Part shown: one piece after another, positions 1 to 64,000 of the stretch
How the letters are laid out: each line of letters opens with the position of its first letter
Numbering within the stretch: position 1 is the stretch's first letter
NCBI GenBank assembly: GCA_017644045.1
Contig: JAEPMI010000002.1
Location: 259,026 to 323,025 of the forward strand
Length of the DNA: 64,000 nt
Origin: Deltaproteobacteria bacterium
GTDB taxonomy: Bacteria > Myxococcota_A > Polyangia > Polyangiales > Houyiibacteriaceae
Direction: 5' to 3'
Notes under the pieces: model-generated
What the model saw: the letters and a program-made list of their open reading frames with translations, nothing else
What the model was told of the DNA's origin: nothing
Database searches by the model: none
Program-made: the position numbers and the translations under genes

Positions 1-1
1 G

Positions 2-364
2 ACCGCGCTGGCGGTGCTGACGCTCGTCGGACTGAGCGTGCTCCCGGCCCTCCACCTGATCTTCCACGATCAGCTCGAGCCACACGAGCACGGACCACGG
101 GCCGGTCACTGCCACGGCGGGGAGTGCCACGAGCACGACGAGTCGGCCGACGCCGACGGCGCGGACGAGGGTGAGACACCGGCGGACCACGGTGAGGGCA
201 GCCTCGCGCACCAGGACTTCGCGCTCGGGGTCGCCCCGCCCGCGCTTCCGCCCATCGGCGTGAGCCGCCTCGCGGTCCCCGCTGAGCTTCCCGCGCCATG
301 CCTCGTCGTCGCTCGCGAGCACGACCGACCGTCGCGAGCGCGCGGGCCGCCCCTGTCGAGCTGA
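2..364 (+). CDS. C-terminal part of a membrane protein with a His/Cys-rich acidic tail (5' end outside window)
   Basis: Frame is open from the window edge. Hydrophobic helix LAVLTLVGLSVLPALHLIF is followed by HDQLEPHEHGPRAGHCHGGECHEHDE. G/C-rich third positions. Lies 51 nt upstream of the receptor gene. Confidence 0.5.
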   Translation, partial: TALAVLTLVGLSVLPALHLIFHDQLEPHEHGPRAGHCHGGECHEHDESADADGADEGETPADHGEGSLAHQDFALGVAPPALPPIGVSRLAVPAELPAPCLVVAREHDRPSRARGPPLSS

Positions 365-415
365 CACGAACCCAACTCGAACGCTCGACCGACGGATCGC
401 TCCGTCTGCGGCCCC

Positions 416-2914
416 GTGCCGCGTTCGGCTCACTTGCTCGACTCACGATCGCTTCAGACGATCGGGTGGGTCGCGTTCGTGCTCGTGTGGAGCACGCTCG
501 CGCTCGCCCAGGTCACGCCCCCACGTCTCACCGCGGGAGCGACGACCCGACCGCCCTACCCGGCGGCGGGCGACGGCGGCGCTGCGCGCGTCGTGCTCGA
601 GCTCGTGGTGGACCCCGAAGGTGCCGTGTCGTCGGCGGAGCTGGTCAGCGTGGACCGCCCTGCGGAGACCGCCGGGCCCTTCGTCGACGCGGCGATGGGT
701 CACGCTCAGCGACTCTGGCTGGAGCCGGCGACCCGGGACGGGGTTCCCGAGTCCGCGCGGGTACAGCTGGAGCTCCTCTTCGTGCCGCGCCTCGTGGCGC
801 CGGAACTGCCTCGGCCAGTGGGACCTGAGCCGCCGGAAGCCGAGCCCACGCCGGTGGCTGCGGCCGGCGAGCCGGAGTTCGGGGCAGAAGCCGTGGTCGA
901 CGCACCCGAGGTCAGGCCGGTGCTCGCGGCCTCGGACGATCGCATCGAGACCGATCGCTTCGCGCTCGTGCCGCGGACGCGAGGCGCCGACCTCCTCACG
1001 CTCGCCCCCGGAGTCGTGCTGCAGAACCACTCCGGCGAAGGTCACGCGCCGACGATCTTCCTTCGGGGCTTCGACGCCGGCGAAGGTCAAGACCTGGCCA
1101 TCGACGTGGAAGGCGTTCCGCTCAACGAGCCGTCGAACGCCCACGGCCACGGCTACGCCGATCTCTACTTCGTCATCCCCGAGACCGTGCAGCGGGTCCG
1201 CGTCCTCGAGGGGCCCTTCGACCCGAGGCGCGGAGACTTCGCGCTGGCGGGCAGCGCGTCCTATCGGCTTGGGCCCGAGCGCCGCGGGATCGTGGCGAAG
1301 ATCGGGCTGGGCTCGTTCGGCCACCAGCGCCTGCTCCTGATGGCCGCACCGGCCCAGGTCGAGCGGGGCACGTTCGCTGCGGTGGATCTTCGGCGCGGGG
1401 ATGGCTTCGGGCCGAACCGGGCGCACCGCTCGGTCAGCGGGCTGAGTCAGGTGAGGCATCGCTTCGGGCGGACCACCCTCTCGGTGCTCGCTGGCACGAG
1501 CGCGCTCGAGATGGACGCGGTCGGGGTCGTTCGCGAAGACGCCGTGGTCGCACGGTCGCTGTCCTGCGACCCGGACCGGCACAGCCAGTTCTTCTGTTTC
1601 CACGACCCGCAGCAGGGCGGCTCGGGCAGCCGGCACTTGGCGTCGCTTCGAATCGACCGCCGATTGAACCGGGGCCGACTGAGCCAGCAGCTCTTCCTCA
1701 CCCAGCGGAAGCTGCGCATGCGCGAGAACTTCACCGGCGCGCTGCTCGACCCCCGGGGCGATGGGCTGGACGAGCACACCCGGACGACGACGGTCGGCGG
1801 CCGCGGCAGCTATCGGCGACGCTGGCGATGGCGCGGCCGAACGCAGAGCGTCGAGGTCGGCTACGACGCACGACACGACACCGGCCGGACGCGGCAATGG
1901 CGGCTTCGCCAGGACGGTGGCCAGCCCTACGCGGTGGTCTTCGACACGGACCTGCAGATCACCGCCGTGGGCGCGTACCTCGCCGCGCACGTCGAGCCGC
2001 TCGCCTGGCTCTGGCTCGACCTCGGTCTCCGCGCCGACGCCTTCGCCTTCCAGCTCGTCGACCGAGATCGCGCGAGCAGCGACCGGGAGGGCGAGCGGCT
2101 CACCGAGGAAGCGGTGGATGCCTTCGGTGTCGCGCTGCAGCCACGCGCCACGATCGGCGCCCGACTCGGCCAGGGGGTCGCGCTGCTGCTGGCCGCTGGG
2201 CGCGGGGTTCGGTCCAGCGACGCCCAGGCGCTCTCCGAAGGCGAGCGCGCGCCGTTCGCGGACGTGTTCGGCACCGAGCTGGGCTTGGTGGTCCGCCGCG
2301 AGCGCGGCGCGTGGAGCGGCGAAGCCAAGGCGATCGGCTTCTACACCTACGTGTCGAACGATCTCGTCTTCGACCCGGAGCGTGGGCGCAACGCCCCAGT
2401 GGGGAGCAGCCAGCGCTACGGCGGCTCCCTGGTCGGCCGGCTCCACGGCCCCTGGCTCGATGTCTCGCTCGCGACGACGGTGACCGAAGCGCTGCTCGGC
2501 GGCGGCGTCTTCGCCCTCGGTCGCGACGAGCGACTGCCCTTCGTTCCGCGCGCCGTCGGTCGCGCCGACGTGGCGGCGCACGACCACGTCGAGATTCGCG
2601 GGGAGCGCTTCCAGTGGGGCCTCGGACTCGGCGCGGGGCTCGTCGGGCCGAAGCCGCTTCCGCTCGGTCAGCGGAGCGCGCCCATCGTGAGTGTCGATCT
2701 GTCGGCGCGGCTCGGGTGGCGCTGGCTGGGTGTCACCTTCGCGGTCGAGAACGTGCTCGACGCACGCAACCGCGCCATCGAGCTCTACTACCCCTCGGAC
2801 TTCGGGGGCGGTTCGCTTCGAGCGGCGCGTCACTTCGCCGCCGCCGCGCCCCGCACTTTCCGGGTGACCTTCGAGGTCGCTCTCGACACCGCTGCCGCGG
2901 AGGACTCGCCATGA
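416..2914 (+). CDS. TonB-dependent outer-membrane receptor with N-terminal TonB-C-like domain
   Basis: GTG start and signal peptide ending ALA-Q. Residues ~35-125 (PPYPAAGDGGAARVVLELVVDPEGAV...FVDAAMGHAQRLWLEPATRDGVP) match the TonB C-terminal pattern. Plug motif VLQNHSGEGHAPTIFLRGFDAGEGQDLAIDVEGVPLNEP, then a long beta-barrel-like region. Confidence 0.85.
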   Translation: MPRSAHLLDSRSLQTIGWVAFVLVWSTLALAQVTPPRLTAGATTRPPYPAAGDGGAARVVLELVVDPEGAVSSAELVSVDRPAETAGPFVDAAMGHAQRLWLEPATRDGVPESARVQLELLFVPRLVAPELPRPVGPEPPEAEPTPVAAAGEPEFGAEAVVDAPEVRPVLAASDDRIETDRFALVPRTRGADLLTLAPGVVLQNHSGEGHAPTIFLRGFDAGEGQDLAIDVEGVPLNEPSNAHGHGYADLYFVIPETVQRVRVLEGPFDPRRGDFALAGSASYRLGPERRGIVAKIGLGSFGHQRLLLMAAPAQVERGTFAAVDLRRGDGFGPNRAHRSVSGLSQVRHRFGRTTLSVLAGTSALEMDAVGVVREDAVVARSLSCDPDRHSQFFCFHDPQQGGSGSRHLASLRIDRRLNRGRLSQQLFLTQRKLRMRENFTGALLDPRGDGLDEHTRTTTVGGRGSYRRRWRWRGRTQSVEVGYDARHDTGRTRQWRLRQDGGQPYAVVFDTDLQITAVGAYLAAHVEPLAWLWLDLGLRADAFAFQLVDRDRASSDREGERLTEEAVDAFGVALQPRATIGARLGQGVALLLAAGRGVRSSDAQALSEGERAPFADVFGTELGLVVRRERGAWSGEAKAIGFYTYVSNDLVFDPERGRNAPVGSSQRYGGSLVGRLHGPWLDVSLATTVTEALLGGGVFALGRDERLPFVPRAVGRADVAAHDHVEIRGERFQWGLGLGAGLVGPKPLPLGQRSAPIVSVDLSARLGWRWLGVTFAVENVLDARNRAIELYYPSDFGGGSLRAARHFAAAAPRTFRVTFEVALDTAAAEDSP

Positions 2915-3651
2915 TCCGTCTGTTCGCCCTGCTCCTCGTCGGCGCCGCGCTGCTGCCCGTCTCCTGCGCCGACACGGGAGGCTCGCTCGTCCCGATCGAA
3001 ATCACCACGCGCGGCACCGACGCGACGGAGCCCTTCGGGACGACCACCGGTTGGACGGTGACGCTCGACGAGGCCTGGGTCGCGGTGGCCGCGTTTCGCG
3101 CGTACGCCGATGAGTCGCTCGCGCAGCTGCTGGTGCCCTCGCGGGCGTACGCGCACGGCGGCACGGACCCGCTCAACGGTCGGCGGGTGCGCGCCGAGTG
3201 GTTCAGCTCGGTCGTCCTCGACGCGCTCGACCCGGCGGTGCGAGTGCTGGGCCTGGTCGATGGCGAGACCGGTGCGGTCGACGAGGTCGGCGTCAGCCTC
3301 GAGCAGCCGAGCGGCGGCGACACGCGCGGCCGGGTCGCGTGGGTGCGTGGGCAGGCCGAGCGCGACGGAGAGACCGTCGCGTTCGAGGGCGGGCTCGAGC
3401 TCGAGGACGAGCCTCTGGTCCGGCGAGTGGAGAACATCACGCTCGAGGGAGAGCTCGCGGCGAACGACCGCCTCCTCCTGACAGCCGACCCGCGGGTCTG
3501 GCTCGCCGACGCCGCGTTCGACCGCCTGCCGGAGAACGACGACGGCGAGCCCCGGACGATCACGAGCGACAGCCAGGTGCACGGCGCACTGCGGCTTGGG
3601 CTCCGAAGCACGCGCGCATGGCGCGCGACCATCGAGAGGAACGAAGAATGA
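2911..3651 (+). CDS. lipoprotein, unknown function (paralog of next gene)
   Basis: ATG overlaps the receptor stop (ATGA at 2911-2914). Lipobox LLPVSC. High GC3. Confidence 0.8.
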   Translation: MIRLFALLLVGAALLPVSCADTGGSLVPIEITTRGTDATEPFGTTTGWTVTLDEAWVAVAAFRAYADESLAQLLVPSRAYAHGGTDPLNGRRVRAEWFSSVVLDALDPAVRVLGLVDGETGAVDEVGVSLEQPSGGDTRGRVAWVRGQAERDGETVAFEGGLELEDEPLVRRVENITLEGELAANDRLLLTADPRVWLADAAFDRLPENDDGEPRTITSDSQVHGALRLGLRSTRAWRATIERNEE

Positions 3652-4538
3652 AGAGCTTGACGACGACGATGCTGTGGCTGTCCCTGGCGTGGGCGCTCGC
3701 CTGCGGCGACACCGGGAGCACCGGCACCCTGGAGGTCCGGCTCAGCGGCGAGGAGGCCTCGCGGGAGGGCTTCCCGGTGGGCACGGGCGACGACGTGATC
3801 GCCTTCGCCGACGGCTACACACTCTCCTTCGATCGGGTGCTGGTGTCGATCACCGGGCTCGAGCTGCGCGATGGCTCGGAGACCGCCGGGCTGGGAGCCG
3901 ACCCGATCGTGGCGGACCTGCACCTCGGCGAGCCCATCGCGTGGACCTTCGACGGAGTGCCGGCTCAGCGCTGGCCGGACGTCCGCTACACGTACGGCGC
4001 GCCGCCGAGCGATGCGCGCCTGCTCGAGGGAGTCGAGGCGAGCGACGTGGACGCCATGCGCGCCGCCGGAGCCTCCCTCCTCGTGAGCGGAGAGGCTCGA
4101 AGCACCGACGACGAGGCCTACCCCTTCGAGCTCTTGCTCGACATCGAGGTGCTCAACGCCCGATGCCAGAGCGGCATCGACGAGACGGACGGGGTGGTGA
4201 TCCCCGACGGCGCAGCGGTCCGGGCAGAGCTGACGATCCACCTCGACCACCTCTTCTTCGACACCTACGCCAGCGAGGACGCGGAGCTGCGCTTCGAGCC
4301 CTGGGCCGCGGTGGATCCAGGCGACCGACCGATCACGTTGGCGGACTTGGCGAGCCAGCCCATCGCCGATCTCCGCGACCGCGCCGGCGATCCGCTCCGC
4401 GACGACGGGGAGCTGGTGCTCTACGACCCCGGGCCGCTGGAGCTGGAACGAAACGATCTGGGCGCCTACGTACGCGCCGCCGCGACCACCACCGGTCACT
4501 TCCAGGGTGAGGGGCACTGCGACTACGAGCTGCCGTGA
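3648..4538 (+). CDS. lipoprotein, unknown function (paralog of previous gene)
   Basis: ATGA overlap with the previous stop. Lipobox LAWALAC. N-terminal pattern resembles the previous gene (TLEVRLSG...YTLSFDRVLVSITGLELR versus LVPIEITT...WTVTLDEAWVAVAAFR). Confidence 0.8.
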   Translation: MKSLTTTMLWLSLAWALACGDTGSTGTLEVRLSGEEASREGFPVGTGDDVIAFADGYTLSFDRVLVSITGLELRDGSETAGLGADPIVADLHLGEPIAWTFDGVPAQRWPDVRYTYGAPPSDARLLEGVEASDVDAMRAAGASLLVSGEARSTDDEAYPFELLLDIEVLNARCQSGIDETDGVVIPDGAAVRAELTIHLDHLFFDTYASEDAELRFEPWAAVDPGDRPITLADLASQPIADLRDRAGDPLRDDGELVLYDPGPLELERNDLGAYVRAAATTTGHFQGEGHCDYELP

Positions 4539-4556
4539 GGGTGGTAACCTGACGCC

Positions 4557-6977
4557 GTGCGGGGGTTGGCGCTGGGGGTGCTTCTGGTGGGGGTGGTGAT
4601 CGCCATCGTCCGTCTGACGCCGACCCCGCGGGCCGGGAGTCGAGGGGCGGGGCGCCCCGTGGCGCCGCCTCCGGCGGGCCCGATCGAGCCGGTGGGTGAA
4701 GCCCTCATCTATCGGGCGCTGCTGATGCGCGAGCGCGGCGACGTCTACGGGGCGTACGCGCTGGGGCGAGCGGTGGCCTCGGGTGCCGCGGGTGAGGTCG
4801 CGGCCGAGCGCGCCCGCACCGAGCTCCTCTCGGAGCCGCCGCCGATGACGATCGAGCTCCCGCTCGACGGACGCTACGCGGAGGTTCGCTTCGACGCCGA
4901 GGGACGGGTGGAGGCGCTCGGCGACGACCAGCGCACGCTCTTCGATCTCGCGACCGGCGAGACGGTGCGCCACGTCGAGCGGCGGGCGCGAGAACCGGAG
5001 CGAACGAAGCGGGAGCCAGGACGCTCCCTCAAAGTGCGAACGAGCGAGGAGTGGCGCGCGCTACAGCAGCGCGACCGCGAGCGCGAGGGGCGCGACCTCC
5101 GCCTGATGGGGGACCGCGTACTGGTGTACGAGGGCAACGAGCGGGTCGCGACGATCGAGAGCCCCGACGAGACTCGCCTCACCGAAGCCGCGCTCTCCGC
5201 GGACGGGACCGTGATCTGCATGGGGAACCAGCAGGGCCAGGTGATCGTCCGGGACGTCGAAGGCGGCGACGCGCTCGTCGGCAAGCTGGGCGGAGCGATC
5301 ACCGCGGTCGTGGCCGCGCCGGCCAACGAAGAGGGCGAAGACGACGAAGGTCCCGCGTTCCTGGTGGGGACGTCCCGCGGAGAGGTGGCGCGCGTCACCC
5401 GTGGTCCCGAACGAACCCGCTGGGGCGAGCTGGTCGAAGGCGGGGGCGTGGTGGTCAGCCTTCGGATGCTCGCCCACGATGGGCCTCCGATCGTCTGGCT
5501 GGGCGCCGACGTCTCCCGCGCCATCGTGGCCGTCGACGCGAGGGGGGTGCTCCGCTGGGGGATGGAGGAGCGGCTCGGTGGACCGATGATCGACTCGTTC
5601 CTCGTGGCCCGCCGCGTGCTCGAATGGAAGCCCTCGATGCACCGCATCGGAGTGGCGCTCGATCCCGAGGGTGGCCGAGTCGCCGTGCTGAGAGACGACA
5701 CCCTCCGCGTGGTCGCGCTCGAGCCGGGGCTGCCCGTGTGCGCCGCACCGCCAGGCGATCGACGTGCCGTCGGCCGCGCGCGCGATGGCACGCGAGTGGT
5801 GGTCCGCGGAGACGAGGAGGTCGTGGTCTGCGACCTCGAGCGTCCGGGACGAGCGATCGCGACGTTCCCGACTCGCGAGCGACAGCGGCCGTTCGGCGGC
5901 CGCACCGAGCTCAGCGCCGACGGACGGCGGCTGGCGATCTCGCAGGACGCACGACTCCGGGTCTTCGACGTCGACTCGGGCGATCGCGTCGGCGACATCT
6001 CGGCCGAGTGGGGCGCGAAGCTCTCCGCCGACGGCGCCGTCGCGTTGGTCGACCACGACCTGGTGGCGGTCGAGAGCGGCCTGGCCATTCGACCCGGGTG
6101 CCTCGACGGAGACGCAGGACTCCGCGCGCTGTACGGCACGGACCTGATGGCTGCGTTCGAGGACGATCGGGTCGTCGTCTGCGAGCTGGACGAAGACGGG
6201 GACGAAGTCTTCCGAAGCGAGGCGTTCGACGGGCTCGACTCCATGGGCACCTCGGACGACGGGTCGCATCTGTGGGTGGGGAGCGAGGACGGCAAGGTTC
6301 GACTCTTCACCCTCCCGGGAGGAACGCTCGTGCGGACCCTCCATGCGGGGGAGAGTGGAGGACCGAGCGCGATCGTCGCGAACGGTGGTGGCTACGTCAT
6401 GACCGTGAGCGCAGAGGGCCGGCGACGACTCTTCGCGACCGAGACCGGCGAACGGGTCGTCGAGCGGGAGGCGCCGCCGGGGATGACGGACGGGCCGGGG
6501 ACATCGCCGGAGACGTTCACCGGGGACGGCGCGTACTACCTACGCATCGGCGGTGTCCGCGACCGAGCGCAGGAGCTCTGGGTGAGCGCGACCGGCGAGA
6601 AGGTCGAGCTCGAGGTGCCCGACGAGATCTACACGGAGGTCGAGGTCCGCGGCCACGCGGGTCCGCTCGGCGCCGGACCGGACGCCTGGGGGACGTCGGG
6701 ACATGGGACCGCGTTCTTCCGCGCGGATGCCGATGGGGTGCGAACGCTGGCTCGGGTGCGCCCGGGCCCGACGGCGATCGTGGGCGACGGACGCTTCCTG
6801 GTGTGGGTCGGGGACATGGTCCGCGTGGTGCCCGTCGGCACGAGCGGGCCCGACGCAGCGGAGCTCACCGCCCCGCTGACCAACCACCGCGTGTGCCGGG
6901 AGAGCTTCGATCCGGTCGTGGTGAAGCCGGCGGAGATCGACGATCCGATCTGGGCGCCTGACGCTTACTGCGACTGA
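4557..6977 (+). CDS. membrane-anchored WD40/beta-propeller repeat protein
   Basis: GTG start and N-terminal TM LALGVLLVGVVIAIV. Repeated WD40-like blades: SADGRRLAISQDARLRVFDVDSGD, SDDGSHLWVGSEDGKVRLFTLPGG, SADGTVICMGNQQGQVIVRDVEGG. Confidence 0.8.
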   Translation: MRGLALGVLLVGVVIAIVRLTPTPRAGSRGAGRPVAPPPAGPIEPVGEALIYRALLMRERGDVYGAYALGRAVASGAAGEVAAERARTELLSEPPPMTIELPLDGRYAEVRFDAEGRVEALGDDQRTLFDLATGETVRHVERRAREPERTKREPGRSLKVRTSEEWRALQQRDREREGRDLRLMGDRVLVYEGNERVATIESPDETRLTEAALSADGTVICMGNQQGQVIVRDVEGGDALVGKLGGAITAVVAAPANEEGEDDEGPAFLVGTSRGEVARVTRGPERTRWGELVEGGGVVVSLRMLAHDGPPIVWLGADVSRAIVAVDARGVLRWGMEERLGGPMIDSFLVARRVLEWKPSMHRIGVALDPEGGRVAVLRDDTLRVVALEPGLPVCAAPPGDRRAVGRARDGTRVVVRGDEEVVVCDLERPGRAIATFPTRERQRPFGGRTELSADGRRLAISQDARLRVFDVDSGDRVGDISAEWGAKLSADGAVALVDHDLVAVESGLAIRPGCLDGDAGLRALYGTDLMAAFEDDRVVVCELDEDGDEVFRSEAFDGLDSMGTSDDGSHLWVGSEDGKVRLFTLPGGTLVRTLHAGESGGPSAIVANGGGYVMTVSAEGRRRLFATETGERVVEREAPPGMTDGPGTSPETFTGDGAYYLRIGGVRDRAQELWVSATGEKVELEVPDEIYTEVEVRGHAGPLGAGPDAWGTSGHGTAFFRADADGVRTLARVRPGPTAIVGDGRFLVWVGDMVRVVPVGTSGPDAAELTAPLTNHRVCRESFDPVVVKPAEIDDPIWAPDAYCD

Positions 6978-6982
6978 GCCCT

Positions 6983-8077
6983 CTACACCGGAACCGAGCG
7001 GTCGAGCAGGCGGCCGAGCGCTTCGAGGGTCCGGATGTCCTCGGGCGACTCGGCGACGGCGAGGGCCGGAGCCTCGGGGTCGAAGGAGTCACGGAAGCGC
7101 GCCGCGGACTCGAGCGCGGCGCGCTGCGTGTCCGCGATGTGCTCGCGGAGCACACGAAGCTCCTCGGCCGCCGGTTGGAGCTCGCCCTCGGGGAGCTCCG
7201 GGCTGGCGCCGGCGAGCGGCGTGCTCGCACCGGGCTCCGAGAGGTAGGCGCGGTTGAAGAGGAAGAGGCTCGGCGTGCGGTGCCGCTCCGCGAGCTCGGA
7301 CGCCAGCGCGCGCGCATCGGCCAGCGCGGTGGTCGACGTGCTCGCGACGAGCGCGTAGCCGGTGGCCGGGTCGCGGAGGGTGGCGGCGGTGCTCTGGGCG
7401 CGTTCGAGGAAGCCCTCGCGCTGGTCGGCGAGGAGGTGGAAGAAGCCGAGGAGCTCGGCGGTGACCTCTTCGCCCGCGAGCTTGCCGAGCAGCTTCATCG
7501 CGGCGCGACCGCCAGCGCTGGCGAGCGACGCGAGCGAGCCCATGATCGAGTCGTCGGGCTCGAGGAAGAAGCGCAGCACTCCGTCGTCGAGGAAACGAGC
7601 GAGCTGATGTGGCGCGTCGAGGATCTCGAGCGCGGAGCGCGTGGGCGGGGTGTCGAGGACGACCAGATCGTGGTCGCCTTTGTCGAGCACGTCGTAGAGG
7701 CGCTCGGCCGCGACGTAGGCGTGGCTGCGCGCCAGGGTCTTGCTGAAAGCCTGGTAGACGCGGTTGCCGAGAATCGTCTCGCGCGCGTCCGGCTCGGCGA
7801 TGCGGCCCATGAGCGCGTCGTAGCTCGCCTTGGTGTCGAGCATCGCGGCCGAGAGGTTGGGCTCGTCGTCCACGACACGGATGGTGTCGTCGAGCCCGTC
7901 GAGGCCGAGTGCGTCCGCGAGCCTTCGCGCGGGGTCGATGGTGAGCACGAGCGCACGCCGCCCCTGACGGGCCGCGCGGAGCGCGAGGGCGGCCGCCGAG
8001 GTGGTCTTGCCGACGCCGCCGGGGCCGACACAGACCACCAGCCGGCGGTCGAGGAGCGCGTCGAGATGCACGCTCAC
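6983..8077 (-). CDS. ArsA/Get3-family ATPase (single NBD), second of tandem pair
   Basis: GTG at 8077 overlaps the upstream stop (GTGA). P-loop VCVGPGGVGKTT. LTIDPA and VVLDTPPT motifs typical of ArsA/Get3. The ORF-track N-terminal extension is Arg/Pro-rich and lies inside the upstream gene. Confidence 0.8.
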   Translation of the reverse strand: MSVHLDALLDRRLVVCVGPGGVGKTTSAAALALRAARQGRRALVLTIDPARRLADALGLDGLDDTIRVVDDEPNLSAAMLDTKASYDALMGRIAEPDARETILGNRVYQAFSKTLARSHAYVAAERLYDVLDKGDHDLVVLDTPPTRSALEILDAPHQLARFLDDGVLRFFLEPDDSIMGSLASLASAGGRAAMKLLGKLAGEEVTAELLGFFHLLADQREGFLERAQSTAATLRDPATGYALVASTSTTALADARALASELAERHRTPSLFLFNRAYLSEPGASTPLAGASPELPEGELQPAAEELRVLREHIADTQRAALESAARFRDSFDPEAPALAVAESPEDIRTLEALGRLLDRSVPV

Positions 8078-8970
8078 GACGCGCCTCCGAGGTGGGTCGC
8101 GAGCTGATGGAGATCGAAGGGCTCGAGCACCGGCAGTCGGAGGGTCGGGAGCTCCAGCTCCCTCTCCAAGCGATCCGCGATGGCGGTGGCACGCTCGTGG
8201 ACCGACTCGAGCCGGCGCGCTAGGGCGACCTCGGCATCCCAGCCCGCGCGCTCGAGCTCGGCGTAGCGCGCCCGCGTTGGCTCCGAGACCGGCGGCGCCG
8301 GGACGCGATTGATGAAGAGGCGCCCGAGCGGGACCGAGCCCTTCGCGCGAAGCGCGGCGTGGAGCTCTCGCGTCTCCTGGGCCGGCAGCTCGTCGGGGAG
8401 CGTCACGAGGTTCAGCGCCGTGCGCTCGTGGTCCGAGAGCAACGCGGTGAACCCTCGCAGCAGGCGGGCGAGCGGCCCGCGGGTGGCGAGGTCCGCGAAG
8501 ACCTCCGGCAGCGAGAGGAACATGAGCGCGTGACCGGTCGCGTCCAGGTCGACGAGCACCGGGTCCCAACGCGACTCGCCGCGCACGGTCGCCTCTTCGA
8601 GCCGCTCGAGCATTCGGAGGGTGACGACCTCGGACACGGCGGGTGCCGCGTGGAAGAAGCGACGAAGCGCATCGCCGCGAACGATGCGGCGCGCGAGCGC
8701 TCGCACCTTCGCGTGCTCCGCCACGTAGTCGACGAGCGCCTCGTCGAAGTCGATGTTCGCGGCGTGGACGCCGGGCGCGACCTCGGTCGGCTCATGGCCG
8801 ATGGCGGGCGCCTCGAAGACCGTGGCCATCGTGGCCCGATGACCGAGCTCCACCACCAGCGGACGCCGACCGGCGCGAGCCGCCGCGAGCGCGGAGGCGG
8901 CCACGACCGACGATTTGCCCACCCCACCCTTGCCGGTGAAGAGCTGGAGTCGTCGGGTCTCGGAAGTCAC
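8074..8970 (-). CDS. ArsA/Get3-family ATPase (single NBD), first of tandem pair
   Basis: GTG start. P-loop FTGKGGVGKSS. LVDLDATGHAL resembles the ArsA DTAPTGH signature. Confidence 0.8.
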   Translation of the reverse strand: MTSETRRLQLFTGKGGVGKSSVVAASALAAARAGRRPLVVELGHRATMATVFEAPAIGHEPTEVAPGVHAANIDFDEALVDYVAEHAKVRALARRIVRGDALRRFFHAAPAVSEVVTLRMLERLEEATVRGESRWDPVLVDLDATGHALMFLSLPEVFADLATRGPLARLLRGFTALLSDHERTALNLVTLPDELPAQETRELHAALRAKGSVPLGRLFINRVPAPPVSEPTRARYAELERAGWDAEVALARRLESVHERATAIADRLERELELPTLRLPVLEPFDLHQLATHLGGAS

Positions 8971-9013
8971 GCCCGGATGACCATGGCGCCAACTGCCCCG
9001 GCAGTCGAGCGCC

Positions 9014-9874
9014 TCAGAGCCAGACGAGGAACGCGGCCCAGCCGAGAATGCCGAACTGCGCGGCGGCCCCCTGGAGCAGGATGAAGCGCACGATGGCGGC
9101 GCGACCCCGGCCGAGACGGAAGGTGGCGATCACCGGGAGGGTGCCGAGCGCCGCGGCGAGCGGGTGCCCGAAGGCGCTCACGGCGCCGAGACCGGCGACG
9201 GTCAGCGCCAGGCAGTACCAGCGGCTGCTGTTCGGACCGAAACGAACCGGCCAGGTGCGCTTCTTCGCGCGCCGGTCGACGCCGACGTCGGGAAGCGCGG
9301 TGGCGACGTTGCCCGCGAAGCCGAAGAGGTAGGTGGCGAGCAGCGCGGGCCAGGGAAACGAGGCGAGCTCGCCCGCCTGGACCGCGAAGCCGAGGAGCGG
9401 GAGCACGACACCAACGCCGAGCGCCTGCAGGTGCTCGCCTCCGCCGCGGTAGGAGAGGCGCACGGGCGGGAAGCTGTACGCCCAGAGGAGCAAGCCCGCG
9501 GCGAGGGTCAGCGGCAGCACCCAGAACGAGCGCAGCACGCTCAGCACGACTCCCAGCGCGAGAAGCAACGCGTAGGCAGCGAGGGCGGCCCGCTTCAGCG
9601 CGGCCGGCCGGATCTTGCCCTCTTGAATGACGCCCGAGCCACCGCTGAACGGCGTCTTGGCGGAGCCACCGACGTCGTCGTCACGATCCGCGTAGTCGTT
9701 GCCCCAGACGATCACCAGCTGGTCGAGCACGGTCCAGGCGAAGAGCGCCACCAGCCAGGGCCAGCCGAAGCGCCCCGTGCGGTCGAAGGCGAGCGCCTGC
9801 CCGAGGAGCACGGGGCCGGCGAGGTTCGCCTGCGCCAGCGGGCGACTGGCCTGGATCCAGGAGCGGAGACTCAT
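9014..9874 (-). CDS. UbiA-family aromatic/polyprenyl prenyltransferase
   Basis: ATG at 9874. Polytopic membrane protein with two Asp-rich motifs (WGNDYADRDDD and LPDVGVDRRAKK). Lies 43 nt upstream of the ATPase pair on the same strand. Confidence 0.8.
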   Translation of the reverse strand: MSLRSWIQASRPLAQANLAGPVLLGQALAFDRTGRFGWPWLVALFAWTVLDQLVIVWGNDYADRDDDVGGSAKTPFSGGSGVIQEGKIRPAALKRAALAAYALLLALGVVLSVLRSFWVLPLTLAAGLLLWAYSFPPVRLSYRGGGEHLQALGVGVVLPLLGFAVQAGELASFPWPALLATYLFGFAGNVATALPDVGVDRRAKKRTWPVRFGPNSSRWYCLALTVAGLGAVSAFGHPLAAALGTLPVIATFRLGRGRAAIVRFILLQGAAAQFGILGWAAFLVWL

Positions 9875-9942
9875 GCGAGGGGGAGCATATCGCCGTCGAA
9901 CGGAAGGTCGACAAGGGCGAGGGCCGATGGGATAGCGGTCGG

Positions 9943-10566
9943 GTGGCGCGCTGGCTCGCATTCCTGGCTTCGGCGGTGCTCGGCGCCCGCGCCGTGGTCG
10001 ACGGGCTGCGCCTCCGCGGCGAGCTCCGCTACCATGCGCTCTTCGAGCGGAGCTTTCACCAGCCGCACCGTGTCGCGCGCGGCATGGCCGCGGTAGAGCA
10101 CGAGCTCGGGACCCTCGAGACGATCGCCGACGGGCTCCTGCTCGGCGCGGCGCTGACCTTCGGGGCGTGGCTCTTCCTGCGCTATCGAACGCTCGACGAG
10201 CGACGACGCGCACCGAGCTGGGCGCTCTGGTCCTGGCTCGTCCCCGGGCTGAACCTGGTCGAGCCATACCGGATCGTGCGCGAGGTCCACGCGGGGGGGC
10301 CGAGCGGCGCGACCGCACGCGCGCCGTGGCTGGTCTTCGGGTGGTGGAGCGGCTGGCTGCTCTACCTGGTGCTCCTGATCGGCGTGATCGCCGCCGAGGG
10401 TCGCGCGAGCGGCTACCTGAGCGCGGGCGAGCCGCTGAAGGCCTTCGAGCAGAGCGTGCTGGTCGCGCGGCTCGGCGTGGCTGTGGCGGCGGCGAGCCTG
10501 AGCGCGGCGGTGCTGGGGCTCGCGGTGGTCCTGACCACCGAGCGGCGCATCAGCGCGCGAGGTTGA
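9943..10566 (+). CDS. DUF4328-like membrane protein
   Basis: GTG start. WSWLVPGLNLVEPYRIVREV motif followed by W-rich TM segments, as in DUF4328 proteins. Confidence 0.6.
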   Translation: MARWLAFLASAVLGARAVVDGLRLRGELRYHALFERSFHQPHRVARGMAAVEHELGTLETIADGLLLGAALTFGAWLFLRYRTLDERRRAPSWALWSWLVPGLNLVEPYRIVREVHAGGPSGATARAPWLVFGWWSGWLLYLVLLIGVIAAEGRASGYLSAGEPLKAFEQSVLVARLGVAVAAASLSAAVLGLAVVLTTERRISARG

Positions 10567-11950
10567 GGTTCACGTACTCGTCCTCGCCCGTGACGTCGCG
10601 GACCAGGTGCGGCGCCATCCACGTCGGAATCGGAGGCCGGACGTCGGGGCTCGGGAGCTCCACCTCGGCCAGCACGAGCTCCCGGTCGAGGAACTCGTCC
10701 ACCACCCAGACCAGCGCGCCGTCGGGCACCGAGTAGCGACGCTTGTGAACCCGGCACCCTTCGGTCAGTGGCCACATCTGATCGAAGACCTCGGCGCTCG
10801 CCTCCTCTTCGACCTCGATCCGCTGGAGCCCCGATCCGCCCTTGATGGTGCGGAGTCGAGTGACGGTCCTTCCCTTGCGGACCTCACGGAGCCGCTCCCG
10901 GACCTTGTCGCCGGGGAGGTAGCCCTGCCGGAGCTCCTTCGAGGAGACCTTCGCGCCGCTGCCCGGGACCGGTTCCCCCTTGGCGAGAAAGGGCGGCAGC
11001 TGCTCGAGCAGGTACTTGCGCTCCGTCTCCGTCTGTCGCGCTCCGTCGAGAGCGCGCGCGAACCACTCGATCGAGTCGACGAGCGCGTCGAGCTGCTCGC
11101 CGAGGAACTCCGCTTCGAGCTCGCCGAACGCCCGCTCGAGCTCCGCGTCGGTGCCCTCCTGCAACGCGAGCACACCCGGGAGATGCGCGGGCTTCGCCTC
11201 GGCCGCCGCGGCCTTCAGGGTGGCCTGGAAGACGTGCATGTCCTGGATGTGGCCAAGGACGTCCTGCAGCCGCTTGCATCGCTTCACGATCGCGATCGCA
11301 CGCGCGTCGGACACCCGCGCGGGCTCGACCAGGTAGCGCAAACGCTTGGTGGCGATGCGCGCGGTGTGCAGCGGCTCCTGGTCGTCCACGCTGCGCGCGG
11401 CGGCGAGCAGGTCCGCGAGTGTAGCGACGTGTTCCCGGGCGAGGCCGGCGAGGACCGCACCATAGGTCGCGTCCTCGGTCACCAGCGACACGGTCGCGTG
11501 ACCCAGCGGGTCGCGCAGCTTCTGATCGAGCCTGGCGAAGCGCTTGCGCGCCTTCTTCACACCTCTCGTGCTCGCCGCGGCGAGCGTGGCTTCGAGGGAC
11601 TCGCGGAGCGAGTCGATGCCTGCCTTGGCGTCGACGCTGGCGATCGGCTTCGCGAGCCTCTCGAGGTGCTCGATCTGCACTTCGGTATCGCGCGCACCAC
11701 CGGTCCACTTCTGCAGCTCCTTGAACTGATCGCGCCGCTTCTTCTCGATCGCGTCACCCAGGTGCCGCTCGTGTGCGCGGGCCAGGCTGCGGAGCCGACG
11801 CACCGCCACGCGGAAGTCGTGCAGTGCTTCTTCGTCGCTCGGGTCGTCCATCCGAGCGCTGGCGGCGTTGGCCTCGTCGAGCAGGGAGAGCGCGATGCGC
11901 CGAGTGGCCTCGACCGCGGGTCGGAGGAGGAGGTCGTCGGGGAGTCCCAT
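10550..11950 (-). CDS. CHAD domain + CYTH (triphosphate tunnel metalloenzyme) domain protein
   Basis: N-terminal CHAD pattern (EALHDFRVAVRRLRS...TKRLRYLVE). C-terminal CYTH starts ERKYLLEQLP and ends LAEVELPS. ATG at 11950 preferred; an alternative GTG lies at 11977. Confidence 0.8.
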   Translation of the reverse strand: MGLPDDLLLRPAVEATRRIALSLLDEANAASARMDDPSDEEALHDFRVAVRRLRSLARAHERHLGDAIEKKRRDQFKELQKWTGGARDTEVQIEHLERLAKPIASVDAKAGIDSLRESLEATLAAASTRGVKKARKRFARLDQKLRDPLGHATVSLVTEDATYGAVLAGLAREHVATLADLLAAARSVDDQEPLHTARIATKRLRYLVEPARVSDARAIAIVKRCKRLQDVLGHIQDMHVFQATLKAAAAEAKPAHLPGVLALQEGTDAELERAFGELEAEFLGEQLDALVDSIEWFARALDGARQTETERKYLLEQLPPFLAKGEPVPGSGAKVSSKELRQGYLPGDKVRERLREVRKGRTVTRLRTIKGGSGLQRIEVEEEASAEVFDQMWPLTEGCRVHKRRYSVPDGALVWVVDEFLDRELVLAEVELPSPDVRPPIPTWMAPHLVRDVTGEDEYVNLNLAR

Positions 11951-12031
11951 CGTGCGGATGGTCCCCGTGACGACCACGCGTCACAAGCATTCGAATGTGA
12001 CAATTCCCGAGGCGCGGGAACGCAGAACCGA

Positions 12032-12883
12032 TCAGCGAGTCGCGTCGGCCGCAGCCGCCTCGGCGCTCAGCTCTCCCTCGAGCACTCTGCGCACGCGAGG
12101 GTCGTCGACCGCACGCATGTGGGTCGCGGCGCGGCCACGGCGAAGAGCGATGAGCTCCGCCACGACACTCACGCCGATCTCCGCCGGAGACACCGCCCCG
12201 AGGTCGAGACCGACGGGCGCGTAGACCCCGTCGAGCGGAGGGAGCCGGTCCTTCGCCTGCAGTCGCTGGAGGATGCGGAAGACCTTCCGCTTGCTCCCGA
12301 TCATCCCGACGTAGCGATGCGGACGAGCGCCGAACGCGGCCAGCGCCTCTTCGTCGACGTGATGGTCGTGGGTGACGATCAGCACCCAATCGGCGTCGGT
12401 GGGCTCGAGCGCCTCGGCCGCTTCCGCGGGCTCCATCCGGAGCAACGCGCAGCCGCCGAAGCGTTCTTCGGTCAGCAGCTCCTCGCGGTCGTCCACGACC
12501 GTCACCGCGAACCCGGCTTGCCGCGCGATGGCCGCCGTGGGCATCGCCACGTGACCAGCGCCGCAGATGATGAGCCGCGGCTCCCCTTCGATCGCTTCCA
12601 CCAGCACCTCCATCCCACCGCCACAGCACATGCCATGGTCGCGACCCAGGTCCCGCTCGAGGACTCGGGAGCGTCCGTCGCGAAGGCAGCGGGCGAGCGC
12701 CTCGAGGACGAACTGCTCGATGGCCCCGCCGCCGACCGTACCCACCTGCGAGCCGTCTGGCCGCAGGAGCATCCGCGCGCCCACCCGCTGCGGGGCGCTC
12801 CCGCGCGTTCGGATCACCGTGGCGAGCGCACCTCGGCCACCACTGCGCAGCAGCGCGAGCATGGCTTCGGTCACCTCGAGCAT
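12032..12883 (-). CDS. XdhC/CoxI-family accessory protein
   Basis: N-terminal XdhC pattern (ALATVIRTRGSAPQRVGARMLLRPDGSQVGTVGGGAIE) and a Rossmann-like RLIICGAGHVAMPTAAIA. Confidence 0.85.
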   Translation of the reverse strand: MLEVTEAMLALLRSGGRGALATVIRTRGSAPQRVGARMLLRPDGSQVGTVGGGAIEQFVLEALARCLRDGRSRVLERDLGRDHGMCCGGGMEVLVEAIEGEPRLIICGAGHVAMPTAAIARQAGFAVTVVDDREELLTEERFGGCALLRMEPAEAAEALEPTDADWVLIVTHDHHVDEEALAAFGARPHRYVGMIGSKRKVFRILQRLQAKDRLPPLDGVYAPVGLDLGAVSPAEIGVSVVAELIALRRGRAATHMRAVDDPRVRRVLEGELSAEAAAADATR

Positions 12884-12963
12884 CCGGTCACTCTAGCAGG
12901 GCGCCAGTCGGGCCCACCTGTCGATTCTTGGACCGATGGATCCCGGCGAACGATGCTCATCCC

Positions 12964-13161
12964 ATGGACCGCCGCCGCCAGATCACCAAGCACGTCACCG
13001 CCCGTGCCCGCAAGGAAGCCACCGCCACCTGGAAGATGGCCAGCTTCGAGGAGCCCGAGACCATCCCGGGCACCCTCGCCTGCCCCGTCGCCGAGGCGCC
13101 CACCAAGCCACCGAAGATCCGCAAGGAGCGCCGCTGGCTCGCCGCGCTCCGTCGCTTCTGA
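12964..13161 (+). CDS. small basic hypothetical protein (65 aa)
   Basis: ATG at 12964 (MDRRRQITKHV...). Nearly every codon ends in G/C. No recognisable domain. Confidence 0.5.
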   Translation: MDRRRQITKHVTARARKEATATWKMASFEEPETIPGTLACPVAEAPTKPPKIRKERRWLAALRRF

Positions 13162-13168
13162 GGCGCTT

Positions 13169-13936
13169 CTAGAACGCGGAGCGCGCACCCTCGAGGCCGA
13201 AGCCGAGGAGCTCCACGGTGTGGCCGCCGGCCTTGTCCCGGAACTTCACCATGCCCGTCACGGGCACGGCGGGGTGGTGCCAGACGTCGGCCTCGATCTG
13301 CTGGCCCGCGAACTCGAGGGTGGTCTCCGAACGGCGTGCGTCGGGGAAAGTGCCCGCCCTGACGGTCACCTCTTCGGGCTCGCCGCTCAGCGGTCCGGGA
13401 AAGAGCATCTGCAGCCACTGCGCGAGCACCGGCTGGTAGTTGGGCAGGAGCCGCTCCTGCACGTCTTCGCGAGGCTGCCCCTGCCGATGGAACGAGAGCG
13501 CGAGGAGCTCGACGTCATCGCCATTCGGTCGGACCTGCATGCGGACGTGGTTCTGGCGGTTGCCGCGGCGGTCGGTGACCTCGAACCACCAGGTGTCGTT
13601 CTGCCGGTCGACGAAGCGGTACTCGGTGGTTGACCGGGCGCCTTCGCGCCAGGTCACGCCGTAGCGAACCCACTGACCGATGGCGGGCGCGATCATCTCG
13701 GCGCCGTCTTCGGCGGGGTCGAAGAGGCGGCCCGGTTCTTCTGGTTCCGACTCCGACTCGGACGCCGACTCCGACTCGGACGCCGACTCCGACTCGGACG
13801 CCGACTCGGACGCCGACTCGGACGCCGACGCCGACGCCGACTCCGACTCCGACTCCGACGCCGACTCTTGGGCCGACTCCGACTCGCCGGAGCAGGCCAC
13901 GAGCAGCATCAGGATCCACGGCAGCGGCGCACGCAT
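13169..13936 (-). CDS. lipoprotein with (SE/SA)n linker, unknown function
   Basis: ATG at 13936. Lipobox LLVAC. About 40 aa of S-E/S-A repeats, then a globular domain. Confidence 0.75.
13747..13886. repeat. CCGACT/CCGACG/CGGACG hexanucleotide microsatellite (coding, in frame)
   Basis: Tandem hexamers are visible directly. They encode the SE/SA linker of the lipoprotein on the minus strand. Confidence 0.9.
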
Positions 13937-14005
13937 CGTCCACGCCCTACCACGCGATTCGCCGAAGCGCTTGCTGTGGCCGGGCGAGCATGACAGCAAT
14001 CGACC

Positions 14006-14950
14006 GTGGCATCGCTGAAGCACTTGGTGCGTGATTCATTGGCCTGGGGCCTCGAACGCACGGGTCTGACCGGGGCGAAGAAGCGAGCGTTGACCATCGC
14101 CACCTTTCACCGGGTCCTCCCGGCCGAGCTCCGCGCGACCTATCCCTTCCCCGGGTTGGCCGTCACTCCCGAGGAGCTGGACTTCTTCCTCACGTTCTTT
14201 CGGGCTCGCTACACGTGCGGGACCCTCGCCGAGAGCTGGGACCGCTTCCGCCGCGGCGACCGCCCGGAGCGACCGCTGCTCGCGCTGACCTTCGACGACG
14301 GTCAGCAGGACAACGTCGACCATGCGCTTCCGGTGCTCCGACGACACGGTCTGAAGGCGAGCTTCTACCTGCCGACCGACCTGATCGAAGAGCGGACGCT
14401 CATCTGGCACGACCGCGTCGGCTTTGCGCTGCGAGCGATGGGCGAGTCACCCGACGCGATCGCCGAGCGCACCGAGGCGCTCAAGCCGCTCGACCCCGAG
14501 CACCGCGAGGCGGAGGTCGACGCGCTCGAACGCATCGCGGGCGCGACGCCGCCCGAGTGGGCGCGGCTGATGACGTGGGAGGGCGCCGAGCAGCTCCTCA
14601 CCGAGGGCCACGAGATCGGCTCCCACTCACTGCGCCACCCACTGCTTCCGACCTGCAGCGACACCCGCCTGCGCGCCGAGCTCGTCGAGTCGAAGGCCGC
14701 GATCGAAAAGCGTCTCGGCATCCGGGTGCAGACTTTCTGCTACCCCAACGGCGACGCCGACGAGCGAGTCGCCGCTGCGACCGCGGCCGCCGGCTACGAG
14801 TGCGCGGTCACGACGACCTGGGGGACCAACCACCCCTCCGCGCCGCCCTTCCTGCTCCGCCGCTGCGACATGCACCCGTTCCATACGCGCGACCGCCACG
14901 GCATCCTGAGCTCGGCGCAGCTGCAGTTCCGGCTCTCCAGGCAGCTCTGA
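14006..14950 (+). CDS. polysaccharide deacetylase (NodB-homology) family protein
   Basis: [28 protein letters not shown] and HSLRHP motifs. Confidence 0.85.
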
Positions 14951-15185
14951 CCCAGGCTTCCATGGTCCCGTTGTGCCCTTGTTCTCGCACAAAGGCACGG
15001 GGAGCACGGAGTTTCACAAAGGGGTCGAATGGAGGTGGTTCGAGTCAGCGCTGACCGGGTCGACGACGACGCAGCGTTTCACATCACACCCGGCGCGATT
15101 CCACCCCTTCTTCCCTTCGTGTGACTTCGTGTTCTTCGTGCCTTTGTGCGAGAACAAGAGTCCAACGGGCACCGTGAAGCCTGGG
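14951..15185. repeat. 235-bp long imperfect palindrome (MITE-like element or bidirectional terminator)
   Basis: The 49-nt termini are inverted repeats: 14951-14999 versus the reverse complement of 15137-15185, 41/49 identical by hand alignment, including a perfect 21-mer TTGTTCTCGCACAAAGGCACG. The arms keep pairing further inward. The interior is less GC-rich than the flanks. Confidence 0.75.
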
Positions 15186-15200
15186 CAGCCTGGGGCAGCG

Positions 15201-16379
15201 TCAGCGAAGGGCAGCAAGGTGCGAGACCCGACGGTCGAAGCTCTTCTCGTAGGTGTGCTCGCGCGCGAAGCGGAGCGCCTCACGCGTCCGCTCGGCGAGG
15301 ATCGAGCGCTGGTGATGCGCTTCCTCGACGCGGGCTGCGAGAGCGTCGACGTCGCCGAGCGGCGCGCGCCAGCCCGCGGCGACGCGGTCGAGGATGCCGG
15401 CCCAGGCCTCGTTGGCGAAGCCGGCGATGGGGACCCCCGCGGCCATCGTCTCGAGGTAGGTGCAGCTCGGATCACCCTGCAGGTGCGGGCAGACGAAGAG
15501 GTCGACCTGCTCCTTCACGAAGGGCACGAGCTCGCTCTGGAAGTCGAGCACGCCGAGCATCTTCACCTGGCCCTCGAGGCCGCGCTCGGCGATCTCGGCG
15601 CGCATCTGCTCGGCGTCGCGCCCGTCGCCGCAGATGCTCATCTCGAAGGGCACGCCGCGGTCGCGCAGCGCCGACCCGAGGGCCGGCAGGTGCCGGGCGC
15701 CCTTCATCGGGTCGAGGCGGCCGGTGAACGCGAGCTTCAGCGGCTCTCCCGCGGCCACGCGCTTCAGCCGTGCCTCGAGCGCTGCGTCTCCGAGCACGTC
15801 CCGGTCGCGGGTTCGGGTATCGAAGAAGAGCAGCGTGTTCGGGTTCTCGGGCGCGTAGGCCTCGTAGGTCGGCGTGCCATTGCACTGCACGCCCGCCGCC
15901 GCGCGCACGGTGCGGAGGTTGGCTCGCTCCTGGCCCGCCTCCCACTGCTTCCGGCGCACGCTCTTGAGCCAGCCCACCGGACCCGGCTCACGATCGGCCT
16001 CCGCAATTTGGTAGCGCGTGGTGAGCGTGTACTCGCTGGTGGTCGCGAAGGGGACGCCGAGCTCGCGCGCCTTCTCGGCCAAGCCGTTCTGGCGATGACC
16101 GAGGCCGCCGAGGATCACGCCGGCGTCCGCCATGCGCCGATCGAAGGCCGCGCCCTCGAAGGGCAGCACCTCGAGCCCCCAAGCGAGCTCGCGGGGATCG
16201 ACGAGGGTGTCGTCGAGGTTCTCGGTGCCGCCCGCGCGTGGCTCCATGATCACGCGAACCGTTCCCTCCCAGCGCGAGGCGAACGCCTCGACCCCCGTGT
16301 GGAACTTCCCGGTCACGTTGATGGTCCCGTCCGCACGCTGCTCGGCGTTCAGCGAAGGCAGGAGCAACAGCTCGCTCAT
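15201..16379 (-). CDS. glycosyltransferase, GT4-like
   Basis: ATG at 16379 overlaps the rmlD stop (ATGA). C-terminal GT-B pattern LKLAFTGRLDPMKG...DLFVCPHLQGDPSCTYLETMAAGVPIAG. Confidence 0.8.
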   Translation of the reverse strand: MSELLLLPSLNAEQRADGTINVTGKFHTGVEAFASRWEGTVRVIMEPRAGGTENLDDTLVDPRELAWGLEVLPFEGAAFDRRMADAGVILGGLGHRQNGLAEKARELGVPFATTSEYTLTTRYQIAEADREPGPVGWLKSVRRKQWEAGQERANLRTVRAAAGVQCNGTPTYEAYAPENPNTLLFFDTRTRDRDVLGDAALEARLKRVAAGEPLKLAFTGRLDPMKGARHLPALGSALRDRGVPFEMSICGDGRDAEQMRAEIAERGLEGQVKMLGVLDFQSELVPFVKEQVDLFVCPHLQGDPSCTYLETMAAGVPIAGFANEAWAGILDRVAAGWRAPLGDVDALAARVEEAHHQRSILAERTREALRFAREHTYEKSFDRRVSHLAALR

Positions 16380-17236
16380 ACGGGCTCCAGCCGCGCCATC
16401 ACGTCGGCGACGTTGCGCCGCCAGTCCGTCATCGACCCGACGATGGCCTCCGCGCCGCTCAGGTCGAGCACGCTGTAAGGCGGCCGCTTCGCGGGGCGCG
16501 GGAACTCGTCGGTGGTGCACTTGGCGATGGCGCACTCCGCGCCCTGCGCGTCGCGCACCGCTTCGGCGAGCCCGTGCCAGGTGCACTCGCCGCCGTCGGT
16601 CACGTGGAAGGTGCCGCGGGCGCCCTTCTGGTAGAGCGCCCAGCTGGTGCGCGCGAGGTGCTCGGCGCTCGTCGGTCGACCGCGTTGGTCGTCGACGACC
16701 TTCAGCTCGTCGCGCTCGGCGGTGAGCTTGGCCATCGTGCGCACGAAGTTCTGACCCCAGGGCGCGTAGACCCAGCTGGTCCTGACGAGCAGGTGGTCGG
16801 CCCCCGACTCGCGCAGCGCCGCCTCACCTACAGCCTTGCTGCGCCCGTAGGCGTTGACCGGCGCGATCGGCGCGTCGACCGGGTACGGCTCGGGCTCCGC
16901 GTCACCGAAGCCGCTGCCGTCGAAGACGTAGTCGGTCGAGAAGTGGATCAGGGTCGCACCGGCCTCGGCGCACCGCTTGCCGATGACGCCCACGGCCTCA
17001 CCGTTGATCTGGGTCGCGAGCGTCTCGTTCTCTTCGGCGCCGTCCACGTTGGTGTAGGCGGCGCAGCAAACCACGACGTCGGCGCCGGCCGCGGTGAAGC
17101 GAGCGAGCGAGTCGGGGTCGGCGAGATCGAGGGTGTCCATACCCACCGCCGTCACCTTCACGCCCTCGTTCTCGAAGAGCTTGGTGAAGGCCGTGCCGAC
17201 CATCCCGTCGTGACCGATGAGGATCGCGTGGGTCAT
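16376..17236 (-). CDS. rmlD: dTDP-4-dehydrorhamnose reductase
   Basis: ILIGHDGMVGTAF...CAAYTNVDGAE...STDYVFDG, typical of RmlD. Confidence 0.9.
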   Translation of the reverse strand: MTHAILIGHDGMVGTAFTKLFENEGVKVTAVGMDTLDLADPDSLARFTAAGADVVVCCAAYTNVDGAEENETLATQINGEAVGVIGKRCAEAGATLIHFSTDYVFDGSGFGDAEPEPYPVDAPIAPVNAYGRSKAVGEAALRESGADHLLVRTSWVYAPWGQNFVRTMAKLTAERDELKVVDDQRGRPTSAEHLARTSWALYQKGARGTFHVTDGGECTWHGLAEAVRDAQGAECAIAKCTTDEFPRPAKRPPYSVLDLSGAEAIVGSMTDWRRNVADVMARLEPV

Positions 17237-17239
17237 CGC

Positions 17240-17821
17240 TCAGCCCACGTACTTCGGAAGCCGGGCCTCGTCGATGTCGGCCAGCTTCGGGTTCGCCAGA
17301 TCCTTGTCGCTGAGCACCGGGGTCACGGCCAGCGGCCACTCGATGCCGACGTCGGGATCGTCCCACGCCACGCCGAGCTCGGTCTCCGGGTGATAGAGGT
17401 CGGTGCACTTGTACGCGAAGATCGCCGACTCGCTGAGCACCTGATAGCCGTGCGCGAACCCCGGCGGTACCCAGAGCTGTCGATGGCTCACGGCGTCGAG
17501 CCGCGCCCCGACCCACGTTCCGAAGGAGGGCGAGCCGACGCGAACGTCGATGGCCACATCGAAGACCTCCCCCTCCACGCAGCTCACGAGCTTCCCCTGC
17601 CCGTGCGGCTCCTGCAGGTGCATCCCGCGGAGGATCCCCTGGCTCGACTTCGCCATGTTGTCCTGGACGAACTCGAGCGGCGAGCCATCCGGCGCCACAC
17701 CAACGCCCGCCTCGCGGTACCGCTCGACCTGGAAGGTCTCGACGAAGAAGCCGCGGTGGTCGCCGAAGACCTTCGGCTCCACGAGGATGACCTCCGGGAT
17801 GGCGAGCCGCTCGACCTTCAT
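17240..17821 (-). CDS. rmlC: dTDP-4-dehydrorhamnose 3,5-epimerase
   Basis: [12 protein letters not shown]...RGMHLQ...[10 protein letters not shown] motifs. ATGA overlap with the rmlA stop. Confidence 0.95.
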
Positions 17822-18693
17822 CCGTGCTCCGCGATCTCGAGCAGGTACTGGCCGTAGCGCGTCTTGTGCAGCTCCTGGCCGCGCGCCCGAAGCACGTCCG
17901 CACCGATCCATCCCTTGCGGAAGGCGATCTCCTCGGGACACGCGATCTGCAGCCCCTGCCGGTCCTGGACCGTCTGCACGAAGCTCGACGCCTGGAGCAG
18001 GTTCTCGGGCGTACCGGTGTCGAGCCACGCGACGCCGCGACCGAGCTTCTCGAGCCGGAGCTGCTGCTTCTCGAGGTAGAGTCGGTTCAGGTCCGTGATC
18101 TCCAACTCGCCGCGCGCGGAGGGTTTCAGCGCCTTCGCGAGCTCCACGACCTGGTTGTCGTAGAAGTAGAGCCCGGCCACCGCGTAGTTGCTCTTGGGCT
18201 TCGCCGGCTTCTCCTCGAGGCCGATCACGAGGCCGCTCTCGTCGAACTCCGCCACGCCGTACGCCGTCGGGTTCTGCACGTGGTAGCCGAAGACGGTCGC
18301 GCCCTCGTCGCGCTTCGCGGCGTCGACGAGCAGGCCCTGCAGGCCATGGCCGTAGAAGATGTTGTCGCCGAGCACGAGCGCGCAGGCGTCGCCGCCGATG
18401 AACTCCTCGCCGATGACGAACGCCTGGGCGAGTCCGTCGGGGCTGGGCTGCACGGCGTAGGAGATGTCCATCCCCCACTGCGAGCCGTCGCCGAGCAGCT
18501 TCTGGAAGAGCTCCGACTCGTGCGGCGTGTTGATGACCAACACCTCGCGGATGCCCGCCAGCATCAGCGTGCTGAGCGGGTAATAGACCATCGGCTTGTC
18601 GTAGATGCTCAGCAGCTGCTTGCTGACCGCGATGGTCAAGGGGTGCAGCCGGGTGCCGGAGCCGCCCGCGAGGATGATGCCCTTCTCGATCAC
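17818..18693 (-). CDS. rmlA: glucose-1-phosphate thymidylyltransferase
   Basis: [17 protein letters not shown]...[28 protein letters not shown] at 18693 overlaps the rmlB stop (GTGA). Confidence 0.95.
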
Positions 18694-19751
18694 TTCTCTC
18701 CCCCACGGTCGCCGTAGTTGGCTTCGATCCACTTCTTGTAGTCACCGCTGCGCACGTCCTGCACCCAGCCGTCGTTGTCGAGGTACCAGCGCACGGTCTT
18801 GCGCATGCCGGTCTCGAAAGTCTCCTTCGGCGTCCAGCCGAGGTCCTTCTCGATCTTCGACGCGTCGATGGCGTAGCGCATGTCGTGACCGGGGCGGTCC
18901 TTCACGAACTTCTTGAGCGCCAGGAGCGCCTCGGCGTCGCCGCCGGTCTCCTCGGCGACGAGCCGGCAGAGCGCGTCGACGACCTCGATGTTGGTCTTCT
19001 CGTTGTGCCCGCCGATGTTGTAGGTCTCGCCGACCTTCCCCTCGAGCACGACCTTCCAGATCGCCTCGCAGTGGTCGGTCACGTAGAGCCAGTCGCGCAC
19101 GTTGAGGCCCTCGCCGTAGATCGGCAGCGGCTTCTTCTCGTGGGCGTTGAGGATCATCAGCGGGATGAGCTTCTCGGGGAACTGCAGCGGACCGTAGTTG
19201 TTCGAGCAGTTCGTGATCTTCACCGGCAGCCCGTAGGTGCGGTGCCAGGCGCGGACCAGGTGGTCGCTCGCGGCCTTGCTCGCCGAGTACGGCGACGAAG
19301 GGTCGTAGGCGGTGGTCTCGTAGAAGAAGCCCTCCGCGCCGAGCGAACCGTAGACCTCGTCGGTGCTGACGTGGTGGAAGAGCTTGCCCTCGGTGTTCTC
19401 GCCCCAGAGCCCGCGGCACGCCTCGAGGAGGTTGAAGGTGCCCTCGAAATTCGTCCGCAGAAACTGCTTCGGCCCGAGGATGCTCCGGTCGACGTGGCTC
19501 TCCGCGGCGAAGTGCACGACCATGTCCGGCTCGTGCTTCGCGAAGGCGGCGGTGACCGCGTCGGCGTCGGTGATGTCGACCCGCTCGAAGGCGTAGTTGG
19601 GGGCGTCCTCGATGGGCGCCAGCGACTTCGGATTGGCCGCGTAGGTCAACGCGTCGATGTTCACGAAGCGATGCTCCGCGTGCCGAGGGACGAGCAGCCG
19701 GAGGAAGTTCGCGCCGATGAAACCCGCGCCGCCCGTGACGAGTACGTTCAT
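18690..19751 (-). CDS. rmlB: dTDP-glucose 4,6-dehydratase
   Basis: [16 protein letters not shown]...[15 protein letters not shown], a typical SDR dehydratase. Confidence 0.95.
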
Positions 19752-19849
19752 GTCGGGTGTCCTTCTACACTTGGACTGGTCTCACGCAAGGCAGCAATCG
19801 TTCATTCGGGGCACGGGACCCGCACCCAAACTCTGGTAGCTTGCTCCCC

Positions 19850-21892
19850 ATGAGGCGCTCCTTGGCCCTACTCCTGCTCCTCGCCGTGGCGTGCGGCGAC
19901 GACGACGGCGACGATCCCACCGAGGACGCGGGCACGGACATGGGCGAGGTGGTGCCCCCAGACATGGGGCCCGTCGTCCTCGAGCGGCCAGAGACCCGCG
20001 AGGCATGCGCCGACCGGAACCCCCTTCGCAACCCGTACTTCGGGGACCTGCACGTCCACACCCGCTACAGCTTCGACGCCGCGAGCTACGGCGTTCGGAC
20101 GGGGCCCGACGACGCCTACCGCTTCGCCAAGGGCGAGGCCATCGGGCTGCCGCCCTACGACGGCGACGGGAACCCGACCCGCATGGTCCAGCTCGACCGC
20201 CCGCTCGATTTCGCGGCGGTCACCGACCACGCGGAGCTGATCGCGGCGACCTCGATCTGCACCGACCCGACCAGCCCGGGCTACGACTCCTCGACCTGCG
20301 TCAGCTACCGCGAGGGCGACGGCGCCCAGGCCGACTTCGGCGAGTTCATCAGCGCCATCGGCCTCTCTCGACCGCTCCCGCCGACCATGTGCCGCCGCGA
20401 CCCCGATCTCTGCGCCGGCGAGCTCGCGGACGTCTGGGCGCTGACCGTCGATGCCGCAGAGACCCATGACGACCGGACCAGCGCGTGCGAGTTCAGCACC
20501 CTCATCGGCTACGAGTGGACCGGCGGCGCCGGCGGCGGCCGCAACCTGCACCGCAACATCTTCTTCCGCAGCTCGACCTACCTCGCGCGCCCGATCAGCT
20601 TCGTGGACGCCAACACCGCGGACGCGCTCTGGGACGGGCTCGAGGCGAATTGTCTGAACAGCGGCACCGACTGCGACCTGCTGGCCATCCCGCACAACTC
20701 GAACATCTCGACCGGCGACATGTTCTCGCCGCTCACCGAGGACGGCGATCCCTACGACGCGGCGTTCGCCGCACGGCGAGCGGCCCTCGAACCGCTGGTG
20801 GAGATCTACCAGCACAAGGGCGCGAGCGAGTGCGTCAGCGGCATCGACAACCCACTCGCCAGCGAAGACGAGCTCTGCGACTTCGAGTCGGTCTTCGAGG
20901 TCTACTGCGACGAGTCCGACGTCGAAGGCTGCGTCGAGCGCTGCGAGGCCGACGGCGCGGGTGGCTTCGTCGGAGCGGGCTGTGTGGCGGCCGGCGACAT
21001 GGTCCGCGGCGCGCTGAAGGTCGGGCTGCAAGAGATGCTGCGCACCGGCGCGAACCCCTTCCAGATGGGCTTCATCGCCAGCACCGACACCCACAACACG
21101 ACCGCGGGCGAGGTGCGCGAGGACGGTTGGCCCGGTCACACCGGTGACTCGGACGACGAAGCCGAAGAGGCCCTCGAGCCGCCGGTCGGCATCACGATCA
21201 GCGTGCGGACCTCGTCGCCCGGTGGGCTCGCGGTGGTCTGGGCCGAGGAGAACTCCCGGCCGGCGATCTTCGACGCCATGCGCCGCCGCGAGACCTATGG
21301 CACCAGCGGCACGCGCATCATCGCGCGCTTCTTCGGCGGCTGGGACTACGCCGCGGACCTCTGCGACGAAGCCGACGCGATCGAGACCGCCGATGGCAGC
21401 GGCGTCCCGATGGGCGGCGACATCGGCGCGCCCCCGACGGCGGGCGCGGCGCCGACCTTCCTCGTGAGCGCGCTGGCGGACGCCATGAGCGTGCCGCTTC
21501 AGCGCATCCAGATCATCAAGGGCTGGGTCGACCCGGTCACCGGCGAGCCCGGCGAGATGGTCTACGAGGTCGCCGGCGACCCCGAGAACGGCGCCGACGT
21601 CGACACGGCCACCTGCGAACCGACGGCGGGCAGCGACGCGGCGGGCTTCGGCTCGCTCTGCAACACCTGGACGGATCCCGACTTCGACCCGACCCACCCG
21701 GCCTTCTACTACGCACGCGTCGTGGAGAACCCCACCTGCCGCTGGAGCCAGCGGATGTGCGTCGACCTGGCGGTCGATTGTGGGACGATCGACCCGACCA
21801 CGAACATCGCAGCGGCGTGCTGCGACGGCGCGGTCCCGGCGAAGATCCAGGAGCGCGCCTGGACCAGTCCCATCTGGTACGTGCCGGAGTAG
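19850..21892 (+). CDS. DUF3604-like (PHP-type metal-dependent) lipoprotein
   Basis: ATG at 19850. Lipobox LAVAC. NPYFGDLHVHTRYSFDA signature. Confidence 0.75.
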   Translation: MRRSLALLLLLAVACGDDDGDDPTEDAGTDMGEVVPPDMGPVVLERPETREACADRNPLRNPYFGDLHVHTRYSFDAASYGVRTGPDDAYRFAKGEAIGLPPYDGDGNPTRMVQLDRPLDFAAVTDHAELIAATSICTDPTSPGYDSSTCVSYREGDGAQADFGEFISAIGLSRPLPPTMCRRDPDLCAGELADVWALTVDAAETHDDRTSACEFSTLIGYEWTGGAGGGRNLHRNIFFRSSTYLARPISFVDANTADALWDGLEANCLNSGTDCDLLAIPHNSNISTGDMFSPLTEDGDPYDAAFAARRAALEPLVEIYQHKGASECVSGIDNPLASEDELCDFESVFEVYCDESDVEGCVERCEADGAGGFVGAGCVAAGDMVRGALKVGLQEMLRTGANPFQMGFIASTDTHNTTAGEVREDGWPGHTGDSDDEAEEALEPPVGITISVRTSSPGGLAVVWAEENSRPAIFDAMRRRETYGTSGTRIIARFFGGWDYAADLCDEADAIETADGSGVPMGGDIGAPPTAGAAPTFLVSALADAMSVPLQRIQIIKGWVDPVTGEPGEMVYEVAGDPENGADVDTATCEPTAGSDAAGFGSLCNTWTDPDFDPTHPAFYYARVVENPTCRWSQRMCVDLAVDCGTIDPTTNIAAACCDGAVPAKIQERAWTSPIWYVPE

Positions 21893-21913
21893 GGAAGCCC
21901 GATCGGCGCCCGT

Positions 21914-22351
21914 TCAGGCGACGCGCTGCGAGTCGGACCCGGTGTCGAGGGCTTGGAGTGCCCCCTCGATGTCGAACGCCAGCCGCGCGTGCAGCCAGCG
22001 AAGCGCACGCTCCGGCTCACGGCTCACCTGCACCGGAAACGGTCGGGGCGAGAGGGCGAGGAAGGCTCGCGTGATGCCGCTGCCGAACGCGCCGTTCACC
22101 AGGAAGACCTGCGCCCGCATCCGATGGAAGTGGGGCTCGACGTCTCGGACCAGCCGAGCGGAGAGCTGGCGGCGTGACCGACTGAACGAGTGCAGGCCGA
22201 TGGACCTCGCGTCGACCAGCCCGACCAATGGCCCGGTCGTCTCCTCCAGCCTCGCTCGGAGCGTCGCATAGTGAGCGCGGAGCGCCCCTTCGCTGGCCTT
22301 CCCCTCGAGGACTGCCATCAGGAGCGGCCAATGGTGGGCGTCGACGCGCAC
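21914..22351 (-). CDS. hypothetical protein, STAS/SpoIIAA-like fold suspected
   Basis: High-GC3 frame. Pattern VRVDAHHWPLLMAVLEGKAS...VGLVDAR...QVFLVNGAFGSGITRAF...ALRWL. Start is uncertain (GTG 22351 chosen). Confidence 0.5.
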   Translation of the reverse strand: MRVDAHHWPLLMAVLEGKASEGALRAHYATLRARLEETTGPLVGLVDARSIGLHSFSRSRRQLSARLVRDVEPHFHRMRAQVFLVNGAFGSGITRAFLALSPRPFPVQVSREPERALRWLHARLAFDIEGALQALDTGSDSQRVA

Positions 22352-22644
22352 GGCTTCGGCCAACGTATCACGGGAGAATGGTCCCGAGCCCCTGGGGCAC
22401 CAGCTGCCCGCGCCTGCGCGACGTAACGCAGCAGTCGCTGCTCGCGCCTGGATGCGGGCCTCTCGGACGAAGCGCCCACGCCGCACCTCGTCCGTGGTCT
22501 TCTTTCGTCGAAGCACCTCGAGCGCGACGTCGCGCCCGACCCGCTCGTCGTGGCACGGGCGATGACGCCCATGCCCCCTTCGCCGAGCTCGTCCCGTAGC
22601 TGGTAGCGCCCTTCGAGCTCGGGCGTGATGGATGTGGCCCCCAT
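22352..22644 (-). pseudogene. relic of a Hanks-type Ser/Thr kinase N-lobe (frameshifted, truncated)
   Basis: From ATG 22644: MGATSITPELEGRYQLRDELGEGGMGVIARA. After an apparent 1-nt loss near 22552 the next frame reads HDERVGRDVALEVLRRKKTTDEVRRGRFVREARI. The catalytic Lys is replaced (VALE instead of VAxK). No HRD or DFG follows. Confidence 0.65.
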
Positions 22645-22699
22645 GGCGGGGAAGCTACCGCAGGTGACGCGCCCCGAGTCGATCGCTATGCTCCGCACC

Positions 22700-22924
22700 A
22701 TGAAGCCCGCGAAGCTCTTCCACGCCATCGTCGTCGCCGGAGCCGCGCTCACCGCCTGCGGTGACGACGACCGCACCACCGGGGACGACCTGGTCGCCGA
22801 CGGGGGACGCTTCGACGCCGGCGGAGCCATGGATGCCGGCTCGGACGACGCCGGCGCGGCCGTCGACGCAGGCATGAGTGACGACGCGGGAAGCGAAGAG
22901 GACGCCTTCGTCGCGATCCTCTGA
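22700..22924 (+). CDS. small Asp/Gly/Ala-rich lipoprotein (74 aa)
   Basis: MKPAKLFHAIVVAGAALTAC lipobox (alternative ATG at 22688). High GC3. Stop lies 1 nt before the next gene's start. Confidence 0.65.
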   Translation: MKPAKLFHAIVVAGAALTACGDDDRTTGDDLVADGGRFDAGGAMDAGSDDAGAAVDAGMSDDAGSEEDAFVAIL

Positions 22925-22925
22925 G

Positions 22926-23621
22926 GTGGCCGTGGCCGACCTGCCCGACCACGACCCGGCCATCGACGCGCTCGACGACGAGACCCGCCGCCGGCTCGGC
23001 GAGCTCTGGCGAGAGCGTGCCGTGACCGAGATGGGCGCCGGCTGGGCCTTCGCGCAAGTCGTCACCGAGCTCTACGCGCTCGGGGCGGACGGCGAGGTAC
23101 TGGCGCTCGCGACCCGAGGCGCCCACGACGAGGTTCGGCACGCACGGCTCTGTGCCCACCTCGCTTCCGTCTACCTGGGGGAGCCGGTCGAAGCGCGGCC
23201 GCCCAAGTCCATCGCGATGCCCGCGCACGAAGGCGCGAACGAGCGCACCCGGATGCAGCTGCACGTGGTCGGCCTCGCGGTCAGCGAGACGCTGGCCGCG
23301 GGATTCCTCCAGGCGTGTCTGGCCGTGTGCGAGGCGGAGCTCCCGACGCGGATCGCCCGCTCGCACCTGGAGGACGACATCGCTCACGCCCGGGTCGGCT
23401 GGGCACACATGGCGTCGAAGGCGTTCGCGCCCGATCGGGCGGCGGTGAAGCCCTGGGTGCCGAAGCTGATCGAAGCCAACCTCCGCCACTGGCGCTCTCG
23501 GATCGCCGAGCTCCCCGTGGTTCCGGCCCACGGCTACCCGGAGCACGACGCGCTCACGAGCGCGCTCGAAGAGACCGCGCGCGACGTACTGGTCCCGGGC
23601 TTCCGCCACGTCGGTCTCTGA
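22926..23621 (+). CDS. ferritin-like di-iron carboxylate family protein
   Basis: GTG start. Ligand pattern E...ExxH...E...ExxH (TEMG, DEVRHA, SETL, EDDIAHA) on predicted helices. Confidence 0.6.
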   Translation: MAVADLPDHDPAIDALDDETRRRLGELWRERAVTEMGAGWAFAQVVTELYALGADGEVLALATRGAHDEVRHARLCAHLASVYLGEPVEARPPKSIAMPAHEGANERTRMQLHVVGLAVSETLAAGFLQACLAVCEAELPTRIARSHLEDDIAHARVGWAHMASKAFAPDRAAVKPWVPKLIEANLRHWRSRIAELPVVPAHGYPEHDALTSALEETARDVLVPGFRHVGL

Positions 23622-23637
23622 CTGCTACGCTCTCTGC

Positions 23638-24027
23638 GTGCTCGGCCGAAGCCCCTATGGACGTGACGACCACCCCGCGGGTCCCCCGCTGCCGGAGGCC
23701 GAGGAGCGGGTGGAGACCTCGTTCGTCCGCGGCACCGGGCCCTACGCGCGGAAGATGTGGCGATCGCTCGGTTCGCTCTCGACGCTGATGATGCTGACGA
23801 TCACCGCGGCGGCCGGGTTCGGCTCGGAGACCGCCGGCGTCGTCTTCGCGCACTTCACGGCGGGTGTGGTCGGCTTCTTCGTCGGCGGCTACTTCGGCGT
23901 GATTCGAGCCCAGCGGGCCGGTCCTCGCGTGGGCCGCCCGCTGCCGATCGTCGGCGCGGTGCTCGGTGCGGCCATCTCCCTGGCGATGGCCGCCACGTTC
24001 TTCGTGGTGATCTGGCCCTCGCTCTGA
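23638..24027 (+). CDS. small integral membrane protein
   Basis: High GC3. Three hydrophobic segments (LMMLTITAAAGF, VVGFFVGGYFGVI, IVGAVLGAAISLAMAATFFVVIW). Start is uncertain (GTG 23638 or ATG 23755). Confidence 0.6.
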   Translation: MLGRSPYGRDDHPAGPPLPEAEERVETSFVRGTGPYARKMWRSLGSLSTLMMLTITAAAGFGSETAGVVFAHFTAGVVGFFVGGYFGVIRAQRAGPRVGRPLPIVGAVLGAAISLAMAATFFVVIWPSL

Positions 24028-24123
24028 CCGACGGCACCAGCAACGAAGCTCGCTGCCGTCGACCTCAGCAGAGATCAGCACGACTTCGTGGGCTCGCCGG
24101 CACCCTTCGCTAGGGTCCGGACG

Positions 24124-25800
24124 ATGATGGCGCATTGGATTGGCAGACTGTGTTGCGCGGTCCTCGCCGGTGGTCTGCTCGCATGTGAGAGCTCGCCCAC
24201 GACGGACGACGGCGACAGCGGGATTTCGGCGGACGCCGCGGCGCCCGAGGACGGGGCGACGCCCGGCGACCAGGGGCTGCCCCCCGGCCCCGGGGAGTGG
24301 CAGCTCCCGGAGGGGTACTTCGAGCCAGCGCGGATGCCCATGACCCTCGTCCATCCGCGCGATGACGACGCGCCCACCTGGGCCTACTCGAAGAACGCCC
24401 ACCCCGGCATCCGCTGGGAGATCCCCATCGTGGTCCAGGGCGGTGCATGGCCCTTCCGCTACGAGATCGTAGACGATGGCGGCGCGAGTGGGCTCGCCAT
24501 CGGCGCCGAGCTCCATCGCAGCGAGGTCGATGGCTTCATCGTGCACGAGGTGACCGAGGCATACGGTCTGCTCTGGTGGGACGCGCCGGTCGCGGGCGAC
24601 TACGCGATCGAGCTACGGGTGACCGACCAGGAGGGGTCCGAGGTTGTGGTCCCGGTCTCGCTTCGCGTCGGGACCGAAGGCTGGGTCTTCGTCGACGCCG
24701 AGGGTGGCGACGACGGCAACGACGGAAGCCGCGACGCGCCCTTCGCGACCCTCGGCGCGCTCTACGGGCCCGACGGTGCGGAGAGTCCCTACACTCAGCA
24801 CCGGGTCTACCTCTCGGGGGTCGTGCCGATGGAAGGCAACCGCCCGAACGGCAACCTCCGCATCGCCGCCAACCCGGCGCCGGACCCGAACCTCTCGCCG
24901 CGCATCTTCGTCGGGATGCCGGGCGCCGGCGCCGTCCTCGAGGCGTACGAGGGCCGCATCGTGCTCGACGCGCCCGGCTTCTACCTGGCGAACCTCGAGC
25001 ACCGGCACCGCGAGGACTACGCGCCCTCCGGCACCTACATCCACATGGTCACCGCCTACCAGCGGACCGAGCGCTTCACGCTGCACGACGTGACCTTCAG
25101 CCGCTTCCAGGGGGATCCGGAGAACGTCGACCTCGGCAACTCCTCGATCGTCATGTTCACCCGAGGCGCCGAGCGCCCCTTCGTCGCCGTCGTCGGCTGC
25201 ACCCTCACGGGGCCGAGCGGCATCTTCACCAGCACCTACTCGCTGCGGCACGCGGTCTTCGAGAAGAACCGGGTGGTCGACGCGGCCCTCGACCTGGCCG
25301 ATGGCTCGGTCTGGGCGCTGATCTATCTCAAGGGCGACAACGAATGGGTCAGCGTGCGCGCCAACGAGCTCTGGGAGGGCAACACCTGGAACGGGCCGGC
25401 CTCGGCGCTCGGGCTGCTCGAGGTGAGGAACGTGGAGCTGGCGCACAACGTGATCGACACCCCCTTCGACTCGGGGCGCCGCGGCGCGATGAAGCTCTGG
25501 ACCAACAGCCCGCAGGCCGGCTTCGAGTGGACCGCCGACACGCCCGTGTGGATCCACCGCAACACGCTTCGCCGGCGCATGCACTGGGGCGGCGGCTCGC
25601 TCGCCAACATGCCGGACGGCACCGTGCGCATCTCGCGGAACGTGAGCGAGCCGGGGTCGATCCCGGAGCACTCGCGGATCGTCAGCGAGGACAACCTCAC
25701 CGGCGAGGGGCTGCTCGACGCGAGCCTCGCGCTCACCGGCGACGCCCGCAGCGAGAACCTCGGGCGCCGAGGCGCGCAGATCGCCGTACCGGTGGACTGA
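24124..25800 (+). CDS. lipoprotein with Ig-like domain and right-handed beta-helix (pectate-lyase-fold) region
   Basis: Lipobox GGLLAC. WPFRYEIVDDG...DYAIELRVTD (Ig-like). Repeated short strands with Asn/Gly ladders in the C-terminal half. Confidence 0.65.
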   Translation: MMAHWIGRLCCAVLAGGLLACESSPTTDDGDSGISADAAAPEDGATPGDQGLPPGPGEWQLPEGYFEPARMPMTLVHPRDDDAPTWAYSKNAHPGIRWEIPIVVQGGAWPFRYEIVDDGGASGLAIGAELHRSEVDGFIVHEVTEAYGLLWWDAPVAGDYAIELRVTDQEGSEVVVPVSLRVGTEGWVFVDAEGGDDGNDGSRDAPFATLGALYGPDGAESPYTQHRVYLSGVVPMEGNRPNGNLRIAANPAPDPNLSPRIFVGMPGAGAVLEAYEGRIVLDAPGFYLANLEHRHREDYAPSGTYIHMVTAYQRTERFTLHDVTFSRFQGDPENVDLGNSSIVMFTRGAERPFVAVVGCTLTGPSGIFTSTYSLRHAVFEKNRVVDAALDLADGSVWALIYLKGDNEWVSVRANELWEGNTWNGPASALGLLEVRNVELAHNVIDTPFDSGRRGAMKLWTNSPQAGFEWTADTPVWIHRNTLRRRMHWGGGSLANMPDGTVRISRNVSEPGSIPEHSRIVSEDNLTGEGLLDASLALTGDARSENLGRRGAQIAVPVD

Positions 25801-25952
25801 ACGCGACCTGCTCGAAGACCGGGGGCACCGAGCTCGCCGCGTCTCTGTCATCGAACCCGGACAAACCGTGGCGACCGGATGTGTGACGAGAAAACGAGAG
25901 AGTTCGAGACAGGCGGAAAGCTCAACGCTCTCGCGCTCTTCGGCCACTCGGG

Positions 25953-26747
25953 TCAGGGGATGCCGAGCTGCGCGAGGGCCCGCTTCGCGGTCTCGTTTCC
26001 ACACGCCGCGAGATCGACGAGACTCGCTCGCTCGCGACGGAGGACGTCGCGCACATCGGCGGCTCGCGCTTCGCCTAGTGCGTCGCGTGCTTCGAAACCG
26101 TCTGGAAAGAGCAGCGCCCGCACAGCTGGCGTCATCGCTTCGACCTCGGCGCGAACCGCTGCGCGCTCTGCTTCCGTTGGCTCGTGGAGGGCCGCGTCTA
26201 CGGCGACGGCGAACCACGGCTCCAGCACCGAATGGCAGGCCAGCTCAGGCTCGCATAGAAGCCGCAGCACGAACGGGAGGGCGACCGAGGTCGCGGGGTA
26301 GAGCGTCGTCTGGTGGGCGATCCATTCGCCGACGAGCTCCGCGCTGTCCTTGGCCAGCGCTTCATCTTCGGAAGCGCATCGGCGAAGCGCGGCGCCCAGC
26401 TCGCTCGCCGGACCGAACGCGCCTTCGATCTCCCACCACCGAACCTCCTCGAGTCCCTCCAGCCGCAGCTTGCGGCCCGGCTCATCGCTGGCGGGGACAT
26501 CCTCCACGGGGATGAGCTCCGCGGAGCGCCTCGTCTCGACCGCGGGAAGGTCATCGATGTCCACGCTCCCGGCGGTGAAGAGTTCGAAGCGGGAGTAGCC
26601 GAGAAACTCGCGTCCGAAACGGCGCTCGATGCCTTCTCGCTTCGAACGCGAGAGCGCTTCGGCTCGGTCGGCGGTCTCGACCGCCCACGGCTCGTGTACG
26701 AAGCTCTGATCGCCGGCCCGGAACACCAGAGTGACGTCGAATCGCAC
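25953..26747 (-). CDS. hypothetical protein
   Basis: 264-aa ORF with GTG start and high GC3. No domain recognised. Confidence 0.6.
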   Translation of the reverse strand: MRFDVTLVFRAGDQSFVHEPWAVETADRAEALSRSKREGIERRFGREFLGYSRFELFTAGSVDIDDLPAVETRRSAELIPVEDVPASDEPGRKLRLEGLEEVRWWEIEGAFGPASELGAALRRCASEDEALAKDSAELVGEWIAHQTTLYPATSVALPFVLRLLCEPELACHSVLEPWFAVAVDAALHEPTEAERAAVRAEVEAMTPAVRALLFPDGFEARDALGEARAADVRDVLRRERASLVDLAACGNETAKRALAQLGIP

Positions 26748-26801
26748 GCGCGGAGCCTGTCGTCGCCGAGGACGCGATGCAAGGACACGGGTCTGCGAGC
26801 G

Positions 26802-26954
26802 CTACGGCGCTGGGATGCCGTTGGCGGTGATGGACTCCACCACCTGCTTCACCTTCTCCACGTTCCCGGCCACACGACCGAAGTAGAGGGTGGCCAACAT
26901 GCCCAACGTGCCGGCCGCGTAGCCGGCGACCAAACCGATGACGAGATCGCTCAC
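26802..26954 (-). CDS. small single-TM protein (50 aa), unannotated-size ORF
   Basis: GTG at 26954. VSDLVIGLVAGYAAGTLGMLATLYFGRVAGNVEKVKQVVESITANGIPAP. About 45 of 50 codons end in G/C. Only the tail of a 412-aa ORF-track entry is credible. Confidence 0.5.
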   Translation of the reverse strand: MSDLVIGLVAGYAAGTLGMLATLYFGRVAGNVEKVKQVVESITANGIPAP

Positions 26955-26988
26955 ACACCCATCTTCGGGGAGTCGAGCGATCGGGTCC

Positions 26989-27011
26989 AAAAAAGCGGCG
27001 CTCAGTGCCGC
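26989..27011 (-). terminator. weak hairpin + T6 run overlapping the wecG-like stop
   Basis: Minus strand reads GCGGC-ACTGAGC-GCCGC-TTTTTT. A T6 run is rare in this GC context, but the stem is only 5 bp. Confidence 0.3.
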
Positions 27012-27766
27012 AGACGCTTGGCTACCGAGCTGCCGAAGAGGACCGCCGCGAAGGGCAGGTCCTCGATCAGGTAGCGACGGACGAGGCGCCCGGGCTCCTG
27101 CACCATCCGGTGCACCCACTCGACGCCCGCCTTCTGCATCCACTCCGGCGCGCGCGAGACCTCGCCGGCGACGAAGCTGAACGTGATGCCCACGCCCATG
27201 AGCCACGCGTTCGGGAAGCGCTGCTTGAGCTTCTGGATGAGGTGCTCCTGCTTGGGCGACCCCAGGCCGACCAGGATGATGTCCGGGTCGCCCTCGATGC
27301 TCTCGGCGATCGCTTCGGCCTCGCACCAGGGAGTCGGCGCGGAGACCATCGGCGACGAGGTCCCCGTGATCCGGAGCCCGGGGAAGCGCTCTTCGAGAAC
27401 CGCCCGACATCCCTCCGCGGCGCCAGGCGCGCCCCCCAACAAGTACATCGAACGGCCTTCGCGCGCGGCCCGCTCGGCGAGGGCGACGCTGAGAGTCGAG
27501 CCCGCCACCCGCTCCGGAAGGGGTGAACCTGCGATCTGAGATGCCCAGACCAGCGGCATTCCGTCCGCGACGCGTAGGTCCGCGGCGTCGTAGAGGGCCC
27601 GCGCATCGGAATCGAGCGCGTATCGCCTCAGGATGTCGAGGTTGGCGGTGACGATCCACCCACCACGGCCCGCGGCGAGCTCCGCGAAGACGTGGTCCAG
27701 CAGTCCGTGGGAGTCGACGTCGGCGACCCGCATGCCGAGGAGGTTCACCTGCCGAAAGGGAGCCAT
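27002..27766 (-). CDS. WecB/TagA/CpsF-family (GT26) glycosyltransferase
   Basis: ATG at 27766. VTANLDILR...ADGMPLVWAS...YLLGGAPG...ILVGLGSPKQE pattern. Confidence 0.85.
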   Translation of the reverse strand: MAPFRQVNLLGMRVADVDSHGLLDHVFAELAAGRGGWIVTANLDILRRYALDSDARALYDAADLRVADGMPLVWASQIAGSPLPERVAGSTLSVALAERAAREGRSMYLLGGAPGAAEGCRAVLEERFPGLRITGTSSPMVSAPTPWCEAEAIAESIEGDPDIILVGLGSPKQEHLIQKLKQRFPNAWLMGVGITFSFVAGEVSRAPEWMQKAGVEWVHRMVQEPGRLVRRYLIEDLPFAAVLFGSSVAKRLRH

Positions 27767-27842
27767 GGCGCTCGCTACTCCGCACCGGACCGCCTGGCAA
27801 GGGGCCGAACCTCGCTGGTGGTGAGTCCGCGGCGCTCGTGTC

Positions 27843-29105
27843 ATGGTCGGCGCCGCCATGGGGACTCGGACTGCGCGACGGATCGCGATCTCGCTCGCTG
27901 GGCTCTCGCTCATCGTGGGCGCGAGCCTCGTGGGCTACGCCGCCGTCACCGACACGCCGATGCCCGAAGCCCCCGAGGTCGATTGGGACGCCGAGGCCGC
28001 CGGGCCGGCCGACGACCTCGCGGTCTACTGGGTCGGTCACTCACTCTTCAACCACCAGGACGTGACGCTCGAGGACGCTCCACACCTGATGGACGAGGTC
28101 GGCCGCCTCGCCGACGAAGGCGGGCTCGAATACCGCGGCTACGACAACACCCTCTTCGGCATCACGCTCTCGCTCGCGGTGCGCGGCAAGCCCCACTCGT
28201 ACACGCGCAGTGAGCCCGAGCTCGCCGCCAAGCTGGACGAGCTCTACGCGCACGCCGCCGACTACGACGCGCTCGTGATGACCGATGGCATCCCCATCCG
28301 GAACGCCGAAGAGCCCGAGCACTCCGCGTTCTACGCGATGGACCTCTACTGCACGCTCAAGCAGTCGAACCCCGACGCCCGGGTGTACCTGTACGAAGGC
28401 CCGGTGCATCTGCAGGCGAGCGACCCGGACGGTGGCTTCGGCCCGCGCGACGAGTTCGGCTGGGCCTCCTGGACCGAGGAAGACCGTTCCGCCTGGGAGC
28501 GCATCGCCGATCGCGCCTCGACCGGAGACGTGCCCACCCCCGGGCTCGGCCCGCGCATCCGGGCGATCCTGGGCAAGGAGCGTGAGGACGGCTGCGAGTC
28601 TCACGGGCCGATCTTCCTCATCCCGACCGCGACCGTGTACGTGCACCTCGCAGAACGGCTGGCCGAGCCGGACGACGGCGACGTCTTCGAGCTCGCCGAC
28701 GGCGAGCGGCTGACGATCGAGCACCTCTTCCAGAACCCGTACGTCGACTGGCCCGAGGACTGGCCGCTGCCGCCGCACGAAGGACCGGACGTCGACGAGG
28801 ACGCGATCATCGATGGGCTGACGAAGCTCCACGCCGACGCCGAGTACGACGACGTCCACCCGAGCCGCATCGGCAACTTCGTGTCGGGGCTGGTCGCCTA
28901 CTCCGTGCTCTACCGGCGGTCCCCCGTGCTCGACGAGCCCATCCCGAGCCAGGATCCCGACGCGAGCGTCGCGGACGATCCGGGCACCGCCGTCGTGGAA
29001 GCCGACGCCGCCGCGACGGGGCTCACGGCCGCCACGGTGCGAACGCTCCGGCGCCTGGTCTGGGACGTGGTGCGGAGCGACCCGCGCACCGGCATCGACG
29101 GATGA
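27843..29105 (+). CDS. SGNH/GDSL-like hydrolase-fold protein (paralog of 34085-35293)
   Basis: N-terminal TM/signal. VYWVGHSLFNH (block I-like) and DDVHPSRIGNF (block V-like). C-terminus WDVVRSDPRTGIDG matches the paralog. Confidence 0.6.
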   Translation: MVGAAMGTRTARRIAISLAGLSLIVGASLVGYAAVTDTPMPEAPEVDWDAEAAGPADDLAVYWVGHSLFNHQDVTLEDAPHLMDEVGRLADEGGLEYRGYDNTLFGITLSLAVRGKPHSYTRSEPELAAKLDELYAHAADYDALVMTDGIPIRNAEEPEHSAFYAMDLYCTLKQSNPDARVYLYEGPVHLQASDPDGGFGPRDEFGWASWTEEDRSAWERIADRASTGDVPTPGLGPRIRAILGKEREDGCESHGPIFLIPTATVYVHLAERLAEPDDGDVFELADGERLTIEHLFQNPYVDWPEDWPLPPHEGPDVDEDAIIDGLTKLHADAEYDDVHPSRIGNFVSGLVAYSVLYRRSPVLDEPIPSQDPDASVADDPGTAVVEADAAATGLTAATVRTLRRLVWDVVRSDPRTGIDG

Positions 29106-30478
29106 GCGCGAGCAGCGAGCCCCCCGAGCCCGCCGACGAAGCGCTCGCGGGCGACGAGCCCTCTCTCGAGAAGCGTGCCGTCAAGGGCTCCATCCTCGAG
29201 ATGGGGTTCTACGGCGCAGCTCAAGTCCTCCGACTCGGGTCCAACCTGATCCTGACCCGGCTCCTCTTCCCCGAGGCCTTCGGGCTCATGACCACGCTCG
29301 CGGTGTTCAACACCGGGCTGATCATGCTCTCCGACGTCGGCATCGAGCAGTCGGTGATCCAGAACGAGAAGGGCGACGAGAAGGATTTCCTGAACACCGC
29401 CTGGACCGTGCAGGTGCTCCGCGGTTGGGGCCTCTACGTGGTCGCGCTCGCGCTGACCTATCCGATGGCGATCCTCGAGAAGCAGGACGCCCTACTCTGG
29501 CTGATCCCCATCGGCTCGCTCTCGGTGCCGATCGCGTCGCTCGGCAGCACTTCCGAGTTCACGCTCCGGCGCCGGGTGCAGCCGGGTCGCATCCTGATGC
29601 TCGACTTCGCGTCACAGGTGGTCGGCGTGGGCGTCATGGTCCTCTGGGCGTGGATCGAGCCGTCGATCTGGGCGCTCGTCGGCGGCAACATCGTGCGGGA
29701 GACGTTCCGGAGCATCGGTACGCATCTGGTGCTCCCGGCCGGCTACAAGAACCGCTTCCGGATGCACGAGCCCTCGCGGAAGGCGATCGCGAAATTCGGT
29801 CGCTGGATCCTCGGCTCGTCGGCGGTCTTCTACCTCGCTGGCTTCGCCGACCGGCTCCTGCTCCTGCCCTACCTCGGCGCGGAGCGGCTGGGCATCTACT
29901 CGATCGCCGCGCTCCTCAGCGAGGCCGCCTTCACCGTGATCGGCAAGGTCATTCACGGCGTGGTCTTCCCGGTCTTCAGCCGCGTCGGCGAGGAGGGGCG
30001 CGACCAGCTGCGGACCTTCTACTACCGAGCGCGACTGCGCCTCGACGCGCTCACGATGACCGCGGTGGGCCTGCTCGCGACGCTGGGGCCCTTCTTCGTC
30101 CACTTGCTGTGGGACGATCGCTACGCCGACGCCGGTTGGATGCTCCAGATCCTCGCGCTCAAAGCCGGCACCCGGACCGTCTTCGTCCCCGCCGACTACT
30201 GCCTGATGTCGATCGGGCTGGTCCGCTACGGCTTCTTCAACAACGTCGCCCGGGCGGTCTTCATCTTCGCCGGCATCCCGATCGGCTACTCGGTCGCTGG
30301 CGAGGTCGGCGTCTTCTGGGCGGTGGCGCTCTCGGACCTGCCGAGCGTGTTCATCCTCTGGCCGATCCTCGCGCGCGAGAAGCTCCTCCGACTCGACCGC
30401 GAGCTCCTCTCCTGGGCCTTCGCCGGCGTCGGCGCGGGAGTCGGCTGGCTCATCGCCCGCGGTTTGGAGATGATCTAG
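29102..30478 (+). CDS. polysaccharide flippase (MOP/Wzx family)
   Basis: ATGA overlap with the previous gene. About 12 TM segments. N-terminal SILEMGFYGAAQVLRLGSNLILTRLLFPEAFGL, typical of Wzx-like proteins. Confidence 0.8.
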   Translation: MSASSEPPEPADEALAGDEPSLEKRAVKGSILEMGFYGAAQVLRLGSNLILTRLLFPEAFGLMTTLAVFNTGLIMLSDVGIEQSVIQNEKGDEKDFLNTAWTVQVLRGWGLYVVALALTYPMAILEKQDALLWLIPIGSLSVPIASLGSTSEFTLRRRVQPGRILMLDFASQVVGVGVMVLWAWIEPSIWALVGGNIVRETFRSIGTHLVLPAGYKNRFRMHEPSRKAIAKFGRWILGSSAVFYLAGFADRLLLLPYLGAERLGIYSIAALLSEAAFTVIGKVIHGVVFPVFSRVGEEGRDQLRTFYYRARLRLDALTMTAVGLLATLGPFFVHLLWDDRYADAGWMLQILALKAGTRTVFVPADYCLMSIGLVRYGFFNNVARAVFIFAGIPIGYSVAGEVGVFWAVALSDLPSVFILWPILAREKLLRLDRELLSWAFAGVGAGVGWLIARGLEMI

Positions 30479-30482
30479 CGTC

Positions 30483-31868
30483 GTGACGACCGGGACTCCG
30501 ATGGCGCTCCTGGCGCTGTTCAGCCTGATCCCGCTGACGGCGTACGTCTTCTGGACGAAGCGGCCACAGATGGCGGTGCTGATCGTCGCGTTCTTCGCGG
30601 CGCTCTTCGGGCCCGAGGGCGCGTTCATCAAGCTCCCGCTCGTCCCTCCGCTCGACAAGCTGTCGCTGCCCTACATCTTCCTCTTCGGCTTTGCGATGGT
30701 GAAGGCGCGGAGCCGCATGAAGCGCGCGAAGCCGATGCGCGGGATCGACCTGCTCATCGCGATGGCGTTCATCGCCGGCTTCGTCACCTTCTCGAACAAC
30801 GGCGACGCCCTGACCTATGGCTCGTGGAAGTCGGTCACCCTCCCCGCGCTCGCCATCAACGACGGACTGCAGATCGGCTTTCACGAGCTGCTGGTCGCCG
30901 GGCTCCCCTTCATGCTCGGCCGCGCGCTCTTCCGCAGCCCCCGCGACCTGCGCGACCTGCTCCACTTCATGGTGGTCGCCGGTCTGATCCAGACCGCCTT
31001 CATCTGGGTCGAGCTTCGGCTGAGCCCGCAGTTCCACACCTGGGTCTACGGCTACGGCGCGCACTCCGACTTCCTGCAGACCATCCGCTGGGGCGGCTAC
31101 CGCCCGATGGTCTTCACCGCCCACGGCCTCGCGCTCGCGCTCTTCATGCTCGTCGCCTTCCTCTCCTGCCTGGTCCTCGTGAAGGCCGGAGAGACCAAGA
31201 TCCGGAAGTGGCGCATCGGCCGCGTCGCCCTCTACCTCGGCATCGTCCTGGTCCTCTGCAAGAGCACCGGCGCCATCCTCTACGCGCTCATCCTGGTCCC
31301 GCTGATCATGCGTGCCACCCCGGGGCGGCAGATGAAGGTCGCGACCTTCCTGGGCGTGCTGGTCTTGGCCTACCCCGTCCTTCGTGCGTCGGACTGGGTC
31401 CCGACCGAAGGGCTCGTGGAGCAGGCGAAGTCCATCAGCCCGGAGCGCGCGCAGTCGCTCGAGTTCCGCTTCGACAACGAGGAGCTCCTCCTCGAGAAGG
31501 CGCGTGAGCGGATCTGGTTCGGCTGGGGCGGCCACGGCCGGCGAAGCGTCTACGACGACGAAATCGGCAAGGAGCTCGCCGTGGCCGATGGCCACTGGAT
31601 CATCATCCTGGGCGGCCGGGGCATCATCGGTTTCCTCGAAGCCTTCGGCCTGCTCGTGCTCCCGATCCTCTTCGCGCGACGGCGCTTCAAGAAGCTCACC
31701 GACGAGACGGAGAAGAAGGCCTTCGCCGGGTTCACGTTGATCGTGGCCATCTGCGCCTTCGACCTACTCCCGAACGGACTCTTCTCGAACTACATCTACC
31801 TGCTCGCCGGCGCCCTGATGGGCATGGCACAGCAAACTCGCAGCGGCACCGACTGGGGCACCAAGTAG
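30483..31868 (+). CDS. O-antigen ligase/polymerase (Wzy-like) membrane protein
   Basis: Polytopic membrane protein following the flippase after a 4-nt gap. Large loop near the C-terminus. The assignment rests on context and topology. Confidence 0.6.
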   Translation: MTTGTPMALLALFSLIPLTAYVFWTKRPQMAVLIVAFFAALFGPEGAFIKLPLVPPLDKLSLPYIFLFGFAMVKARSRMKRAKPMRGIDLLIAMAFIAGFVTFSNNGDALTYGSWKSVTLPALAINDGLQIGFHELLVAGLPFMLGRALFRSPRDLRDLLHFMVVAGLIQTAFIWVELRLSPQFHTWVYGYGAHSDFLQTIRWGGYRPMVFTAHGLALALFMLVAFLSCLVLVKAGETKIRKWRIGRVALYLGIVLVLCKSTGAILYALILVPLIMRATPGRQMKVATFLGVLVLAYPVLRASDWVPTEGLVEQAKSISPERAQSLEFRFDNEELLLEKARERIWFGWGGHGRRSVYDDEIGKELAVADGHWIIILGGRGIIGFLEAFGLLVLPILFARRRFKKLTDETEKKAFAGFTLIVAICAFDLLPNGLFSNYIYLLAGALMGMAQQTRSGTDWGTK

Positions 31869-31904
31869 CGGTCGCGAAGCCGAGTCCCTTCGGTCGAGCT
31901 CGAG

Positions 31905-32531
31905 TCAGTCCTCGACGCAGTAGCCGCCGCTGCAGCTGAAGCCCGCAGGGCAGCCCGAGCCACACGTCGGTCGCTCGCAGCCGACGGCGCCACACACGTA
32001 GGGCGGCGGGCAAACGGTGGAGTCACAGGACGAATCGATCACGCAGCCGCTGCTACCGCAGCGGAAGCCAGGAGCGCAGTCGGCCGCGGTCGTGCAGTCA
32101 CGGACGCAGGCACCGAAGGCGTTGCAGTCGGTCCCCGTCGGGCACGACGAGTCGTTGCATCCGATGCAGATGCCGCCCGGCGCCGAGAGGTTGCAGCTGC
32201 CGACCCCGCCGCAGTCGGCATCCGAGCGACACTGCACCGGCACGGGATCCGTCGTGGTCCCACCGTCGACCTCGGCGAACATGTCCGGCTCACGGAACAT
32301 GTCCGCTTCTTCGCCGCCGAGATCGGACTCGGTTCCGAGATCGGACTCGGTTCCCAGGTCGGACTCGGTTCCCAGATCGAGCTCGGTTCCGAGGTCCTGT
32401 CTCTCACCGCCGAGATCGACGTCCATCGACATGTCGCTCGCGGTGGCCATGTCCAACGGCTCGCGGCCGTCGTCGCCACAACCGAGAACGACGAGGAGAA
32501 GCAGAGTCAGCCAAGCTCGCATCCGTCGCAT
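31905..32531 (-). CDS. lipoprotein with DLGTES repeats and Cys-rich (myxobacterial-type) repeats
   Basis: ATG at 32531. Lipobox VVLGC. Four DLGTE(S/L) units, then CxxxxDCxxGxxC-type repeats. Confidence 0.75.
   Translation of the reverse strand: MRRMRAWLTLLLLVVLGCGDDGREPLDMATASDMSMDVDLGGERQDLGTELDLGTESDLGTESDLGTESDLGGEEADMFREPDMFAEVDGGTTTDPVPVQCRSDADCGGVGSCNLSAPGGICIGCNDSSCPTGTDCNAFGACVRDCTTAADCAPGFRCGSSGCVIDSSCDSTVCPPPYVCGAVGCERPTCGSGCPAGFSCSGGYCVED
32319..32396. repeat. 18-nt tandem repeat x4 (coding)
   Basis: GAGATCGGACTCGGTTCC twice, then CAGGTCGGACTCGGTTCC and CAGATCGAGCTCGGTTCC. Confidence 0.9.
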
Positions 32532-32565
32532 GCTTCGCCGCGGTCCGAGCACGCGCAAGTCGGCG

Positions 32566-32709
32566 TCAACGGCCGTCGCGCTGCTCGTCGTCCGGCGGGC
32601 CGAGCGGATCGATGCCGATCCGCTTCAGGTATCCGAGCGTCATCGCGACCAGCGCGAAGATGCCGAAGACCAACAGGATCCGCTTCCGGTGACGGCGAGC
32701 CCACCGCAT
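32566..32709 (-). CDS. small single-TM protein (47 aa), translationally coupled to the upstream glycosyltransferase
   Basis: ATG 32709..32707 shares one base with the GT stop (TGATG). MRWARRHRKRILLVFGIFALVAMTLGYLKRIGIDPLGPPDDEQRDGR. High GC3. Confidence 0.55.
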   Translation of the reverse strand: MRWARRHRKRILLVFGIFALVAMTLGYLKRIGIDPLGPPDDEQRDGR

Positions 32710-33959
32710 CAGGGGCGGGGCGCAGCGGTCGCGGCTGCGGCGGTCGGGCGTGGCGCGCCGAAGCGCTCCAGGAGCGGCCGGACGGCGCGATGGATGTCGA
32801 ACTCCGCCTCGACCCGTCGCTTGCCCTCGGTGGCGAGGCGGCGACGCAGGTCGGCGTCGCCGAGCAAGCGCTCGAGACGCTCGGTGAGCTCCTTCCAATG
32901 GCCCGGCGCGAAGAGCAAGCCGCTCGCGTCGTCCTCCACGAGCTCCGGGATGCCCGCCACCCTCGGCGCGATGACGGGGACCTCCATCGCCAACGCTTCC
33001 ATCAGCACGACGGGCAACCCTTCCATGAACGACGCCATCGCGAACGCGTCCGCATAGAGGAGCTCCGCGATGACGCCGGACGACGGCAGCCGACCGACGA
33101 AGACCACGCGGTCCGCGAGACCGAGCGAGACCGCCTTCGCTTCGAGCGCGTCGCGCTCTGGACCATCGCCGATGATGCGCAGCTCGGCGTCGGCGTCGAC
33201 GGCGGCGAACGCCTCGAGCAAGCCCGCGAGGCCCTTCTCGGGCGAGAGACGTCCCACCGTCACCAGTCGCAGCGCGCGCTTCTTCGGCGGCACCGGCGTG
33301 CTGGTCGCCCCCTGCTCGAGCGCGCCGAGGTCGAGGCCACAACGCGCGACGAAGAGCTTCTCCCAGTGCTCCGGGTCGACCATGCGCATGGCCTGCGCGC
33401 GACCGAAGTGCGTCACGCAGGCGACGAACGCGGCGCTCGTGATCTTCTCGGCGAGCAGCGGACCCGCCGGGTAGTCGAACTCGCTGATGCCGTGGAGGGT
33501 CAGGCTCCAGTCGATCCCGAGAAAGCGAGTCGCGAGGAAGCCGACGTTCGCGCCGCTGTTCGCGAAGTGGTTGTGCAGATGGTCGACCCCACGCGCGTCG
33601 AGCTCGTCCGCGAGGGCGATGGCCTCGGCGAAGTGGAAGAGCGACCACGCGGCGGCCTTCGCGCCCGGAACGCGATGGCGAGTCGCGTCGCGCAAGGTGC
33701 GCAGATACGCGCCCGGCCGCTTGCGGAGCGCGCTCGCGTGCGCCTTGAGGATGCGACCGATCTTCGGCGGCAACACGTAGTGGGTCTTCTCGTACTCCCG
33801 GCGATCGACCCCTGCCTGCCGCTCGGCCTCCGAAGGCGGGCGAATGCTGAAGGTGTCGACCGACACGCCCGCCTCGCGGAGCGCTTGGACCTCGCGACGG
33901 ATGAACGTGTGCGAGGTAGCCGGGTACTGACTGACGAGGTAGGCGAGCTTGCGCGGCAC
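32709..33959 (-). CDS. glycosyltransferase, GT4 (WcaL-like)
   Basis: KLAYLVSQYPATSHTFIRREV N-terminus and VGRLSPEKG...EGLPVVLMEALAMEVPVIA C-terminal GT-B motifs. GTG 33959 chosen by N-terminal analogy; the ORF is open to 34031. Confidence 0.85.
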   Translation of the reverse strand: MPRKLAYLVSQYPATSHTFIRREVQALREAGVSVDTFSIRPPSEAERQAGVDRREYEKTHYVLPPKIGRILKAHASALRKRPGAYLRTLRDATRHRVPGAKAAAWSLFHFAEAIALADELDARGVDHLHNHFANSGANVGFLATRFLGIDWSLTLHGISEFDYPAGPLLAEKITSAAFVACVTHFGRAQAMRMVDPEHWEKLFVARCGLDLGALEQGATSTPVPPKKRALRLVTVGRLSPEKGLAGLLEAFAAVDADAELRIIGDGPERDALEAKAVSLGLADRVVFVGRLPSSGVIAELLYADAFAMASFMEGLPVVLMEALAMEVPVIAPRVAGIPELVEDDASGLLFAPGHWKELTERLERLLGDADLRRRLATEGKRRVEAEFDIHRAVRPLLERFGAPRPTAAAATAAPRP

Positions 33960-34084
33960 GAGGGCGAGCTTACGACGCCGCGACCCGTGCGCACCTCCTT
34001 TCCTCCGTACGTGGGAAATCGGCACGCCCACGCGGCGTTTCGCCCGGTTGGCGCACCCGCGCGCGTTTGCTAGACCGGCCGGCC

Positions 34085-35293
34085 ATGTCTTGCAGGGGGA
34101 TCCTTCTTTCGCTGGCCGTGCTCGCGCTCGGCGGCTGTGTTCCGGGTGAGCTGAGCCACCGCACCGCGACGCCGACCGACGATGCCCCGCCGACCGACGC
34201 GCCCGACATCGACTCGGGCACCCCCAGCGGGGTGGACGGCGGTGGCAGCCCGATCGACGGCGGAGGAACCCCCACGACGGACGGTGGCCCGCGCCCGCGA
34301 GTCGACGCGGGACCGCTCCCTCCGGTCGGAAGCGATCCGCGCTCGAGCGCGAACGTCTACTGGGTCGGCCACAGCCTGATCAGCCACCGCGACGTCTACG
34401 ACAGCAGCGCCCGCACCATCTTCGAGCTCGTCGGCGACTTCGCGCGAGCGCAGGGTCACTCCTACGACTTCTTCCGCCACACCACGCCGGGCGCGCCGCT
34501 CAGCTGGAACTGGAACGAGGTCCCGAACCTCCGAAGCGAGCTGACCGGCAACGGCGGCGCCTACGACGTCATGGTGATCACCGAGGGCATCTCGCTCTCC
34601 GAGACGATCCGCTGGCACTTCTCGCCGTTCTACTCGCGCCGCTTCCAGTGCGCGTTCCAGAACACGAGCCCCAGCGGCGAGGCGTACGTCTACGAGTCCT
34701 GGCACCACCTCTACGCATCGGACCCGGACCTGAACTACCCCGCCCCGCACGTCTGGGACTGGCGCGCGCGCCTCGACGAGGATCGCCCCCGCTGGGAGCA
34801 GCTCTCCGACCAGGCGTACGACGGCAGCGCGACCACGCCGGACCACAGCTACTACTCGGGCGCAGGGAGCTGCACTCCCGCGAACCGGATGCGGCTGATT
34901 CCCGTCGGGACCGCGCTCGCGGCGCTTTACGATCGGATGGAGTCGCCACGGGCCGGCGACGACTTCGAGGGCTTCACGATCCACCACTTCGTGCAGAACG
35001 GCTTCAGCAACTGGCCCGCCGAGTGGCCGGTCTCGGCCAGCGAAGCCGGGAGCGTCGACTGGCGGAGCCGCTGGTCGAGCCTGAGCACGATGCGGGGTGG
35101 CCAGCTCGACGACATCCACCCGAGCGCGCGCGGCGCCTACTTCGCGGCGCTCGTGCACTACGCGACGATCTACCGGCGCAGCCCGATCGGCCTGCCGCTC
35201 GCGAACGGGGTCGGTCCGGGCCTCGGTCGCATCATGCAGGAGACGGCCTGGGAGGTCGTCTCGCGCGACCCGCGCACCGGCGTGGGCGGCTGA
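34085..35293 (+). CDS. SGNH/GDSL-like hydrolase-fold lipoprotein (paralog of 27843-29105)
   Basis: ATG 34085. Lipobox LALGGC. VYWVGHSLISH, DDIHPSARGAYF, C-terminus WEVVSRDPRTGVGG. Confidence 0.6.
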   Translation: MSCRGILLSLAVLALGGCVPGELSHRTATPTDDAPPTDAPDIDSGTPSGVDGGGSPIDGGGTPTTDGGPRPRVDAGPLPPVGSDPRSSANVYWVGHSLISHRDVYDSSARTIFELVGDFARAQGHSYDFFRHTTPGAPLSWNWNEVPNLRSELTGNGGAYDVMVITEGISLSETIRWHFSPFYSRRFQCAFQNTSPSGEAYVYESWHHLYASDPDLNYPAPHVWDWRARLDEDRPRWEQLSDQAYDGSATTPDHSYYSGAGSCTPANRMRLIPVGTALAALYDRMESPRAGDDFEGFTIHHFVQNGFSNWPAEWPVSASEAGSVDWRSRWSSLSTMRGGQLDDIHPSARGAYFAALVHYATIYRRSPIGLPLANGVGPGLGRIMQETAWEVVSRDPRTGVGG

Positions 35294-35311
35294 CTCCAGC
35301 ACGCCGATGAC

Positions 35312-35350
35312 GGGCGACCCTCACGTATGGGTCGCCCCTACCGCTTTCTG
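35312..35350 (+). terminator. hairpin terminator candidate
   Basis: Perfect 9-bp stem GGGCGACCC / GGGTCGCCC with an 8-nt loop, followed by CTACCGCTTTCT. Confidence 0.5.
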
Positions 35351-35364
35351 ATAGGGTCCGATCG

Positions 35365-36018
35365 ATGATCGAGGGCAATTTCATCGTGCTCGAAGGCGTC
35401 GACGGCGCCGGGACGACCACCCACACCCGCATCCTGCAGGAAGCGCTCTCGGCGCGTGGTCTACCGGTTCGCGCGACTCGGGAGCCGAGCGACGGACCGG
35501 TCGGCGTCCTGATTCGACAGATCCTGACCGGCCGCTGCGTCGTGCCCGGGATCCACGGATCGCGCCCACCGAGCTGGACCACCATGGCCCTGCTCTTCGC
35601 TGCGGACCGCGTGGATCACATCGAGGCCGAGATCGTTCCGAACATGATGGACGGGGTCACGATCATCTCGGACCGCTACGACTACTCGTCGGTCGCCTAC
35701 CAGTCGCTCAGCGCCGGGGACGACGCCGTGGTCCAGTGGGTGAAGACGCTCAACGAGCACGCCCGGCGCCCGGACCTGACCATCGTCCTCGACATCCCGC
35801 CGGAGGTGGCCGAGCGCCGCCGCATCGAGCGCCGGCGCGGCCGCGAGCTCTACGACGACGAGGAGCTGCAGAAGCGGCTCGCCAGCTTCTACGACACCAT
35901 CGAGTCCCACTTCCCGGGCGACACGATCGTCCACGTCGACGCGAACCGAGCCATCGACGAGGTCGCCGCCGACGTGATGAAGGCGGTCCGCGAGCTGCGA
36001 GGCGAGACCGAAACTTGA
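35365..36018 (+). CDS. tmk: thymidylate kinase
   Basis: FIVLEGVDGAGTTT P-loop and TREPSDGPVG. Typical length. Confidence 0.9.
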   Translation: MIEGNFIVLEGVDGAGTTTHTRILQEALSARGLPVRATREPSDGPVGVLIRQILTGRCVVPGIHGSRPPSWTTMALLFAADRVDHIEAEIVPNMMDGVTIISDRYDYSSVAYQSLSAGDDAVVQWVKTLNEHARRPDLTIVLDIPPEVAERRRIERRRGRELYDDEELQKRLASFYDTIESHFPGDTIVHVDANRAIDEVAADVMKAVRELRGETET

Positions 36019-36048
36019 CCGATCGGAGCCGGCGGCGATGCTGGCTCC

Positions 36049-36501
36049 ATGCGCGCACTCCTGGCCATCGCTCTCGTCCTCGGCTGCGGCGGCACCAGCG
36101 CCGACTCCGAGCCGACCACCCCCGCCCCCGCGACCACGGAGGCCGAACCGGTGCCGGTCTACGAGCCGCCGGTCACCAGCGGGACGATCCTGCGCGCCGA
36201 GCTCGCCCCGGTGCTCGACGCCGGTCTCGGTCGCTTCCTGCAGGGAGTCGTGACCGAGCCCCATCTGGAAGGCGGCGACTTCGTCGGCTTCCAGATCGTC
36301 AGCCTCTACCCCGACGATCCGCGCTTCGCCCGCCTCGACCTGCAGCCGGGCGACGTGGTGACCCGGGTCAACGGCCAGAGCATCGAACGACCGGAGCACG
36401 CCCTCGCCGTCTGGAGCAGTCTCCGCGTGGCGAGTCAGCTCCTCGTCGAGTACCGCCACGAAGGCGAGCCCAAAGAGCTCCGCTTCGAGATCGTCGACTG
36501 A
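36049..36501 (+). CDS. PDZ-domain lipoprotein (GspC-like)
   Basis: Lipobox LVLGC. C-terminal PDZ-like GFQIVSLYPDDPRFARLDLQPGDVVTRVNGQSI. Confidence 0.6.
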   Translation: MRALLAIALVLGCGGTSADSEPTTPAPATTEAEPVPVYEPPVTSGTILRAELAPVLDAGLGRFLQGVVTEPHLEGGDFVGFQIVSLYPDDPRFARLDLQPGDVVTRVNGQSIERPEHALAVWSSLRVASQLLVEYRHEGEPKELRFEIVD

Positions 36502-36512
36502 TGCGCTGACCG

Positions 36513-37613
36513 TCAGCCGAGCTCGAGCAGCCGAACGCCGACCTCGCCCTCGACCTCGACGAGCTCGCCGGTCGCGACGATCTTCGTGCCCACCCGCAGC
36601 CGAACGGCCTCGCCGATCGGCACGCCGGACGCGACCACCTCTCCCGGTCGCAGCGCAGCCAGCTCGTCCAGGCTGAGCTCGAAGCTCGCCAGCTCCAGGC
36701 TCAGCGTGACCGGCGCGTCGCCGACCACATCGAGCGCGCCCTCGGTCTGGGTCTCGGTCATGTCGTCGCTCATCCTTCGTCCCTCCGCGGTCGGGCTCTC
36801 GAGCCCCTTCACTTGATCCTCGATCGCCAGACCGTTCGACGACGGCCGGCACCACCATGATGTCCGGGTCGCCCCCGCGGCGACGATCCGGAGCTGGCCG
36901 CCCCCCCACCAGTAGCGATCCGGAACCAGCACGTCGCCCTCTTGGAGCGAGCGAAGCACCGACCCCTCCAGGACGGCCTCGCCGGCGTCGACACACAATC
37001 GAAGCGCCACGGGCGGTCGTCGCGACGGCCGTGGGGGCAACCCGTCCAGGATCGCGGTGGGGATCCACAGGCGAAGGGTCCGGGCCCCGAGCCCGGGTGC
37101 GCTCACCTGGATGGACCAGACCGCCGACCCGACATCGCCGATCGCCGCCACGAACGCATCGGCCGTGGTCAGGACCGGGCCCACCCGCCAGGGCAGCGCC
37201 GCGGTCGTCGCCACCTTCGCCGCGGCGTAGGCCAGCGCTCCGCGACGCACGTCGCCGAGCGGTGCCGCGGCGTCGATGTGCCCGTCGCCGCCCAGCAGTC
37301 GGTCGGCCAGCCACGCAGCCAACGCCGGGTCCGCCTCCAGGATCGCGAAGCGACCGGGCGCCGCGCCACTCGGCGCGAGCGCGACCCCGACGAGCGGCTC
37401 GAGCAGGGACGCGCGAAGCGTGCCCGGATCGCACACGTGCAGGACCTCGCCCGCGGCGCCGACCTCCGCACCGACCAGCTCCGAGAGCGCCGCGAGGGCC
37501 GATCGTCCGTCGAGCGGGAGCGCGTGCCGCGCCGCCCGTCGTCGCAGCTCGACCTCCGCACGGGGGACCTTCGGAACCCGCTCGTAGGGGTAGGCCTTCA
37601 CGCCTCTCGCCAT
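36513..37613 (-). CDS. SctQ/YscQ-FliN family protein (SpoA domain)
   Basis: ATG at 37613. C-terminal SpoA pattern PVTLSLELASFELSLDELAALRPGEVVASGVPIGEAVRLRVGTKIVATGELVEVEGEVGVRLLEL. Confidence 0.75.
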   Translation of the reverse strand: MARGVKAYPYERVPKVPRAEVELRRRAARHALPLDGRSALAALSELVGAEVGAAGEVLHVCDPGTLRASLLEPLVGVALAPSGAAPGRFAILEADPALAAWLADRLLGGDGHIDAAAPLGDVRRGALAYAAAKVATTAALPWRVGPVLTTADAFVAAIGDVGSAVWSIQVSAPGLGARTLRLWIPTAILDGLPPRPSRRPPVALRLCVDAGEAVLEGSVLRSLQEGDVLVPDRYWWGGGQLRIVAAGATRTSWWCRPSSNGLAIEDQVKGLESPTAEGRRMSDDMTETQTEGALDVVGDAPVTLSLELASFELSLDELAALRPGEVVASGVPIGEAVRLRVGTKIVATGELVEVEGEVGVRLLELG

Positions 37614-37660
37614 ACCACACCCCCTCGGCGAGGCGCTCCGGTTCGGGATACGCTGCGCCG

Positions 37661-38245
37661 ATGATGCGCGCGCTGCCCCTCCTCGTGCTCGCCCTCGCCT
37701 GTGGCGGTGGCGACCCCGACGGCGAACCGGTGACCTACGCGAACGAGGGCTCGGAGACGGAGACGAACGCGCCGTCCGGCGAGGCATCGGCCGAACCGGC
37801 GGCCTCCCTCGCGCCCGAGATGGCCGCCGTCCTCGACGCCCACAACCAGGCCCGCGCCGAGCACTGCGCGCCACCGCTCGAATGGTCGGCCGAGCTCGAG
37901 GCCGCCGCCAGCGCATGGGCCGACGAGCTCGTGGCGCGCGGCTGCACGCTCGAGCACAGCCAGGGCTCGCTCGGCGAGAACCTCTATGCCGCGACCGCGG
38001 GGGCCACCACCCCGGCCGACGCCGTCCAGGCCTGGGTGCGCGAGCGCGACGCCTACGACTTCGACCGCGGCGGCTTCTCCATGCAGACCGGCCACTTCAC
38101 GCAGGTCGCGTGGAAGGGAACGAGTCGGCTCGGCTGCGCCACCCTCGAGTGCAACGGCCTCGACCTCTGGGTCTGCAACTACGACCCCGCCGGGAACGTG
38201 CAGGGCGGCTACCAGGCGAACGTGAGCGCACAGGGCTGCGACTGA
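37661..38245 (+). CDS. CAP/SCP/PR-1 domain lipoprotein
   Basis: Lipobox LALAC. HNQARAEH...GENLY...TGHFTQVAWKGTSRLGCA...WVCNYDPAGN. Confidence 0.9.
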   Translation: MMRALPLLVLALACGGGDPDGEPVTYANEGSETETNAPSGEASAEPAASLAPEMAAVLDAHNQARAEHCAPPLEWSAELEAAASAWADELVARGCTLEHSQGSLGENLYAATAGATTPADAVQAWVRERDAYDFDRGGFSMQTGHFTQVAWKGTSRLGCATLECNGLDLWVCNYDPAGNVQGGYQANVSAQGCD

Positions 38246-38296
38246 CCCGACCCTGCCCTTGCCTGCGGGTCGCACTCGCATCACACCCCCGGAGCG

Positions 38297-39265
38297 ATGT
38301 CCTCGGGCTCCCGCGACCGCTACGCCACCGCCGCCTGGGCCTTTCTCGGCTACACGGTGCTCGTCGTCCTCTGGGGCGCGCTCGTCCGAGCGACGCTCTC
38401 CGGTGACGGCTGCGGCGATCACTGGCCGCTCTGCAACGGCGAGGTCGTCCCGGTCGAGCCGAGCTCGAAGACGCTCATCGAGCTGACCCACCGCATCACG
38501 AGCGGCTTCGCCTGGATCGGTGCACTCGCCTTCGCGATCCTCGCGCGTCGACGATTCCCCAAGGGGCACGCCGCCCGCCGCGGTGCCTTCTGGGGCTTCT
38601 TCTTCATGACGACGGAGGCACTCGTCGGCGCCGGGCTGGTCATCTTCCGGATGGTCGCCGACAACCCGGACCACGCGCGCGGGTACTGGGCCGTCGCCCA
38701 CCTCTGCAACACCTTCCTCTTGCTCGCGGCGCTGACGCTCCACGCCCGCTGGGCCTCTCGCCCCGGGCGACTCTCGTTCCGTGGCGCGCGCGGGGCCATG
38801 GTCGGCGCCGGGATGCTCGCCATCCTGACCGTGGGCGCGACCGGGGCCATCGCCGCGCTCGGCGACACCCTCTTCCCGGTCAACAGCCTCGCCGAGGGCT
38901 TCGCTCAGGATCTCGATCCGGCGAGCCACCTCTTCCTCCAGCTCCGCGGGCTCCACCCCCTCGTCGCGATCGCGGCGGCCGCCTACCTGGCGGCGCTCGG
39001 CGGCGCGCTCGCCTCGCGCGGAGAGGCGAAGGGACCGGCGCTCGCGGTCGCCGGCATCGCGCTGCTCCAGGTGCCGCTCGGCTTCCTCAACGTGGTGCTC
39101 CTGGCGCCCGTGTGGCTCCAGCTCGTTCACCTCTTGGTCGCCGATGCGCTCTGGATCGCCCTGACGCTGCTCGGCACCGCGCTCGCCACCCGCTCAGCGG
39201 AGGATCGCGATCGGATCGAAGTCGAGGCCCGCCCGGGAGAGCTCCGCGTCGAGGCGCGAGGCTAG
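38297..39265 (+). CDS. ctaA: heme A synthase (COX15/CtaA family)
   Basis: GALVRATLSGDGCGDHWPLCNG...IELTHRITSG and eight TM segments. Confidence 0.85.
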   Translation: MSSGSRDRYATAAWAFLGYTVLVVLWGALVRATLSGDGCGDHWPLCNGEVVPVEPSSKTLIELTHRITSGFAWIGALAFAILARRRFPKGHAARRGAFWGFFFMTTEALVGAGLVIFRMVADNPDHARGYWAVAHLCNTFLLLAALTLHARWASRPGRLSFRGARGAMVGAGMLAILTVGATGAIAALGDTLFPVNSLAEGFAQDLDPASHLFLQLRGLHPLVAIAAAAYLAALGGALASRGEAKGPALAVAGIALLQVPLGFLNVVLLAPVWLQLVHLLVADALWIALTLLGTALATRSAEDRDRIEVEARPGELRVEARG

Positions 39266-39820
39266 CCGCTCGGCCTCCGCCAGATCGGCGCTCGTGGCTC
39301 CTTCTCGCAGGTGGAGCTCGGGCACGAGCGAGTCGCCCTGCTGCCGGAGTCGGACCTCGAGCGCCGCTCCGGCGAGGGTCAGGCGGACCTCGTGACCGCC
39401 GTCGACCTGACCCACGCGAACGGAATGGAGCAGCCGCTCCGCCATCGCTGCCGCCTGGGCTCGCTCGAGCCCGGAGCCGGGAGCGGGCGCGGCCGACTCG
39501 GGGAGCGGCTGGAGCACGGGCATCGCTCGGAAGGGCTCGAGACCGGCGTTCTCGAGCGCCGATCCGTCCGACGACCGACGGCTGTGGGCTCTCTCACGGG
39601 GAATCTCGGGCGCGACCGCGCGGCCCTCGTCCTCCGCTCTCGGCCGGCGGGTCGGTCCTGCCGACGCCTCGGTCGCGGTGGGTGACAGACGCTTCAGCGT
39701 GTCGGCAAAGGGGTGGCCAGCGCGATGCTGACCCTTCGGGCTCGACCGATGATGCGAGGGCCCCCGAACGGGGCCCCTCGGGGTGCGGTGAGCGACTCGG
39801 ACGCCTCGGGGATTCGCCAT
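39194..39820 (-). CDS. hypothetical protein; C-terminus weakly FliK/YscP (hook-length control)-like
   Basis: 208-aa ORF with codon bias best in the C-terminal half (VRVGQVDGGHEVRLTLAGAALEVRLRQQGD...). Its 3' end overlaps the ctaA 3' end by 72 nt. Confidence 0.45.
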   Translation of the reverse strand: MANPRGVRVAHRTPRGPVRGPSHHRSSPKGQHRAGHPFADTLKRLSPTATEASAGPTRRPRAEDEGRAVAPEIPRERAHSRRSSDGSALENAGLEPFRAMPVLQPLPESAAPAPGSGLERAQAAAMAERLLHSVRVGQVDGGHEVRLTLAGAALEVRLRQQGDSLVPELHLREGATSADLAEAERLASRLDAELSRAGLDFDPIAILR

Positions 39821-39878
39821 GGCCCCTTCTTCGCGCCAGAAACCGCGCAGTTGCGTCCCATTCGTGTAAGCTCGCTCC

Positions 39879-41000
<1,122 letters not shown>

Positions 41001-41122
41001 GGCCTCCTCGCCGGAGCGATCCGGACCCAGGCTCTCGCACAGCGCTCGCCGCGACTCCATCTGCGCCCTCGCCTTGACGGCACCGGCTCCGATCGGCCAT
41101 ATCCCGCGCGAGCTTCAGCGCC

Positions 41123-42022
41123 ATGACCAGCCGTTCCGTTCCTCAGAGCGCCCCCGTCGCGACCCTTCGTGACCTCGCCTCCCTCGCCAAGCCCCGCATC
41201 ACCCTGATGGTGGTCATCACGGCGGCAGGTGGGATGTTCCTGGCCCCAGGGGCGATCCCCCTGACGACGGCCCTGGTGATGCTGCTCACCACAGCGACCG
41301 TGGTGGCCGGCGCGAACTCGCTGAACTGCTGGCTCGAGCGCGACTCCGACCGCTTCATGCAGCGGACGATGGATCGCCCGCTGCCCGCCGGGCGGATGGA
41401 GCCGAAGGTCGCGATGGTCTTCGGTGCCTCGCTCGGCCTCCTCTCGGTGCCGGCGTTGACGCTTCTGGTGAACCCGACCACCGGTGCCCTCGGGGCGCTG
41501 GCGCTGGTCTCCTACGTCGCCGTCTACACGCCGATGAAGCAGCGCTCGTCGGTGGCGCTCCTGGTCGGTGCGATTCCGGGAGCTCTGCCCCCGCTGATGG
41601 GCTGGACCGCGACCACCGGCTCGATCGACGCGCCCGGCCTGGTCCTCTTCGGCATCCTCTTCTTCTGGCAGGTCCCGCACTTCCTCGCGATCTCGATCTA
41701 CCGCCAGAGCGAGTACGAGAAGGCTGGCCTCAAGACCCTCCCGGCAGAGCGCGGTCTGGGTGCCGCGAAGGCCCAGGCCTTCCTCTACACGGGCGCGCTC
41801 GTCGTCTGCACCGTGCTCCTCGCCTTCTTCCGCACCGCCGGCGTCATCTACCTCGCCGCGGCCGTCATCCTCGGCGCGCACTTCCTCTTCGTGGCCGCCC
41901 AGGGCTTCCGCATCGAAGAGCGCCCTGCCGTCGACAAGTGGGCCAGGAAGCTCTTCATCACGTCGCTCATCTACCTGACCGCGCTCTTCGCGGCGCTGAT
42001 GGTCGACGCCATCGTCCTCTGA
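41123..42022 (+). CDS. ctaB: protoheme IX farnesyltransferase (heme O synthase)
   Basis: UbiA-fold protein with NCWLERDSDRFMQRTMDRPLPAGR and YTPMKQRS motifs typical of CyoE/CtaB. Confidence 0.9.
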   Translation: MTSRSVPQSAPVATLRDLASLAKPRITLMVVITAAGGMFLAPGAIPLTTALVMLLTTATVVAGANSLNCWLERDSDRFMQRTMDRPLPAGRMEPKVAMVFGASLGLLSVPALTLLVNPTTGALGALALVSYVAVYTPMKQRSSVALLVGAIPGALPPLMGWTATTGSIDAPGLVLFGILFFWQVPHFLAISIYRQSEYEKAGLKTLPAERGLGAAKAQAFLYTGALVVCTVLLAFFRTAGVIYLAAAVILGAHFLFVAAQGFRIEERPAVDKWARKLFITSLIYLTALFAALMVDAIVL

Positions 42023-42024
42023 CG

Positions 42025-42579
42025 ATGCGCTGGCTCGCGCTGGTCTCGATCGCGCTGCTCGGCTGCTCGGAGCCGGAGCCGCCGCCGACCCTGCTGGAGG
42101 TGCCGGCGTTCGAGCTGACCAGCCAGGCGGGCGACGCCTTCGGCAGCGAGCAGCTCCAGGGCGAGGTGTGGATCGCCAACTTCATCTTCACCCGCTGCCC
42201 GACCATCTGTCCGCTGCTCACCAGCCAGATGAAGGGGCTCACGGACTCGCTCGCCGACACCCCCGTTCGCTTCGTCTCGTTCAGCGTGGACCCGGCGAAC
42301 GACACACCCGCGGTCCTGACCGAGTACGCCGAGCGCCACGGCGCGGACACCGCGCGCTGGACCTTTCTGACCGGCGACAACCACGCGCTCCAGGACGTCG
42401 TGGTCGAAGGCCTGCGCGTCCGCATGGGCAACGAACCGGACGAGACCGGCAACATCCTGCACGGCAGCCACTTCGTGCTGGTCGACGGGACCGGGACGAT
42501 CCGCGGCTACTACCAGTCGAACGTCGAAGGGCTCCGCGACATCGCGACGGACGCCCGGACGCTCACCGACTCGCACTGA
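42025..42579 (+). CDS. SCO1/SenC copper chaperone lipoprotein
   Basis: Lipobox ALLGC. FIFTRCPTICP CxxxC motif and the conserved H in GSHFVLVD. Confidence 0.9.
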   Translation: MRWLALVSIALLGCSEPEPPPTLLEVPAFELTSQAGDAFGSEQLQGEVWIANFIFTRCPTICPLLTSQMKGLTDSLADTPVRFVSFSVDPANDTPAVLTEYAERHGADTARWTFLTGDNHALQDVVVEGLRVRMGNEPDETGNILHGSHFVLVDGTGTIRGYYQSNVEGLRDIATDARTLTDSH

Positions 42580-42586
42580 GTCAGCA

Positions 42587-42893
42587 CCGAGCCGAACGCC
42601 GAACGTCGAGCGCCGCGTCGACGGAGTCGGTCAGGAGTCGGCCGTCGGGGCTCGGAGTCGGCCGTCGGAGTTCGGAGTCGGCCGTCGGAGTTCGGAGTCG
42701 GCCGTCGGAGTTCGGAGTCGGCCGTCGGAGTTCGGAGTCGGCCGTCGGAGTCGGCGTCGGCGTCGGCGTCGGAGTTCGGAGTCGGAGTTCGGAGTTCGGA
42801 GTCGGCCGTCGGCCGTCGGAGTCGGCCGTCGGAGTTCGGAGTTCGGAGTTCGGAGTTCGGGGTCGGAGTCGGAGTTCGGCGTTCGGCGTTCGG
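42587..42893. repeat. array A: ~40 tandem 6-7-nt units ending in TCGG (non-coding)
   Basis: Hand parse from 42621: spacers AG, CCG, AGT, CG or CGT, each followed by TCGG. The 20-mer GGAGTCGGCCGTCGGAGTTC is perfect four times at 42654-42733, with near copies on each side. Three opposite-sense CCGA units at 42587-42605 precede a short palindrome. Confidence 0.95.
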
Positions 42894-43130
42894 CTCTGGT
42901 CCGTTCAACCACTGGGGATCTGGTCTTTCGTCGTGGCCGCAACAGTCGGAGGTTCCCAATGACGATCGATTCTCTCTCGCTCGACGCTGTTTCGGCGGTC
43001 CATGAAGACGTCATGCCGATGCTTTCGCGGGTTTACTTACCCCGACCCCCGGGGCAGCCTCAGATCAGCAGGACGAGCCAGCCCCTTCACCCCTTGCCGG
43101 AGGCAAGCCGATGCGAAGCGAGGCGACACA
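42894..43130. other. unique, less GC-rich core between the two arrays
   Basis: No tandem units. Contains GGAGG-N6-ATG (42959), the palindrome CCCCGGGG (43047-43054) and the hairpin CTTGCC-GGA-GGCAAG (43093-43107). Confidence 0.8.
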
Positions 43131-43374
43131 CCGAAGTCCGACACCGACTGCCGACTGCCGAACGCCGACTGCCGAGCGCCGACGCCGAACGCCGAACGCC
43201 GACTGCCGAACTCCGACGCCGAACGCCGACGCCGAACGCCGAACGCCGACTGCCGAACTCCGACGCCGAACGCCGACTACCGAACGCCGAGACCCGACGC
43301 CGAACGCCGACGCCGAACGCCGAGACCCGACGCCGAACACCGACTACCGAACGCCGACCACCGAGAGCCGACTA
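43131..43374. repeat. array B: 36 tandem 6-7-nt units beginning with CCGA (mirror image of array A, non-coding)
   Basis: Hand parse: CCGAACG, CCGACG, CCGACTG, CCGAACT, CCGAGAC and others. There is an exact 47-nt higher-order duplication (43179-43225 = 43226-43272). The array ends at the cpoB stop codon. Confidence 0.95.
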
Positions 43375-44220
43375 AGACGTGCAGGCGCTGCGCGGCGCCT
43401 GGTTGATCTGCCGCAGCTTCCGCCGCGCATCGTCCCGCAGCGGCGATCGCCGATGCCCGCGGATCAATGCCTCCAGCGCCGCCTTCGCGTCCGTGCATGC
43501 ATGGAGCTGGAAGAACGCGTCGGCCATGTCGAAGAGCGCCTCGTCGACGGCGTCACCGCTCGCGTAGTTGGTGATCACCCGGCGGAACTCCCCGAGCGCG
43601 TTCGCCGGCCGGCGCTCGAGCAGGTAGGCCTTGCCCACCCAGTACTGCGCGTCGTCGGTCTGGTCGTCCTCGGGGTAGCGGCGGATGAACTCGCGGAAGA
43701 GCGCGCGCGCCTGAGAGTGCTCGCCGGCTTCGATCGCACGGCGCGCCGCGGCGAAGTGCTCGTCCTTCCCGTCGGGGATCTGCGAGTCGTCGACCGCCAT
43801 GTCCACGCCGGCCTTCTGAGCGAAGCGGCGGATCTGGGCGTCGAAGGCCTGCTGCTGCTCGCCCATCTGGCGCTGGGTGTTCGCGAGCTCGTTCTGCAGC
43901 TCGGCGAGGCTGCCCTCGACCGCCTGCAGCTGCTCACGCAGCTGGATCACCTCGGTGCCGAGGTCCGCGCTGTTGCGCGTGACCACGGCGGTCGCCTGCT
44001 CGAGCACTTCTTGGAGCTCGGCGACCTTGGTCTCGGCGGTCTCGAGCGCCGCGTCCATGCGCTGGCGGGTCTCGGCGATGCCGGTCTCCAGGGCTTCCAG
44101 CCGCGCGTTCTGCTCGGCCAGCTTCTCCTCGAGCGCGTCCCCCTTGGCCTTTGGGTAGCAACCGCCGAGCGCGAGCGCGGCGGTCAACCCCAGGATCCAG
44201 TGCTGCGGGCGGGCGGTCAT
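43372..44220 (-). CDS. cpoB: Tol-Pal system protein CpoB/YbgF (coiled coil + TPR)
   Basis: ATG 44220 overlaps the pal stop (ATGA). Lipobox-like ALGGC, a long coiled coil, and a C-terminal TPR-like AQYWVGKAYLL...DEALFDMADAFFQL. Confidence 0.8.
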   Translation of the reverse strand: MTARPQHWILGLTAALALGGCYPKAKGDALEEKLAEQNARLEALETGIAETRQRMDAALETAETKVAELQEVLEQATAVVTRNSADLGTEVIQLREQLQAVEGSLAELQNELANTQRQMGEQQQAFDAQIRRFAQKAGVDMAVDDSQIPDGKDEHFAAARRAIEAGEHSQARALFREFIRRYPEDDQTDDAQYWVGKAYLLERRPANALGEFRRVITNYASGDAVDEALFDMADAFFQLHACTDAKAALEALIRGHRRSPLRDDARRKLRQINQAPRSACTS

Positions 44221-44873
44221 CGCTGAGTGAACGTGACCTTGCGGTCCTGCGCCCAGCCGGACTCGTTCTCGCCCGTGGCCATCTCCTCGCCGACCGAAGA
44301 GGCGGTGAGGTTGGCGCCGTCGACCCCGAGGGAGGTCATGAACTGCTTCACCGAGCGGGCGCGGCGGTCGCCGAGCGCGAGGTTGTACTCCTCGGTGCCC
44401 TGCGGGTCGGTGTAGCCGGTGAGGTGCATGCGGGTGATGTTCTGCTCGCGCATGCAGTTCACGTTCGACTGGATCTGGTCCCGGGTGGACGACGAGAGGT
44501 CGTCGCTGTCGAACCCGAAGTAGACCGTGTCGATGGTGCAGCCCTGTGCCGCGGGCTCGTCGGGCGGCGGCAGGTCGGTCGACTGCATCGCCACGCACTG
44601 GTTGTTCTGGCACTCCTGACCATCCGGGCAGTCCCCGGAGCCGGTGCAGTAGCCCTCGATCGGATCACACCGACCGCCGCGGCACTGCTGCCCAGCGGGG
44701 CAATCGCTGTCCTCGCGGCACTGCTGGCACTGTCCATTCACGCAGAATTCCCCTGCGTGACAGTCCTCGTCATCGTTGCAGTTAGGGTACTCCGGCCCAC
44801 ACGCGACGAGCGCGACAGCCGAGAGCATCCCGAGGCCCAACCAGAGATTTCGGGGTTCCATGTTCATCCTCAA
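44217..44873 (-). CDS. pal: peptidoglycan-associated lipoprotein (OmpA-like) with N-terminal Cys-rich repeats
   Basis: Lipobox ALVAC. Three DCxxGxxCxxGxC repeats. OmpA-like VYFGFDSDDL...LTGYTDPQGTEEYNLALGDRRARSV. Confidence 0.85.
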   Translation of the reverse strand: MRMNMEPRNLWLGLGMLSAVALVACGPEYPNCNDDEDCHAGEFCVNGQCQQCREDSDCPAGQQCRGGRCDPIEGYCTGSGDCPDGQECQNNQCVAMQSTDLPPPDEPAAQGCTIDTVYFGFDSDDLSSSTRDQIQSNVNCMREQNITRMHLTGYTDPQGTEEYNLALGDRRARSVKQFMTSLGVDGANLTASSVGEEMATGENESGWAQDRKVTFTQR

Positions 44874-44979
44874 CCGTGGCGCTACCCGTGCGCGATCCGG
44901 TTGTCAATGCGTGGGGCACCTGCCGGCATTTCGCCAGGGGTATGACCCGATCCGTTCTCATCGTGCCTCTTACAGTGGG

Positions 44980-47304
44980 ATGAGCCCCCACACACCCCAA
45001 TGTGCTACCCTCGTCCCTCCTCCCCCGATGAGCAGATTCGACGCAGGTCCCGACGGTCCGGTCACCGGGGACACCGAGATCTGCGCGTTTCACGCCCTCG
45101 AATCGGTGATCGCGATGCTGGCGAATACCCGCCGGCTCCTCGCTCTCGAGGTGGGCGCGTTGGTGGGGATGGAGCTCTGCGAGCGAGCCCTCGAGGGGAA
45201 CGCCATCGGCACCCACGCGGTCCAGATCGACGTGATCGGCCATCTCCGGGTGACCCGGGCCATCCGGCCCGACGACGGAGGCCTGCTCGAGACGCTGAAC
45301 GCGTGGGAACGGGCCATCCACCCCCGCGGTCGGGAGCAGTTCCGGCGAGCGCTCCGGGACACCCCGGCCTCGCTCCAGGGCCAGGACCTGATGCTCTTCC
45401 TCCGGGACCGCTTCGCGGGCCTCCTCTACCCCATCGACCGGGTCTCGGCGCGGACCAGCCTGGCGGGGGCCATCGAGCTCGCCTCGCGGGAGGCAGCGCT
45501 CCTCGACACCGGTAAGCGCGAGCGCGTCGACCCGGACGCTCCGGACTTCGACGACCTCTCCACCAGCCGCGGCATCGGTCCGGCGAGCGTGGAGCACATC
45601 CTCTCCGGCCTCGACGACTCGGTCTTCATGAACGCCGAGACCCGTCTGCGGGTCGAGGCCTATGGAGGTCCTGGCGCCCCGGACTTCGCCGACCTCACCA
45701 CCGACGAAGTCACCAGCGAGGAGCCGCACTCGCTCGAGGTCGCGCTGCTGGGGCCCTCGCCGAGCGAGGCACCGGTCCGGCAGGTCGGCCAGTTCGAGAT
45801 CTTCGGTCGCCTCGGCGAGGGAGGCATGGCGGAAGCCCTCCTCGCGCGCCACGTCGACGGGGGCGCCCCCTTCGTGCTCAAGCGCCTCCTTCCGGAGGCC
45901 GCGGCGGACCCCAGCCTCCTGCGGATGTTCGAGGACGAAGCGCGCCTCGGTCTCTTCCTGGACCACGAGCACATCGCCCGGGTGCTCGAGTACGTCCCGG
46001 GACCGCAGCCCCTGATGAAGATGGAGTGGGCGCCCGGTCTCACGCTGGCGAAGCTGATGAAGCGCTCGCGCGAGGCGAGCACCCCCATCCCACTCGACGT
46101 GATCCTGCGGGTCGGTGACGCGGTCAGCTCTGCCCTCGCCTACGCCCATGGCGCGCGAGGGATGGACGGGCGCCCACTGCGCGTCGTCCACCGCGACGTG
46201 AGCCCGCAGAACGTGGTCCTCCAGTGGGACGGCCACATCAAGCTGCTCGACTTCGGCGTCGCCCGGAGCGCGGTTCAGGCCGAGCACTCGGAGGCCGGCG
46301 TCATCAAGGGCAAGTTCGCCTACATGGCGCCCGAGCAGTCGCTCGGCATGCCGCTCGACGACCGCGCCGACGTCTTCTGCGTGGGCATCTGCCTCTACGA
46401 GGCGCTGAGCGGCAAGCGCCTCTTCGACAGCGACGAGCGGTTGGCGGCGGTTCGCGCGCTGGCCGAGGGCCCGATCCCCGACATCCGCCGGCACCGGCCG
46501 GAAGTCAGCGAGGAGCTCGCGACCCTGGTGCGCCGCTGCCTGGCCTCCGACCCGAAGAACCGTCCGCACATGGACGAGCTCCACGACGAGCTCCAGGCCC
46601 TCCGCCGCCGGCACCGCGCCCGTCGTCAGTCCGTGGTCGACATCGTCCGGACCTACGAGCCCGGCTGGGAGGACTGGCGCCGCGCGCTCTCGCCCACCGA
46701 CCGGCCGACGATGGCGCCGCCCGGCCCGGCACGGGAGCGGGGCAAACGAACGGAAGAGGGCCTCCGCCCGATCCAGCCGCGGGGCCCGAGTCTCTGGACC
46801 CGCATGTGGCCCGCGCTGCTGCTGATCGCGTCGTTCGTAGTCGGTGCCGCCACCTATGCGCTCATCCGCAGCGCGACCGCCCCCGACCCGGTTCCGGATG
46901 TGCCGGCGCCGGTCGAGAGCAGCCCGGTATCGATGCCGGCGTCCGTAACCGACTCCGACTCCGACTCCGACGACCGAGAGCCGACCGCCGAAGCCGACTC
47001 CGAAAGTCGAGCGCCGACTGCCGACCACCGAGAGCCGACCGCCGAAGCCGATTCCGAGAGCCGAGCGCCGACCGCCGAGGCCGAGGACGCCACGGGCACC
47101 CTCCTCATCCGCACCCACCCCCGCGGCGCGCGCGTCACGCTGGACGGAGTCCGACTCCGCGGCCGAACCCCCGAGCGCTGGACGATCCCTGCCGGGCCGC
47201 ACCGCGTTCAGATCTTCCGCGTGGGACACCGGCCGGAGACCCGTCACATCGTGACGGAGCCCGACAGCGGGGGGATGCTCGACATCCGGCTCCGTCGGCG
47301 TTGA
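44980..47304 (+). CDS. Ser/Thr protein kinase with TM segment, acidic repeat linker and C-terminal PEGA domain
   Basis: GEGGMAEALLA, VLKRL, HRDVSPQNVV, DFGVAR and APEQ. TM LWTRMWPALLLIASFVVGAATYALI. PEGA-like GTLLIRTHPRGARVTLDG...GPHRVQIFRVGH. Start is uncertain (ATG 44980 or 45028); the ORF-track start overlaps pal. Confidence 0.85.
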   Translation: MSPHTPQCATLVPPPPMSRFDAGPDGPVTGDTEICAFHALESVIAMLANTRRLLALEVGALVGMELCERALEGNAIGTHAVQIDVIGHLRVTRAIRPDDGGLLETLNAWERAIHPRGREQFRRALRDTPASLQGQDLMLFLRDRFAGLLYPIDRVSARTSLAGAIELASREAALLDTGKRERVDPDAPDFDDLSTSRGIGPASVEHILSGLDDSVFMNAETRLRVEAYGGPGAPDFADLTTDEVTSEEPHSLEVALLGPSPSEAPVRQVGQFEIFGRLGEGGMAEALLARHVDGGAPFVLKRLLPEAAADPSLLRMFEDEARLGLFLDHEHIARVLEYVPGPQPLMKMEWAPGLTLAKLMKRSREASTPIPLDVILRVGDAVSSALAYAHGARGMDGRPLRVVHRDVSPQNVVLQWDGHIKLLDFGVARSAVQAEHSEAGVIKGKFAYMAPEQSLGMPLDDRADVFCVGICLYEALSGKRLFDSDERLAAVRALAEGPIPDIRRHRPEVSEELATLVRRCLASDPKNRPHMDELHDELQALRRRHRARRQSVVDIVRTYEPGWEDWRRALSPTDRPTMAPPGPARERGKRTEEGLRPIQPRGPSLWTRMWPALLLIASFVVGAATYALIRSATAPDPVPDVPAPVESSPVSMPASVTDSDSDSDDREPTAEADSESRAPTADHREPTAEADSESRAPTAEAEDATGTLLIRTHPRGARVTLDGVRLRGRTPERWTIPAGPHRVQIFRVGHRPETRHIVTEPDSGGMLDIRLRRR
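46949..47088. repeat. CCGAC-type microsatellite plus 54-nt duplication (coding)
   Basis: CCGACT x3, then two copies encoding REPTAEADSESRAPTA. Contains the 20-mer GCCGACCACCGAGAGCCGAC (47020-47039), identical to 43353-43372. Confidence 0.85.
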
Positions 47305-47307
47305 GCA

Positions 47308-47338
47308 TCGGGCGCGCCAGCGGAGCCGGCGCGCCCGA
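47308..47338. terminator. GC-clamp hairpin between convergent genes (bidirectional terminator candidate)
   Basis: Perfect 11-bp stem TCGGGCGCGCC / GGCGCGCCCGA with a 9-nt loop. No U-tract on either side. Confidence 0.5.
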
Positions 47339-47343
47339 GAGCC

Positions 47344-47856
47344 TCACGCGGCGGCGCGCTCGGTGGCCTTGAGCACGGTCTTGCGCCCCTTGTTCGCCGC
47401 CTCGTAGGCAGCGACGGCCTCGACCGCGCTCGGCTCGAGCTCGGCGATGAGGCTCACGATGGCCTTGGCCGACATGTCGTCGTAGCCGTCGATGGGTGCG
47501 TCGTCACTCGAGGCGGGCTTCTCCTCGAGGCGGGACTGCAGCTTGGCGTCCACGCGGGAGATCATGTCCCGGAGGCCGACGAGGAGGCGGCGCTCGAGCG
47601 CGTCCACCTCCACCGTCGAGAGCTTCTTCGGCGCCGCCGTGGGGTTGCTGGCCGGGAGGAGCTTGCCGGTCTGGGCCGTGATCAGCTTGCTCCAGGCCTC
47701 GGCCTCGCCCTTGAACGCCTCGGCCAGCTCGACGGAGGCGCCCCGCGTCTCCTCGGCGAAGGCCAGGCCCGCCTGGCGGGTCCGGTCGGTGAAGAGGACG
47801 AGCTGCTCACGCAGGGTGCGGCGGCTGGTCTCGATTCGGTCGGCGACTGTTTCCAT
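47344..47856 (-). CDS. hypothetical protein, phasin-like helical N-terminus and HeH/Rho-N-like C-terminal motif
   Basis: ATG 47856 is preceded by AGGAGGA. The C-terminus IDGYDDMSAKAIVSLIAELEPSAVEAVAAYEAANKGRKTVL resembles helix-extended-helix tails. Confidence 0.7.
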   Translation of the reverse strand: METVADRIETSRRTLREQLVLFTDRTRQAGLAFAEETRGASVELAEAFKGEAEAWSKLITAQTGKLLPASNPTAAPKKLSTVEVDALERRLLVGLRDMISRVDAKLQSRLEEKPASSDDAPIDGYDDMSAKAIVSLIAELEPSAVEAVAAYEAANKGRKTVLKATERAAA

Positions 47857-48034
47857 CGTTTCCTCCTGTGGCCGTGACGCGGCGCACCAGCCACGTGTAA
47901 CGCAACGCGTTATGGGCATCAAGCGGCCCCCAACAGAAAAGTCCGCTCGAGGTCTCATCCCTGCATTTGTTACATTCCAGACATTGACGCGGCGCGTCAC
48001 GAGGCCAACGCTAGGGGTTGGAGGTAGCAATACC

Positions 48035-48295
48035 ATGCAGTTCCACCCATCCACTGACACCCCAGCCGACAGCCCCCTGAGTGGGCATAATGGCGCGATT
48101 CGCGACCGCATCGACGGCGCTCTCGACGCAGCGCGTCGAGGGCTCCTCGAGCGTGCCCGCGGCATCGGTACGGCGCTTCGGCGCCACATCCGGGCCAACT
48201 CCTTGGTCCGGATCCACGACAACCGGATCTCGGTCGGCATCGAGGTCGGGGACATCGGCCTCGGCCGCCTCGAGCCCGCCGACATCGGAGCATGA
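48035..48295 (+). CDS. hypothetical protein (86 aa)
   Basis: ATG with GGAGG 9 nt upstream. About 80% GC3 by hand count. No domain recognised. Confidence 0.55.
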   Translation: MQFHPSTDTPADSPLSGHNGAIRDRIDGALDAARRGLLERARGIGTALRRHIRANSLVRIHDNRISVGIEVGDIGLGRLEPADIGA

Positions 48296-48444
48296 CCATG
48301 TTCGAGAGTGAGCTCCTGATCTTCGCCTGGGGCCTCGCCCTCGTCGGCGCCGTCGCGGCCAGTCTGGTCGTTCGCGCCGTCGACGGCGTCGTCCACGGCT
48401 TCTTCGGCCGCGAAGCGGGCGACCGCCGCCTGAAGGGGGACTGA
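48292..48444 (+). CDS. small single-TM protein (50 aa), below ORF-track cutoff
   Basis: ATGA overlap with the previous stop. MTMFESELLIFAWGLALVGAVAASLVVRAV... Confidence 0.5.
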   Translation: MTMFESELLIFAWGLALVGAVAASLVVRAVDGVVHGFFGREAGDRRLKGD

Positions 48445-48546
48445 TCGTTCGGCGAGCCTCGCCGGGGTCGTCCCCTTGACCCTGAGCGAGCGCTCGTGCT
48501 TCAACCCGGTCGCCCCTTTCCGCAGTCAGGAGGGGGCCGACCACTC

Positions 48547-49296
48547 ATGAACGACGTCATTCACGCGACCTTGCTCAACCTGCAGACCTCCGCCGGAGCG
48601 TCCGCGGGTGAGTCCCTCGACCCCTGGAAGCTCATCGCCGACGCCTCGTTCGTCGTGAAACTGGTGATGATCGTCCTCGCCCTGATGGCGGTCGGCTCCT
48701 GGTTCATCATGGGCGCCAAGGCGGTCCGGCTGGCCCAGGCGCGCGGCCGGAGCCGTCGCTTCCTCGACGCCTTCTGGAGCAAGACGGAGGGCGAGTCCTG
48801 GACCACCGAGCGCATCGAGGCGCTCTACGCGAGCGTGAAGAGCTACGAGGGCTCGCCCATCGCGGCCGTCTTCCGCGCCGGCTACGTCGAGCTCGCCCGG
48901 GTGATGAGCGGCCCCTCGGCGAACGCCGGTGACGTCGACAACGTCGACCGCGCGCTCGACCGGGCGGCCACGAGCGAGATGACCGCCATCGAGACGATGC
49001 TGCCCTTCTTGGCAACCACCGGATCGACCGCGCCCTTCATCGGTCTCTTCGGGACCGTCTGGGGCATCATGAATGCGTTCATGAACATCTCGCAGCAGGC
49101 CAGCGCGAGCCTCGACGTGGTCGCGCCCGGCATCGCCGAGGCGCTCATCGCGACCGCCATCGGCCTAGCCGCGGCCATCCCGGCCGTCATGGCCTACAAC
49201 TTCTTCATCCGCCGAATCCAGGTCCTCGAGTCCGAGGTCCACGCTTTCGAGCGCGATTTCCTCAACATCGTCCGCCGCCACTTCCTCCGAGGTTGA
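48547..49296 (+). CDS. tolQ: TolQ (MotA/TolQ/ExbB proton channel)
   Basis: ATG preceded by [29 protein letters not shown] and [20 protein letters not shown] motifs. Confidence 0.9.
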
Positions 49297-49303
49297 TTCA
49301 CCG

Positions 49304-49759
49304 ATGGGAATGAGCGGCGGCGGTGGAGGCAAGCGTGGGCGCACGCCCATGGGGGAGATCAACGTCACCCCCTTGGTCGACGTCATGCTCGTGCTCCTGA
49401 TCATCTTCATGGTCGCGGCCCCGATGATGAGCACCGGGGTCGAGGTGGACCTGCCGCAGACGCGCGCGCCGCGAATGGAGATGGACGAGGAGAAGCTGAT
49501 CCTCTCCATCGACATCGACCAGAAGGTCTACCTCGGCGAGACCGAGGTGCCGGCGGACCGGCTCGAGGAGGCGCTTCTCAACAACGCTCGGATCCAGCAG
49601 GACGACGAGATCTACGTCCGCGCCGACGCGAACGTGCCCTACGGGTTCGTTTTGCGGGTCTTCACGATCATTCGCCAAGCTGGGGTCGAGAAGCTGGGTC
49701 TGGTGACGGACCCGGCCGGCGGCGCCGCGCGAGTGCCCGGCGAAGCGCCGCCCGAGTGA
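49304..49759 (+). CDS. tolR: TolR (ExbD/TolR)
   Basis: [19 protein letters not shown] with the conserved Asp. Typical size. Confidence 0.9.
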
Positions 49760-49766
49760 TCCCGCG

Positions 49767-50570
49767 ATGACCGAACCCTCCGCCCACCAACCTCGCCGAG
49801 CGATCTACCGCCCGCCGTCGCTGCTCACGCAGGAGATGCCGAGCGTCCCGGAGATCATCGGCGGCCTGGTGAGCGCGGGGGTCATCGGCGGCGGCATCCT
49901 CTTCATGGTGATCCTCTTCCGCGCGGGCGCGCTGGCGATCGATCTGAGCACCGAGCCGGACCCGATCGACGAGGCCGAGGTCATCCCCGCGCAGTTCGTC
50001 CAGCTCGGACGGGACTTCCAGGAGGAGCTGCCGAACCGCGACGTGCCGGTGCAGAACACCGCCCCCGACGACCGCACCGCCATCAGCGAGAACCCGCAGG
50101 ACCACGAGCCTCCGCCGGACGCCGGCGTCCGGCCGCCGGACCCGATGGACGACCCGATGCAGCGGCTGGTCGACCGCGCGGATCTCTTCGCCGAAATCGC
50201 CGAGCAGCAGGAGATGGAGGGCGACCCCGACGGCATCGAGGGCGGCACCACCAACCAGGAGGGCGACCGCTACGCCGGTCAGCTCTACGCGTTCTTCCGG
50301 CGCGGCTGGAGCGTGCCCACCACCATCGACGCCGACGAGCAGCGCGAGCTCCGGGTCGAGGTGTCGATCGACGTGAGCGAGGACCTCGAGCTCGTCGACT
50401 TCCGCCTCCGGGGCTCCAGCAGCAACCCGGACTTCGACCAGTCCGTCATCGCCCAGCTCGAGCGGCTCCGCGCCGCGAACGCCACCATCCCCGAGCCGCC
50501 CATCGCCATGCGGCCGCAATACATCGACCAGTGGTTCACCCTGCGTTTCCGCGGTCGGGACGCCCGCTGA
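49767..50570 (+). CDS. tolA: TolA-like protein (TM + acidic/Pro linker + TolA/TonB-C-like domain)
   Basis: Position after tolQR. One TM, a low-complexity linker and a C-terminal domain. Confidence 0.7.
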   Translation: MTEPSAHQPRRAIYRPPSLLTQEMPSVPEIIGGLVSAGVIGGGILFMVILFRAGALAIDLSTEPDPIDEAEVIPAQFVQLGRDFQEELPNRDVPVQNTAPDDRTAISENPQDHEPPPDAGVRPPDPMDDPMQRLVDRADLFAEIAEQQEMEGDPDGIEGGTTNQEGDRYAGQLYAFFRRGWSVPTTIDADEQRELRVEVSIDVSEDLELVDFRLRGSSSNPDFDQSVIAQLERLRAANATIPEPPIAMRPQYIDQWFTLRFRGRDAR

Positions 50571-50676
50571 CCGAGAATTGAAGCGCTGGGCCTCCTGGCC
50601 CGTCGAATTCGAAGCACGAGCAACGAACTCCACCTCGGAGTACTCTCAGGGCTCGCGCCCGCACGCAAAGCACAGG

Positions 50677-51966
50677 ATGTTCATGGATCGACGCCTCTCC
50701 GCACTCATCATCGCCGCCGTCGCGCTCAGCGCGCTCGCCGTCGTCGCGATGCCCGCGAGCTCGCAGCGAGATGAAGAAGAGCCGCTGCCCGAACGAGGGA
50801 CGATCATCGAGATCGACTCGCCGGAACGCTCTCTCTACAAGATCGCCGTCCCGAACCTCCGTGGCTCGAGCCTCGGCGGACCGGGCGCCGAGGTGCTCCG
50901 CAACGACTTCCGCCTGGTGTCGCTCTTCCAGGTGCTCGACTCCCGATCGTTCGTTGCGAACCTCGAGCAGGAGGGCCTCGGCATCAACCCGCCGTCGTGG
51001 AGCGCCGTCGGCGCGCAGGGCGTGATCAAGGGCGAGATCGAGCAGAACGGGAACGACATCGTCGTCCAGATGCGCCTCTTCGAGCTCTCGAGTGGCTCGA
51101 GCGCGACGCTGAGCGAGACCTATCGCGGCAACCGCGGCGAGCTCCGCGGCTTCATGCACGACTTCGCGAACAAGGTGCTCCTCCGCCTCACCGGCAAGGC
51201 AGGTGCGTTCAACAGCCGCATCACCTTCGGTCGACGCGTCGGACCGGGTCGCAAGGACGTCTACGTCGCATCGTGGGACGGCGACCGCGTGGGTCGCGTC
51301 TCGAGCGGTGAAGGCGTCAGCATGCTCCCGAGCTTCGGACCGGGCGGCGTGTGGTTCAGCCGGCTCACCGAGACCGGCATGTTCATCACTCACTCGAACG
51401 CGCGAAACCGACGCATCATCGACGGCGATGGGCTCAACATGGGCCCCACGATCTGCAACGGGAAGGTCTACTTCACGAGCACCCGCGACGGGAACAGCGA
51501 GATCTACGCGGCCGACCTCGACGGCTCGAATGCGCGACGGATCACCCGCCACCCGGCGATCGACGTGAGCCCCTCGTGCGGACCGGGCGGACGCCTCGCG
51601 TTCGTCTCGACCCGCCATGGCAGTCCGCAGGTCTTCGTGATGAACGGCAACGGCTCCGGCGTCCGCCGGGTGACGTTCCGCGGCAGCCACAACCAGACCC
51701 CGAGCTGGTGCATGAACGGCGACGCTCCGCTCCTCGCGTTCACCGGGCGGAGCGGCGGCATGGACGTGTTCACCGTGAACATCGCCACGCAGCAGTACCG
51801 ACGGATCACGCAGGCGCAGGGAACCAACAAGGACCCCGCGTTCTCACCGGACTGCCGGATGATCGCGTTCTACTCGTCGCGCGGAGGCATCTTCGTGTCG
51901 AACCCCGAGGGCGCGAACCAGAACCGCGTCATCGCCGGTCACGCCGAGACCTTGCGCTGGCGCTGA
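50677..51966 (+). CDS. tolB: TolB periplasmic beta-propeller protein
   Basis: Signal peptide. N-terminal TolB domain (VIKGEIEQNGNDIVVQMRLFEL). Repeated propeller blades (FTSTRDGNSEIY, FVSTRHGSPQVF). Confidence 0.9.
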   Translation: MFMDRRLSALIIAAVALSALAVVAMPASSQRDEEEPLPERGTIIEIDSPERSLYKIAVPNLRGSSLGGPGAEVLRNDFRLVSLFQVLDSRSFVANLEQEGLGINPPSWSAVGAQGVIKGEIEQNGNDIVVQMRLFELSSGSSATLSETYRGNRGELRGFMHDFANKVLLRLTGKAGAFNSRITFGRRVGPGRKDVYVASWDGDRVGRVSSGEGVSMLPSFGPGGVWFSRLTETGMFITHSNARNRRIIDGDGLNMGPTICNGKVYFTSTRDGNSEIYAADLDGSNARRITRHPAIDVSPSCGPGGRLAFVSTRHGSPQVFVMNGNGSGVRRVTFRGSHNQTPSWCMNGDAPLLAFTGRSGGMDVFTVNIATQQYRRITQAQGTNKDPAFSPDCRMIAFYSSRGGIFVSNPEGANQNRVIAGHAETLRWR

Positions 51967-51982
51967 CTCCCGGCGAACGCCC

Positions 51983-52588
51983 GTGAGCGAGGAAGAGGAT
52001 CCCTGGCGCGAGCGTGGTCGAGCCGCGCTCGTCGGGCTCATCCTCGCGTTCGGTGTGGTCGCGATGGTGCTCCTCCAGCGTCGCAACGAGTCGCCCGCCG
52101 ACGAGTGGCCAGCCGTCGCGGGTCTCTACGAGGTCATCGCCGAATGTCGTGGGTGCGGATGCGAGCTCGCCGACGCGGAAGGTCTCGCTGCGATCCATCC
52201 CGGCCTGCCCTCGGGCAACCCCGTACCCACACTCTGCGAGAGTCCCGATGGATGCGTCGCGATCATGGAGCGTCGGGCTCCACCGAACGTGCGGGCGCCG
52301 GTCGTGCTCGAGAGCGACTCGGACCCGGAGCTGGTGGCGCGCGAGCTCCAACACGGGCCGCCCCTCGGCCGCGAAGGCGAGGGCTTCGGTGCGGGCGTGA
52401 CGCGCGAGCGACGAACGGCTTCCGATTGTGTTCGGGTCCGCCGAAGCCGCGAGCTCACCCCCCTCCCCGACGGCGGATGGCACTGGATCGAGCGGTACGA
52501 CTCTGGAGAGGGCTCAGAGTGTCCCCCAGAGGGGGCACTGTCTTGCATTGGGTCCGTGTACCGCCGAATCGCACCACTGGGGCGGTGA
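51983..52588 (+). CDS. membrane-anchored hypothetical protein with conserved Cys pairs
   Basis: GTG start, TM ALVGLILAFGVVAMVLL, high GC3. No domain recognised. Confidence 0.55.
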   Translation: MSEEEDPWRERGRAALVGLILAFGVVAMVLLQRRNESPADEWPAVAGLYEVIAECRGCGCELADAEGLAAIHPGLPSGNPVPTLCESPDGCVAIMERRAPPNVRAPVVLESDSDPELVARELQHGPPLGREGEGFGAGVTRERRTASDCVRVRRSRELTPLPDGGWHWIERYDSGEGSECPPEGALSCIGSVYRRIAPLGR

Positions 52589-52619
52589 TCCATGTTCATG
52601 GAGGGGGTAGAGTCCTGGC

Positions 52620-54161
52620 ATGGCGAAGGCCACGCGCACCCTGGTGGTGGAGGACTCCCGCTCGATGCGGAAGCTCCTCGAGCACCTCTTGCAGGAGCGC
52701 GGCCACGTCGTACAGACCGTTCCATCCGCGGAGGAGGCCCTCGCGCTCTTCGACGAGAGCCCCTTCGACCTGATGATCGTCGACTGGACGCTCCCCGGCC
52801 AGAACGGCGTGGAGCTCACACGGGCGGTGCGGGCGCGGCCGGGCGGTCAGGTGCCCTTCATCCTCATGCTCACCGGACGCAGCGGCGTCGACGAGCTCGT
52901 GGCGGTCCTGGACGCGGGGGCGTCCGACTTCGTGGCCAAGCCGCTGAGCTCCCGCCTGCTCGAGACACGGCTGGCGATCGCCGAACGGTCCATCGCGGTG
53001 GAGCAGAGTCGGCGACGCATGCGCGAGCACCTCTTGCTCACGGACCGGTTGGCGTCCGTTGGAACGCTCGCCGCGGGCATAGCCCACGAGCTGAACAACC
53101 CCCTGGCATCCGTGCTCTCGAACCTCGAGCTCTCGAAGGAGGAGCTCGGCCGGCCGCTACCGCTCGGCGAGGAACAGATCGCGCAGCTCCAGGAACAGCT
53201 CGGCGACGCGCTCGATGGCGCAGAGCGGATGGCGCGCATCGTCCACGACCTCCACGCCTTCTCGTCCGGGGTCAACGCGCCCGCCGACGTGGTCGCGCCG
53301 CAGGAAGCGGTGACGGCCGCGGTCCGGCTCTGCTGGAACGAGCTCCGGCACCGGGTTCAGCTCGAGCAGACCCTCGGGCCAGTGCCCGACGTGTGTGCGC
53401 CGCAAGGAGTCATCGCCCAGGTGGTGCTGAAGCTCCTGCTCCACTCCATCGCGTCGCTCGGAGACGAGGCCGACGAGCGCAAACTCTTCGTCGTGACGGG
53501 CACCAGCCCGGACGGCCGCGCGCTGATCTCCGTGGGACACGACGGCCCGCTCATCTCCCCCGAGCGCATGGAGACGCTCTTCGATCCCTACCTGACCGCG
53601 CCCGAGTCGACCGAGTCGTCCGGTCTCGGGCTCGCGATCTCGAAGAACCTCGTCGAGCGCATCGGAGGCACGCTCGAGGCCGAGAGCTCGGAGGTGCGCG
53701 GAACGCACTTCCACGTCAGCCTCCCTGCAGCCGGGCAAGTGCGATCGTCCGCACCCCCGAGAGCGAACGACCCGGCGGAGGAGCCGCGCAGGGCCCGCGT
53801 CGTGATCATCGATGACGAGCCGATGCTCGGGCGTTCGCTCCGAAGGGTGCTCAAGAAGCACGACGTCACGGTGTTCGAGTCTGGCCGCGACGCGTTGACC
53901 CACCTCGCCGAGGCGGACGCGCCCGACCTGATCCTCTGCGACCTGATGATGCCTGAGATGAACGGCATCCAGTTCTTCGAAGCCCTGCGCGCGGAGCAAC
54001 CGACCCTGGTGGATCGGGTGACGTTCATGACTGGCGGCGCCTTCACCCCGAAGACGGCGGACTTCGTTCGACAGAGCGGGCGACCCGTCCTCGCGAAGCC
54101 CTTCGACATGAGCGAGATCCGCCGACTGGTGCGGGCGACCGTCGCCTCCGATGGGCGCTGA
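52620..54161 (+). CDS. hybrid sensor kinase, REC-HisKA-HATPase-REC
   Basis: N-terminal receiver (LVVEDS...DLMIVDWTLPGQNG...KP), H-box GIAHELNNPL, G2 box SSGLGLAISK, C-terminal receiver (VIIDDEP...DLILCDLMMPEMNG...AKP). Confidence 0.9.
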   Translation: MAKATRTLVVEDSRSMRKLLEHLLQERGHVVQTVPSAEEALALFDESPFDLMIVDWTLPGQNGVELTRAVRARPGGQVPFILMLTGRSGVDELVAVLDAGASDFVAKPLSSRLLETRLAIAERSIAVEQSRRRMREHLLLTDRLASVGTLAAGIAHELNNPLASVLSNLELSKEELGRPLPLGEEQIAQLQEQLGDALDGAERMARIVHDLHAFSSGVNAPADVVAPQEAVTAAVRLCWNELRHRVQLEQTLGPVPDVCAPQGVIAQVVLKLLLHSIASLGDEADERKLFVVTGTSPDGRALISVGHDGPLISPERMETLFDPYLTAPESTESSGLGLAISKNLVERIGGTLEAESSEVRGTHFHVSLPAAGQVRSSAPPRANDPAEEPRRARVVIIDDEPMLGRSLRRVLKKHDVTVFESGRDALTHLAEADAPDLILCDLMMPEMNGIQFFEALRAEQPTLVDRVTFMTGGAFTPKTADFVRQSGRPVLAKPFDMSEIRRLVRATVASDGR

Positions 54162-54205
54162 ATCGCGCCCGTGACCACCCCCCCGAACGAAGACGAAGGG
54201 AGCCG

Positions 54206-54233
54206 TTGACAGAGGGCCGGCCCCACTTATACT
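54206..54233 (+). promoter_or_regulatory. sigma-70-type promoter for the tRNA gene
   Basis: TTGACA (54206-54211), a 16-nt spacer, then TATACT (54228-54233). It ends 11 nt before the tRNA 5' end. Confidence 0.6.
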
Positions 54234-54244
54234 CCGCGCTCTTC

Positions 54245-54318
54245 GGCGATGTAGCTCAGGTGGCTAGAGCGGGCGTTTCATACGCGCTAGGTCGCTGGTT
54301 CGACTCCAGCCATCGCCA
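54245..54318 (+). tRNA. tRNA-Met (anticodon CAU), elongator-type (or Ile2 if lysidine-modified)
   Basis: 74-nt cloverleaf folded by hand: acceptor GGCGATG/CATCGCC, D arm GCTC-AGGTGGCTA-GAGC, anticodon loop TTCATAC, T arm GCTGG-TTCGACT-CCAGC. The G1-C72 pair argues against an initiator. Confidence 0.9.
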
Positions 54319-54327
54319 CCCGAAGAC

Positions 54328-54363
54328 GAGCCTCTGGCCCCTGGCCCGAGGCTCTTTTCTTTC
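54328..54363 (+). terminator. Rho-independent terminator
   Basis: GAGCCTCTGGCC-CCT-GGCCCGAGGCTC hairpin (one mismatch) followed by TTTTCTTT. Confidence 0.8.
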
Positions 54364-54374
54364 CGTCCTGGGGT

Positions 54375-54950
54375 TCAGGCCTTGGGCAGGTCGCGAGTGA
54401 CGAGCCAGGCCGGGTCGATGCCGGCGGCGCGGAAGGCGCAGTCCCAGCGGTCGGCCACGGGGACGTCGTAGACGATGGAGGGATCGACGTCGGTGGGGAT
54501 CCAGGACCCCTCCTTCATCTCGCTCTCGAGCTGGCCGGGCGCCCAGCCGCTGTAGCCCAGGCTCATGATCACCCGCCGAGGTCCGTCGCCGACGGCGATG
54601 CGCTCGAGCATGTCCACCGAGGAGGTGAGCGCGAGTGACCCGCCGATCGGGAGCGCCTCCCCGGGCCGAATGCCGCCCTCTTCCGGGTCGAAGACCAACC
54701 ACCCGGTGTCGGGCGAGACGGGGCCGCCCACGTGCACCGGAAGCTCGGGCGGGTTCGGCACCTCGATGGGCACTCGGAGGTCCCCGAGCACATCGCGGAA
54801 GCGTACGGGTGCGGTCTTGTTCACCACGATCCCGAACGACCCGTCACTGCCGTGATCGATGAGCAGCACGACCGTGTGATTGAAGAAGGGGCACGCCAGC
54901 GAGGGGGCGGCGACCAGGAACCCGGGCGCGAACTCGGTGGAGTGGTCCAC
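54375..54950 (-). CDS. YqgE/AlgH-family (UPF0301) protein
   Basis: APGFLVAAPSLACPFFNHTVVLLIDHGSDGSFGIVVNK and LGYSGWAPGQLESE motifs. GTG 54950 chosen; the upstream part of the 400-aa ORF is Arg/Ser-rich junk overlapping plsC antisense. Confidence 0.8.
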   Translation of the reverse strand: MDHSTEFAPGFLVAAPSLACPFFNHTVVLLIDHGSDGSFGIVVNKTAPVRFRDVLGDLRVPIEVPNPPELPVHVGGPVSPDTGWLVFDPEEGGIRPGEALPIGGSLALTSSVDMLERIAVGDGPRRVIMSLGYSGWAPGQLESEMKEGSWIPTDVDPSIVYDVPVADRWDCAFRAAGIDPAWLVTRDLPKA

Positions 54951-55020
54951 CCACCAAGAGTGCCACCGCTTCGGAGCGCTTGCGAGCACGCCCGGCGCGG
55001 ACCCGTGGTAGAGCGCTCCA

Positions 55021-55794
55021 GTGACCCGAGCATCGTCTCCGACCGACTTGCGGGCCCGCGCACGGAGCGCCGTTCGCGTGGCGCGCTTCGGCGGTCTGTT
55101 GACCGCGACCCTGGCCCGCTGGGAGCTCGAGAAGCGGCGGATGTCCGACGAGCGGCAGGAGCTTCGCAAAGAGGAGCTCCGCCACTCGGTGAGTGGCCGC
55201 ATCCTGGACATCTTCGGGGTCGAGCTGCGGCGCAATCGCCCCGCCCCCGTGAGCGAGCGACCCAAGCTCGTGGTGGCGAACCACCGCGCGGCGCTCGACA
55301 TCGGGATCCTGTTGCGAGAGCTCGGCGGCACGTTCCTGAGCCGCGCGGACCTCGCGGAATGGCCGGTGGTGGGGCGCCTCGCTCGAGAGGCCGACACGAT
55401 CTTCGTCGACCGCGAGGATCGCGGGAGCGGCGCGGCGGCCATCCGCTCGATGCGCCGGAGCCTCAAGGCCGGCAAGAGCGTGATGATCTTCCCCGAGGGC
55501 GCGACCTTTCGGGGCGACCTGGTGCAACCCTTCCAACCAGGAGCCTTCATCGCCGCGCGGGGGCTCGAGGTCGACATCGTCCCAGTGGGGCTCGCCTACC
55601 CACCCGGCGTGGAATACGTCGACATCACCTTCGTGGAGCACGTGGAGGGGCTGGCCAGGCGCCCCCACACCCGCGTGGGGGTGGCTTTCGGGGACCCCTT
55701 CCATGCCGAGGGGCGCGCGGACGCGCTGGCGGAAAGGTGCCATGGAGTCGTACAGTCCCTCGTGAGAGAGGCGCGGGTGCTCGCGGACCGATGA
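55021..55794 (+). CDS. plsC: 1-acyl-sn-glycerol-3-phosphate acyltransferase
   Basis: VVANHRAALD (HX4D), FVDRED and MIFPEGATFRG motifs. Start is uncertain. Confidence 0.8.
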   Translation: MTRASSPTDLRARARSAVRVARFGGLLTATLARWELEKRRMSDERQELRKEELRHSVSGRILDIFGVELRRNRPAPVSERPKLVVANHRAALDIGILLRELGGTFLSRADLAEWPVVGRLAREADTIFVDREDRGSGAAAIRSMRRSLKAGKSVMIFPEGATFRGDLVQPFQPGAFIAARGLEVDIVPVGLAYPPGVEYVDITFVEHVEGLARRPHTRVGVAFGDPFHAEGRADALAERCHGVVQSLVREARVLADR

Positions 55795-55907
55795 CCGAGG
55801 CGAAGGCCTCCGAGTGAATAGCGACACCATCCGACCCATCCAAGGACCGACTCGGCGCCAAGGTCCGTCACGGGCCGACGCGCACCCCACGAGACGAAAG
55901 AAATCCA

Positions 55908-57245
55908 GTGAGACGACCCATGCGATTCCGACCCCACAACCTGGTCCCGTACCTCGCGGTGGTCGCCATGCTCGGCGGCTGCACGATTCACCACGTCCGC
56001 ACCACCGGCACGGTACGCGCCAGCGGCAGCGTACGTGTGACCACCCCCACCTACGTCACGGTCGCCGACGCACCGCCGCCCCTGAAGCCCGCCGTCCAGA
56101 CCCGACCGGCGGCGAGCGGGTCCGTGTGGATCGAAGGCCACTGGTCGTGGAACGGCGGCTGGGTCTGGGCCGATGGCCACTGGGATACTCCTCCGCAGCC
56201 CGGCTACGTGTGGGAGCCCCCCGTGTGCGTCGCCGTCGCGGACGGCGGCTACCAGTTCCACCGCGGGTACTGGCGACCGCAGAACCAGGAGCCGCCTGCG
56301 ATCTACCGGACCGACGGAACGATCCGAGTGCATGTCCGCCCCGCCGACGAGCCGGCTCGCGCCAACCGCGTGGTCGTGACCGCCCGTGAGCCTGCGCCGC
56401 GGGGTACCGTCGTCGTCACGTCCCGCGCGCCCGAGGGCAACTCCTCCTCCGTGACCGTCACGAGCCGCCCCGCCAACGGCAGCGCCACGGTCACCACCCG
56501 CCCCGCCAACGGTAGCGCCACGGTCACGACGCGGCCGGCGAACGGTGGCGCGACCGTCACCACGCGCCCGTCCAACGGTGGCGCGACCGTCACCACGCGC
56601 CCGTCCAACGGTGGCGCGACCGTCACCACGCGCCCGTCCAACAACGGCGGCGCCACGGTCCGCACCCGGCCCGGCGACAACACCGCGACCGCGACCACCA
56701 CCGTGCGACCCGCGTCCACCGCGCGTGGCAACAACGCCAGCGCCAACACCACCGTGCGACCCGCGTCCACCGCGCGTGGCAACAACGCCAGCGCCAACAC
56801 CACCGTGCGGCCCGCGTCCACCGCGCAGGGCAACAACGCCAGCGCCAACACCACCGTGCGACCCGCGTCCACCGCCCGCGGCAACAACGCCAGCGCCAAC
56901 ACCGCGGTCCGCCCTGCGTCGACGGCGCGCGGCTACAACGCCAGCGCCAACACCACCGTGCGGACCCCCGCCCCGAACGACAACCCGGGCATGCAGACCG
57001 GCGGCCCGCGCAGCTGCAGCCTCGCGGTCGCCGTCCTTCCGCGCAATGGTGTGCTGGTCATCCGCGGCTCGGGCCTCGCGGCCGCGACCGGCGTGATGAT
57101 CGGCTCGCAGCGGGTGCCCCTCCTCGACAAGCGAGACGACCGCGTCCGTGCGCGCGTTCAGGGCCGCAACCACGGCGGCAGTGTCCGCGTGCTCTTCGGC
57201 AACGACCGCGAGGAGTGCGGCTCGCTCCGCATCACCGGTCGCTGA
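55908..57245 (+). CDS. lipoprotein with YXWGXW-type motif, two tandem-repeat families and an IPT/TIG-like C-terminal domain
   Basis: Lipobox MLGGC. WIEGHWSWNGGWVWADGHW. Six 11-aa and five 17-aa repeats. Confidence 0.8.
   Translation: MRRPMRFRPHNLVPYLAVVAMLGGCTIHHVRTTGTVRASGSVRVTTPTYVTVADAPPPLKPAVQTRPAASGSVWIEGHWSWNGGWVWADGHWDTPPQPGYVWEPPVCVAVADGGYQFHRGYWRPQNQEPPAIYRTDGTIRVHVRPADEPARANRVVVTAREPAPRGTVVVTSRAPEGNSSSVTVTSRPANGSATVTTRPANGSATVTTRPANGGATVTTRPSNGGATVTTRPSNGGATVTTRPSNNGGATVRTRPGDNTATATTTVRPASTARGNNASANTTVRPASTARGNNASANTTVRPASTAQGNNASANTTVRPASTARGNNASANTAVRPASTARGYNASANTTVRTPAPNDNPGMQTGGPRSCSLAVAVLPRNGVLVIRGSGLAAATGVMIGSQRVPLLDKRDDRVRARVQGRNHGGSVRVLFGNDREECGSLRITGR
56451..56651. repeat. 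33-nt tandem repeat x6 (coding, TVTTRP[AS]NG[SG]A)
   Basis: Units 56550-56582 and 56583-56615 are identical. Earlier units differ mostly at synonymous sites. Confidence 0.9.
56697..56951. repeat. 51-nt tandem repeat x5 (coding, TTVRPASTARGNNASAN)
   Basis: Units 56697-56747 and 56748-56798 are identical. Later units diverge. Confidence 0.9.
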
Positions 57246-57296
57246 TCGCTCGACCACTTTCTTGGTCGTCGCGATCGCTCGCGGCAGAAAGGAGCC

Positions 57297-57917
57297 ATGC
57301 GGGTCGCGTGGCTCCTTTCGTCATTCTTGGTGGTCGCACTCACCCCGGCCTGGGCCGCGGCGCAGCGCGACGGGACGCCCCACTTCTGGCCGGCGGACGC
57401 CTCGCCCGGCACGCGCGGTCCCACGCCGGAAGAGCTCCTCGGCTTCCGCTTCGGCGCGAGCCGACGGTCCATCGAGCGCGCCTGTCACCGCGCGGGCCAC
57501 GACTCCAAGTCCGTTCGCGATGGCGGGCTGCTCTGCAACGGGACCGCCGCGCCCCGAGACCTGCCGGCACAGGTCCACCTCCGCTTCTGCGACGGCCGAC
57601 TCTGCGAAGCGCGCGCGTCCATCCACGCGTCGGACGCGCGGGTCGCCACCTACGCGCGAGCGCTCCGATCCCTGCGGGGAGCGTTCGGCGCACCGCCCCA
57701 GCGACGCTTGAGGGTCGATCACCAGTGCCTCGCCGAGCTGGTCTCGGGGCGCTCGGACGCTTGCCTGATCGCGGAGGGCTCGGGCGTGCGCCACTGGTGG
57801 GAGGTCGGCGGTACGGAGATCTTCCTGGCGCTCGAGCACCGTCCCGATGGCCGCCGGCTCGAGGTGGCGTACCGCACCGCGGAGCGTCTGCGCGCCATGT
57901 CGCGCACCTCCGATTGA
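57297..57917 (+). CDS. secreted hypothetical protein
   Basis: AAAGGAG Shine-Dalgarno. Signal peptide LLSSFLVVALTPAWAAAQ. Conserved Cys pairs. Confidence 0.7.
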   Translation: MRVAWLLSSFLVVALTPAWAAAQRDGTPHFWPADASPGTRGPTPEELLGFRFGASRRSIERACHRAGHDSKSVRDGGLLCNGTAAPRDLPAQVHLRFCDGRLCEARASIHASDARVATYARALRSLRGAFGAPPQRRLRVDHQCLAELVSGRSDACLIAEGSGVRHWWEVGGTEIFLALEHRPDGRRLEVAYRTAERLRAMSRTSD

Positions 57918-57957
57918 GGAGGCTCCGTGCGGTGTCCGAGGCGCGTATACTCGTGTC

Positions 57958-59139
57958 GTGACGCCCGAAGTGGACGATTCGAAGCGGGACATCTGGGTCC
58001 TCGGCTTCCGTGACTCCGACGAGCGACCGGAGAAGGCGCTCGGAAGGGTGTTCGGGATCGATTCGGTCCGCGCTCGACGGCTGATCGCCAGCATGCCCGC
58101 CGTCGTGAAGCGCGAGGTGACGGCGGCGCAGGCGGAACCGATCATCGCCGCGCTTCGCAAGATCGGTGCGCGGGTGGCGCTGGTTCCCGCGGGCGCGTCT
58201 CGCTTCCCGGGGAAGCCGGCGAGCGACCCGCCGAAGCCCGCCGCGACTGCCACCCCCGAACCCGAACCCGAGGCGGACGGGCTCGGAGACATCGAGAGCT
58301 TGGGCATCGACTTCGGACCCGGAGGGCCCCCGGTCTCCGGAAGTCACCCGAGCTATCGGGAGTCGCTCCCCCACCCGCGCGTCTCCGGCGTGCCCACCGA
58401 GCCGGCGAGGGTCTCGGTCGCGCCGCCGGAGCCAGAGCCCACGCCTGCTCCGCCGAAGCCGGTAACCTTTCTCGAGCCTCGCTCGATACCGGAAGAGCCG
58501 GAGCCGGCACCCGAACGGAGCGTCGTCGGCGCGCAGCTCTTCGGAGTGGTGGCGAGCGGCGCGGGAGCGGCGGCGCTCTTCTTCGCGAGCACGCTCGAAG
58601 GGAGCGCGTTCGGGGAGACGCCCGACGTGGTGGGCGCCGCATCGGCAGCCGGGGCGATCGCGCTCCTGCTCCTCGGAGTCCAGGCGCTCGTCGCCGCGTT
58701 CGCGTTCGACGTCGCCCTCCCCAAGGGTGGTGCGATCGGGTTGGCGCTGCTCCTCGGCGCGGCGGTCGGTGCCACCAGCTTCCTCGTGCACCGCGTCGAC
58801 CCCTCCGAGCAGGCGCGGCGGGAAAGGGCGGCGACGCTGGAAGCCATTCGGCAAGGCCGAATGCCGGAAGCGCGAACCTTCCTGACCGGTCCGAGAGCCG
58901 GACTCACCGGCATGGAGAGACGAGCTGCTGTCGCCTGGGTCGAAGCGCTCTACACCGCTGGGGCGCGGCAGGTCTACGTGGTGGTCGACTACGAAGCCGC
59001 CCCCGACGAGGGGACAGGGGTGGCGATCAGCCTACCGTTGACTCAGAGCCGACGCAGGGCCGTCGCGGCCGCCGTCCACCAGCAGGTCCGGAACGCTCCT
59101 GCCGATGACGGAGAGTGGTGGCTGATCCCCTTCGAATGA
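57958..59139 (+). CDS. membrane protein, tandem paralog A (N-terminal L7/L12-CTD-like domain, Pro-rich linker, TM block, C-terminal domain)
   Basis: GTG start. DIWVLGF...RVFGIDSVRARRLIASMPAVVKREV...ALRKIGARV. TM-rich middle. C-terminus WWLIPFE. Confidence 0.7.
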   Translation: MTPEVDDSKRDIWVLGFRDSDERPEKALGRVFGIDSVRARRLIASMPAVVKREVTAAQAEPIIAALRKIGARVALVPAGASRFPGKPASDPPKPAATATPEPEPEADGLGDIESLGIDFGPGGPPVSGSHPSYRESLPHPRVSGVPTEPARVSVAPPEPEPTPAPPKPVTFLEPRSIPEEPEPAPERSVVGAQLFGVVASGAGAAALFFASTLEGSAFGETPDVVGAASAAGAIALLLLGVQALVAAFAFDVALPKGGAIGLALLLGAAVGATSFLVHRVDPSEQARRERAATLEAIRQGRMPEARTFLTGPRAGLTGMERRAAVAWVEALYTAGARQVYVVVDYEAAPDEGTGVAISLPLTQSRRRAVAAAVHQQVRNAPADDGEWWLIPFE

Positions 59140-59179
59140 CCCTCATGATCGACCCACCCAAACGAGGGACAGGGCTGGT

Positions 59180-60625
59180 ATGCTCCCGCATCCTGCAGAT
59201 GCAGAGGTCTCGCTGGTGAGTCGTGTCGATATTTGGGTCCTGGGGTTCGATCCGGGCTGGTCCGAATCACCCTCCGATGGGCTGCGACGGGTGTTCGGGA
59301 TCGACACGCAGGAGGCGCTGACGCTCGAGCTCACCGTGCCCACACCGGTGAAGCGAGTGCAGCCGATGGACGCCGCCAAGTGGATGGTGGCGCTCCGGTC
59401 GATCGGGGCCGAGTGCGAAGAGCGCCCGGAAGACTCCAGCGCACCGCCGGCCTTCGATCTCCCGGAGCCGAAAGTGTCGGTGCCGAAGCCGGCCGGTGGA
59501 GGCGACGTGCCCCCAGGCGTCGTGATGCCCAGCGGCAAGGCGCAAGCGAGGGCAAAGGCGAAGGCCGAGATCGCGGCGCTCTCCTCGAAGAAGAAACCGC
59601 CGCCGCCTCCGCCCAAGCCCAAAGGCGCCGGCGCCGTGAAGGAAGAGGTGCACCGGGTCATTCGCACCCCATCCATGCCTCAGGACCGACGCCCGCCGCC
59701 ACAGCGGAAGGCCAGCACGCCCGCCATTCTCCTCGACGAGGAAGAGATCCAGGCGGCGAAAGCCGCGGCCCAGCCGAGCAAGGTCGACGCCGCCGCGGAC
59801 GAGTTCGGCGAGCTCGACCTGGGAGATGTGCGCGCGAGGGCCGCCGAGCGAAAGGTCGAGGAGGAGCGCAGGGCGAAGGCGCGCAAGGACGCGTCGGAGC
59901 CGCAGCTCGAGCTGGCCGACGTGGCGCCACCACGGCACCGCAAGGAACCCGAAAGCCGTGCGGCGCAGGCCGACCAGGTCGCCAAGCCGGTGGTCGAGGG
60001 CCCGTCGAAGGGCAAGGACCTGGCGATCGGCGGTGGCCTCGTCGTGCTCGGACTCGGGGCCCTCTACTTCGGGATCATGCGTTTCGAGAGCGCCTTCCTC
60101 GGAACCGGCTCCTATCCGACCTGGGCCCTCGAGGGCGTGGGCATCGGCGCACTGCTCTTCGGGCTCTTGCACCTCGTCCTCACCCTCGCCGGACGCGAGC
60201 CCGAGCTCGCCGTGGGCAAGCTCGTCGGCGCGGCGGTCGTCGGCTTCGGCATCGCGTACGGGGTCGCGTTCGTGCAAGGCGCAAACGCCGACGTCCTGCG
60301 CTCATTGCAGAGCGGCACCGCCGAGACGCGTGCCGTCCGCGACGTGCTCAACGACCCGAAGGCACGCCTCGTGGGCTCGACGGAAGCGGAAGGCCAGGCG
60401 ATCGTCGACGCAGCGCTCGAAGGTGGCGCGATCTCGGTGGAGGTCGGGCACGAGAAGTCCCTCCTCGGCCGCACCGTGGCCCACGTGCTGGTGATCGAGA
60501 TGCCGGCCTCCGGCGGCGCCCGCGCGCACATGGCGGCGCTCATTCGTCGTGCGCTCGGTGCCGATCGGGCGGCGCTCGCCGCAGACGTCCCGAGCGGCGA
60601 ACGCTGGGCCATCCCCCTACGCTGA
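59180..60625 (+). CDS. membrane protein, tandem paralog B
   Basis: DIWVLGF...RVFGIDTQEALTLELTVPTPVKRV...ALRSIGAEC. Lys/Pro-rich linker, TM block, C-terminus RWAIPLR. Confidence 0.7.
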   Translation: MLPHPADAEVSLVSRVDIWVLGFDPGWSESPSDGLRRVFGIDTQEALTLELTVPTPVKRVQPMDAAKWMVALRSIGAECEERPEDSSAPPAFDLPEPKVSVPKPAGGGDVPPGVVMPSGKAQARAKAKAEIAALSSKKKPPPPPPKPKGAGAVKEEVHRVIRTPSMPQDRRPPPQRKASTPAILLDEEEIQAAKAAAQPSKVDAAADEFGELDLGDVRARAAERKVEEERRAKARKDASEPQLELADVAPPRHRKEPESRAAQADQVAKPVVEGPSKGKDLAIGGGLVVLGLGALYFGIMRFESAFLGTGSYPTWALEGVGIGALLFGLLHLVLTLAGREPELAVGKLVGAAVVGFGIAYGVAFVQGANADVLRSLQSGTAETRAVRDVLNDPKARLVGSTEAEGQAIVDAALEGGAISVEVGHEKSLLGRTVAHVLVIEMPASGGARAHMAALIRRALGADRAALAADVPSGERWAIPLR

Positions 60626-60629
60626 CCCG

Positions 60630-61415
60630 GTGCCCGAAGGCGACACCATCCACCGTGCCGCGCGGCGGATGCACCGCGCGCTCGCGGGCAAGCGAATCGA
60701 CCACGCGGAGTCGCGGGCGCCCAAGGTGTCGTCCGCGCGGCTGGTCGGCGCGACCATCGAACGCGTCCAGGCCCGTGGGAAGCACCTGCTGATCGTGCTC
60801 GACGACGGTCGGATCCTGCGCACGCACATGCAGATGACCGGCTCGTGGCATCTGTACCGCACGAGCGATCGCTGGCGCCGCCCGCGCCATCGGATGGTGC
60901 TGCTGATCGAGACCGATCCCTGGCACGCCGTCGCCTTCGACCTGCCGCAGGCCGAGCTCCTCCGAAGCGAAGGTCAGTCGGCGCAGCTCCGCCGCCTCGG
61001 GCCCGATCTCCTCGACCCCGAGTGCGATCTGGACGAGGCGCTCCGGCGACTCACGGCGGCCGCCGAGCTACCGCTGGGAGTGGCGCTGATGCGTCAGGAC
61101 CTCGTGGCCGGGATCGGCAACGTCTACAAGAGCGAAGTCCTCTTCCTCGAACGTCTCGACCCCTTCGCCCCGGTCGGCAGCGTGGACGTCGAGCGGCTCC
61201 GAGCGGCGCTCGACCGAGCACGGAAGCTGATGCGCAGAAACCTGCGCGGACGACGTCGGAACACCACCGGACGCGCCGACATGGTTCAGTACGTCTATGG
61301 GCGCTCCGGCGAACGCTGCCCGGAGTGCGGCACCACCATCCGGATGAAGCGGCAGGGCGACGCGGGACGATCGACCTACTGGTGTCCGAGCTGCCAGCCG
61401 GCAGCGACTCAGTAG
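60630..61415 (+). CDS. nei: Fpg/Nei-family DNA glycosylase (endonuclease VIII-like)
   Basis: GTG followed by PEGDT (catalytic N-terminal Pro after Met removal). H2TH GIGNVYKSEVLF. C-terminal zinc finger CPECG...CPSC. Confidence 0.85.
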   Translation: MPEGDTIHRAARRMHRALAGKRIDHAESRAPKVSSARLVGATIERVQARGKHLLIVLDDGRILRTHMQMTGSWHLYRTSDRWRRPRHRMVLLIETDPWHAVAFDLPQAELLRSEGQSAQLRRLGPDLLDPECDLDEALRRLTAAAELPLGVALMRQDLVAGIGNVYKSEVLFLERLDPFAPVGSVDVERLRAALDRARKLMRRNLRGRRRNTTGRADMVQYVYGRSGERCPECGTTIRMKRQGDAGRSTYWCPSCQPAATQ

Positions 61416-62815
61416 GCGTTCTTGCGGACCTTGGAGCCGAAGACGGTCAAGAAGATGATCTTGATGTCCCAGAGAAGGCCCCAGTTGCGGATGTACTCGA
61501 GGTCGTGCTCGATCCGCTTCTCCATCTTCTCGAGGGTATCGGTCTCACCACGCCAGCCGTTCACCTGAGCCCAGCCGGTGATGCCGGGCTTCACTTTGTG
61601 GCGGAGCATGTAGCCCTGGATCCGCTTCCGGTACGCCTCGTTGTGCGCGACGGCGTGAGGCCGTGGACCGACGATGCTCATGTGACCGGTGATCACGTGG
61701 ATGAACTGCGGCAGCTCGTCCAGGCTGGTACGCCGGATGAACGCGCCGAAGGGTGTGATCCGGCTGTCGTTCTTGGTCGCCTGTTTCACCTCGGCTCCGT
61801 CTTCCATGACCTTCATGGAGCGGAACTTGAGGACATGGATGACCTCGCCGTTGAGACCGTAGCGACGCTGCCGGAAGAAGACCGGCCCCTTCGAGCTGAG
61901 CTTCACGCCGATCGCGATGAAGAGCATCGGGATGCTGATGAGCATCATGATCAGCGTGCCGACGACGATGTCCTCGGCCCGCTTGAGCCAGCCGTCGACG
62001 CCGTAGAAGGGCGTCTCGTGAATGCTCACGACCGGCACGTCACCGAGGGAGCCCCAGCGCGCGTGGAGGAGGTCGAAGGCGTCGAAGTCCGCCGCCATGT
62101 AGACGCTCGCGGTGGTGTCCGCGAGCTTCCGGACGAGCTGATTGATGCGCGGTTCCGCGCGGAGCGGGAGCGCGATGTAGATGATGTCGACCTCGCCGTT
62201 GCGCGCGCGCTCGACGAGCTTGTCGAGCTTTCCCTTGTAGGGGCCGAGATCCTCGGGGATCGGGTGGCAGCGCTGAGGGATCCGGTCGTCGTAGAACCCG
62301 ACGATGCGCATGCCGAGCTCGGGCTCTTCGTGAACGGTCCGACCGACGCGCTCGGCGAGCTCCGTCAGCCCGGCGATCGCGACCGAGCGCGTGTTCCGCC
62401 CGCGCCGACGGAGCTCACGCAACGCGAGACGCAGGCACGCTCGCCATATCGAGATGGCGACCGCGGCCCCGCCGAACCAGGTGAGTGAGATCGCGCGTGA
62501 GTAGTTCTCCGAGACCTTCGAGACGAAGGCCAACATGAGCAGGACCGCCCAGGTGATCATCCACGCGAGGAACACACGCGCCGTCTCGGGCGTGATCGCT
62601 CGACCGCGCCACGCGGAGTAGAGACCGAGCCACTGCGCGACCAGGTGCATGATCACGACCGCGAGCACCGTCGCGGTCGTGTGCATGTCTCGCCACGTCT
62701 CGTGGTGAATGAAGATCGCGAGGAAGTGGGTAGCCGCGATCAGCCCTGCGTCGACGAGACGCATGACCAGGTTCAGCGCCGGGCTATAAGGTTTTACCAA
62801 CCCCTGGGAACCCAC
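61409..62815 (-). CDS. polyprenyl-phosphate hexose-1-phosphate transferase (WcaJ/EpsZ-like priming sugar transferase)
   Basis: Four to five N-terminal TM segments. C-terminal SLDELPQFIHVITGHMSIVGPRP...PGITGWAQVNG. Confidence 0.9.
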   Translation of the reverse strand: MGSQGLVKPYSPALNLVMRLVDAGLIAATHFLAIFIHHETWRDMHTTATVLAVVIMHLVAQWLGLYSAWRGRAITPETARVFLAWMITWAVLLMLAFVSKVSENYSRAISLTWFGGAAVAISIWRACLRLALRELRRRGRNTRSVAIAGLTELAERVGRTVHEEPELGMRIVGFYDDRIPQRCHPIPEDLGPYKGKLDKLVERARNGEVDIIYIALPLRAEPRINQLVRKLADTTASVYMAADFDAFDLLHARWGSLGDVPVVSIHETPFYGVDGWLKRAEDIVVGTLIMMLISIPMLFIAIGVKLSSKGPVFFRQRRYGLNGEVIHVLKFRSMKVMEDGAEVKQATKNDSRITPFGAFIRRTSLDELPQFIHVITGHMSIVGPRPHAVAHNEAYRKRIQGYMLRHKVKPGITGWAQVNGWRGETDTLEKMEKRIEHDLEYIRNWGLLWDIKIIFLTVFGSKVRKNAY

Positions 62816-63047
62816 GATTTCTTACTCGCCTCTGCTTTACTCGGGGGAGGGTGACGTGATCCGCACAGCAACAGCGGACTTTTTGGTCCGCCATCAGAAT
62901 CGGTTCGGTCTTACCCTCGCTGATCCTCGTATGCAAGTGTGCGTATGGGTACGCCCTCGTGGTCGAGCACCTTCCCCCGAGGGGGTGATCTCGCCCAGCG
63001 CGAGAAGCCCTTGAAGCGAACGCGCTCGCGGGCTACGAGCGAGCCTC

Positions 63048-64000
63048 ATGGGGAGGCTGATCACCATCGCGCTCGCGCTCGTCACCGTCGCGGGATGCCA
63101 TCGCTACGACGACCCGCCGATCTACCCACATCAGGATCCGGCGTTCACTCAGACGCAGCCGCCGGAGCCCGCGGGTATCGACGATGACCCCGCGGAGGCG
63201 ATGAAGGTCCTCCCGGGCGACGTGATCCTCCTTCGCACCTTCAGCGCGGAGAACACCGAGTACGGCGGCCTCGTCGTGGACGAGCAGGGAACGCTCCACG
63301 TCCCGCTCGGGGGCGACGTGCAGGTCGGTGGCCTGACGCTGACCGAAGCGGAAGAGCGAGTCCAGACCGCCCTCCGTCGACTGGACACCGTCGTGCGCGT
63401 CGGCCTCGCGATCATCGAGCCCAGGGGCCACATGGGCTCCGTCGTCGGCGCGGTGGGCGAGCCCGGTCGCTACATCGTCTACCCGGGGATGCGCCTCGCG
63501 GATCTGCTCGCAGCCGCCGGCGGCCCGCGAACCACGGTCGAGAGCGTGGGCGACGCCGGCCCGATCGCCGACATCGCCGGCGCCCGTCTCGTGCGGAACG
63601 GCCAGACCCTCGACGTCAGCGTCCGCCGAGCCCTCGAGGGCGACCCGCGGCACAACGTCCGCGTTCGCGCGGGCGATCACCTCTATGTGCCGATGGCGCG
63701 CGAGAACCTCGTGATCGTGCTCGGCGCGGTCGACTCGGCGGGCGTGTTCGCGCATCGGCAGGGGCTCCGGCTCACGGAGGTCCTCGCGCGTTCCGGTGGG
63801 CTCAACGAGCGCGGCGACCGCACGCACATCAACATCGTGCGCGGCTCGCTCGAGGCGCCGCAGGTCTACACCGCGAGCCTTCGCGCCATCAGCCGCGGGA
63901 GCTCGCCCGACGTCTACCTGGCGGCCGGCGACATCATCTACGTGACCGAAGAGTGGACCGCGCACGTCGGCGAGGTGCTCACGCGCCTCGGGCCGCTCTT
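63048..64000 (+). CDS. polysaccharide export lipoprotein (Wza-like), 3' end outside window
   Basis: Not in the ORF track because no stop lies within the window. My translation: MGRLITIALALVTVAGC lipobox, LPGDVILLRTF...VDEQGTLHVPLGGDVQVGGLTLTEAE (Poly_export-like), then SLBB-like RAGDHLYVP and AAGDIIYV. Confidence 0.75.
   Translation, partial: MGRLITIALALVTVAGCHRYDDPPIYPHQDPAFTQTQPPEPAGIDDDPAEAMKVLPGDVILLRTFSAENTEYGGLVVDEQGTLHVPLGGDVQVGGLTLTEAEERVQTALRRLDTVVRVGLAIIEPRGHMGSVVGAVGEPGRYIVYPGMRLADLLAAAGGPRTTVESVGDAGPIADIAGARLVRNGQTLDVSVRRALEGDPRHNVRVRAGDHLYVPMARENLVIVLGAVDSAGVFAHRQGLRLTEVLARSGGLNERGDRTHINIVRGSLEAPQVYTASLRAISRGSSPDVYLAAGDIIYVTEEWTAHVGEVLTRLGPL

Follow-up and report, generated by a model that had tools for sequence, protein, structure and literature searches.

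A BagA/BagB-like pair of Get3-fold ATPases encoded next to a UbiA-family prenyltransferase in a Polyangia bacterium

The window, by which we mean the whole stretch of 64,000 nucleotides that was analyzed, contains two different ATPase genes of the ArsA/Get3 type directly behind the gene of a membrane prenyltransferase. This raises the question of what kind of ATPase the pair encodes and whether it has any functional connection with the membrane enzyme next to it. The initial annotation described three closely spaced genes on one strand, with a 43-nt gap and a GTGA overlap, and coordinates read from the sequence agree with this in every detail; the strand is the minus strand. The first gene (9014..9874, minus strand) encodes a UbiA-superfamily membrane prenyltransferase of a MenA-like, non-canonical subfamily termed here UbiA1, as judged by Pfam PF01040, motifs and hydropathy. 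Its product starts with ATG, has 286 aa and matches the public protein P0001 exactly over the full length of both. The TGA stop of this gene (9016-9014) is followed by a 43-nt spacer (8971..9013, minus strand) and by the GTG start, at 8970, of the gene for a BagA-like ATPase subunit of 298 aa (ATPase 1; 8074..8970, minus strand). The TGA stop of the latter (8076-8074) overlaps the GTG start (8077-8075) of the gene for a BagB-like subunit of 364 aa (ATPase 2; 6983..8077, minus strand), forming the GTGA at 8074..8077 of the minus strand. ATPase 2 is identical to the NCBI-annotated protein P0121. All motifs previously quoted for UbiA1 and for both ATPases were found in the translations.

GC content in all three genes was 0.88-0.92 at the third codon position and 0.49-0.53 at the second, a signal of coding sequence. 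In public automatic gene calls ATPase 1 starts 16 codons later and has 282 aa; this later start would remove the Walker A motif. GTG 8970 is the earliest start codon past the upstream in-frame stop and for this reason is preferred as the start of ATPase 1. On the other side of UbiA1 a divergently transcribed gene (9943..10566, plus strand) encodes a 207-aa DUF4328 membrane protein (Pfam PF14219, 6.5e-17) with four hydrophobic segments in its hydropathy profile. The 68 nt between these two divergent genes (9875..9942) may serve as a bidirectional promoter. A search of 6700-10700 revealed neither a terminator-like nor a sigma-70-like site, and such signals therefore speak neither for nor against an operon. 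UbiA1 and the ATPases are probably co-transcribed, and the GTGA overlap, as read from the sequence, is consistent with translational coupling of the BagA-like and BagB-like genes. The DUF4328 gene adjoins the cluster in loci L001, L007 and L173 and lies between the BagA and UbiA genes in L009; it belongs to the local cluster solely within the window's own sub-clade.

Judged by sequence and predicted fold, the ATPase genes are distant relatives of those for Mycobacterium tuberculosis BagA (Rv3679) and BagB (Rv3680), a Get3-like heterodimer. Both products matched Pfam ArsA_ATPase (1e-23 for ATPase 1 and 4e-23 for ATPase 2), and each had as its best NCBIfam match the model of a different BagAB subunit: ATPase 1 scored 116 bits with BagA (NF053622) versus 33 with BagB, and ATPase 2 scored 230.5 bits with BagB (NF053621) versus 37 with BagA. 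These models were built on mycobacterial sequences, and the scores lie below the equivalog cut-offs of 400 for BagA and 521 for BagB; the window proteins are therefore distant homologues and not equivalogs, and sameness of function between the two pairs is not assured. Searching the PDB by sequence gave 6bs3_A for ATPase 1 (6e-25) and 6bs3_B for ATPase 2 (2e-51 across residues 10-361). The same chains were the top fold matches of the AlphaFold models, with a TM of 0.85 for the BagA-like model (pLDDT 89) and 0.73 for the BagB-like model (pLDDT 82). For both models 6BS3 ranked first and Get3 structures next, with ArsA far lower. The proposal that the locus encodes two different single-domain ATPases of the ArsA/Get3 fold thus stands, each protein having its own subunit of the Rv3679/Rv3680 heterodimer as its best match. 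The further statement that no characterised system of this composition was known needs correction: it missed BagAB, a named and structurally solved pair with NCBIfam models for both subunits. The two window ATPases are ~31% identical to each other in their N-terminal halves, which indicates that the duplication is old.

The two subunits differ clearly in their nucleotide-binding motifs. ATPase 1 carries GKGGVGKS (residues 13-20), a Walker A motif with the signature lysine, and the switch II motif DLDATGH (141-147), and is devoid of a DPA switch I motif. ATPase 2 carries GPGGVGKT (residues 18-25), a Walker A motif without the signature lysine, together with the switch II motif DTPPT (142-146) and a canonical switch I, TIDPA. 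The same asymmetry is seen in M. tuberculosis, where the Walker A motifs are GKGGTGKS in BagA and GAGGVGKT in BagB, that is, GKGG with the lysine in A and a lysine-less GxGG in B. It is kept in both phyla, Myxococcota and Actinomycetota, and P19 of BagB is invariant in the 20-protein alignment A1. Counts of the BagB Walker A motif from the genome scan are biased, as that scan retrieved loci by the pattern GPGGVGKT.

Gene order is also conserved. BagA is directly upstream of BagB in 17/21 Myxococcota and 51/59 Actinomycetota loci (68/80 together), and the BagAB family is widespread in both of these sampled phyla. In other organisms, 61 of 83 homologous pairs likewise have A and B genes that overlap by 4 nt, a recurrence which indicates that the overlap is not due to chance. 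In M. tuberculosis, too, A lies directly before B (PDB 6BS3/6BS4/6BS5 for the proteins), the stop codon of the first gene overlapping the start codon of the second. The mycobacterial pair further shares with the window pair the TIDPA and DTPP motifs of BagB and the absence of metalloid-binding cysteines and of CxxC. It differs in sequence, the window proteins being 28-34% identical to it in the fold-search alignments, and in the BagA motif DAPPTG, which is DLDATGH in the window. The surroundings differ together with the phylum: Actinomycetota BagAB has as neighbours DUF3107, HD phosphohydrolase, Mrp, response regulator, O-methyltransferase, PHP, PdtaS and ETF genes and no UbiA, whereas the myxococcotal BagAB of the window is accompanied by a UbiA prenyltransferase gene, a linkage that is conserved, and by DUF4328 and CHAD genes in the vicinity. 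The phenotypes of mycobacterial bagAB mutants involve glycerol/nitric oxide, killing by citrate and survival of antibiotics, and the BagAB substrate is described as unknown (PMC10597346; PMC12216072).

Taken together, sequence and models suggest that the window ATPases almost certainly form a heterodimer in this organism. We propose that they are the myxobacterial counterpart of BagA and BagB, which would be an obligate heterodimeric ATPase with the Get3/ArsA fold, its subunits being encoded by two translationally coupled genes. The two nucleotide sites of this dimer are expected to differ. The BagB site, with the switch I aspartate of TIDPA and a signature lysine supplied in trans from BagA, looks fully catalytic; the BagA site, which would receive no lysine from BagB (GPGG) and has no DPA, looks degenerate or regulatory. 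This catalytic asymmetry is what the motifs predict. ATP binding and hydrolysis would close and open the dimer, and in this way could reshape a surface of helices to which a hydrophobic partner binds.

The membrane enzyme next to the pair was assigned to the UbiA superfamily by Pfam PF01040 (2e-20, 73.6 bits versus a gathering score of 34.2). It has two Asp-rich motifs, NDYADRDDD (residues 59-67) and DVGVD (residues 196-200), and at least five membrane-spanning stretches in the hydropathy profile. Its top NCBIfam matches are MenA models, with 76.6 versus a cut-off of 264 for NF004751 and 35.3 versus 102 for TIGR00751. Identity with canonical MenA (DHNA polyprenyltransferase) was rejected, the scores being 3- to 10-fold under every MenA equivalog cut-off. 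The protein shares with MenA and other UbiA-superfamily enzymes the UbiA fold and both Asp-rich motifs, and public pipelines label homologues as MenA; it differs in the invariant motifs of its own subfamily, FSGGS and YRGxGE. Its homologues number 509 and come mainly from Myxococcota. Among solved structures the best profile match is chlorophyll synthase, at just 1.6e-08. By sequence, the protein is thus a predicted prenyltransferase of a MenA-like, non-canonical subfamily. A second UbiA-family gene of the window, with a higher score, is located at 41123-42022 and is followed by a SCO1/SenC gene.

The initial annotation made its reading depend on co-conservation of the three genes in other genomes. 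UbiA1 and the pair are indeed neighbours in many genomes, all of one Polyangia clade; the co-conservation does not extend to Actinomycetota, where none of 59 loci has UbiA next to BagAB, or to the other Myxococcota BagB lineages, where no such adjacency was found either. In a UbiA-centred metagenome scan, BagA-BagB was next door in 10 of 26 well-flanked loci of the subfamily. On the UbiA tree every linked locus falls into one clade (22 linked versus 8 clearly unlinked), and the sister clade has none (0/10). All UbiA-linked BagB proteins likewise form one clade of the BagB tree, the topology of which broadly mirrors that of the UbiA tree. The linked loci are not independent samples, several of them being close relatives.

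The arrangement of the genes varies among these loci. Most are head-to-head, with the start-proximal motifs 111-232 nt apart. UbiA and BagAB are co-directional in the window and in L007, L093 and L177; L177, from a 9-Mb genome, has a gap of 2 nt and an overlap of 1 nt. Intervening genes separate UbiA from BagAB in L009 and L176. One of the strains with the cluster, Pseudenhygromyxa sp. WMMC2535, is in culture. One sub-clade shows GloB-UbiA synteny both with and without BagAB in between, and it follows from the latter cases that UbiA does not need BagAB next door.

Several explanations of the pair have to be considered. A split ArsA, which would power an efflux pump for arsenite or antimonite, is suggested by the Pfam match of both proteins and by the name arsenite-transporting ATPase given to many homologues in public annotations; ArsA also has two homologous halves forming a pseudo-heterodimer, and its DTAPTGH motif resembles DLDATGH of the BagA-like protein. 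However, in ArsA both domains are fused into one polypeptide, which binds metalloid through three cysteines and is encoded together with arsB and arsD, whereas the window has two separate single-domain proteins that scored 57.4 and 58.8 bits with TIGR04291 against a cut-off of 650. The BagA-like protein has no cysteine and the BagB-like protein one (Cys16, just ahead of the P-loop), which makes a metalloid-binding triad impossible. Neither ArsB nor ACR3, ArsC, ArsD or ArsR was present among the Pfam-annotated genes within ~10 kb either side, in line with the earlier remark that no arsenic genes are nearby; ars genes were not found in the related loci inspected, and the fold search placed ArsA structures far behind 6BS3 and Get3. 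Score, cysteine counts, neighbourhood and fold ranking effectively refute a split ArsA, the probability of which we regard as negligible, and the view that a classical Ars pump is unlikely was well founded. Almost as improbable are ATPases of the ParA/MinD positioning type or an anti-phage defence pair. The proteins gave weak P-loop-level matches to ParA, MinD, CbiA and BcsQ models and weak PADLOC matches to mad8 and PDC-M28B (17-26 bits), but these are confined to the N-terminal P-loop region and lie far under the cut-offs; the UbiA and DUF4328 proteins had no PADLOC match. The best full-length matches are BagA and BagB, by which this explanation is effectively refuted; the possibility raised at the outset, that the ATPases might fall into a non-Get3 clade of the ParA/MinD type, did not come true.

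A true bacterial Get3 analogue would deliver tail-anchored proteins in general to an insertase, and UbiA would be irrelevant to it. Get3/TRC40 acts as a dimer that sandwiches ATP between its subunits; in Get3 two identical subunits are joined through a CxxC-zinc site, the groove is rich in methionine and the partners are Get1/2/4. The window pair shares the SIMIBI-class deviant Walker A ATPase fold and a helical subdomain, which is present in the models and aligns to Get3. After 6BS3 its best structural matches are Get3/TRC40 structures, some of them cargo-bound (TM 0.6-0.73), and a low-confidence loop inside the helical subdomain of the BagB-like model (residues 174-187) sits where Get3 has a lid-like insert. 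In contrast to Get3, the window pair consists of two distinct subunits, has no CxxC motif in either and no receptor genes, and contains only 3 (BagA-like) and 4 (BagB-like) methionines and therefore probably no methionine-rich groove. With TIGR00345 (GET3_arsA_TRC40) the scores were 92 and 80.1 against a cut-off of 135. Insertase genes are not among the conserved neighbours: yidC is near the pair in Pseudenhygromyxa alone and in none of the other ~160 loci. The M. tuberculosis deletion mutant of Hu and colleagues (2019) reportedly had no obvious growth defect, which also argues against a general targeting role. A review of the Get3-like family states that targeting of tail-anchored proteins has been demonstrated for none of the bacterial homologues (PMC6593721). 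We consider a general Get3 analogue improbable.

The most likely reading, to which we would give about an even chance, is that the BagAB-type ATPase is functionally tied to the adjoining membrane prenyltransferase UbiA1. The pair would be co-transcribed behind this MenA-like UbiA, and the three genes have been passed on as a linked module in one Polyangia clade; because of this linked inheritance, we infer that BagAB most likely serves the membrane enzyme. The main competing explanation is that BagAB has a general housekeeping or stress function, as in Actinomycetota, and that UbiA is its neighbour by inherited Polyangia synteny with no functional coupling. This is a plausible though less probable account. 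It is favoured by the absence of UbiA from BagAB loci both in Actinomycetota (all 59) and in the other Myxococcota lineages, by the conserved and unrelated neighbours that BagAB has in Actinomycetota, by the eight UbiA loci of the linked clade that are clearly not linked to BagAB and by GloB-UbiA synteny with or without intervening BagAB; the congruence of the UbiA and BagB trees is predicted by plain vertical descent as well. Synteny alone is less easily reconciled with an adjacency that lasts over deep branches, with UbiA identity down to ~45% and BagB identity down to ~50%, and that survives at least four local arrangements, including inversion and insertions of other genes. Moreover, in the window and L177 the genes all point in one direction with little space between them, and most other loci share a very short divergent region.

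If BagAB does serve UbiA1, it could aid insertion, assembly or activity of the enzyme, or handle its hydrophobic substrate or product; tail-anchored protein targeting and prenyl-lipid handling by BagAB are both hypothetical. A more specific and rather unlikely version is that BagAB is a dedicated ATP-driven helper of membrane isoprenoid/quinone enzymes, which in Polyangia would dock on, insert or activate UbiA1, or extract or hand over its prenylated product. If correct, it would provide the first client and function for the BagAB family, and the same type of client would explain the respiratory, envelope and stress phenotypes of mycobacterial bagAB mutants.

The ATPase pair belongs to the already known BagAB family, and what sets the window locus apart is its lineage-specific link with UbiA. 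For a protein such as BagAB, which has a solved structure, the first lead usually comes from a genomic partner that is conserved; here the partner is a membrane prenyltransferase kept adjacent in several arrangements throughout a deep myxobacterial clade, and this neighbourhood is a testable clue to the role of the ATPase. A full-text literature search found no paper on a gene cluster of a UbiA prenyltransferase and ArsA. The public names of these genes are arsenite-transporting ATPase, gliding motility protein and MenA, and the analysis corrects this common mis-annotation as well as the public BagA start that cuts off the Walker A motif.

All three genes are encoded on the minus strand of the window, whose GC content is about 70%. 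The UbiA-family gene (9874-9014, ATG start at 9874, 286 aa), which belongs to a MenA-like subfamily here named UbiA1, is followed after 43 nt by a BagA-like gene (8970-8074, GTG start at 8970, 298 aa). The TGA stop of the latter and the GTG start of a BagB-like gene (8077-6983, 364 aa) overlap as GTGA. The close same-strand arrangement described in the initial annotation is borne out by these coordinates, and every motif quoted there was found in its place. In codon-position GC the three genes behave like real genes (0.88-0.92 at the third position). The UbiA product is identical to public protein P0001 (286 aa), and the BagB-like product to the NCBI protein P0121 (364 aa). Public automatic calls of the BagA-like gene (P0241, P0243, P0246, P0247) place its start 16 codons later (282 aa; the difference covers 8923-8970), which removes the Walker A sequence GKGGVGKS from the protein. 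Since GTG 8970 is also the earliest possible start in this reading frame, it was preferred to the public call, as it had been initially. Matches to the UbiA and BagB-like proteins identified Sandaracinus and Sandaracinaceae metagenome-assembled genomes as the closest named relatives, which places the source, an uncultured bacterium, in class Polyangia of Myxococcota. One Sandaracinus protein, P0123, is 83% identical to the BagB-like protein and bears the NCBI name 'gliding motility protein', for which a literature search found no basis. A promoter and terminator scan around the locus, uninformative at 70% GC, found none. We infer that the three genes are co-transcribed from a 68-nt region shared with a divergent gene for a DUF4328 membrane protein (9943-10566, plus strand).

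Profile searches assigned both ATPases to the Pfam ArsA_ATPase family, with BagA and BagB as the best NCBIfam models. The first ATPase matched 'ATPase BagA' with 116 bits (equivalog cut-off 400) and the second matched 'ATPase BagB' with 230.5 bits over residues 10-357 (cut-off 521); the score of each protein on the model of the other subunit was far lower. A sequence search of the PDB gave the same assignment. The best match was 6BS3, 'ADP-bound bacterial Get3-like A and B in Mycobacterium tuberculosis', with chain B matching the second protein over nearly its full length (2e-51) and chain A matching the first (6e-25); ArsA and Get3 followed at 1e-21 or weaker. AlphaFold models of the BagA-like (pLDDT 89) and BagB-like (pLDDT 82) proteins had 6bs3_A (TM 0.85) and 6bs3_B (TM 0.73) as their top fold matches, followed by dozens of Get3/TRC40 structures, and ArsA appeared only at ranks 39th to 44th. 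The two ATPases are thus different single-domain proteins of the ArsA/Get3 type, as proposed at the outset, each matching its own BagAB subunit by sequence and by predicted fold. They share only about 31% identity over their N-terminal halves; the duplication is therefore ancient. Overall, the pair is very probably of BagAB type and distantly homologous to BagA/BagB (Rv3679/Rv3680). The initial annotation knew of no characterised system of this composition; the ATPases in fact belong, as distant myxobacterial members, to a family with a solved structure.

Other families of related ATPases fitted less well. An ArsA pump was rejected. The two genes are separate, and the ArsA model gave their products 57-59 bits where its cut-off is 650. 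These proteins contain 0 and 1 cysteine, so that a metalloid triad is impossible, and no ars genes are present within about 10 kb; the early dismissal of a classical Ars pump was correct. Both proteins fall below the TIGR00345 cut-off for Get3/TRC40, have no CxxC motif and contain only 3 and 4 methionines. A ParA/MinD-type clade, named in the initial annotation as an example of a placement that would overturn its reading, produced matches confined to the P-loop region, and the same was true of PADLOC models of defence ATPases; both were rejected on this ground.

A BagB-centred scan with one genome per species yielded 80 loci, 21 of Myxococcota type and 59 from Actinomycetota. A BagA-type gene was located immediately upstream of BagB in 17 of the former and 51 of the latter. 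Of 83 A-to-B junctions, 61 overlap by 4 nt and 9 more by 1 nt, which is consistent with translational coupling. In seven Solirubrobacterales loci (L043, L051, L052, L068, L070, L079, L086) no BagA-type gene was found upstream of BagB, and the opposite strand has just an ArsA/ParA-like ORF of low score (about 30 bits); BagB of these organisms may act alone or with a distant partner.

The two subunits differ in their motifs in the same way in Myxococcota and Actinomycetota. Walker A of BagA is always GKGGxGK[ST], including the 'signature' lysine, and its switch I reads V-E-L/V-G/D with no DPA motif. BagB never has the signature lysine, its Walker A reading GPGG, GVGG or GSGG (in M. tuberculosis, GAGG), and keeps T-I/V-DPA and DTPPT. 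The BagB Walker A counts from the genome scan are biased because GPGGVGKT was its search pattern; the asymmetry recurs outside the scan, with P19 invariant in an alignment of 20 BagB proteins taken from protein-search hits (A1), and in BagB genes reached via UbiA. In deviant-Walker-A ATPases of the MinD/Get3/ArsA class the signature lysine crosses the dimer to the nucleotide of the partner. These motifs lead us to infer a single complete catalytic site on BagB, to which BagA contributes its lysine, and a degenerate site on BagA. The two proteins would form an ATP-sandwich heterodimer with these unequal sites, in which, as in Get3 and ArsA, nucleotide-driven closing and opening would remodel the helical subdomains.

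The prenyltransferase is a bona fide member of the UbiA superfamily (Pfam) with both Asp-rich motifs. Its top NCBIfam matches were MenA models, whose cut-offs it missed by a wide margin, and the closest solved structure in a profile search was chlorophyll synthase, at only 1.6e-08. The UbiA1 subfamily is well conserved and has the additional invariant motifs FSGGS, YRGxGE and ALPD; all of its homologues with a named organism are from Myxococcota.

Linkage of UbiA1 to the BagA-BagB pair was analyzed from both sides. In the BagB-centred scan UbiA1 adjoined the pair at 3 of the 21 Myxococcota loci (L014, L019, L024) and at none of the 59 Actinomycetota loci. A UbiA-centred metagenome scan gave 80 loci; among those of the subfamily that had 1.2 kb or more of flanking sequence on each side, BagA-BagB was next door in 10 of 26, and in 8 of 13 among the highest-scoring. 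A neighbour-joining tree divided the subfamily into two clades. In that of the window, 22 loci are linked and 8 clearly are not, and every sub-branch has linked loci; the other clade has none among 10 determinable. All UbiA-linked BagB proteins fall into one 'Polyangia-type' clade of the BagB tree; the other BagB proteins of Myxococcota, among them those of Archangiaceae, cluster with the Actinomycetota type and have no UbiA linkage. The UbiA and BagB trees agree in broad outline, and the linkage therefore looks ancestral to the clade and mostly retained. Co-conservation of the three genes, on which the initial annotation had made its reading depend, thus holds within a single Polyangia-type clade and fails for Actinomycetota and the remaining Myxococcota.

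The commonest layout of linked loci is head-to-head, with BagA-BagB and UbiA1 diverging; start-proximal motifs are 111-232 nt apart, so that the divergent region measures from a few tens of nt up to about 150 nt. This layout is present in the cultured Pseudenhygromyxa sp. WMMC2535. The co-directional order UbiA1-BagA-BagB was found in the window, in its close relatives L007 and L093, and in an unrelated 9.07-Mb genome (L177), where the gap between genes is 2 nt and the overlap 1 nt and the UbiA protein is 56% identical to that of the window (413 bits on the subfamily profile). In L009, whose UbiA1 is 59% identical, the DUF4328 gene (5380-5958) is located between BagA and UbiA1, co-directional with BagAB and divergent from UbiA1. 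L009 and the window share 3-hydroxyacyl-CoA dehydrogenase and protein kinase genes 3′ of BagB and therefore differ by inversion of the divergent DUF4328/UbiA1 unit, so that the BagAB unit starts with DUF4328 in the former and with UbiA in the latter. In L176 a DUF2341/laminin-G gene lies between BagA and UbiA1.

That adjacency was kept through several rearrangements argues for selection on linkage or for shared regulation, although local rearrangement of an inherited block may also account for it. It speaks against the explanation that BagAB merely stands beside UbiA1 without forming a strict functional unit, which we consider possible and somewhat doubtful. In favour of this explanation, BagAB is widespread without UbiA, and the 8 unlinked loci lie within the linked UbiA clade. 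The Actinomycetota neighbours of BagAB (DUF3107, HD phosphohydrolase, Mrp, response regulator, O-methyltransferase, PHP, PdtaS, ETF) do not point to membrane lipids; as a hint to BagAB function these conserved genes were set aside as an unrelated synteny block. Finally, in one sub-clade BagAB is either found between GloB (glyoxalase II) and UbiA1 or is absent. GloB abuts BagB convergently in L100 (3-518), L102 (230-1003) and L103 (53-805), with a TIGR03413 score of 216.7 bits (cut-off 200.8), and lies directly upstream of UbiA1 in L108, L114, L120 and L124, which have no BagAB. No GloB was found in Actinomycetota BagAB loci. The reported connection of bagAB with methylglyoxal made a GloB-BagAB link tempting; the data indicate synteny of GloB with UbiA and not with BagAB, and the pair looks like a presence/absence element between fixed GloB and UbiA1 neighbours.

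A real functional tie between BagAB and UbiA1 has, in our estimate, about an even chance. It would mean that the hydrophobic partner of BagAB in this lineage is connected with UbiA1, being either the enzyme itself, which BagAB would insert, assemble or activate, or its prenylated substrate or product; any particular version of the tie is unlikely. The linkage is a concrete lead to a client of BagAB and not a new type of machine, and Pseudenhygromyxa sp. WMMC2535 offers a cultured strain for testing it.

Other neighbours of the cluster were less consistent. Get1 is related to YidC, hence the appeal of a yidC-yidD-rnpA-jag operon in Pseudenhygromyxa sp. WMMC2535 (L175, 10612-12704), where it follows BagB at a distance of about 3 kb. 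A phmmer search with this YidC gave no match in the other ~160 loci; its proximity is therefore coincidental, and a YidC link was rejected. CHAD and DUF4328 proteins were likewise rejected as general members of the module, being confined to the sub-clade of the window and a few relatives. A CHAD-domain protein is encoded within a few kb of the cluster in the window (10550-11977, minus strand), L007 and L177, and a CYTH protein in L009; PHA-granule-region proteins occur near the cluster in L104 and L177. These may represent a loosely syntenic set of polyphosphate- or granule-associated genes.

The two primary BagAB papers (Hu et al. 2019, J Bacteriol 201:e00159-19; Whitaker et al. 2020, J Bacteriol 202:e00202-20) reportedly judged anion transport unlikely from the heterodimer structure, saw no obvious growth defect on deletion, required intact ATP-binding motifs in both subunits, and pulled down fatty-acid and mycolic-acid enzymes with BagA. 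According to later papers citing these, transposon insertions in the M. smegmatis bagAB homologues conferred tolerance to citrate killing (PMC10597346), and Rv3679/Rv3680 mutants had altered streptomycin and rifampicin survival, the substrate being called unknown (PMC12216072). A review describes Get3-like proteins in several bacterial groups, with tail-anchored protein targeting demonstrated for none (PMC6593721). A literature search found no paper joining a UbiA prenyltransferase and an ArsA-type ATPase in one gene cluster; the association of BagAB with a MenA-like prenyltransferase is outside the described BagAB system.

Further UbiA-family genes were observed. A paralogue, 'UbiA2', was seen 1-5 kb from UbiA1-BagAB in about 8 of the 14 linked loci with good flanking sequence. 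Examples are L009 (8773-9729), L104 (6419-7420), L176 (11886-12833) and L177 (10608-11585), with others in L014, L096, L097, L099, L106 and L113. Identity among UbiA2 proteins is 48-56%, against about 30% with UbiA1, and their scores on MenA and ChlG models are low; none was found in the window. The window has a second UbiA-family gene (Pfam, 198.6 bits), which overlaps the SCO1/SenC gene that follows it (together 41123-42579, plus strand); by context, these are probably haem O synthase and a copper chaperone for cytochrome oxidase.

Between the SCO1/SenC gene and a TPR/YfiO-like gene there are two intergenic arrays of about 250 nt (42620-42893 and 43139-43372) composed of degenerate heptamers (TCGGAGT-like and CCGACGC-like). 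They are inverted, with arms of up to 126 nt that are 75% complementary, and enclose a core of about 245 nt with lower GC content; the 7-nt period speaks against coding. A further array of this type lies near 47.0 kb (46961-47085). Tandem repeats were also seen at 13746-13886 (periods 12, 18 and 30 nt, GAC/TCC-rich) and at 56454-56967 (periods 33, 51, 66 and 99 nt), the latter crossed by an ORF with only weak RHS-repeat and biotin-lipoyl matches. With periods that are multiples of 3, these two regions probably code for repetitive, low-complexity protein segments.

Follow-up and report, generated by a model that had tools for sequence, protein, structure and literature searches.

Inverted CCGA-repeat arrays between convergent genes and repeat-bearing acidic linkers in a 70% GC bacterial genome

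The window, i.e. the whole 64-kb stretch of DNA that was analysed, contains five tandem arrays detected by TRF (13746-13886, 32317-32393, 42634-42893, 43139-43372 and 46949-47085). A scan of the 64 kb found CCGA or TCGG at 8-19 copies per 120 nt solely in five clusters, the window mean being 1.3-1.5 per 120 nt. Two arrays are intergenic; the three coding repeats, found in the genes of a lipoprotein, a Cys-rich secreted or lipoprotein and a Ser/Thr kinase, all lie within open frames. Sequence and TRF thus agree with the four objects (the intergenic arrays counting as one) that a preliminary description of this DNA had delimited. That description also regarded the four as a single repeat family, a view that stands in part only: the kinase linker has the DNA structure of the intergenic arrays, and the lipoprotein (P = 0.10) and the DLGTES repeat (P = 0.20) do not belong with them.

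The intergenic arrays lie between the convergent stops of two genes. The first one encodes SCO1/SenC (42025..42579, + strand; Pfam PF02630, E = 2e-28; its ortholog has 184 aa), and its TGA stop (42577-42579) faces the gene of a YbgF/CpoB-like TPR protein of the Tol-Pal cluster (43372..44220, - strand; 282 aa, assigned by Pfam and homologues and identical to MBO6934346.1). Three units in CCGA orientation (CCGAGCCGAACGCCGAACG) and then a small GC-rich palindrome (CGTCGA..TCGACG, inverted repeat I21 of the sequence) occupy 42587..42623 on the + strand, ahead of array A. Array A (42620..42895, + strand; 39 units of 6-7 nt by TRF and unit parse) reads TCGG on the + strand, its main units being, as reverse complement, CCGAACT, CCGACT and CCGACGG. 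Its TRF periods are 7/13/20 and its higher-order period is 20 nt, in 12 copies; the copy number of the perfect 20-mer depends on the assembly, as a scaffold of the same organism (L250) has 100 N there. Array B (43131..43374, + strand; 35 units by the same means) reads CCGA on the + strand (main units CCGAACG, CCGACG and CCGACTG), has TRF periods of 7/34/47/81 with a higher-order period of 47 nt, and reaches with its last unit into the stop codon of YbgF. The two arrays are inverted relative to each other, with 126-nt arms that are 75% complementary, and they flank a unique centre (42896..43130, 235 bp, 62% GC). The CCGA core is intact in 73 of the 74 units of both arrays, while the trailing 2-3 bases give rise to 16 unit types. 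The inversion, the centre and the placement between convergent stops had been missed in the preliminary description.

One possibility is that these patterns are caused entirely by the composition of a 70% GC genome or by misassembled arrays. CCGAC (24th of 496 k-mers by rank) and GCCGAC are among the commoner k-mers, and one scaffold has the above-mentioned run of N in array A. The observed/expected ratios of hexamers away from the five clusters are 0.87-1.23 under a maximal-order Markov model, i.e. these hexamers match expectation and show no enrichment within the window. Nevertheless, local densities exceed the mean 10-fold, and periodic patterns for which no match is expected do occur: (TCGGNNN)4TCGG has 10 matches versus 0.00 expected, a clustering far above composition. 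Moreover, array B, the centre and most of array A have the same bases throughout in independent assemblies (an ENA scaffold and a Logan contig), and the independent assembly L251 is identical across the outer 148 nt of array B. As the whole cause, composition or artefact is hardly credible: it is largely refuted for the arrays and true for the dispersed hexamer vocabulary that had been claimed. A dispersed CCGA family is absent within this window.

The 801-nt block folds at -470.6 kcal/mol, versus -383 +/- 11 for shuffled sequences (z = -8). This giant hairpin has no U tract, and a terminator scan of 42400-43600 returned 0 sites. Rfam 15 produced nothing beyond chance-level matches in 42500-43450 (E = 0.57-5, bits far below gathering), and searches of the centre for genes, RNA families, tRNAs, promoters, terminators and homologues were all negative. 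The sole Rfam match at gathering in the window is a tRNA at 54245.

The SCO1-YbgF junction was compared with about eight related junctions, most of them on short metagenome contigs. In L252, which is 97.8% identical over 2.2 kb, the homology stops at the YbgF stop, SCO1 is replaced and the intergenic block has 41 nt versus 792 nt in the window. Those 41 nt contain two TCGG, a 12-nt loop and two CCGA, and this short state forms a stem of 13-14 bp (-20.5 kcal/mol, z = -2.75). L253-255 (YbgF ~92% identical) have a spacer of ~130 nt with an A-type arm only; L002 (90%; junction of 165 nt) and L003 (84%) have a B-type arm only, made of CTCGG units; L001 (96%) carries a DUF2330 gene at the junction and no array; in L124 (69%) and L125 (65%), the stops overlap or are 14 nt apart. 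Array length ranges from 0 to ~800 nt among close relatives sharing the flanking genes, and the orientation relative to YbgF flips between lineages. The intergenic arrays change fast between relatives, in line with the earlier suggestion of slippage-prone repeats. The 64-kb window has one intergenic CCGA array locus; the closest sequenced relative has none over 41 kb. Further afield, high-GC contigs of metagenomes and genomes commonly carry CCGA arrays with mixed 6/7-nt units as well as arrays of pure heptamers, and such arrays often begin at most 60 nt from a stop codon.

Two scenarios would attribute a more specific nature to this block. The inverted arrays could be a selected functional element with tunable copy number, either a long bidirectional stem-loop that terminates or insulates transcripts or stabilises 3' ends, or a protein-binding array of CCGA/TCGG sites. 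The hairpin lies exactly between the convergent stops, the sense strand of each upstream gene reads TCGG there, the short state of L252 is likewise a hairpin, and the CCGA core is conserved next to variable tails. Similar array pairs also stand directly after gene stops in the unrelated contigs L175 and L164; yet the wider metagenome set has no orientation bias (17 to 14). In several relatives, the second arm or the whole array is missing, the orientation flips between lineages, and the length varies from 0 to ~800 nt among close relatives with the same flanking genes, which, together with the missing U tract and the empty terminator scan, makes selection for such an element doubtful. Alternatively, the block could be a small non-autonomous mobile element or an insertion scar, with the centre as cargo and the arrays as terminal inverted repeats. 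The inverted arms around a unique centre would fit this idea, as would contig L146, which has terminal inverted array pairs of ~300 bp, and the junction is a rearrangement hot spot, as seen from the DUF2330 gene of L001 and the replaced SCO1 of L252. Nevertheless, no second copy of the 235-bp centre was found in the window or in the relatives, a metagenome 26-mer scan for it was empty, and no target-site duplication was seen on reading the flanks of the block. The arms are also not mirror images, since their units and higher-order periods differ, and the single-arm and mini-hairpin states of the relatives fit growth in place. A mobile origin is accordingly very improbable.

The coding repeats are of two sorts. 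The lipoprotein gene (13169..13936, - strand) encodes 255 aa with a signal peptide and a lipobox (LLVACSG) according to its translation; lipobox and C-terminal domain recur in its homologues, and a Pfam search matched no family. Its SE/SA acidic linker (13747..13886, - strand; TRF and codon view) is written GAG TCG / GCG TCG on the coding strand, in frame, with a period of 6/12/18 nt. The linker sequence is hypervariable among homologues. The DLGTES repeat (32317..32396, - strand; 18 nt, 4.3 copies by TRF) belongs to the Cys-rich secreted or lipoprotein gene (31905..32531, - strand; translation and homologues). Its xDLGxx motif is conserved at the protein level in relatives, which have 2-3 DLG copies, and the repeat has expanded recently here. 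Neither repeat departs from a codon null (per-unit P = 0.10 for SE/SA; P = 0.09 for the whole DLGTES repeat and 0.20 per unit); DLGTES matches the arrays exactly over 8 nt at most, a length that codon-resampled controls reach as well, and the two repeats use different strands and frames. Their CCGA/TCGG content is predicted by peptide composition and GC3-biased codons, and both are ordinary in-frame coding repeats outside the CCGA array family.

The third coding repeat is different. The Ser/Thr kinase gene (45028..47304, + strand; Pfam) encodes a kinase domain, a TM helix (46804-46866), an acidic linker and a PEGA domain, in this order. The linker from TM helix to PEGA domain (46945..47088, + strand; TRF and unit parse) has a 54-nt unit that is itself a string of 6- and 7-nt CCGA units. 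Of the 19 units in the linker, 10 are 7 nt long, and the frame is kept by the 54-nt sum only and not by single units; the kinase contradicts the earlier claim of strictly 6-, 18- or 54-nt units inside genes, while the accompanying idea that genes hold the frame is upheld by that in-frame sum. The linker has an excess of CCGA over a per-unit codon null (P = 0.0003-0.0025), the core being kept through rare codons (CGA four times, AGT, ACT, GAA and GAT; CGA represents 11% of Arg codons, AGT 3% and ACT 3%). Its alignment with the L001 ortholog requires compensating gaps of 5 nt and 1 nt, which are not multiples of 3. The kinase linker behaves at the DNA level as a CCGA-N2-3 array that stays in frame over its total length, and it is the only one of the three coding repeats that shares the DNA structure of the arrays. 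Repeat content differs between close relatives in the kinase, lipoprotein and DLG linkers alike, which supports the proposed variation of surface-protein linkers as regards content; length varies only modestly, the same-clade lipoprotein homologues totalling 238-255 aa.

The kinase linker and array B share the 20-mer GCCGACCACCGAGAGCCGAC, found exactly, as had been described, at 43353-43372 and at 47020-47039. Dinucleotide shuffles give 0 matches of this kind. One explanation, the strong form of the model in the preliminary description, is that coding and non-coding repeats form one recombining CCGA family, in which gene conversion or template switching moves sequence between array B and, at a distance of 3.65 kb, the kinase linker; if so, the non-coding arrays would be a reservoir remodelling surface-protein linkers. 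The 7-nt periodicity and rare codons of the linker would be congruent with such exchange, the short-read contigs of relatives break in both linker and array, and four 7-nt unit types are common to both in the window (CCGACCA, CCGACTG, CCGAGAG and CCGAGCG), compared to none in the kinase of the array-less L001 and two in a fragment of L003, where the array is present. Yet this comparison includes three genomes only and, with ~64 possible seven-nt units in a GC-biased pool, an overlap of four is only slightly unusual. Neither the lipoprotein nor the DLGTES repeat takes part, and the 20-mer match ends at 20 nt with no extension. A shared match of at least 20 nt has P = 0.03-0.11 under unit shuffles and P = 0.13-0.21 under Markov models. 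The 20-mer follows from the common unit vocabulary (P = 0.03-0.2) and is no evidence of exchange beyond that; exchange as a general explanation seems unlikely.

The five clusters would be a mixture of two phenomena, a hypervariable intergenic block (42587-43374) and coding acidic linkers. The explanation that we favor, and consider more probable than not, is that the intergenic arrays are near-neutral, VNTR-like and grown from a hairpin, and that the acidic linkers are a separate matter, the kinase one evolving as a DNA-level array. The ancestral junction was most likely a short GC-rich hairpin with arms already carrying TCGG...CCGA, which would have been terminator-like except for the absence of a U tract. 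Each arm may have grown independently by slipped-strand mispairing or unequal recombination, and blocks of several units, 20 nt long in A and 47 nt in B, would have been amplified later. Growth from the short hairpin is the direction that we infer, expansion versus collapse not being polarised by phylogeny. The arrays are probably near-neutral and, if anything is functional, it would be the stem-loop and not the copy number. Nevertheless, the core is kept in 73/74 units although neutral heptamer decay should break it, a hint of constraint or of junction-biased mutation; arm pairing or a binding factor are hinted at as candidate constraints. Three further observations count against the favored explanation: slippage does not turn a 12-nt loop into a 235-bp centre, the pattern of shared unit types in the window and L001 is that predicted by real exchange, and the copy number of array A is uncertain from the assembly. 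The three coding objects, for their part, are linkers, acidic and disordered, in proteins that are secreted or sit in the membrane. With 70% GC in the genome, Asp/Glu after Ser/Thr/Ala/Pro is written NCC-GAS, CCG-ANN or TCG-GNN, so that CCGA/TCGG appears automatically. In the kinase linker, 6- and 7-nt units would be gained and lost, the survivors being the versions whose sum restores the frame. Such a turnover is workable since all frames of the CCGA strand are practically free of stops (0-1 per frame) and encode P/T/A/D/E/S/R.

Several known systems resemble parts of this locus. An intrinsic or bidirectional terminator shares the GC-rich inverted repeat exactly between converging stops, but the arms here are ~250 nt of tandem units around a 235-nt loop, and a short GC-rich stem-loop with a U tract is ruled out, with 0 sites in 42400-43600. 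REP units are imperfect palindromes of 20-40 nt that occur scattered in hundreds of copies and are associated with RAYT transposases. Like REP, BIME and REPIN sequences, the block is extragenic, between convergent genes (a frequent REP location) and hairpin-capable as an inverted pair; REP/BIME are ruled out by the 6-7-nt tandem units and by the absence of dispersed copies in the window. A CRISPR array, with repeats of 23-50 nt and unique spacers of similar size, is likewise ruled out, the units here being 6-7 nt long and contiguous. A MITE would have the inverted arms, but also a target-site duplication and multiple copies; here the centre is single-copy in the window and in the relatives, a metagenome 26-mer scan did not find it, and no target-site duplication was seen on reading the flanks. 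Cyanobacterial STRR (short tandemly repeated repetitive) heptamers were reportedly described by Mazel et al. in 1990. A report on Beggiatoaceae (PMC4679880) describes intergenic TAACTGA heptamer repeats, mostly just upstream of start codons. Both are, as here, heptanucleotide tandem repeats of intergenic DNA with no established function; they are, however, scattered over many loci, and their unit hardly varies, whereas the window has one intergenic locus in 64 kb, 3' of genes, and its 16 unit types of 6/7 nt do not make a nearly invariant heptamer family.

Among coding repeats, Ser-Asp (Sdr/Clf) and similar dipeptide-repeat linkers are known from Gram-positive surface proteins. The lipoprotein has such a linker, a fast-evolving, low-complexity repeat of acidic dipeptides whose DNA repeats every 6/18 nt and which is placed between export signal and folded domain (lipobox, (SE/SA)n, conserved domain). 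The likeness is one of architecture, by analogy and not homology: phylum and proteins are different, SE/SA replaces SD, and the length of the lipoprotein linker is roughly conserved. The arrays themselves are close to bacterial VNTR/SSR loci, an example of which are the SSRs that abound in Burkholderia pseudomallei and serve for its MLVA typing. The arrays share with these loci the head-to-tail short units with higher-order blocks, a non-coding site or in-frame position inside surface-protein genes, and copy number and content that differ greatly between close relatives (here relatives, not strains of one species). They differ from them by 16 heterogeneous CCGA-core unit types of mixed 6 and 7 nt, and by the disposition of two arrays as inverted arms around a unique centre. 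On the whole, the repeats show the instability that is ordinary in bacteria, here with unusually good documentation. The unit CCGAACG, one of the main units of array B, itself forms pure (CCGAACG)n arrays in B. pseudomallei and B. savannae.

The window has a GC content of 70.1% and holds on average 1.46 CCGA and 1.26 TCGG per 120 nt. Densities of 8-19 per 120 nt are reached at only five sites: the SE/SA linker of a lipoprotein (13747-13886), the DLGTES repeat (32317-32396), the intergenic arrays A (42620-42895) and B (43131-43374), and the linker of the PEGA kinase (46945-47088). The preliminary description had grouped them as four objects, whose positions are confirmed, and TRF calls every one of them a tandem array. 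The pattern (TCGGNNN)4TCGG has 10 matches in the window, one of them within the kinase gene, and none in shuffles. Nevertheless, beyond the five clusters the hexamers proposed as a shared vocabulary are at expectation: a maximal-order Markov model gives them observed/expected ratios of 0.87-1.23, and the z-scores from dinucleotide shuffles, from -5.4 to +3.1 for 5- and 6-mers and +5.5 for CCGA itself, reveal no consistent excess. The window contains a handful of local tandem arrays, without a dispersed vocabulary.

Arrays A and B lie between two convergent genes, SCO1/SenC (plus strand, stop at 42579) and YbgF/CpoB (minus strand, stop at 43372-43374). Between these stops, three CCGA units and a small palindrome are followed by array A (39 units, TCGG on the plus strand, higher-order period of 20 nt), a unique centre of 235 bp (42896-43130, 62% GC) and array B (35 units, CCGA on the plus strand, higher-order period of 47 nt), the last unit of which overlaps the YbgF stop. 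The CCGA core is intact in 73 of the 74 units of both arrays, and the trailing bases are of 16 types. The arrays are mutually inverted (126-nt arms, 75% complementary) and the 801-nt block is predicted to form one giant hairpin (-470.6 kcal/mol vs -383 ± 11 in shuffles). Neither the window nor the relatives contain a homologue of the centre, in which Rfam matches, tRNAs, promoters and terminators are absent as well; as for structured RNA, the fold energies of the centre are worse than those of shuffles (z = +1.9 and +1.65). A 26-mer from the centre, used to search for strain-level copies, has no match in metagenomes. An ORF spanning the centre and array B (42959-43375) was searched against 1.84 billion representatives and rejected as a gene, since all its matches are confined to the array-derived low-complexity tail (residues ~58-135), the centre part being without any match, and its GC3, estimated by eye, is ~70% vs ~89% in genes. 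Among these matches are several (RTPNAER)n "proteins" from Burkholderia pseudomallei and B. savannae, which correspond to translated (CCGAACG)n arrays. Three such entries (P0114, P0121 and P0129) are pure (CCGAACG)n annotated as hypothetical (RTPNAER)n proteins, one of them under the name '60S ribosomal protein L19'. The (RTPNAER)n entries are annotation artefacts of stop-free repeats, an example of how such arrays get called as fake low-complexity proteins. A role for GGA motifs of array A, as a CsrA sponge or as SD-like sites, was also discarded, as neither array B nor the arrays of relatives have a consistent GGA.

The arrays are real. A scaffold of the same organism (L250; ENA YANW21-1_SAMN17278188 scaffold_12, reverse complement of 5821-6800) is identical across the block save for 100 N that fall within the perfect 20-mers of array A (window 42620-42760), so that array A has an assembly-dependent copy number. 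A Logan contig with 100% identity ends within array B, and the contigs of relatives also break at the kinase linker and at the junction array. Such arrays break short-read assemblies, and the repeat copy numbers of MAGs are not to be trusted.

A MAG labelled Deltaproteobacteria bacterium encodes a protein, MBO6934346.1, that is identical to the window's YbgF/CpoB. Of the other genomes, GCA_964462035.1 is the closest and is syntenic with the window at 6.2-21.9 kb and 34.4-54.2 kb (DNA identity 83-89%), and remoter homologues come from MAGs of Polyangiaceae and Myxococcota. The same junction takes several forms among relatives. In contigs L124 and L125 (YbgF amino acid identity of 69% and 65%), the stops overlap or are 14 nt apart. 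In L252 (97.8% DNA identity over 2.2 kb), homology ends at the YbgF stop and the junction is made up of a 3' SCO1 remnant and then 41 nt with two TCGG, 12 nt and two CCGA, a spacer predicted to fold into a 13-14-bp hairpin (-20.5 kcal/mol, z = -2.75). L002 and L003 (YbgF 90% and 84%) have only a B-type arm of CTCGG units, 165 nt long in L002. L253-L255 (YbgF ~92%) have a ~130-nt spacer with only an A-type arm, whose orientation is reversed, with CCGA on the sense strand of YbgF, and which is preceded by a GTCGG-tagt-CCGAC mini-hairpin. Finally, L001, the contig of GCA_964462035.1 (YbgF 96%), is without array and carries a gene for a 555-aa DUF2330 protein (L001 10962-12629), no remnant of which was detected by tblastn in the intergenic block of the window. 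Close relatives differ in the length, orientation and unit sequence of the junction, and only its position and the CCGA/TCGG core are retained; the SCO1/YbgF junction is a rearrangement hot spot. In the simplest model, whose mechanism and direction of change we infer, a short inverted repeat would have been present at the convergent junction, its arms would have expanded independently by slippage, and multi-unit blocks would have been amplified later. Abutting stops, the 41-nt hairpin, the single-arm arrays and the ~800-nt double-arm array illustrate, as a natural series, that an inverted repeat lying between convergent genes can start short and reach hundreds of bases, in one arm or both. It was also observed that most of SCO1 is replaced in L252 and that the DUF2330 gene of L001 takes the place of the arrays.

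The coding repeats are not all of the same kind. In a GC3-rich genome, Ser, Thr, Ala or Pro followed by Asp or Glu is written NCC-GAS or TCG-GNN, so CCGA/TCGG arise automatically in the lipoprotein and DLGTES repeats. Past the lipobox, the coding strand of the lipoprotein gene (13169-13936, minus strand) consists of GAG-TCG and GCG-TCG. Since tandem copies are not independent, resampling the codons of whole linkers overstates significance and was replaced by a per-unit test. With codons resampled from the window's own usage, one ESESAS unit equals or exceeds the observed core count with P = 0.10. All lipoprotein homologues have an acidic low-complexity stretch at the linker position, the sequence of which is hypervariable, and total length is steady (238-255 aa) among those of the same clade; the likeness to Sdr-type dipeptide-repeat linkers is one of architecture only. 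In the lipoprotein linker of one relative (L248 10058-10177), a GDRESESE motif is written GGC GAT CGG GAG TCG GAG, where the rarer Asp codon GAT provides a second codon phase for TCGG, echoing the phase-switching of the window's kinase linker. DLGTES reflects a protein-level xDLGxx motif (4-5 copies in the window vs 2-3 in relatives); its per-unit P is 0.20, and it matches the arrays exactly over at most 8 nt, no better than controls do. Both are ordinary coding repeats, and the single family of four members that had been proposed does not hold.

The kinase linker, which joins the TM helix to the PEGA domain, was expected to have units of strictly 6, 18 or 54 nt, as in the other genes. Yet it mixes 6- and 7-nt CCGA units (7 nt in 10 of 19), and the frame is kept only by the 54-nt sum. 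All three codon phases host CCGA, which rare codons preserve: all four Arg are CGA (11% usage), and AGT (3%), ACT (3%), GAA and GAT are used as well. Each 54-nt unit has 7-8 cores vs 3.1-3.3 ± 1.3 expected (P = 0.0025 and 0.0003, per-unit codon null). The orthologous linker of GCA_964462035.1 is built of a different repeat, of 21 nt and cleanly in frame, that encodes (EEPTAEA)n, and aligning the two linkers at the DNA level requires compensating gaps of 5 nt and 1 nt. Whichever frame of the CCGA strand is read, such arrays have 0-1 stops and encode P/T/A/D/E/S/R, so that frame-shifted patches are tolerated. A coding linker is able to evolve by gaining or losing 6- and 7-nt DNA units, with the frame regained only in sum. 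The earlier interpretation of slippage-prone, fast-changing repeats filtered for frame in genes survives in these respects.

An exact 20-mer, confirmed at 43353 in array B and at 47020 in the kinase linker, had been considered evidence for one family. When the units of array B, of the linker or of both are shuffled, a shared match of at least 20 nt is found in 9%, 11% and 3% of trials, respectively, and in 13-21% with Markov-generated arrays; arrays A and B share at most 19 nt. Since these nulls do not single out the 20-mer, it follows from the shared vocabulary and loses its weight. That vocabulary is itself suggestive: four 7-nt unit types are common to the kinase linker and array B, and the kinase ortholog in the array-less L001 has none in common with array B, which hints at exchange, albeit with exchange and coincidence inseparable in the three genomes compared. 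In a scenario that looks improbable to us, CCGA-N2-3 arrays would serve this myxobacterial lineage as raw material that is robust to frame. Non-coding arrays that arose from intergenic hairpins could then be copied into extracytoplasmic linkers or exchanged with them, as may be the case for the PEGA kinase 3.65 kb away, and the conserved CCGA core would be a real constraint, with pairing of the arms or a factor that binds or nicks the repeats among the candidates. If true, it would be a lineage-specific mechanism that makes linker diversity from non-coding repeats.

Wider occurrence was scanned with CCGA/TCGG cores only, which says nothing on whether CCGA is special. In representative genomes, the listed matches to (TCGGNNN)4TCGG are generic pure heptamer microsatellites from many phyla; they are uninformative on the window's family. 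Mixed 7-6-7-6 CCGA spacing has at least 120 matches in metagenomes, mostly in high-GC contigs among those listed. Many listed arrays begin 60 nt or less from the stop of a well-supported ORF, according to an ORF-end test that is stricter than a GC3-phase classifier, which misjudged the window's own coding linkers; their orientation is unbiased (17 CCGA vs 14 TCGG). Inverted array pairs are also present in three contigs (L164, L175 and L146). In L175 (851-1200), a ComM/Mg-chelatase-like gene ends at 851 and is followed one base on by a TCGG array and then a CCGA array, a palindromic pair of ~350 nt that is a second case of the window's architecture without a large centre. L146, a 4.1-kb contig, has ~300-bp terminal inverted repeats (1-300 and 3880-4133), each a CCGA then a TCGG array, and its inner ORFs have no Pfam matches; this contig may represent an element or a palindrome produced by assembly.

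The features that define bacterial VNTR/SSR loci are present in the arrays. Those of CRISPR, REP/BIME and MITEs are lacking, and the arrays are not intrinsic terminators because they have no U tract. With 16 unit types of mixed length, they also differ from STRR, a dispersed family with an invariant heptamer. The TAACTGA repeats (PMC4679880), another dispersed family of this type, differ from them in the same way. Arrays and linkers open no new kind of system and fit the known VNTR/SSR type.

The PEGA kinase lies inside a Tol-Pal-type cluster (window 44220-54230; L001 1-10849) with ExbB/TolQ, ExbD/TolR, TonB_2/TolA-like, TolB, OmpA/Pal and YbgF/CpoB members, an arrangement kept in relatives. 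A tRNA gene (54245-54318) is the sole Rfam match at gathering score in the window. Further on (56454-56967), two adjoining long tandem repeats, whose periods are 33/66/99 nt and 51 nt (88-89% matches), overlap ORFs without a convincing Pfam family, and their vocabulary is unlike that of the CCGA arrays (ACCGTCACCACGCGCCC..., GCGGCAACAACGCCAGC...).

Follow-up and report, generated by a model that had tools for sequence, protein, structure and literature searches.

A 235-bp long inverted repeat lies between two convergent genes, for a polysaccharide deacetylase and a group-1 glycosyltransferase, in the 64-kb stretch of DNA that we analysed (the window). The element is a member of a dispersed inverted-repeat family, not a private terminator hairpin, and this arm family is linked to cassettes that carry a GxxExxY gene. 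We consider it probable that the window element is an ORF-less copy of a dispersed long-hairpin family whose full-length members carry a gene for a GxxExxY (PDDEXK_3) nuclease of about 125 aa; such copies would be moved in trans by the nuclease, and the transcribed hairpin would be a likely RNase III substrate. The description that we think fits best is a non-autonomous element, like a REPIN or MITE, that derives from a GxxExxY hairpin cassette.

Repeat finding recovered the long inverted repeat that the first-pass annotation had reported in the convergent gap, with two arms of 73 nt that are 79% complementary and 89 nt apart, between the two stop codons (Table 1). The element begins one base past the deacetylase stop and ends 15 nt short of the glycosyltransferase stop, and its GC content is 0.60, versus 0.70 for the whole window. 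An ungapped comparison of the outer 49 nt of the two arms gave 41 matches, the same count that had been obtained by hand. The 21-mer TTGTTCTCGCACAAAGGCACG, described earlier as perfect in both arms, is present in the window exactly two times, one on each strand, against an expectation of 0 from 100 shuffles, and the perfect match is in fact 22 nt long. Pairing further inward was also borne out, by an inner stem pair of 12 nt at 92% (15019-15030 and 15098-15109). The left arm, read inward, has CCCAGGCTTCC..CCCGTTG as its outer segment, followed by CTTGTTCTCG and by four words; each arm has four inward-reading C-R-C-N-R-R-G words at a spacing of 8-10 nt. A second copy was absent from the 64-kb window, as had been noted by eye, when the window was searched with the 21-mer at 3 mismatches and with a profile of 18 arms, whose only matches were the two arms of the element itself.

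Table 1. Features of the element at 14951-15185 and its two neighbouring genes (window coordinates).
Feature	Position	Strand	Description
Whole element	14951..15185	none	235-bp long inverted repeat, ORF-less member of the GxxExxY-associated hairpin family; both halves match the 18-arm profile, E = 1e-19
Left arm	14951..15023	+	nhmmer match 14952-15024, E = 1.1e-19; aligned with the MAG copies
Right arm	15113..15185	-	same unit of ~73 nt, inverted; nhmmer match 15184-15112 (-), E = 1e-19
22-mer core CTTGTTCTCGCACAAAGGCACG, left copy	14978..14999	+	block with the highest conservation across all family copies
22-mer core, right copy (reverse complement)	15137..15158	-	perfect match to the left copy
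Left word block	14988..15021	+	CACAAAG (14988), CACGGGG (14996), CACGGAG (15005), CACAAAG (15015); spacing 8-10 nt
Right word block	15115..15148	-	3x CTTCGTG, 1x CTTTGTG (complements of CACGAAG, CACAAAG)
Centre	15024..15112	none	89 nt; edges prolong the stem; other ~67 nt unconserved, unstructured and non-coding
Residual spacer	15186..15200	none	15 nt ahead of the glycosyltransferase stop; 3' part similar to the last part of the L042 spacer of 41 nt (by eye)
Polysaccharide deacetylase (Polysacc_deac_1)	14006..14950	+	stop codon abuts the element; P0001 100% identical
Group-1 glycosyltransferase	15201..16586	-	maximal ORF; L031 orthologue called at 392 aa; convergent with the deacetylase

We scanned the 19-mer core against one genome per species and obtained 13 loci, seven of them in a single uncultured Sandaracinus MAG, where all seven have the two-arm inverted layout. 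The match between the window and this MAG is confined to the element, so the window does not come from this MAG. The arm consensus is (C)GGGCTTCG..CCCGATG..C-CTTGTTCTCG-CACAAAGG-CACNAAGA-CACGNAGGT-CACAAAGG; that is, a family arm of about 75 nt reads inward from an outer segment of about 33 nt, through CTTGTTCTCG, to four CACNRRG words of 8-10 nt. All copies are intergenic, in both convergent and tandem gene contexts, and in three of them, the window copy included, an arm starts 0-8 nt past a stop codon. The copies have their arms in common and centres that are unrelated to one another. Those without an ORF are uniform: the four-word layout of the left block recurs in all eight of them, as it does in the ORF-bearing copies, each arm has four words, and the innermost words are 80-99 nt apart, with the exception of L012, for which the automatic count gave 57 nt. 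ORF-less copies outnumber ORF-bearing ones six to one among the MAG loci. Solo arms or short hairpins with an identical core of 19-27 nt were also found in Lentisphaerota, Desulfobacterota and unidentified mid-GC organisms, with no GxxExxY gene nearby.

The deacetylase has a 100% match in a MAG of a Deltaproteobacteria bacterium (P0001) and a graded series of further relatives, and we compared the junction among them. L031 (deacetylase 89%) has a 233-bp gap that holds a hairpin with 53-nt arms, 81% complementary, of another flavour (CGCAAAG and CGCCAAGG words), and L032 (84%) has a decayed left arm like that of L031, on a contig that ends inside the element. Nothing but a 41-nt spacer separates the two stops in L042 (88%), and the 3' ends of the same gene pair overlap in L043 (72%) and L044 (63%); in L033-L036 (75% and 67%), the glycosyltransferase gene is absent from this position. 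Because the deacetylase/glycosyltransferase junction is only 0-41 nt long in the relatives that lack the element, we interpret the element as an insertion. The locus is therefore polymorphic for presence and absence, as the first-pass annotation had proposed to check: it is occupied in the window, L031 and L032 and empty in L042, L043 and L044. The 41-nt spacer of L042 was also considered as a possible excision footprint, and this was rejected because it does not resemble the outer arms significantly (a score as high is reached by 6% of shuffles).

Window, L031, L032 and L042, the four close lineages, lie at about equal distances from one another; their nucleotide identity is 81-85%, and at third codon positions it is about 0.67. 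That sister lineages hold different flavours at one junction argues against a simple single insertion. The junction may have been hit more than once, or conversion from another copy may have replaced a resident one.

The way in which the two arms of a copy have diverged was analyzed by permutation. Among nine elements of the window/Sandaracinus flavour, arm identity was 0.76 both within and between elements (permutation p = 0.58). When the 3' arms were shuffled among these elements, the observed percentage of paired stem positions was reached in 67 of 500 shuffles, and the observed number of pairs with double changes in 164 of 500, showing that element-specific compensatory change is absent within this flavour. 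Pairing no better than that of shuffled arms shows that the complementarity comes from the resemblance of both arms to one consensus and not from compensatory evolution of the stem. When the flavours of L031 and of L038, one of the GxxExxY loci described below, were added, both sides had changed in 26 of 43 pairs, a value reached by none of 500 shuffles and by no slid control. Between the window and L031, the 21-nt core has seven differences, six of which are changed identically in both arms. From these patterns, we infer that the two arms of an element are identical at its birth, when one sequence serves as template for both, and then decay independently of each other.

The folding of the element was predicted for RNA of both strands and for single-stranded DNA. 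The predicted free energies were -161 kcal/mol (z = -12.1) for RNA of the + strand, -148.5 kcal/mol (z = -9.9) for RNA of the - strand and -77 kcal/mol (z = -10.9) for single-stranded DNA. Single arms folded no better than shuffles (z = -1.55 and -1.66), and the z value of the centre was +0.2. The suggestion that the element is a REP/BIME-like palindrome is thus not supported, because a single arm is not palindromic (z about -1.6). With regard to coding capacity, which had been denied altogether, one of the six frames is in fact open across the whole element. This frame has no resemblance to any protein family, and what is conserved is the nucleotide sequence of the arms and not a frame. A permissive Rfam search of 14500-15700 gave only sub-threshold miRNA-like hairpin matches and no family, no rRNA match was found in the same interval, and no sigma-70 promoter appeared in a promoter/terminator scan. 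The window has a second giant hairpin of short words, about 800 nt long, at 42580-43380, which is built from different words and has no ORF. As a sign of constraint at the RNA level, we looked for a bias of G:U versus A:C pairs between strands; the family gave no signal, with three copies favouring each strand, and neither did the 800-nt hairpin.

An intrinsic (Rho-independent) terminator is a short G+C-rich stem-loop followed by a run of T. No intrinsic terminator-like site was found in 14700-15450, and the sequence past the stem is GCAGCCTGGGG on the + strand and TCAGAGCTGCC on the - strand, with a T-run on neither. The element consequently does not match an intrinsic bidirectional terminator, a role that had been suggested for it. 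In a wider sense, it could be a regulatory hairpin of the host, a dedicated bidirectional structure at transcript ends (terminator, stabiliser or RNase III site) that is kept by selection and whose likeness to other loci is secondary. The exact filling of the convergent gap, the extreme predicted stability on both strands and the presence of a hairpin at this junction in three of the four close lineages would all agree with such a role, as would the low divergence of the arms, each of which is about 12-13% from the family consensus, compared with about 32% pairwise between lineages at third codon positions. We nevertheless regard this explanation as unlikely. L042, L043 and L044 have the gene pair without the hairpin, the same arms occur at unrelated intergenic sites with other gene orientations and around a nuclease gene, and both the T-run and element-specific compensatory change are lacking. 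Had this been a lone copy that every relative keeps at this position, a dedicated hairpin would have been favoured, but the site is empty in L042, L043 and L044. A non-autonomous mobile element is the better explanation because the family is dispersed (at least seven loci in one MAG), is polymorphic at this locus and has an ORF-bearing relative with the same arms.

This ORF-bearing relative, L006, is one of the loci of the Sandaracinus MAG. Its family arms are 434 nt apart and enclose a 126-aa ORF that is a GxxExxY (PDDEXK_3) protein (PF13366, E = 7e-39; TIGR04256, E = 1e-38). The orthologous locus on a metagenome contig, L037, encodes a 91% identical protein between 66-nt arms of the same flavour. 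The first-pass annotation had proposed to look for a transposase with matching ends; the only ORF of this longer element encodes a PD-(D/E)XK protein. We then examined further GxxExxY loci, namely L038 and L039 (67-70% identical proteins), L040/L041 (Opitutaceae) and L045 (Caulobacterales), as well as three annotated GxxExxY genes from complete plasmid or chromid records, L047 (Sphingomonas), L048 (Bacteroides finegoldii) and L049 (Bernardetia). Inverted arms bracket the ORF in all nine independent loci examined (L006/L037, L038, L039, L040, L045, L047, L048 and L049), whose hosts are Myxococcota-like organisms, Opitutaceae, Caulobacterales, Sphingomonas, Bacteroides and Bernardetia, in four phyla. 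The arms are 18-72 nt long and 82-94% complementary, and the weakest case is L045 (17 nt at 88% plus 25 nt at 72%). They have in common inward-reading words of the form C-R-C-N-R-A-G (CACGAAG, CACAAAG, CACAGAG, CGCAGAG, CGCGAAG), which occur 2-5 times per side versus about 0.4 expected, with almost none in the opposite orientation. Several of the cassettes are co-oriented with housekeeping genes between which they lie (fabD|fabG, a gyrB/gyrA-like pair) or are found downstream of radA. GxxExxY was the only type of ORF between such arms in the nine loci, with no other cargo in the loci examined. Our literature searches on GxxExxY, PDDEXK_3 and S23p/four-helix-bundle proteins returned no description of an association with hairpins; their coverage was incomplete, and an earlier description is possible.

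In the GxxExxY protein, E28, D68, E78 and K80 are invariant and make up an intact E...D...ExK set, suggesting that the activity is under selection. The structure was predicted with confidence (pLDDT 96.6) and is PD-(D/E)XK-like. A PDB sequence search with GxxExxY gave no solved relative, and the only Foldseek neighbours were weak and of a generic PD-(D/E)XK kind, with Cas4 SSO0001 scoring best (E = 6e-3). The family is large, with 37,764 clusters at 50% identity (E <= 1e-3), and a published survey lists its function as unknown and records many horizontal transfers (PMC3424549).

The window copy itself has no GxxExxY ORF or remnant (PF13366 / TIGR04256), either in its 89-nt centre or anywhere else in the window. 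Likewise, hmmsearch of six-frame translations and blastn against the full-length interiors found no remnant of the nuclease ORF in the centres of the copies that lack an ORF. The absence of a GxxExxY gene and the presence of one copy only within the 64-kb window count against our preferred explanation, as do the unrelated centres of the copies, the lack of target-site duplications and of a sharp terminus (see below), the different flavours at one junction and the lack of a consistent G:U strand bias.

The boundaries of the copies bear on how they moved. When 18 arms were aligned on their outer boundary, none of them ended in a target-site duplication, which extends to every copy the earlier failure to identify one here, and no duplication was seen when the window was compared with the empty site of L042. 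There is also no sharp common terminus, since homology fades about 33 nt outside the core. By blastn, the element had no match in plasmid and phage collections, and a viral collection gave one chance match to the core and no confirmed GxxExxY locus. The earlier designation as a non-autonomous miniature transposable element therefore stands in part: the family is dispersed, is polymorphic and has a longer ORF-bearing relative, but it has no target-site duplication, and the enclosed gene is not a recognised transposase.

These results can be set against a classical MITE, that is, an internally deleted insertion sequence whose terminal repeats are acted on by a DDE or other known transposase and some copies of which would have picked up GxxExxY as a passenger gene. 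The terminal inverted repeats, the small size (235 bp), the intergenic position, the multiple copies in a relative and the insertion polymorphism are all as in a MITE. The repeats, however, are 75-95 nt long and internally repetitive, whereas the sites of a transposase are usually 15-40 nt, and unrelated centres of uniform length (80-99 nt) are not expected from a MITE burst off one master. Together with the lack of target-site duplications and of similar DNA in plasmids or phages, and with GxxExxY as the sole ORF between the arms in nine of nine loci from four phyla, this makes a classical MITE quite improbable.

The main rival to our preferred explanation concerns the mechanism. The word-built arms might themselves be the mobile or self-propagating unit, spread by fold-back synthesis, recombination between copies or host enzymes, and perhaps serve as an RNA-processing insulator. 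GxxExxY would then be one of several cargos, as S23p is, and the window copy would be the basic unit and not a deletion derivative. GxxExxY could be cargo rather than the agent that binds, cuts or moves the arms. The six-to-one excess of ORF-less copies, the lack of any trace of a decayed ORF in their centres and the second giant word-built hairpin of the window argue for this rival, and the 23S intervening sequences have the same layout of a stem plus an ORF with an unrelated ORF (PMC4990558). The solo arms and short hairpins of other phyla, which have the same core and no nearby GxxExxY, fit either explanation. On the other hand, GxxExxY was associated with such arms in all nine loci, its invariant catalytic residues suggest an activity under selection, and other cargo between these arms was not seen in the loci examined. 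On balance, we consider a frame that is indifferent to its cargo somewhat unlikely, and we retain mobilization in trans by the GxxExxY nuclease as the preferred explanation.

A REP unit is an imperfect palindrome of 20-40 nt. The REPIN-RAYT system (PMC3116915; PMC3337134) resembles the GxxExxY-associated family in that hairpin-forming inverted doublets are scattered in intergenic DNA, the repeats also flank a gene for a small protein, which is outnumbered by the copies without an ORF, and the copies are old, with sequence variants that look lineage-specific. The two differ in that the GxxExxY family protein is a PD-(D/E)XK protein and not a Y1/HUH transposase, that the arms are about 75-95 nt long with four direct words of 8-10 nt and are not individually palindromic, and that the GxxExxY-associated family was seen in tens of copies or fewer, with putative mobility. 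The element could in principle be a REPIN proper, in which two REP sequences form a doublet that is mobilised by a Y1 (HUH) RAYT transposase from another site of the genome, as an intergenic inverted doublet with a spacer and old, persistent copies of apparently genome-specific flavour would allow (PMC3116915, PMC3337134). But a single arm is no palindromic REP unit (z about -1.6), its length is about 75 nt instead of the 20-40 nt of a REP, and the gene between the arms is PD-(D/E)XK and not a Y1 transposase; we consider this origin very improbable.

The 23S rRNA intervening sequences of Coxiella and Leptospira resemble the GxxExxY cassettes in that long complementary termini form a stem with a small ORF in the loop; these sequences are regarded as selfish, and the mechanism of their mobility is unknown (PMC4990558). 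The window element differs in its location between protein-coding genes instead of in helix 25 or 45 of the 23S rRNA, the ORF of its family encodes GxxExxY instead of the S23p four-helix-bundle protein, and the window copy is ORF-less. The Correia/NEMIS and ERIC MITEs are likewise intergenic elements of 100-250 bp with inverted termini and insertion polymorphism between strains (PMC10969869). In contrast to them, the family of the window element has no TA or other target-site duplication and no sequence similarity to them (nothing in Rfam), its arms are much longer and word-structured, its centres are unrelated, and its linked ORF is not a transposase.

In-frame insertion inside genes is the hallmark of the Rickettsia palindromic elements (RPE). 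An arm relative, L017/L026, lies in frame inside a LeuRS-like gene and is to that extent RPE-like; it differs in being a single arm in another organism, whereas the window copy is intergenic. The element of the window lacks defining features of REPIN/RAYT, of 23S intervening sequences, of MITEs and of intrinsic terminators. The closest known logic is that of REPIN/RAYT, and the closest known anatomy is that of an ORF-bearing 23S rRNA intervening sequence.

Our preferred explanation suggests the following course of events. A single sequence would serve as the template for both arms of a new copy, and the ORF-less copies would be moved in trans by the GxxExxY nuclease, much as in REPIN/RAYT but with a PD-(D/E)XK enzyme. 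One such copy would have inserted into the deacetylase/glycosyltransferase junction, after which its arms would have decayed. Transcripts that read through from either gene are predicted to fold into an RNA duplex of about 95 bp, which, by analogy with the 23S rRNA intervening sequences and the Correia elements, would be a likely substrate of RNase III and an insulator of transcript ends. In the Coxiella intervening sequence, a selfish element that consists of a stem plus an ORF, the stem is cleaved by RNase III (PMC4990558), which also cleaves the Correia inverted repeats in mRNA. Correia/NEMIS and ERIC elements are co-transcribed with neighbouring genes, the RNA hairpins of Correia elements are RNase III targets, and ERIC elements at 3' ends affect mRNA levels (PMC10969869).

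A more general and more tentative proposal, possible but less likely than the reading of the window element itself, is that GxxExxY (PDDEXK_3) proteins are the nucleases of undescribed pan-bacterial mobile cassettes. The gene would lie in the loop of a word-array hairpin, copies would be born as perfect palindromes, and ORF-less hairpins would be their non-autonomous progeny. Such cassettes would be the PD-(D/E)XK equivalent of RAYT/REPIN and akin to those 23S rRNA intervening sequences that bear an ORF.

In isolation, the window element is just another palindromic repeat between genes; the result of value is its link to a protein family. Word-built hairpins produce spurious ORFs (for instance ...LAQRHKG.../...FVPLCENK...) and broken assemblies, and they can lie in frame inside genes. 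The link to hairpins suggests a testable role for GxxExxY as the nuclease of a hairpin-bracketed selfish cassette, for which the arm words provide defined DNA or RNA substrates for biochemistry, and it may also bear on the origin and movement of the ORF-containing 23S rRNA intervening sequences.

The predicted stem of the 235-bp hairpin may extend beyond its arms. The final codons of the deacetylase gene, TCC AGG CAG CTC TGA, include the motif CCAGGC, which can pair with GCCTGG just past the right arm, so that the predicted stem would reach into the deacetylase coding sequence. Deacetylase orthologues have GCN CGN (C/A)AG in place of these CCAGGC-bearing codons. We also found an extra C-rich, inward-reading motif (about CCCACTCCGCCCC) 20-45 nt beyond each arm in several copies of the uncultured Sandaracinus MAG (L001, L007, L009 and L012). 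This outer motif is missing from the window copy, and its presence in the MAG copies suggests that the full element may be longer where it is not crowded by genes.

Coordinates of the hairpins, arms and pairing segments
Feature	Locus	Position	Strand	Description
Deacetylase end with CCAGGC	Window	14935-14950		
Segment with GCCTGG	Window	15186-15195		
Larger hairpin	Window	42580-43380		Flanked by convergent ORFs 41938-42579 (+) and 43372-44613 (-)
Left arm of larger hairpin	Window	42634-42893		TCGGAGT / GGAGTCGGCCGTCGGAGTTC units in tandem
Right arm of larger hairpin	Window	43139-43372		Complements of left-arm units (CCGAACGCCGAC...)
In-frame single arm	L017	about 1283-1336	-	
In-frame single arm	L026	5296-5330		
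Tandem outer-arm repeats	L038	1751-1916		
Composite repeat region	L004	1450-2400		

The window contains another, far larger hairpin made of short words, which are unlike those of the 235-bp element. Its centre of ~235 nt holds no convincing ORF, and the RNA fold energies of its two strands were -470 and -478 kcal/mol (z = -8 and -11).

Among the loci carrying the GxxExxY nuclease gene, the cassettes of L040/L041 (Opitutaceae), L047 (Sphingomonas), L048 (Bacteroides finegoldii) and L049 (Bernardetia) are co-oriented with housekeeping genes and lie in very short gaps between them; the neighbour pairs are a gyrB/gyrA-like pair, fabD and fabG, radA and a gene for an FAD-dependent protein, and ade and a mannose-1-phosphate guanylyltransferase gene. 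In L045 (Caulobacterales) and L047, the annotated GxxExxY ORF continues into the arm words, giving artificial N- or C-terminal extensions. The top-scoring GxxExxY representatives (P0241-P0258) are proteins of ~270-295 aa in which the complete GxxExxY domain occurs twice, as a tandem pair. Downstream of the L038 cassette, an outer-arm 40-mer (CGAGGCAGGGCCCAATGGGCTCAGCGGGCGACGAGTGGTGG) is repeated ~5 times in tandem. The decayed hairpin of the relative L032 has the same CCTCGCACAGAG flavour as L038, and both loci come from one JGI sample (3300063006).

A single arm (TTGTTCTCGCACAAAGGCACAAAGAACACAAAG) is also found in frame within an 878-aa LeuRS-like ORF with HVGHP and KMSKS motifs (L017 and L026), where it codes for ...PIVNVVLAQRHKEHKEEEQNEAF..., an in-frame insertion like Rickettsia palindromic elements.

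In Victivallis vadensis (L004), a composite repeat unit of ~200-590 bp is present in three copies, each joining three distinct word arrays (CACGCCAAGCCGCCAAG..., CACAAAGGCACAAAGACACAAAG... and CAGTGTTCATCCGTGTCCATCTGTGG). The arm core (CTTGTTCTCGCACAAAGGCACAAAG) has exact matches of 19-27 nt in Victivallis, Lentisphaerae, Desulfobacteraceae and mid-GC metagenome contigs (L003, L004, L008, L010/L014, L011, L016/L029/L030, L019, L021 and L024). These matches outside the MAG are solo arms or short (~110-nt) hairpins, with no GxxExxY ORF nearby. Their occurrence suggests that the window flavour of the arm core has spread horizontally.
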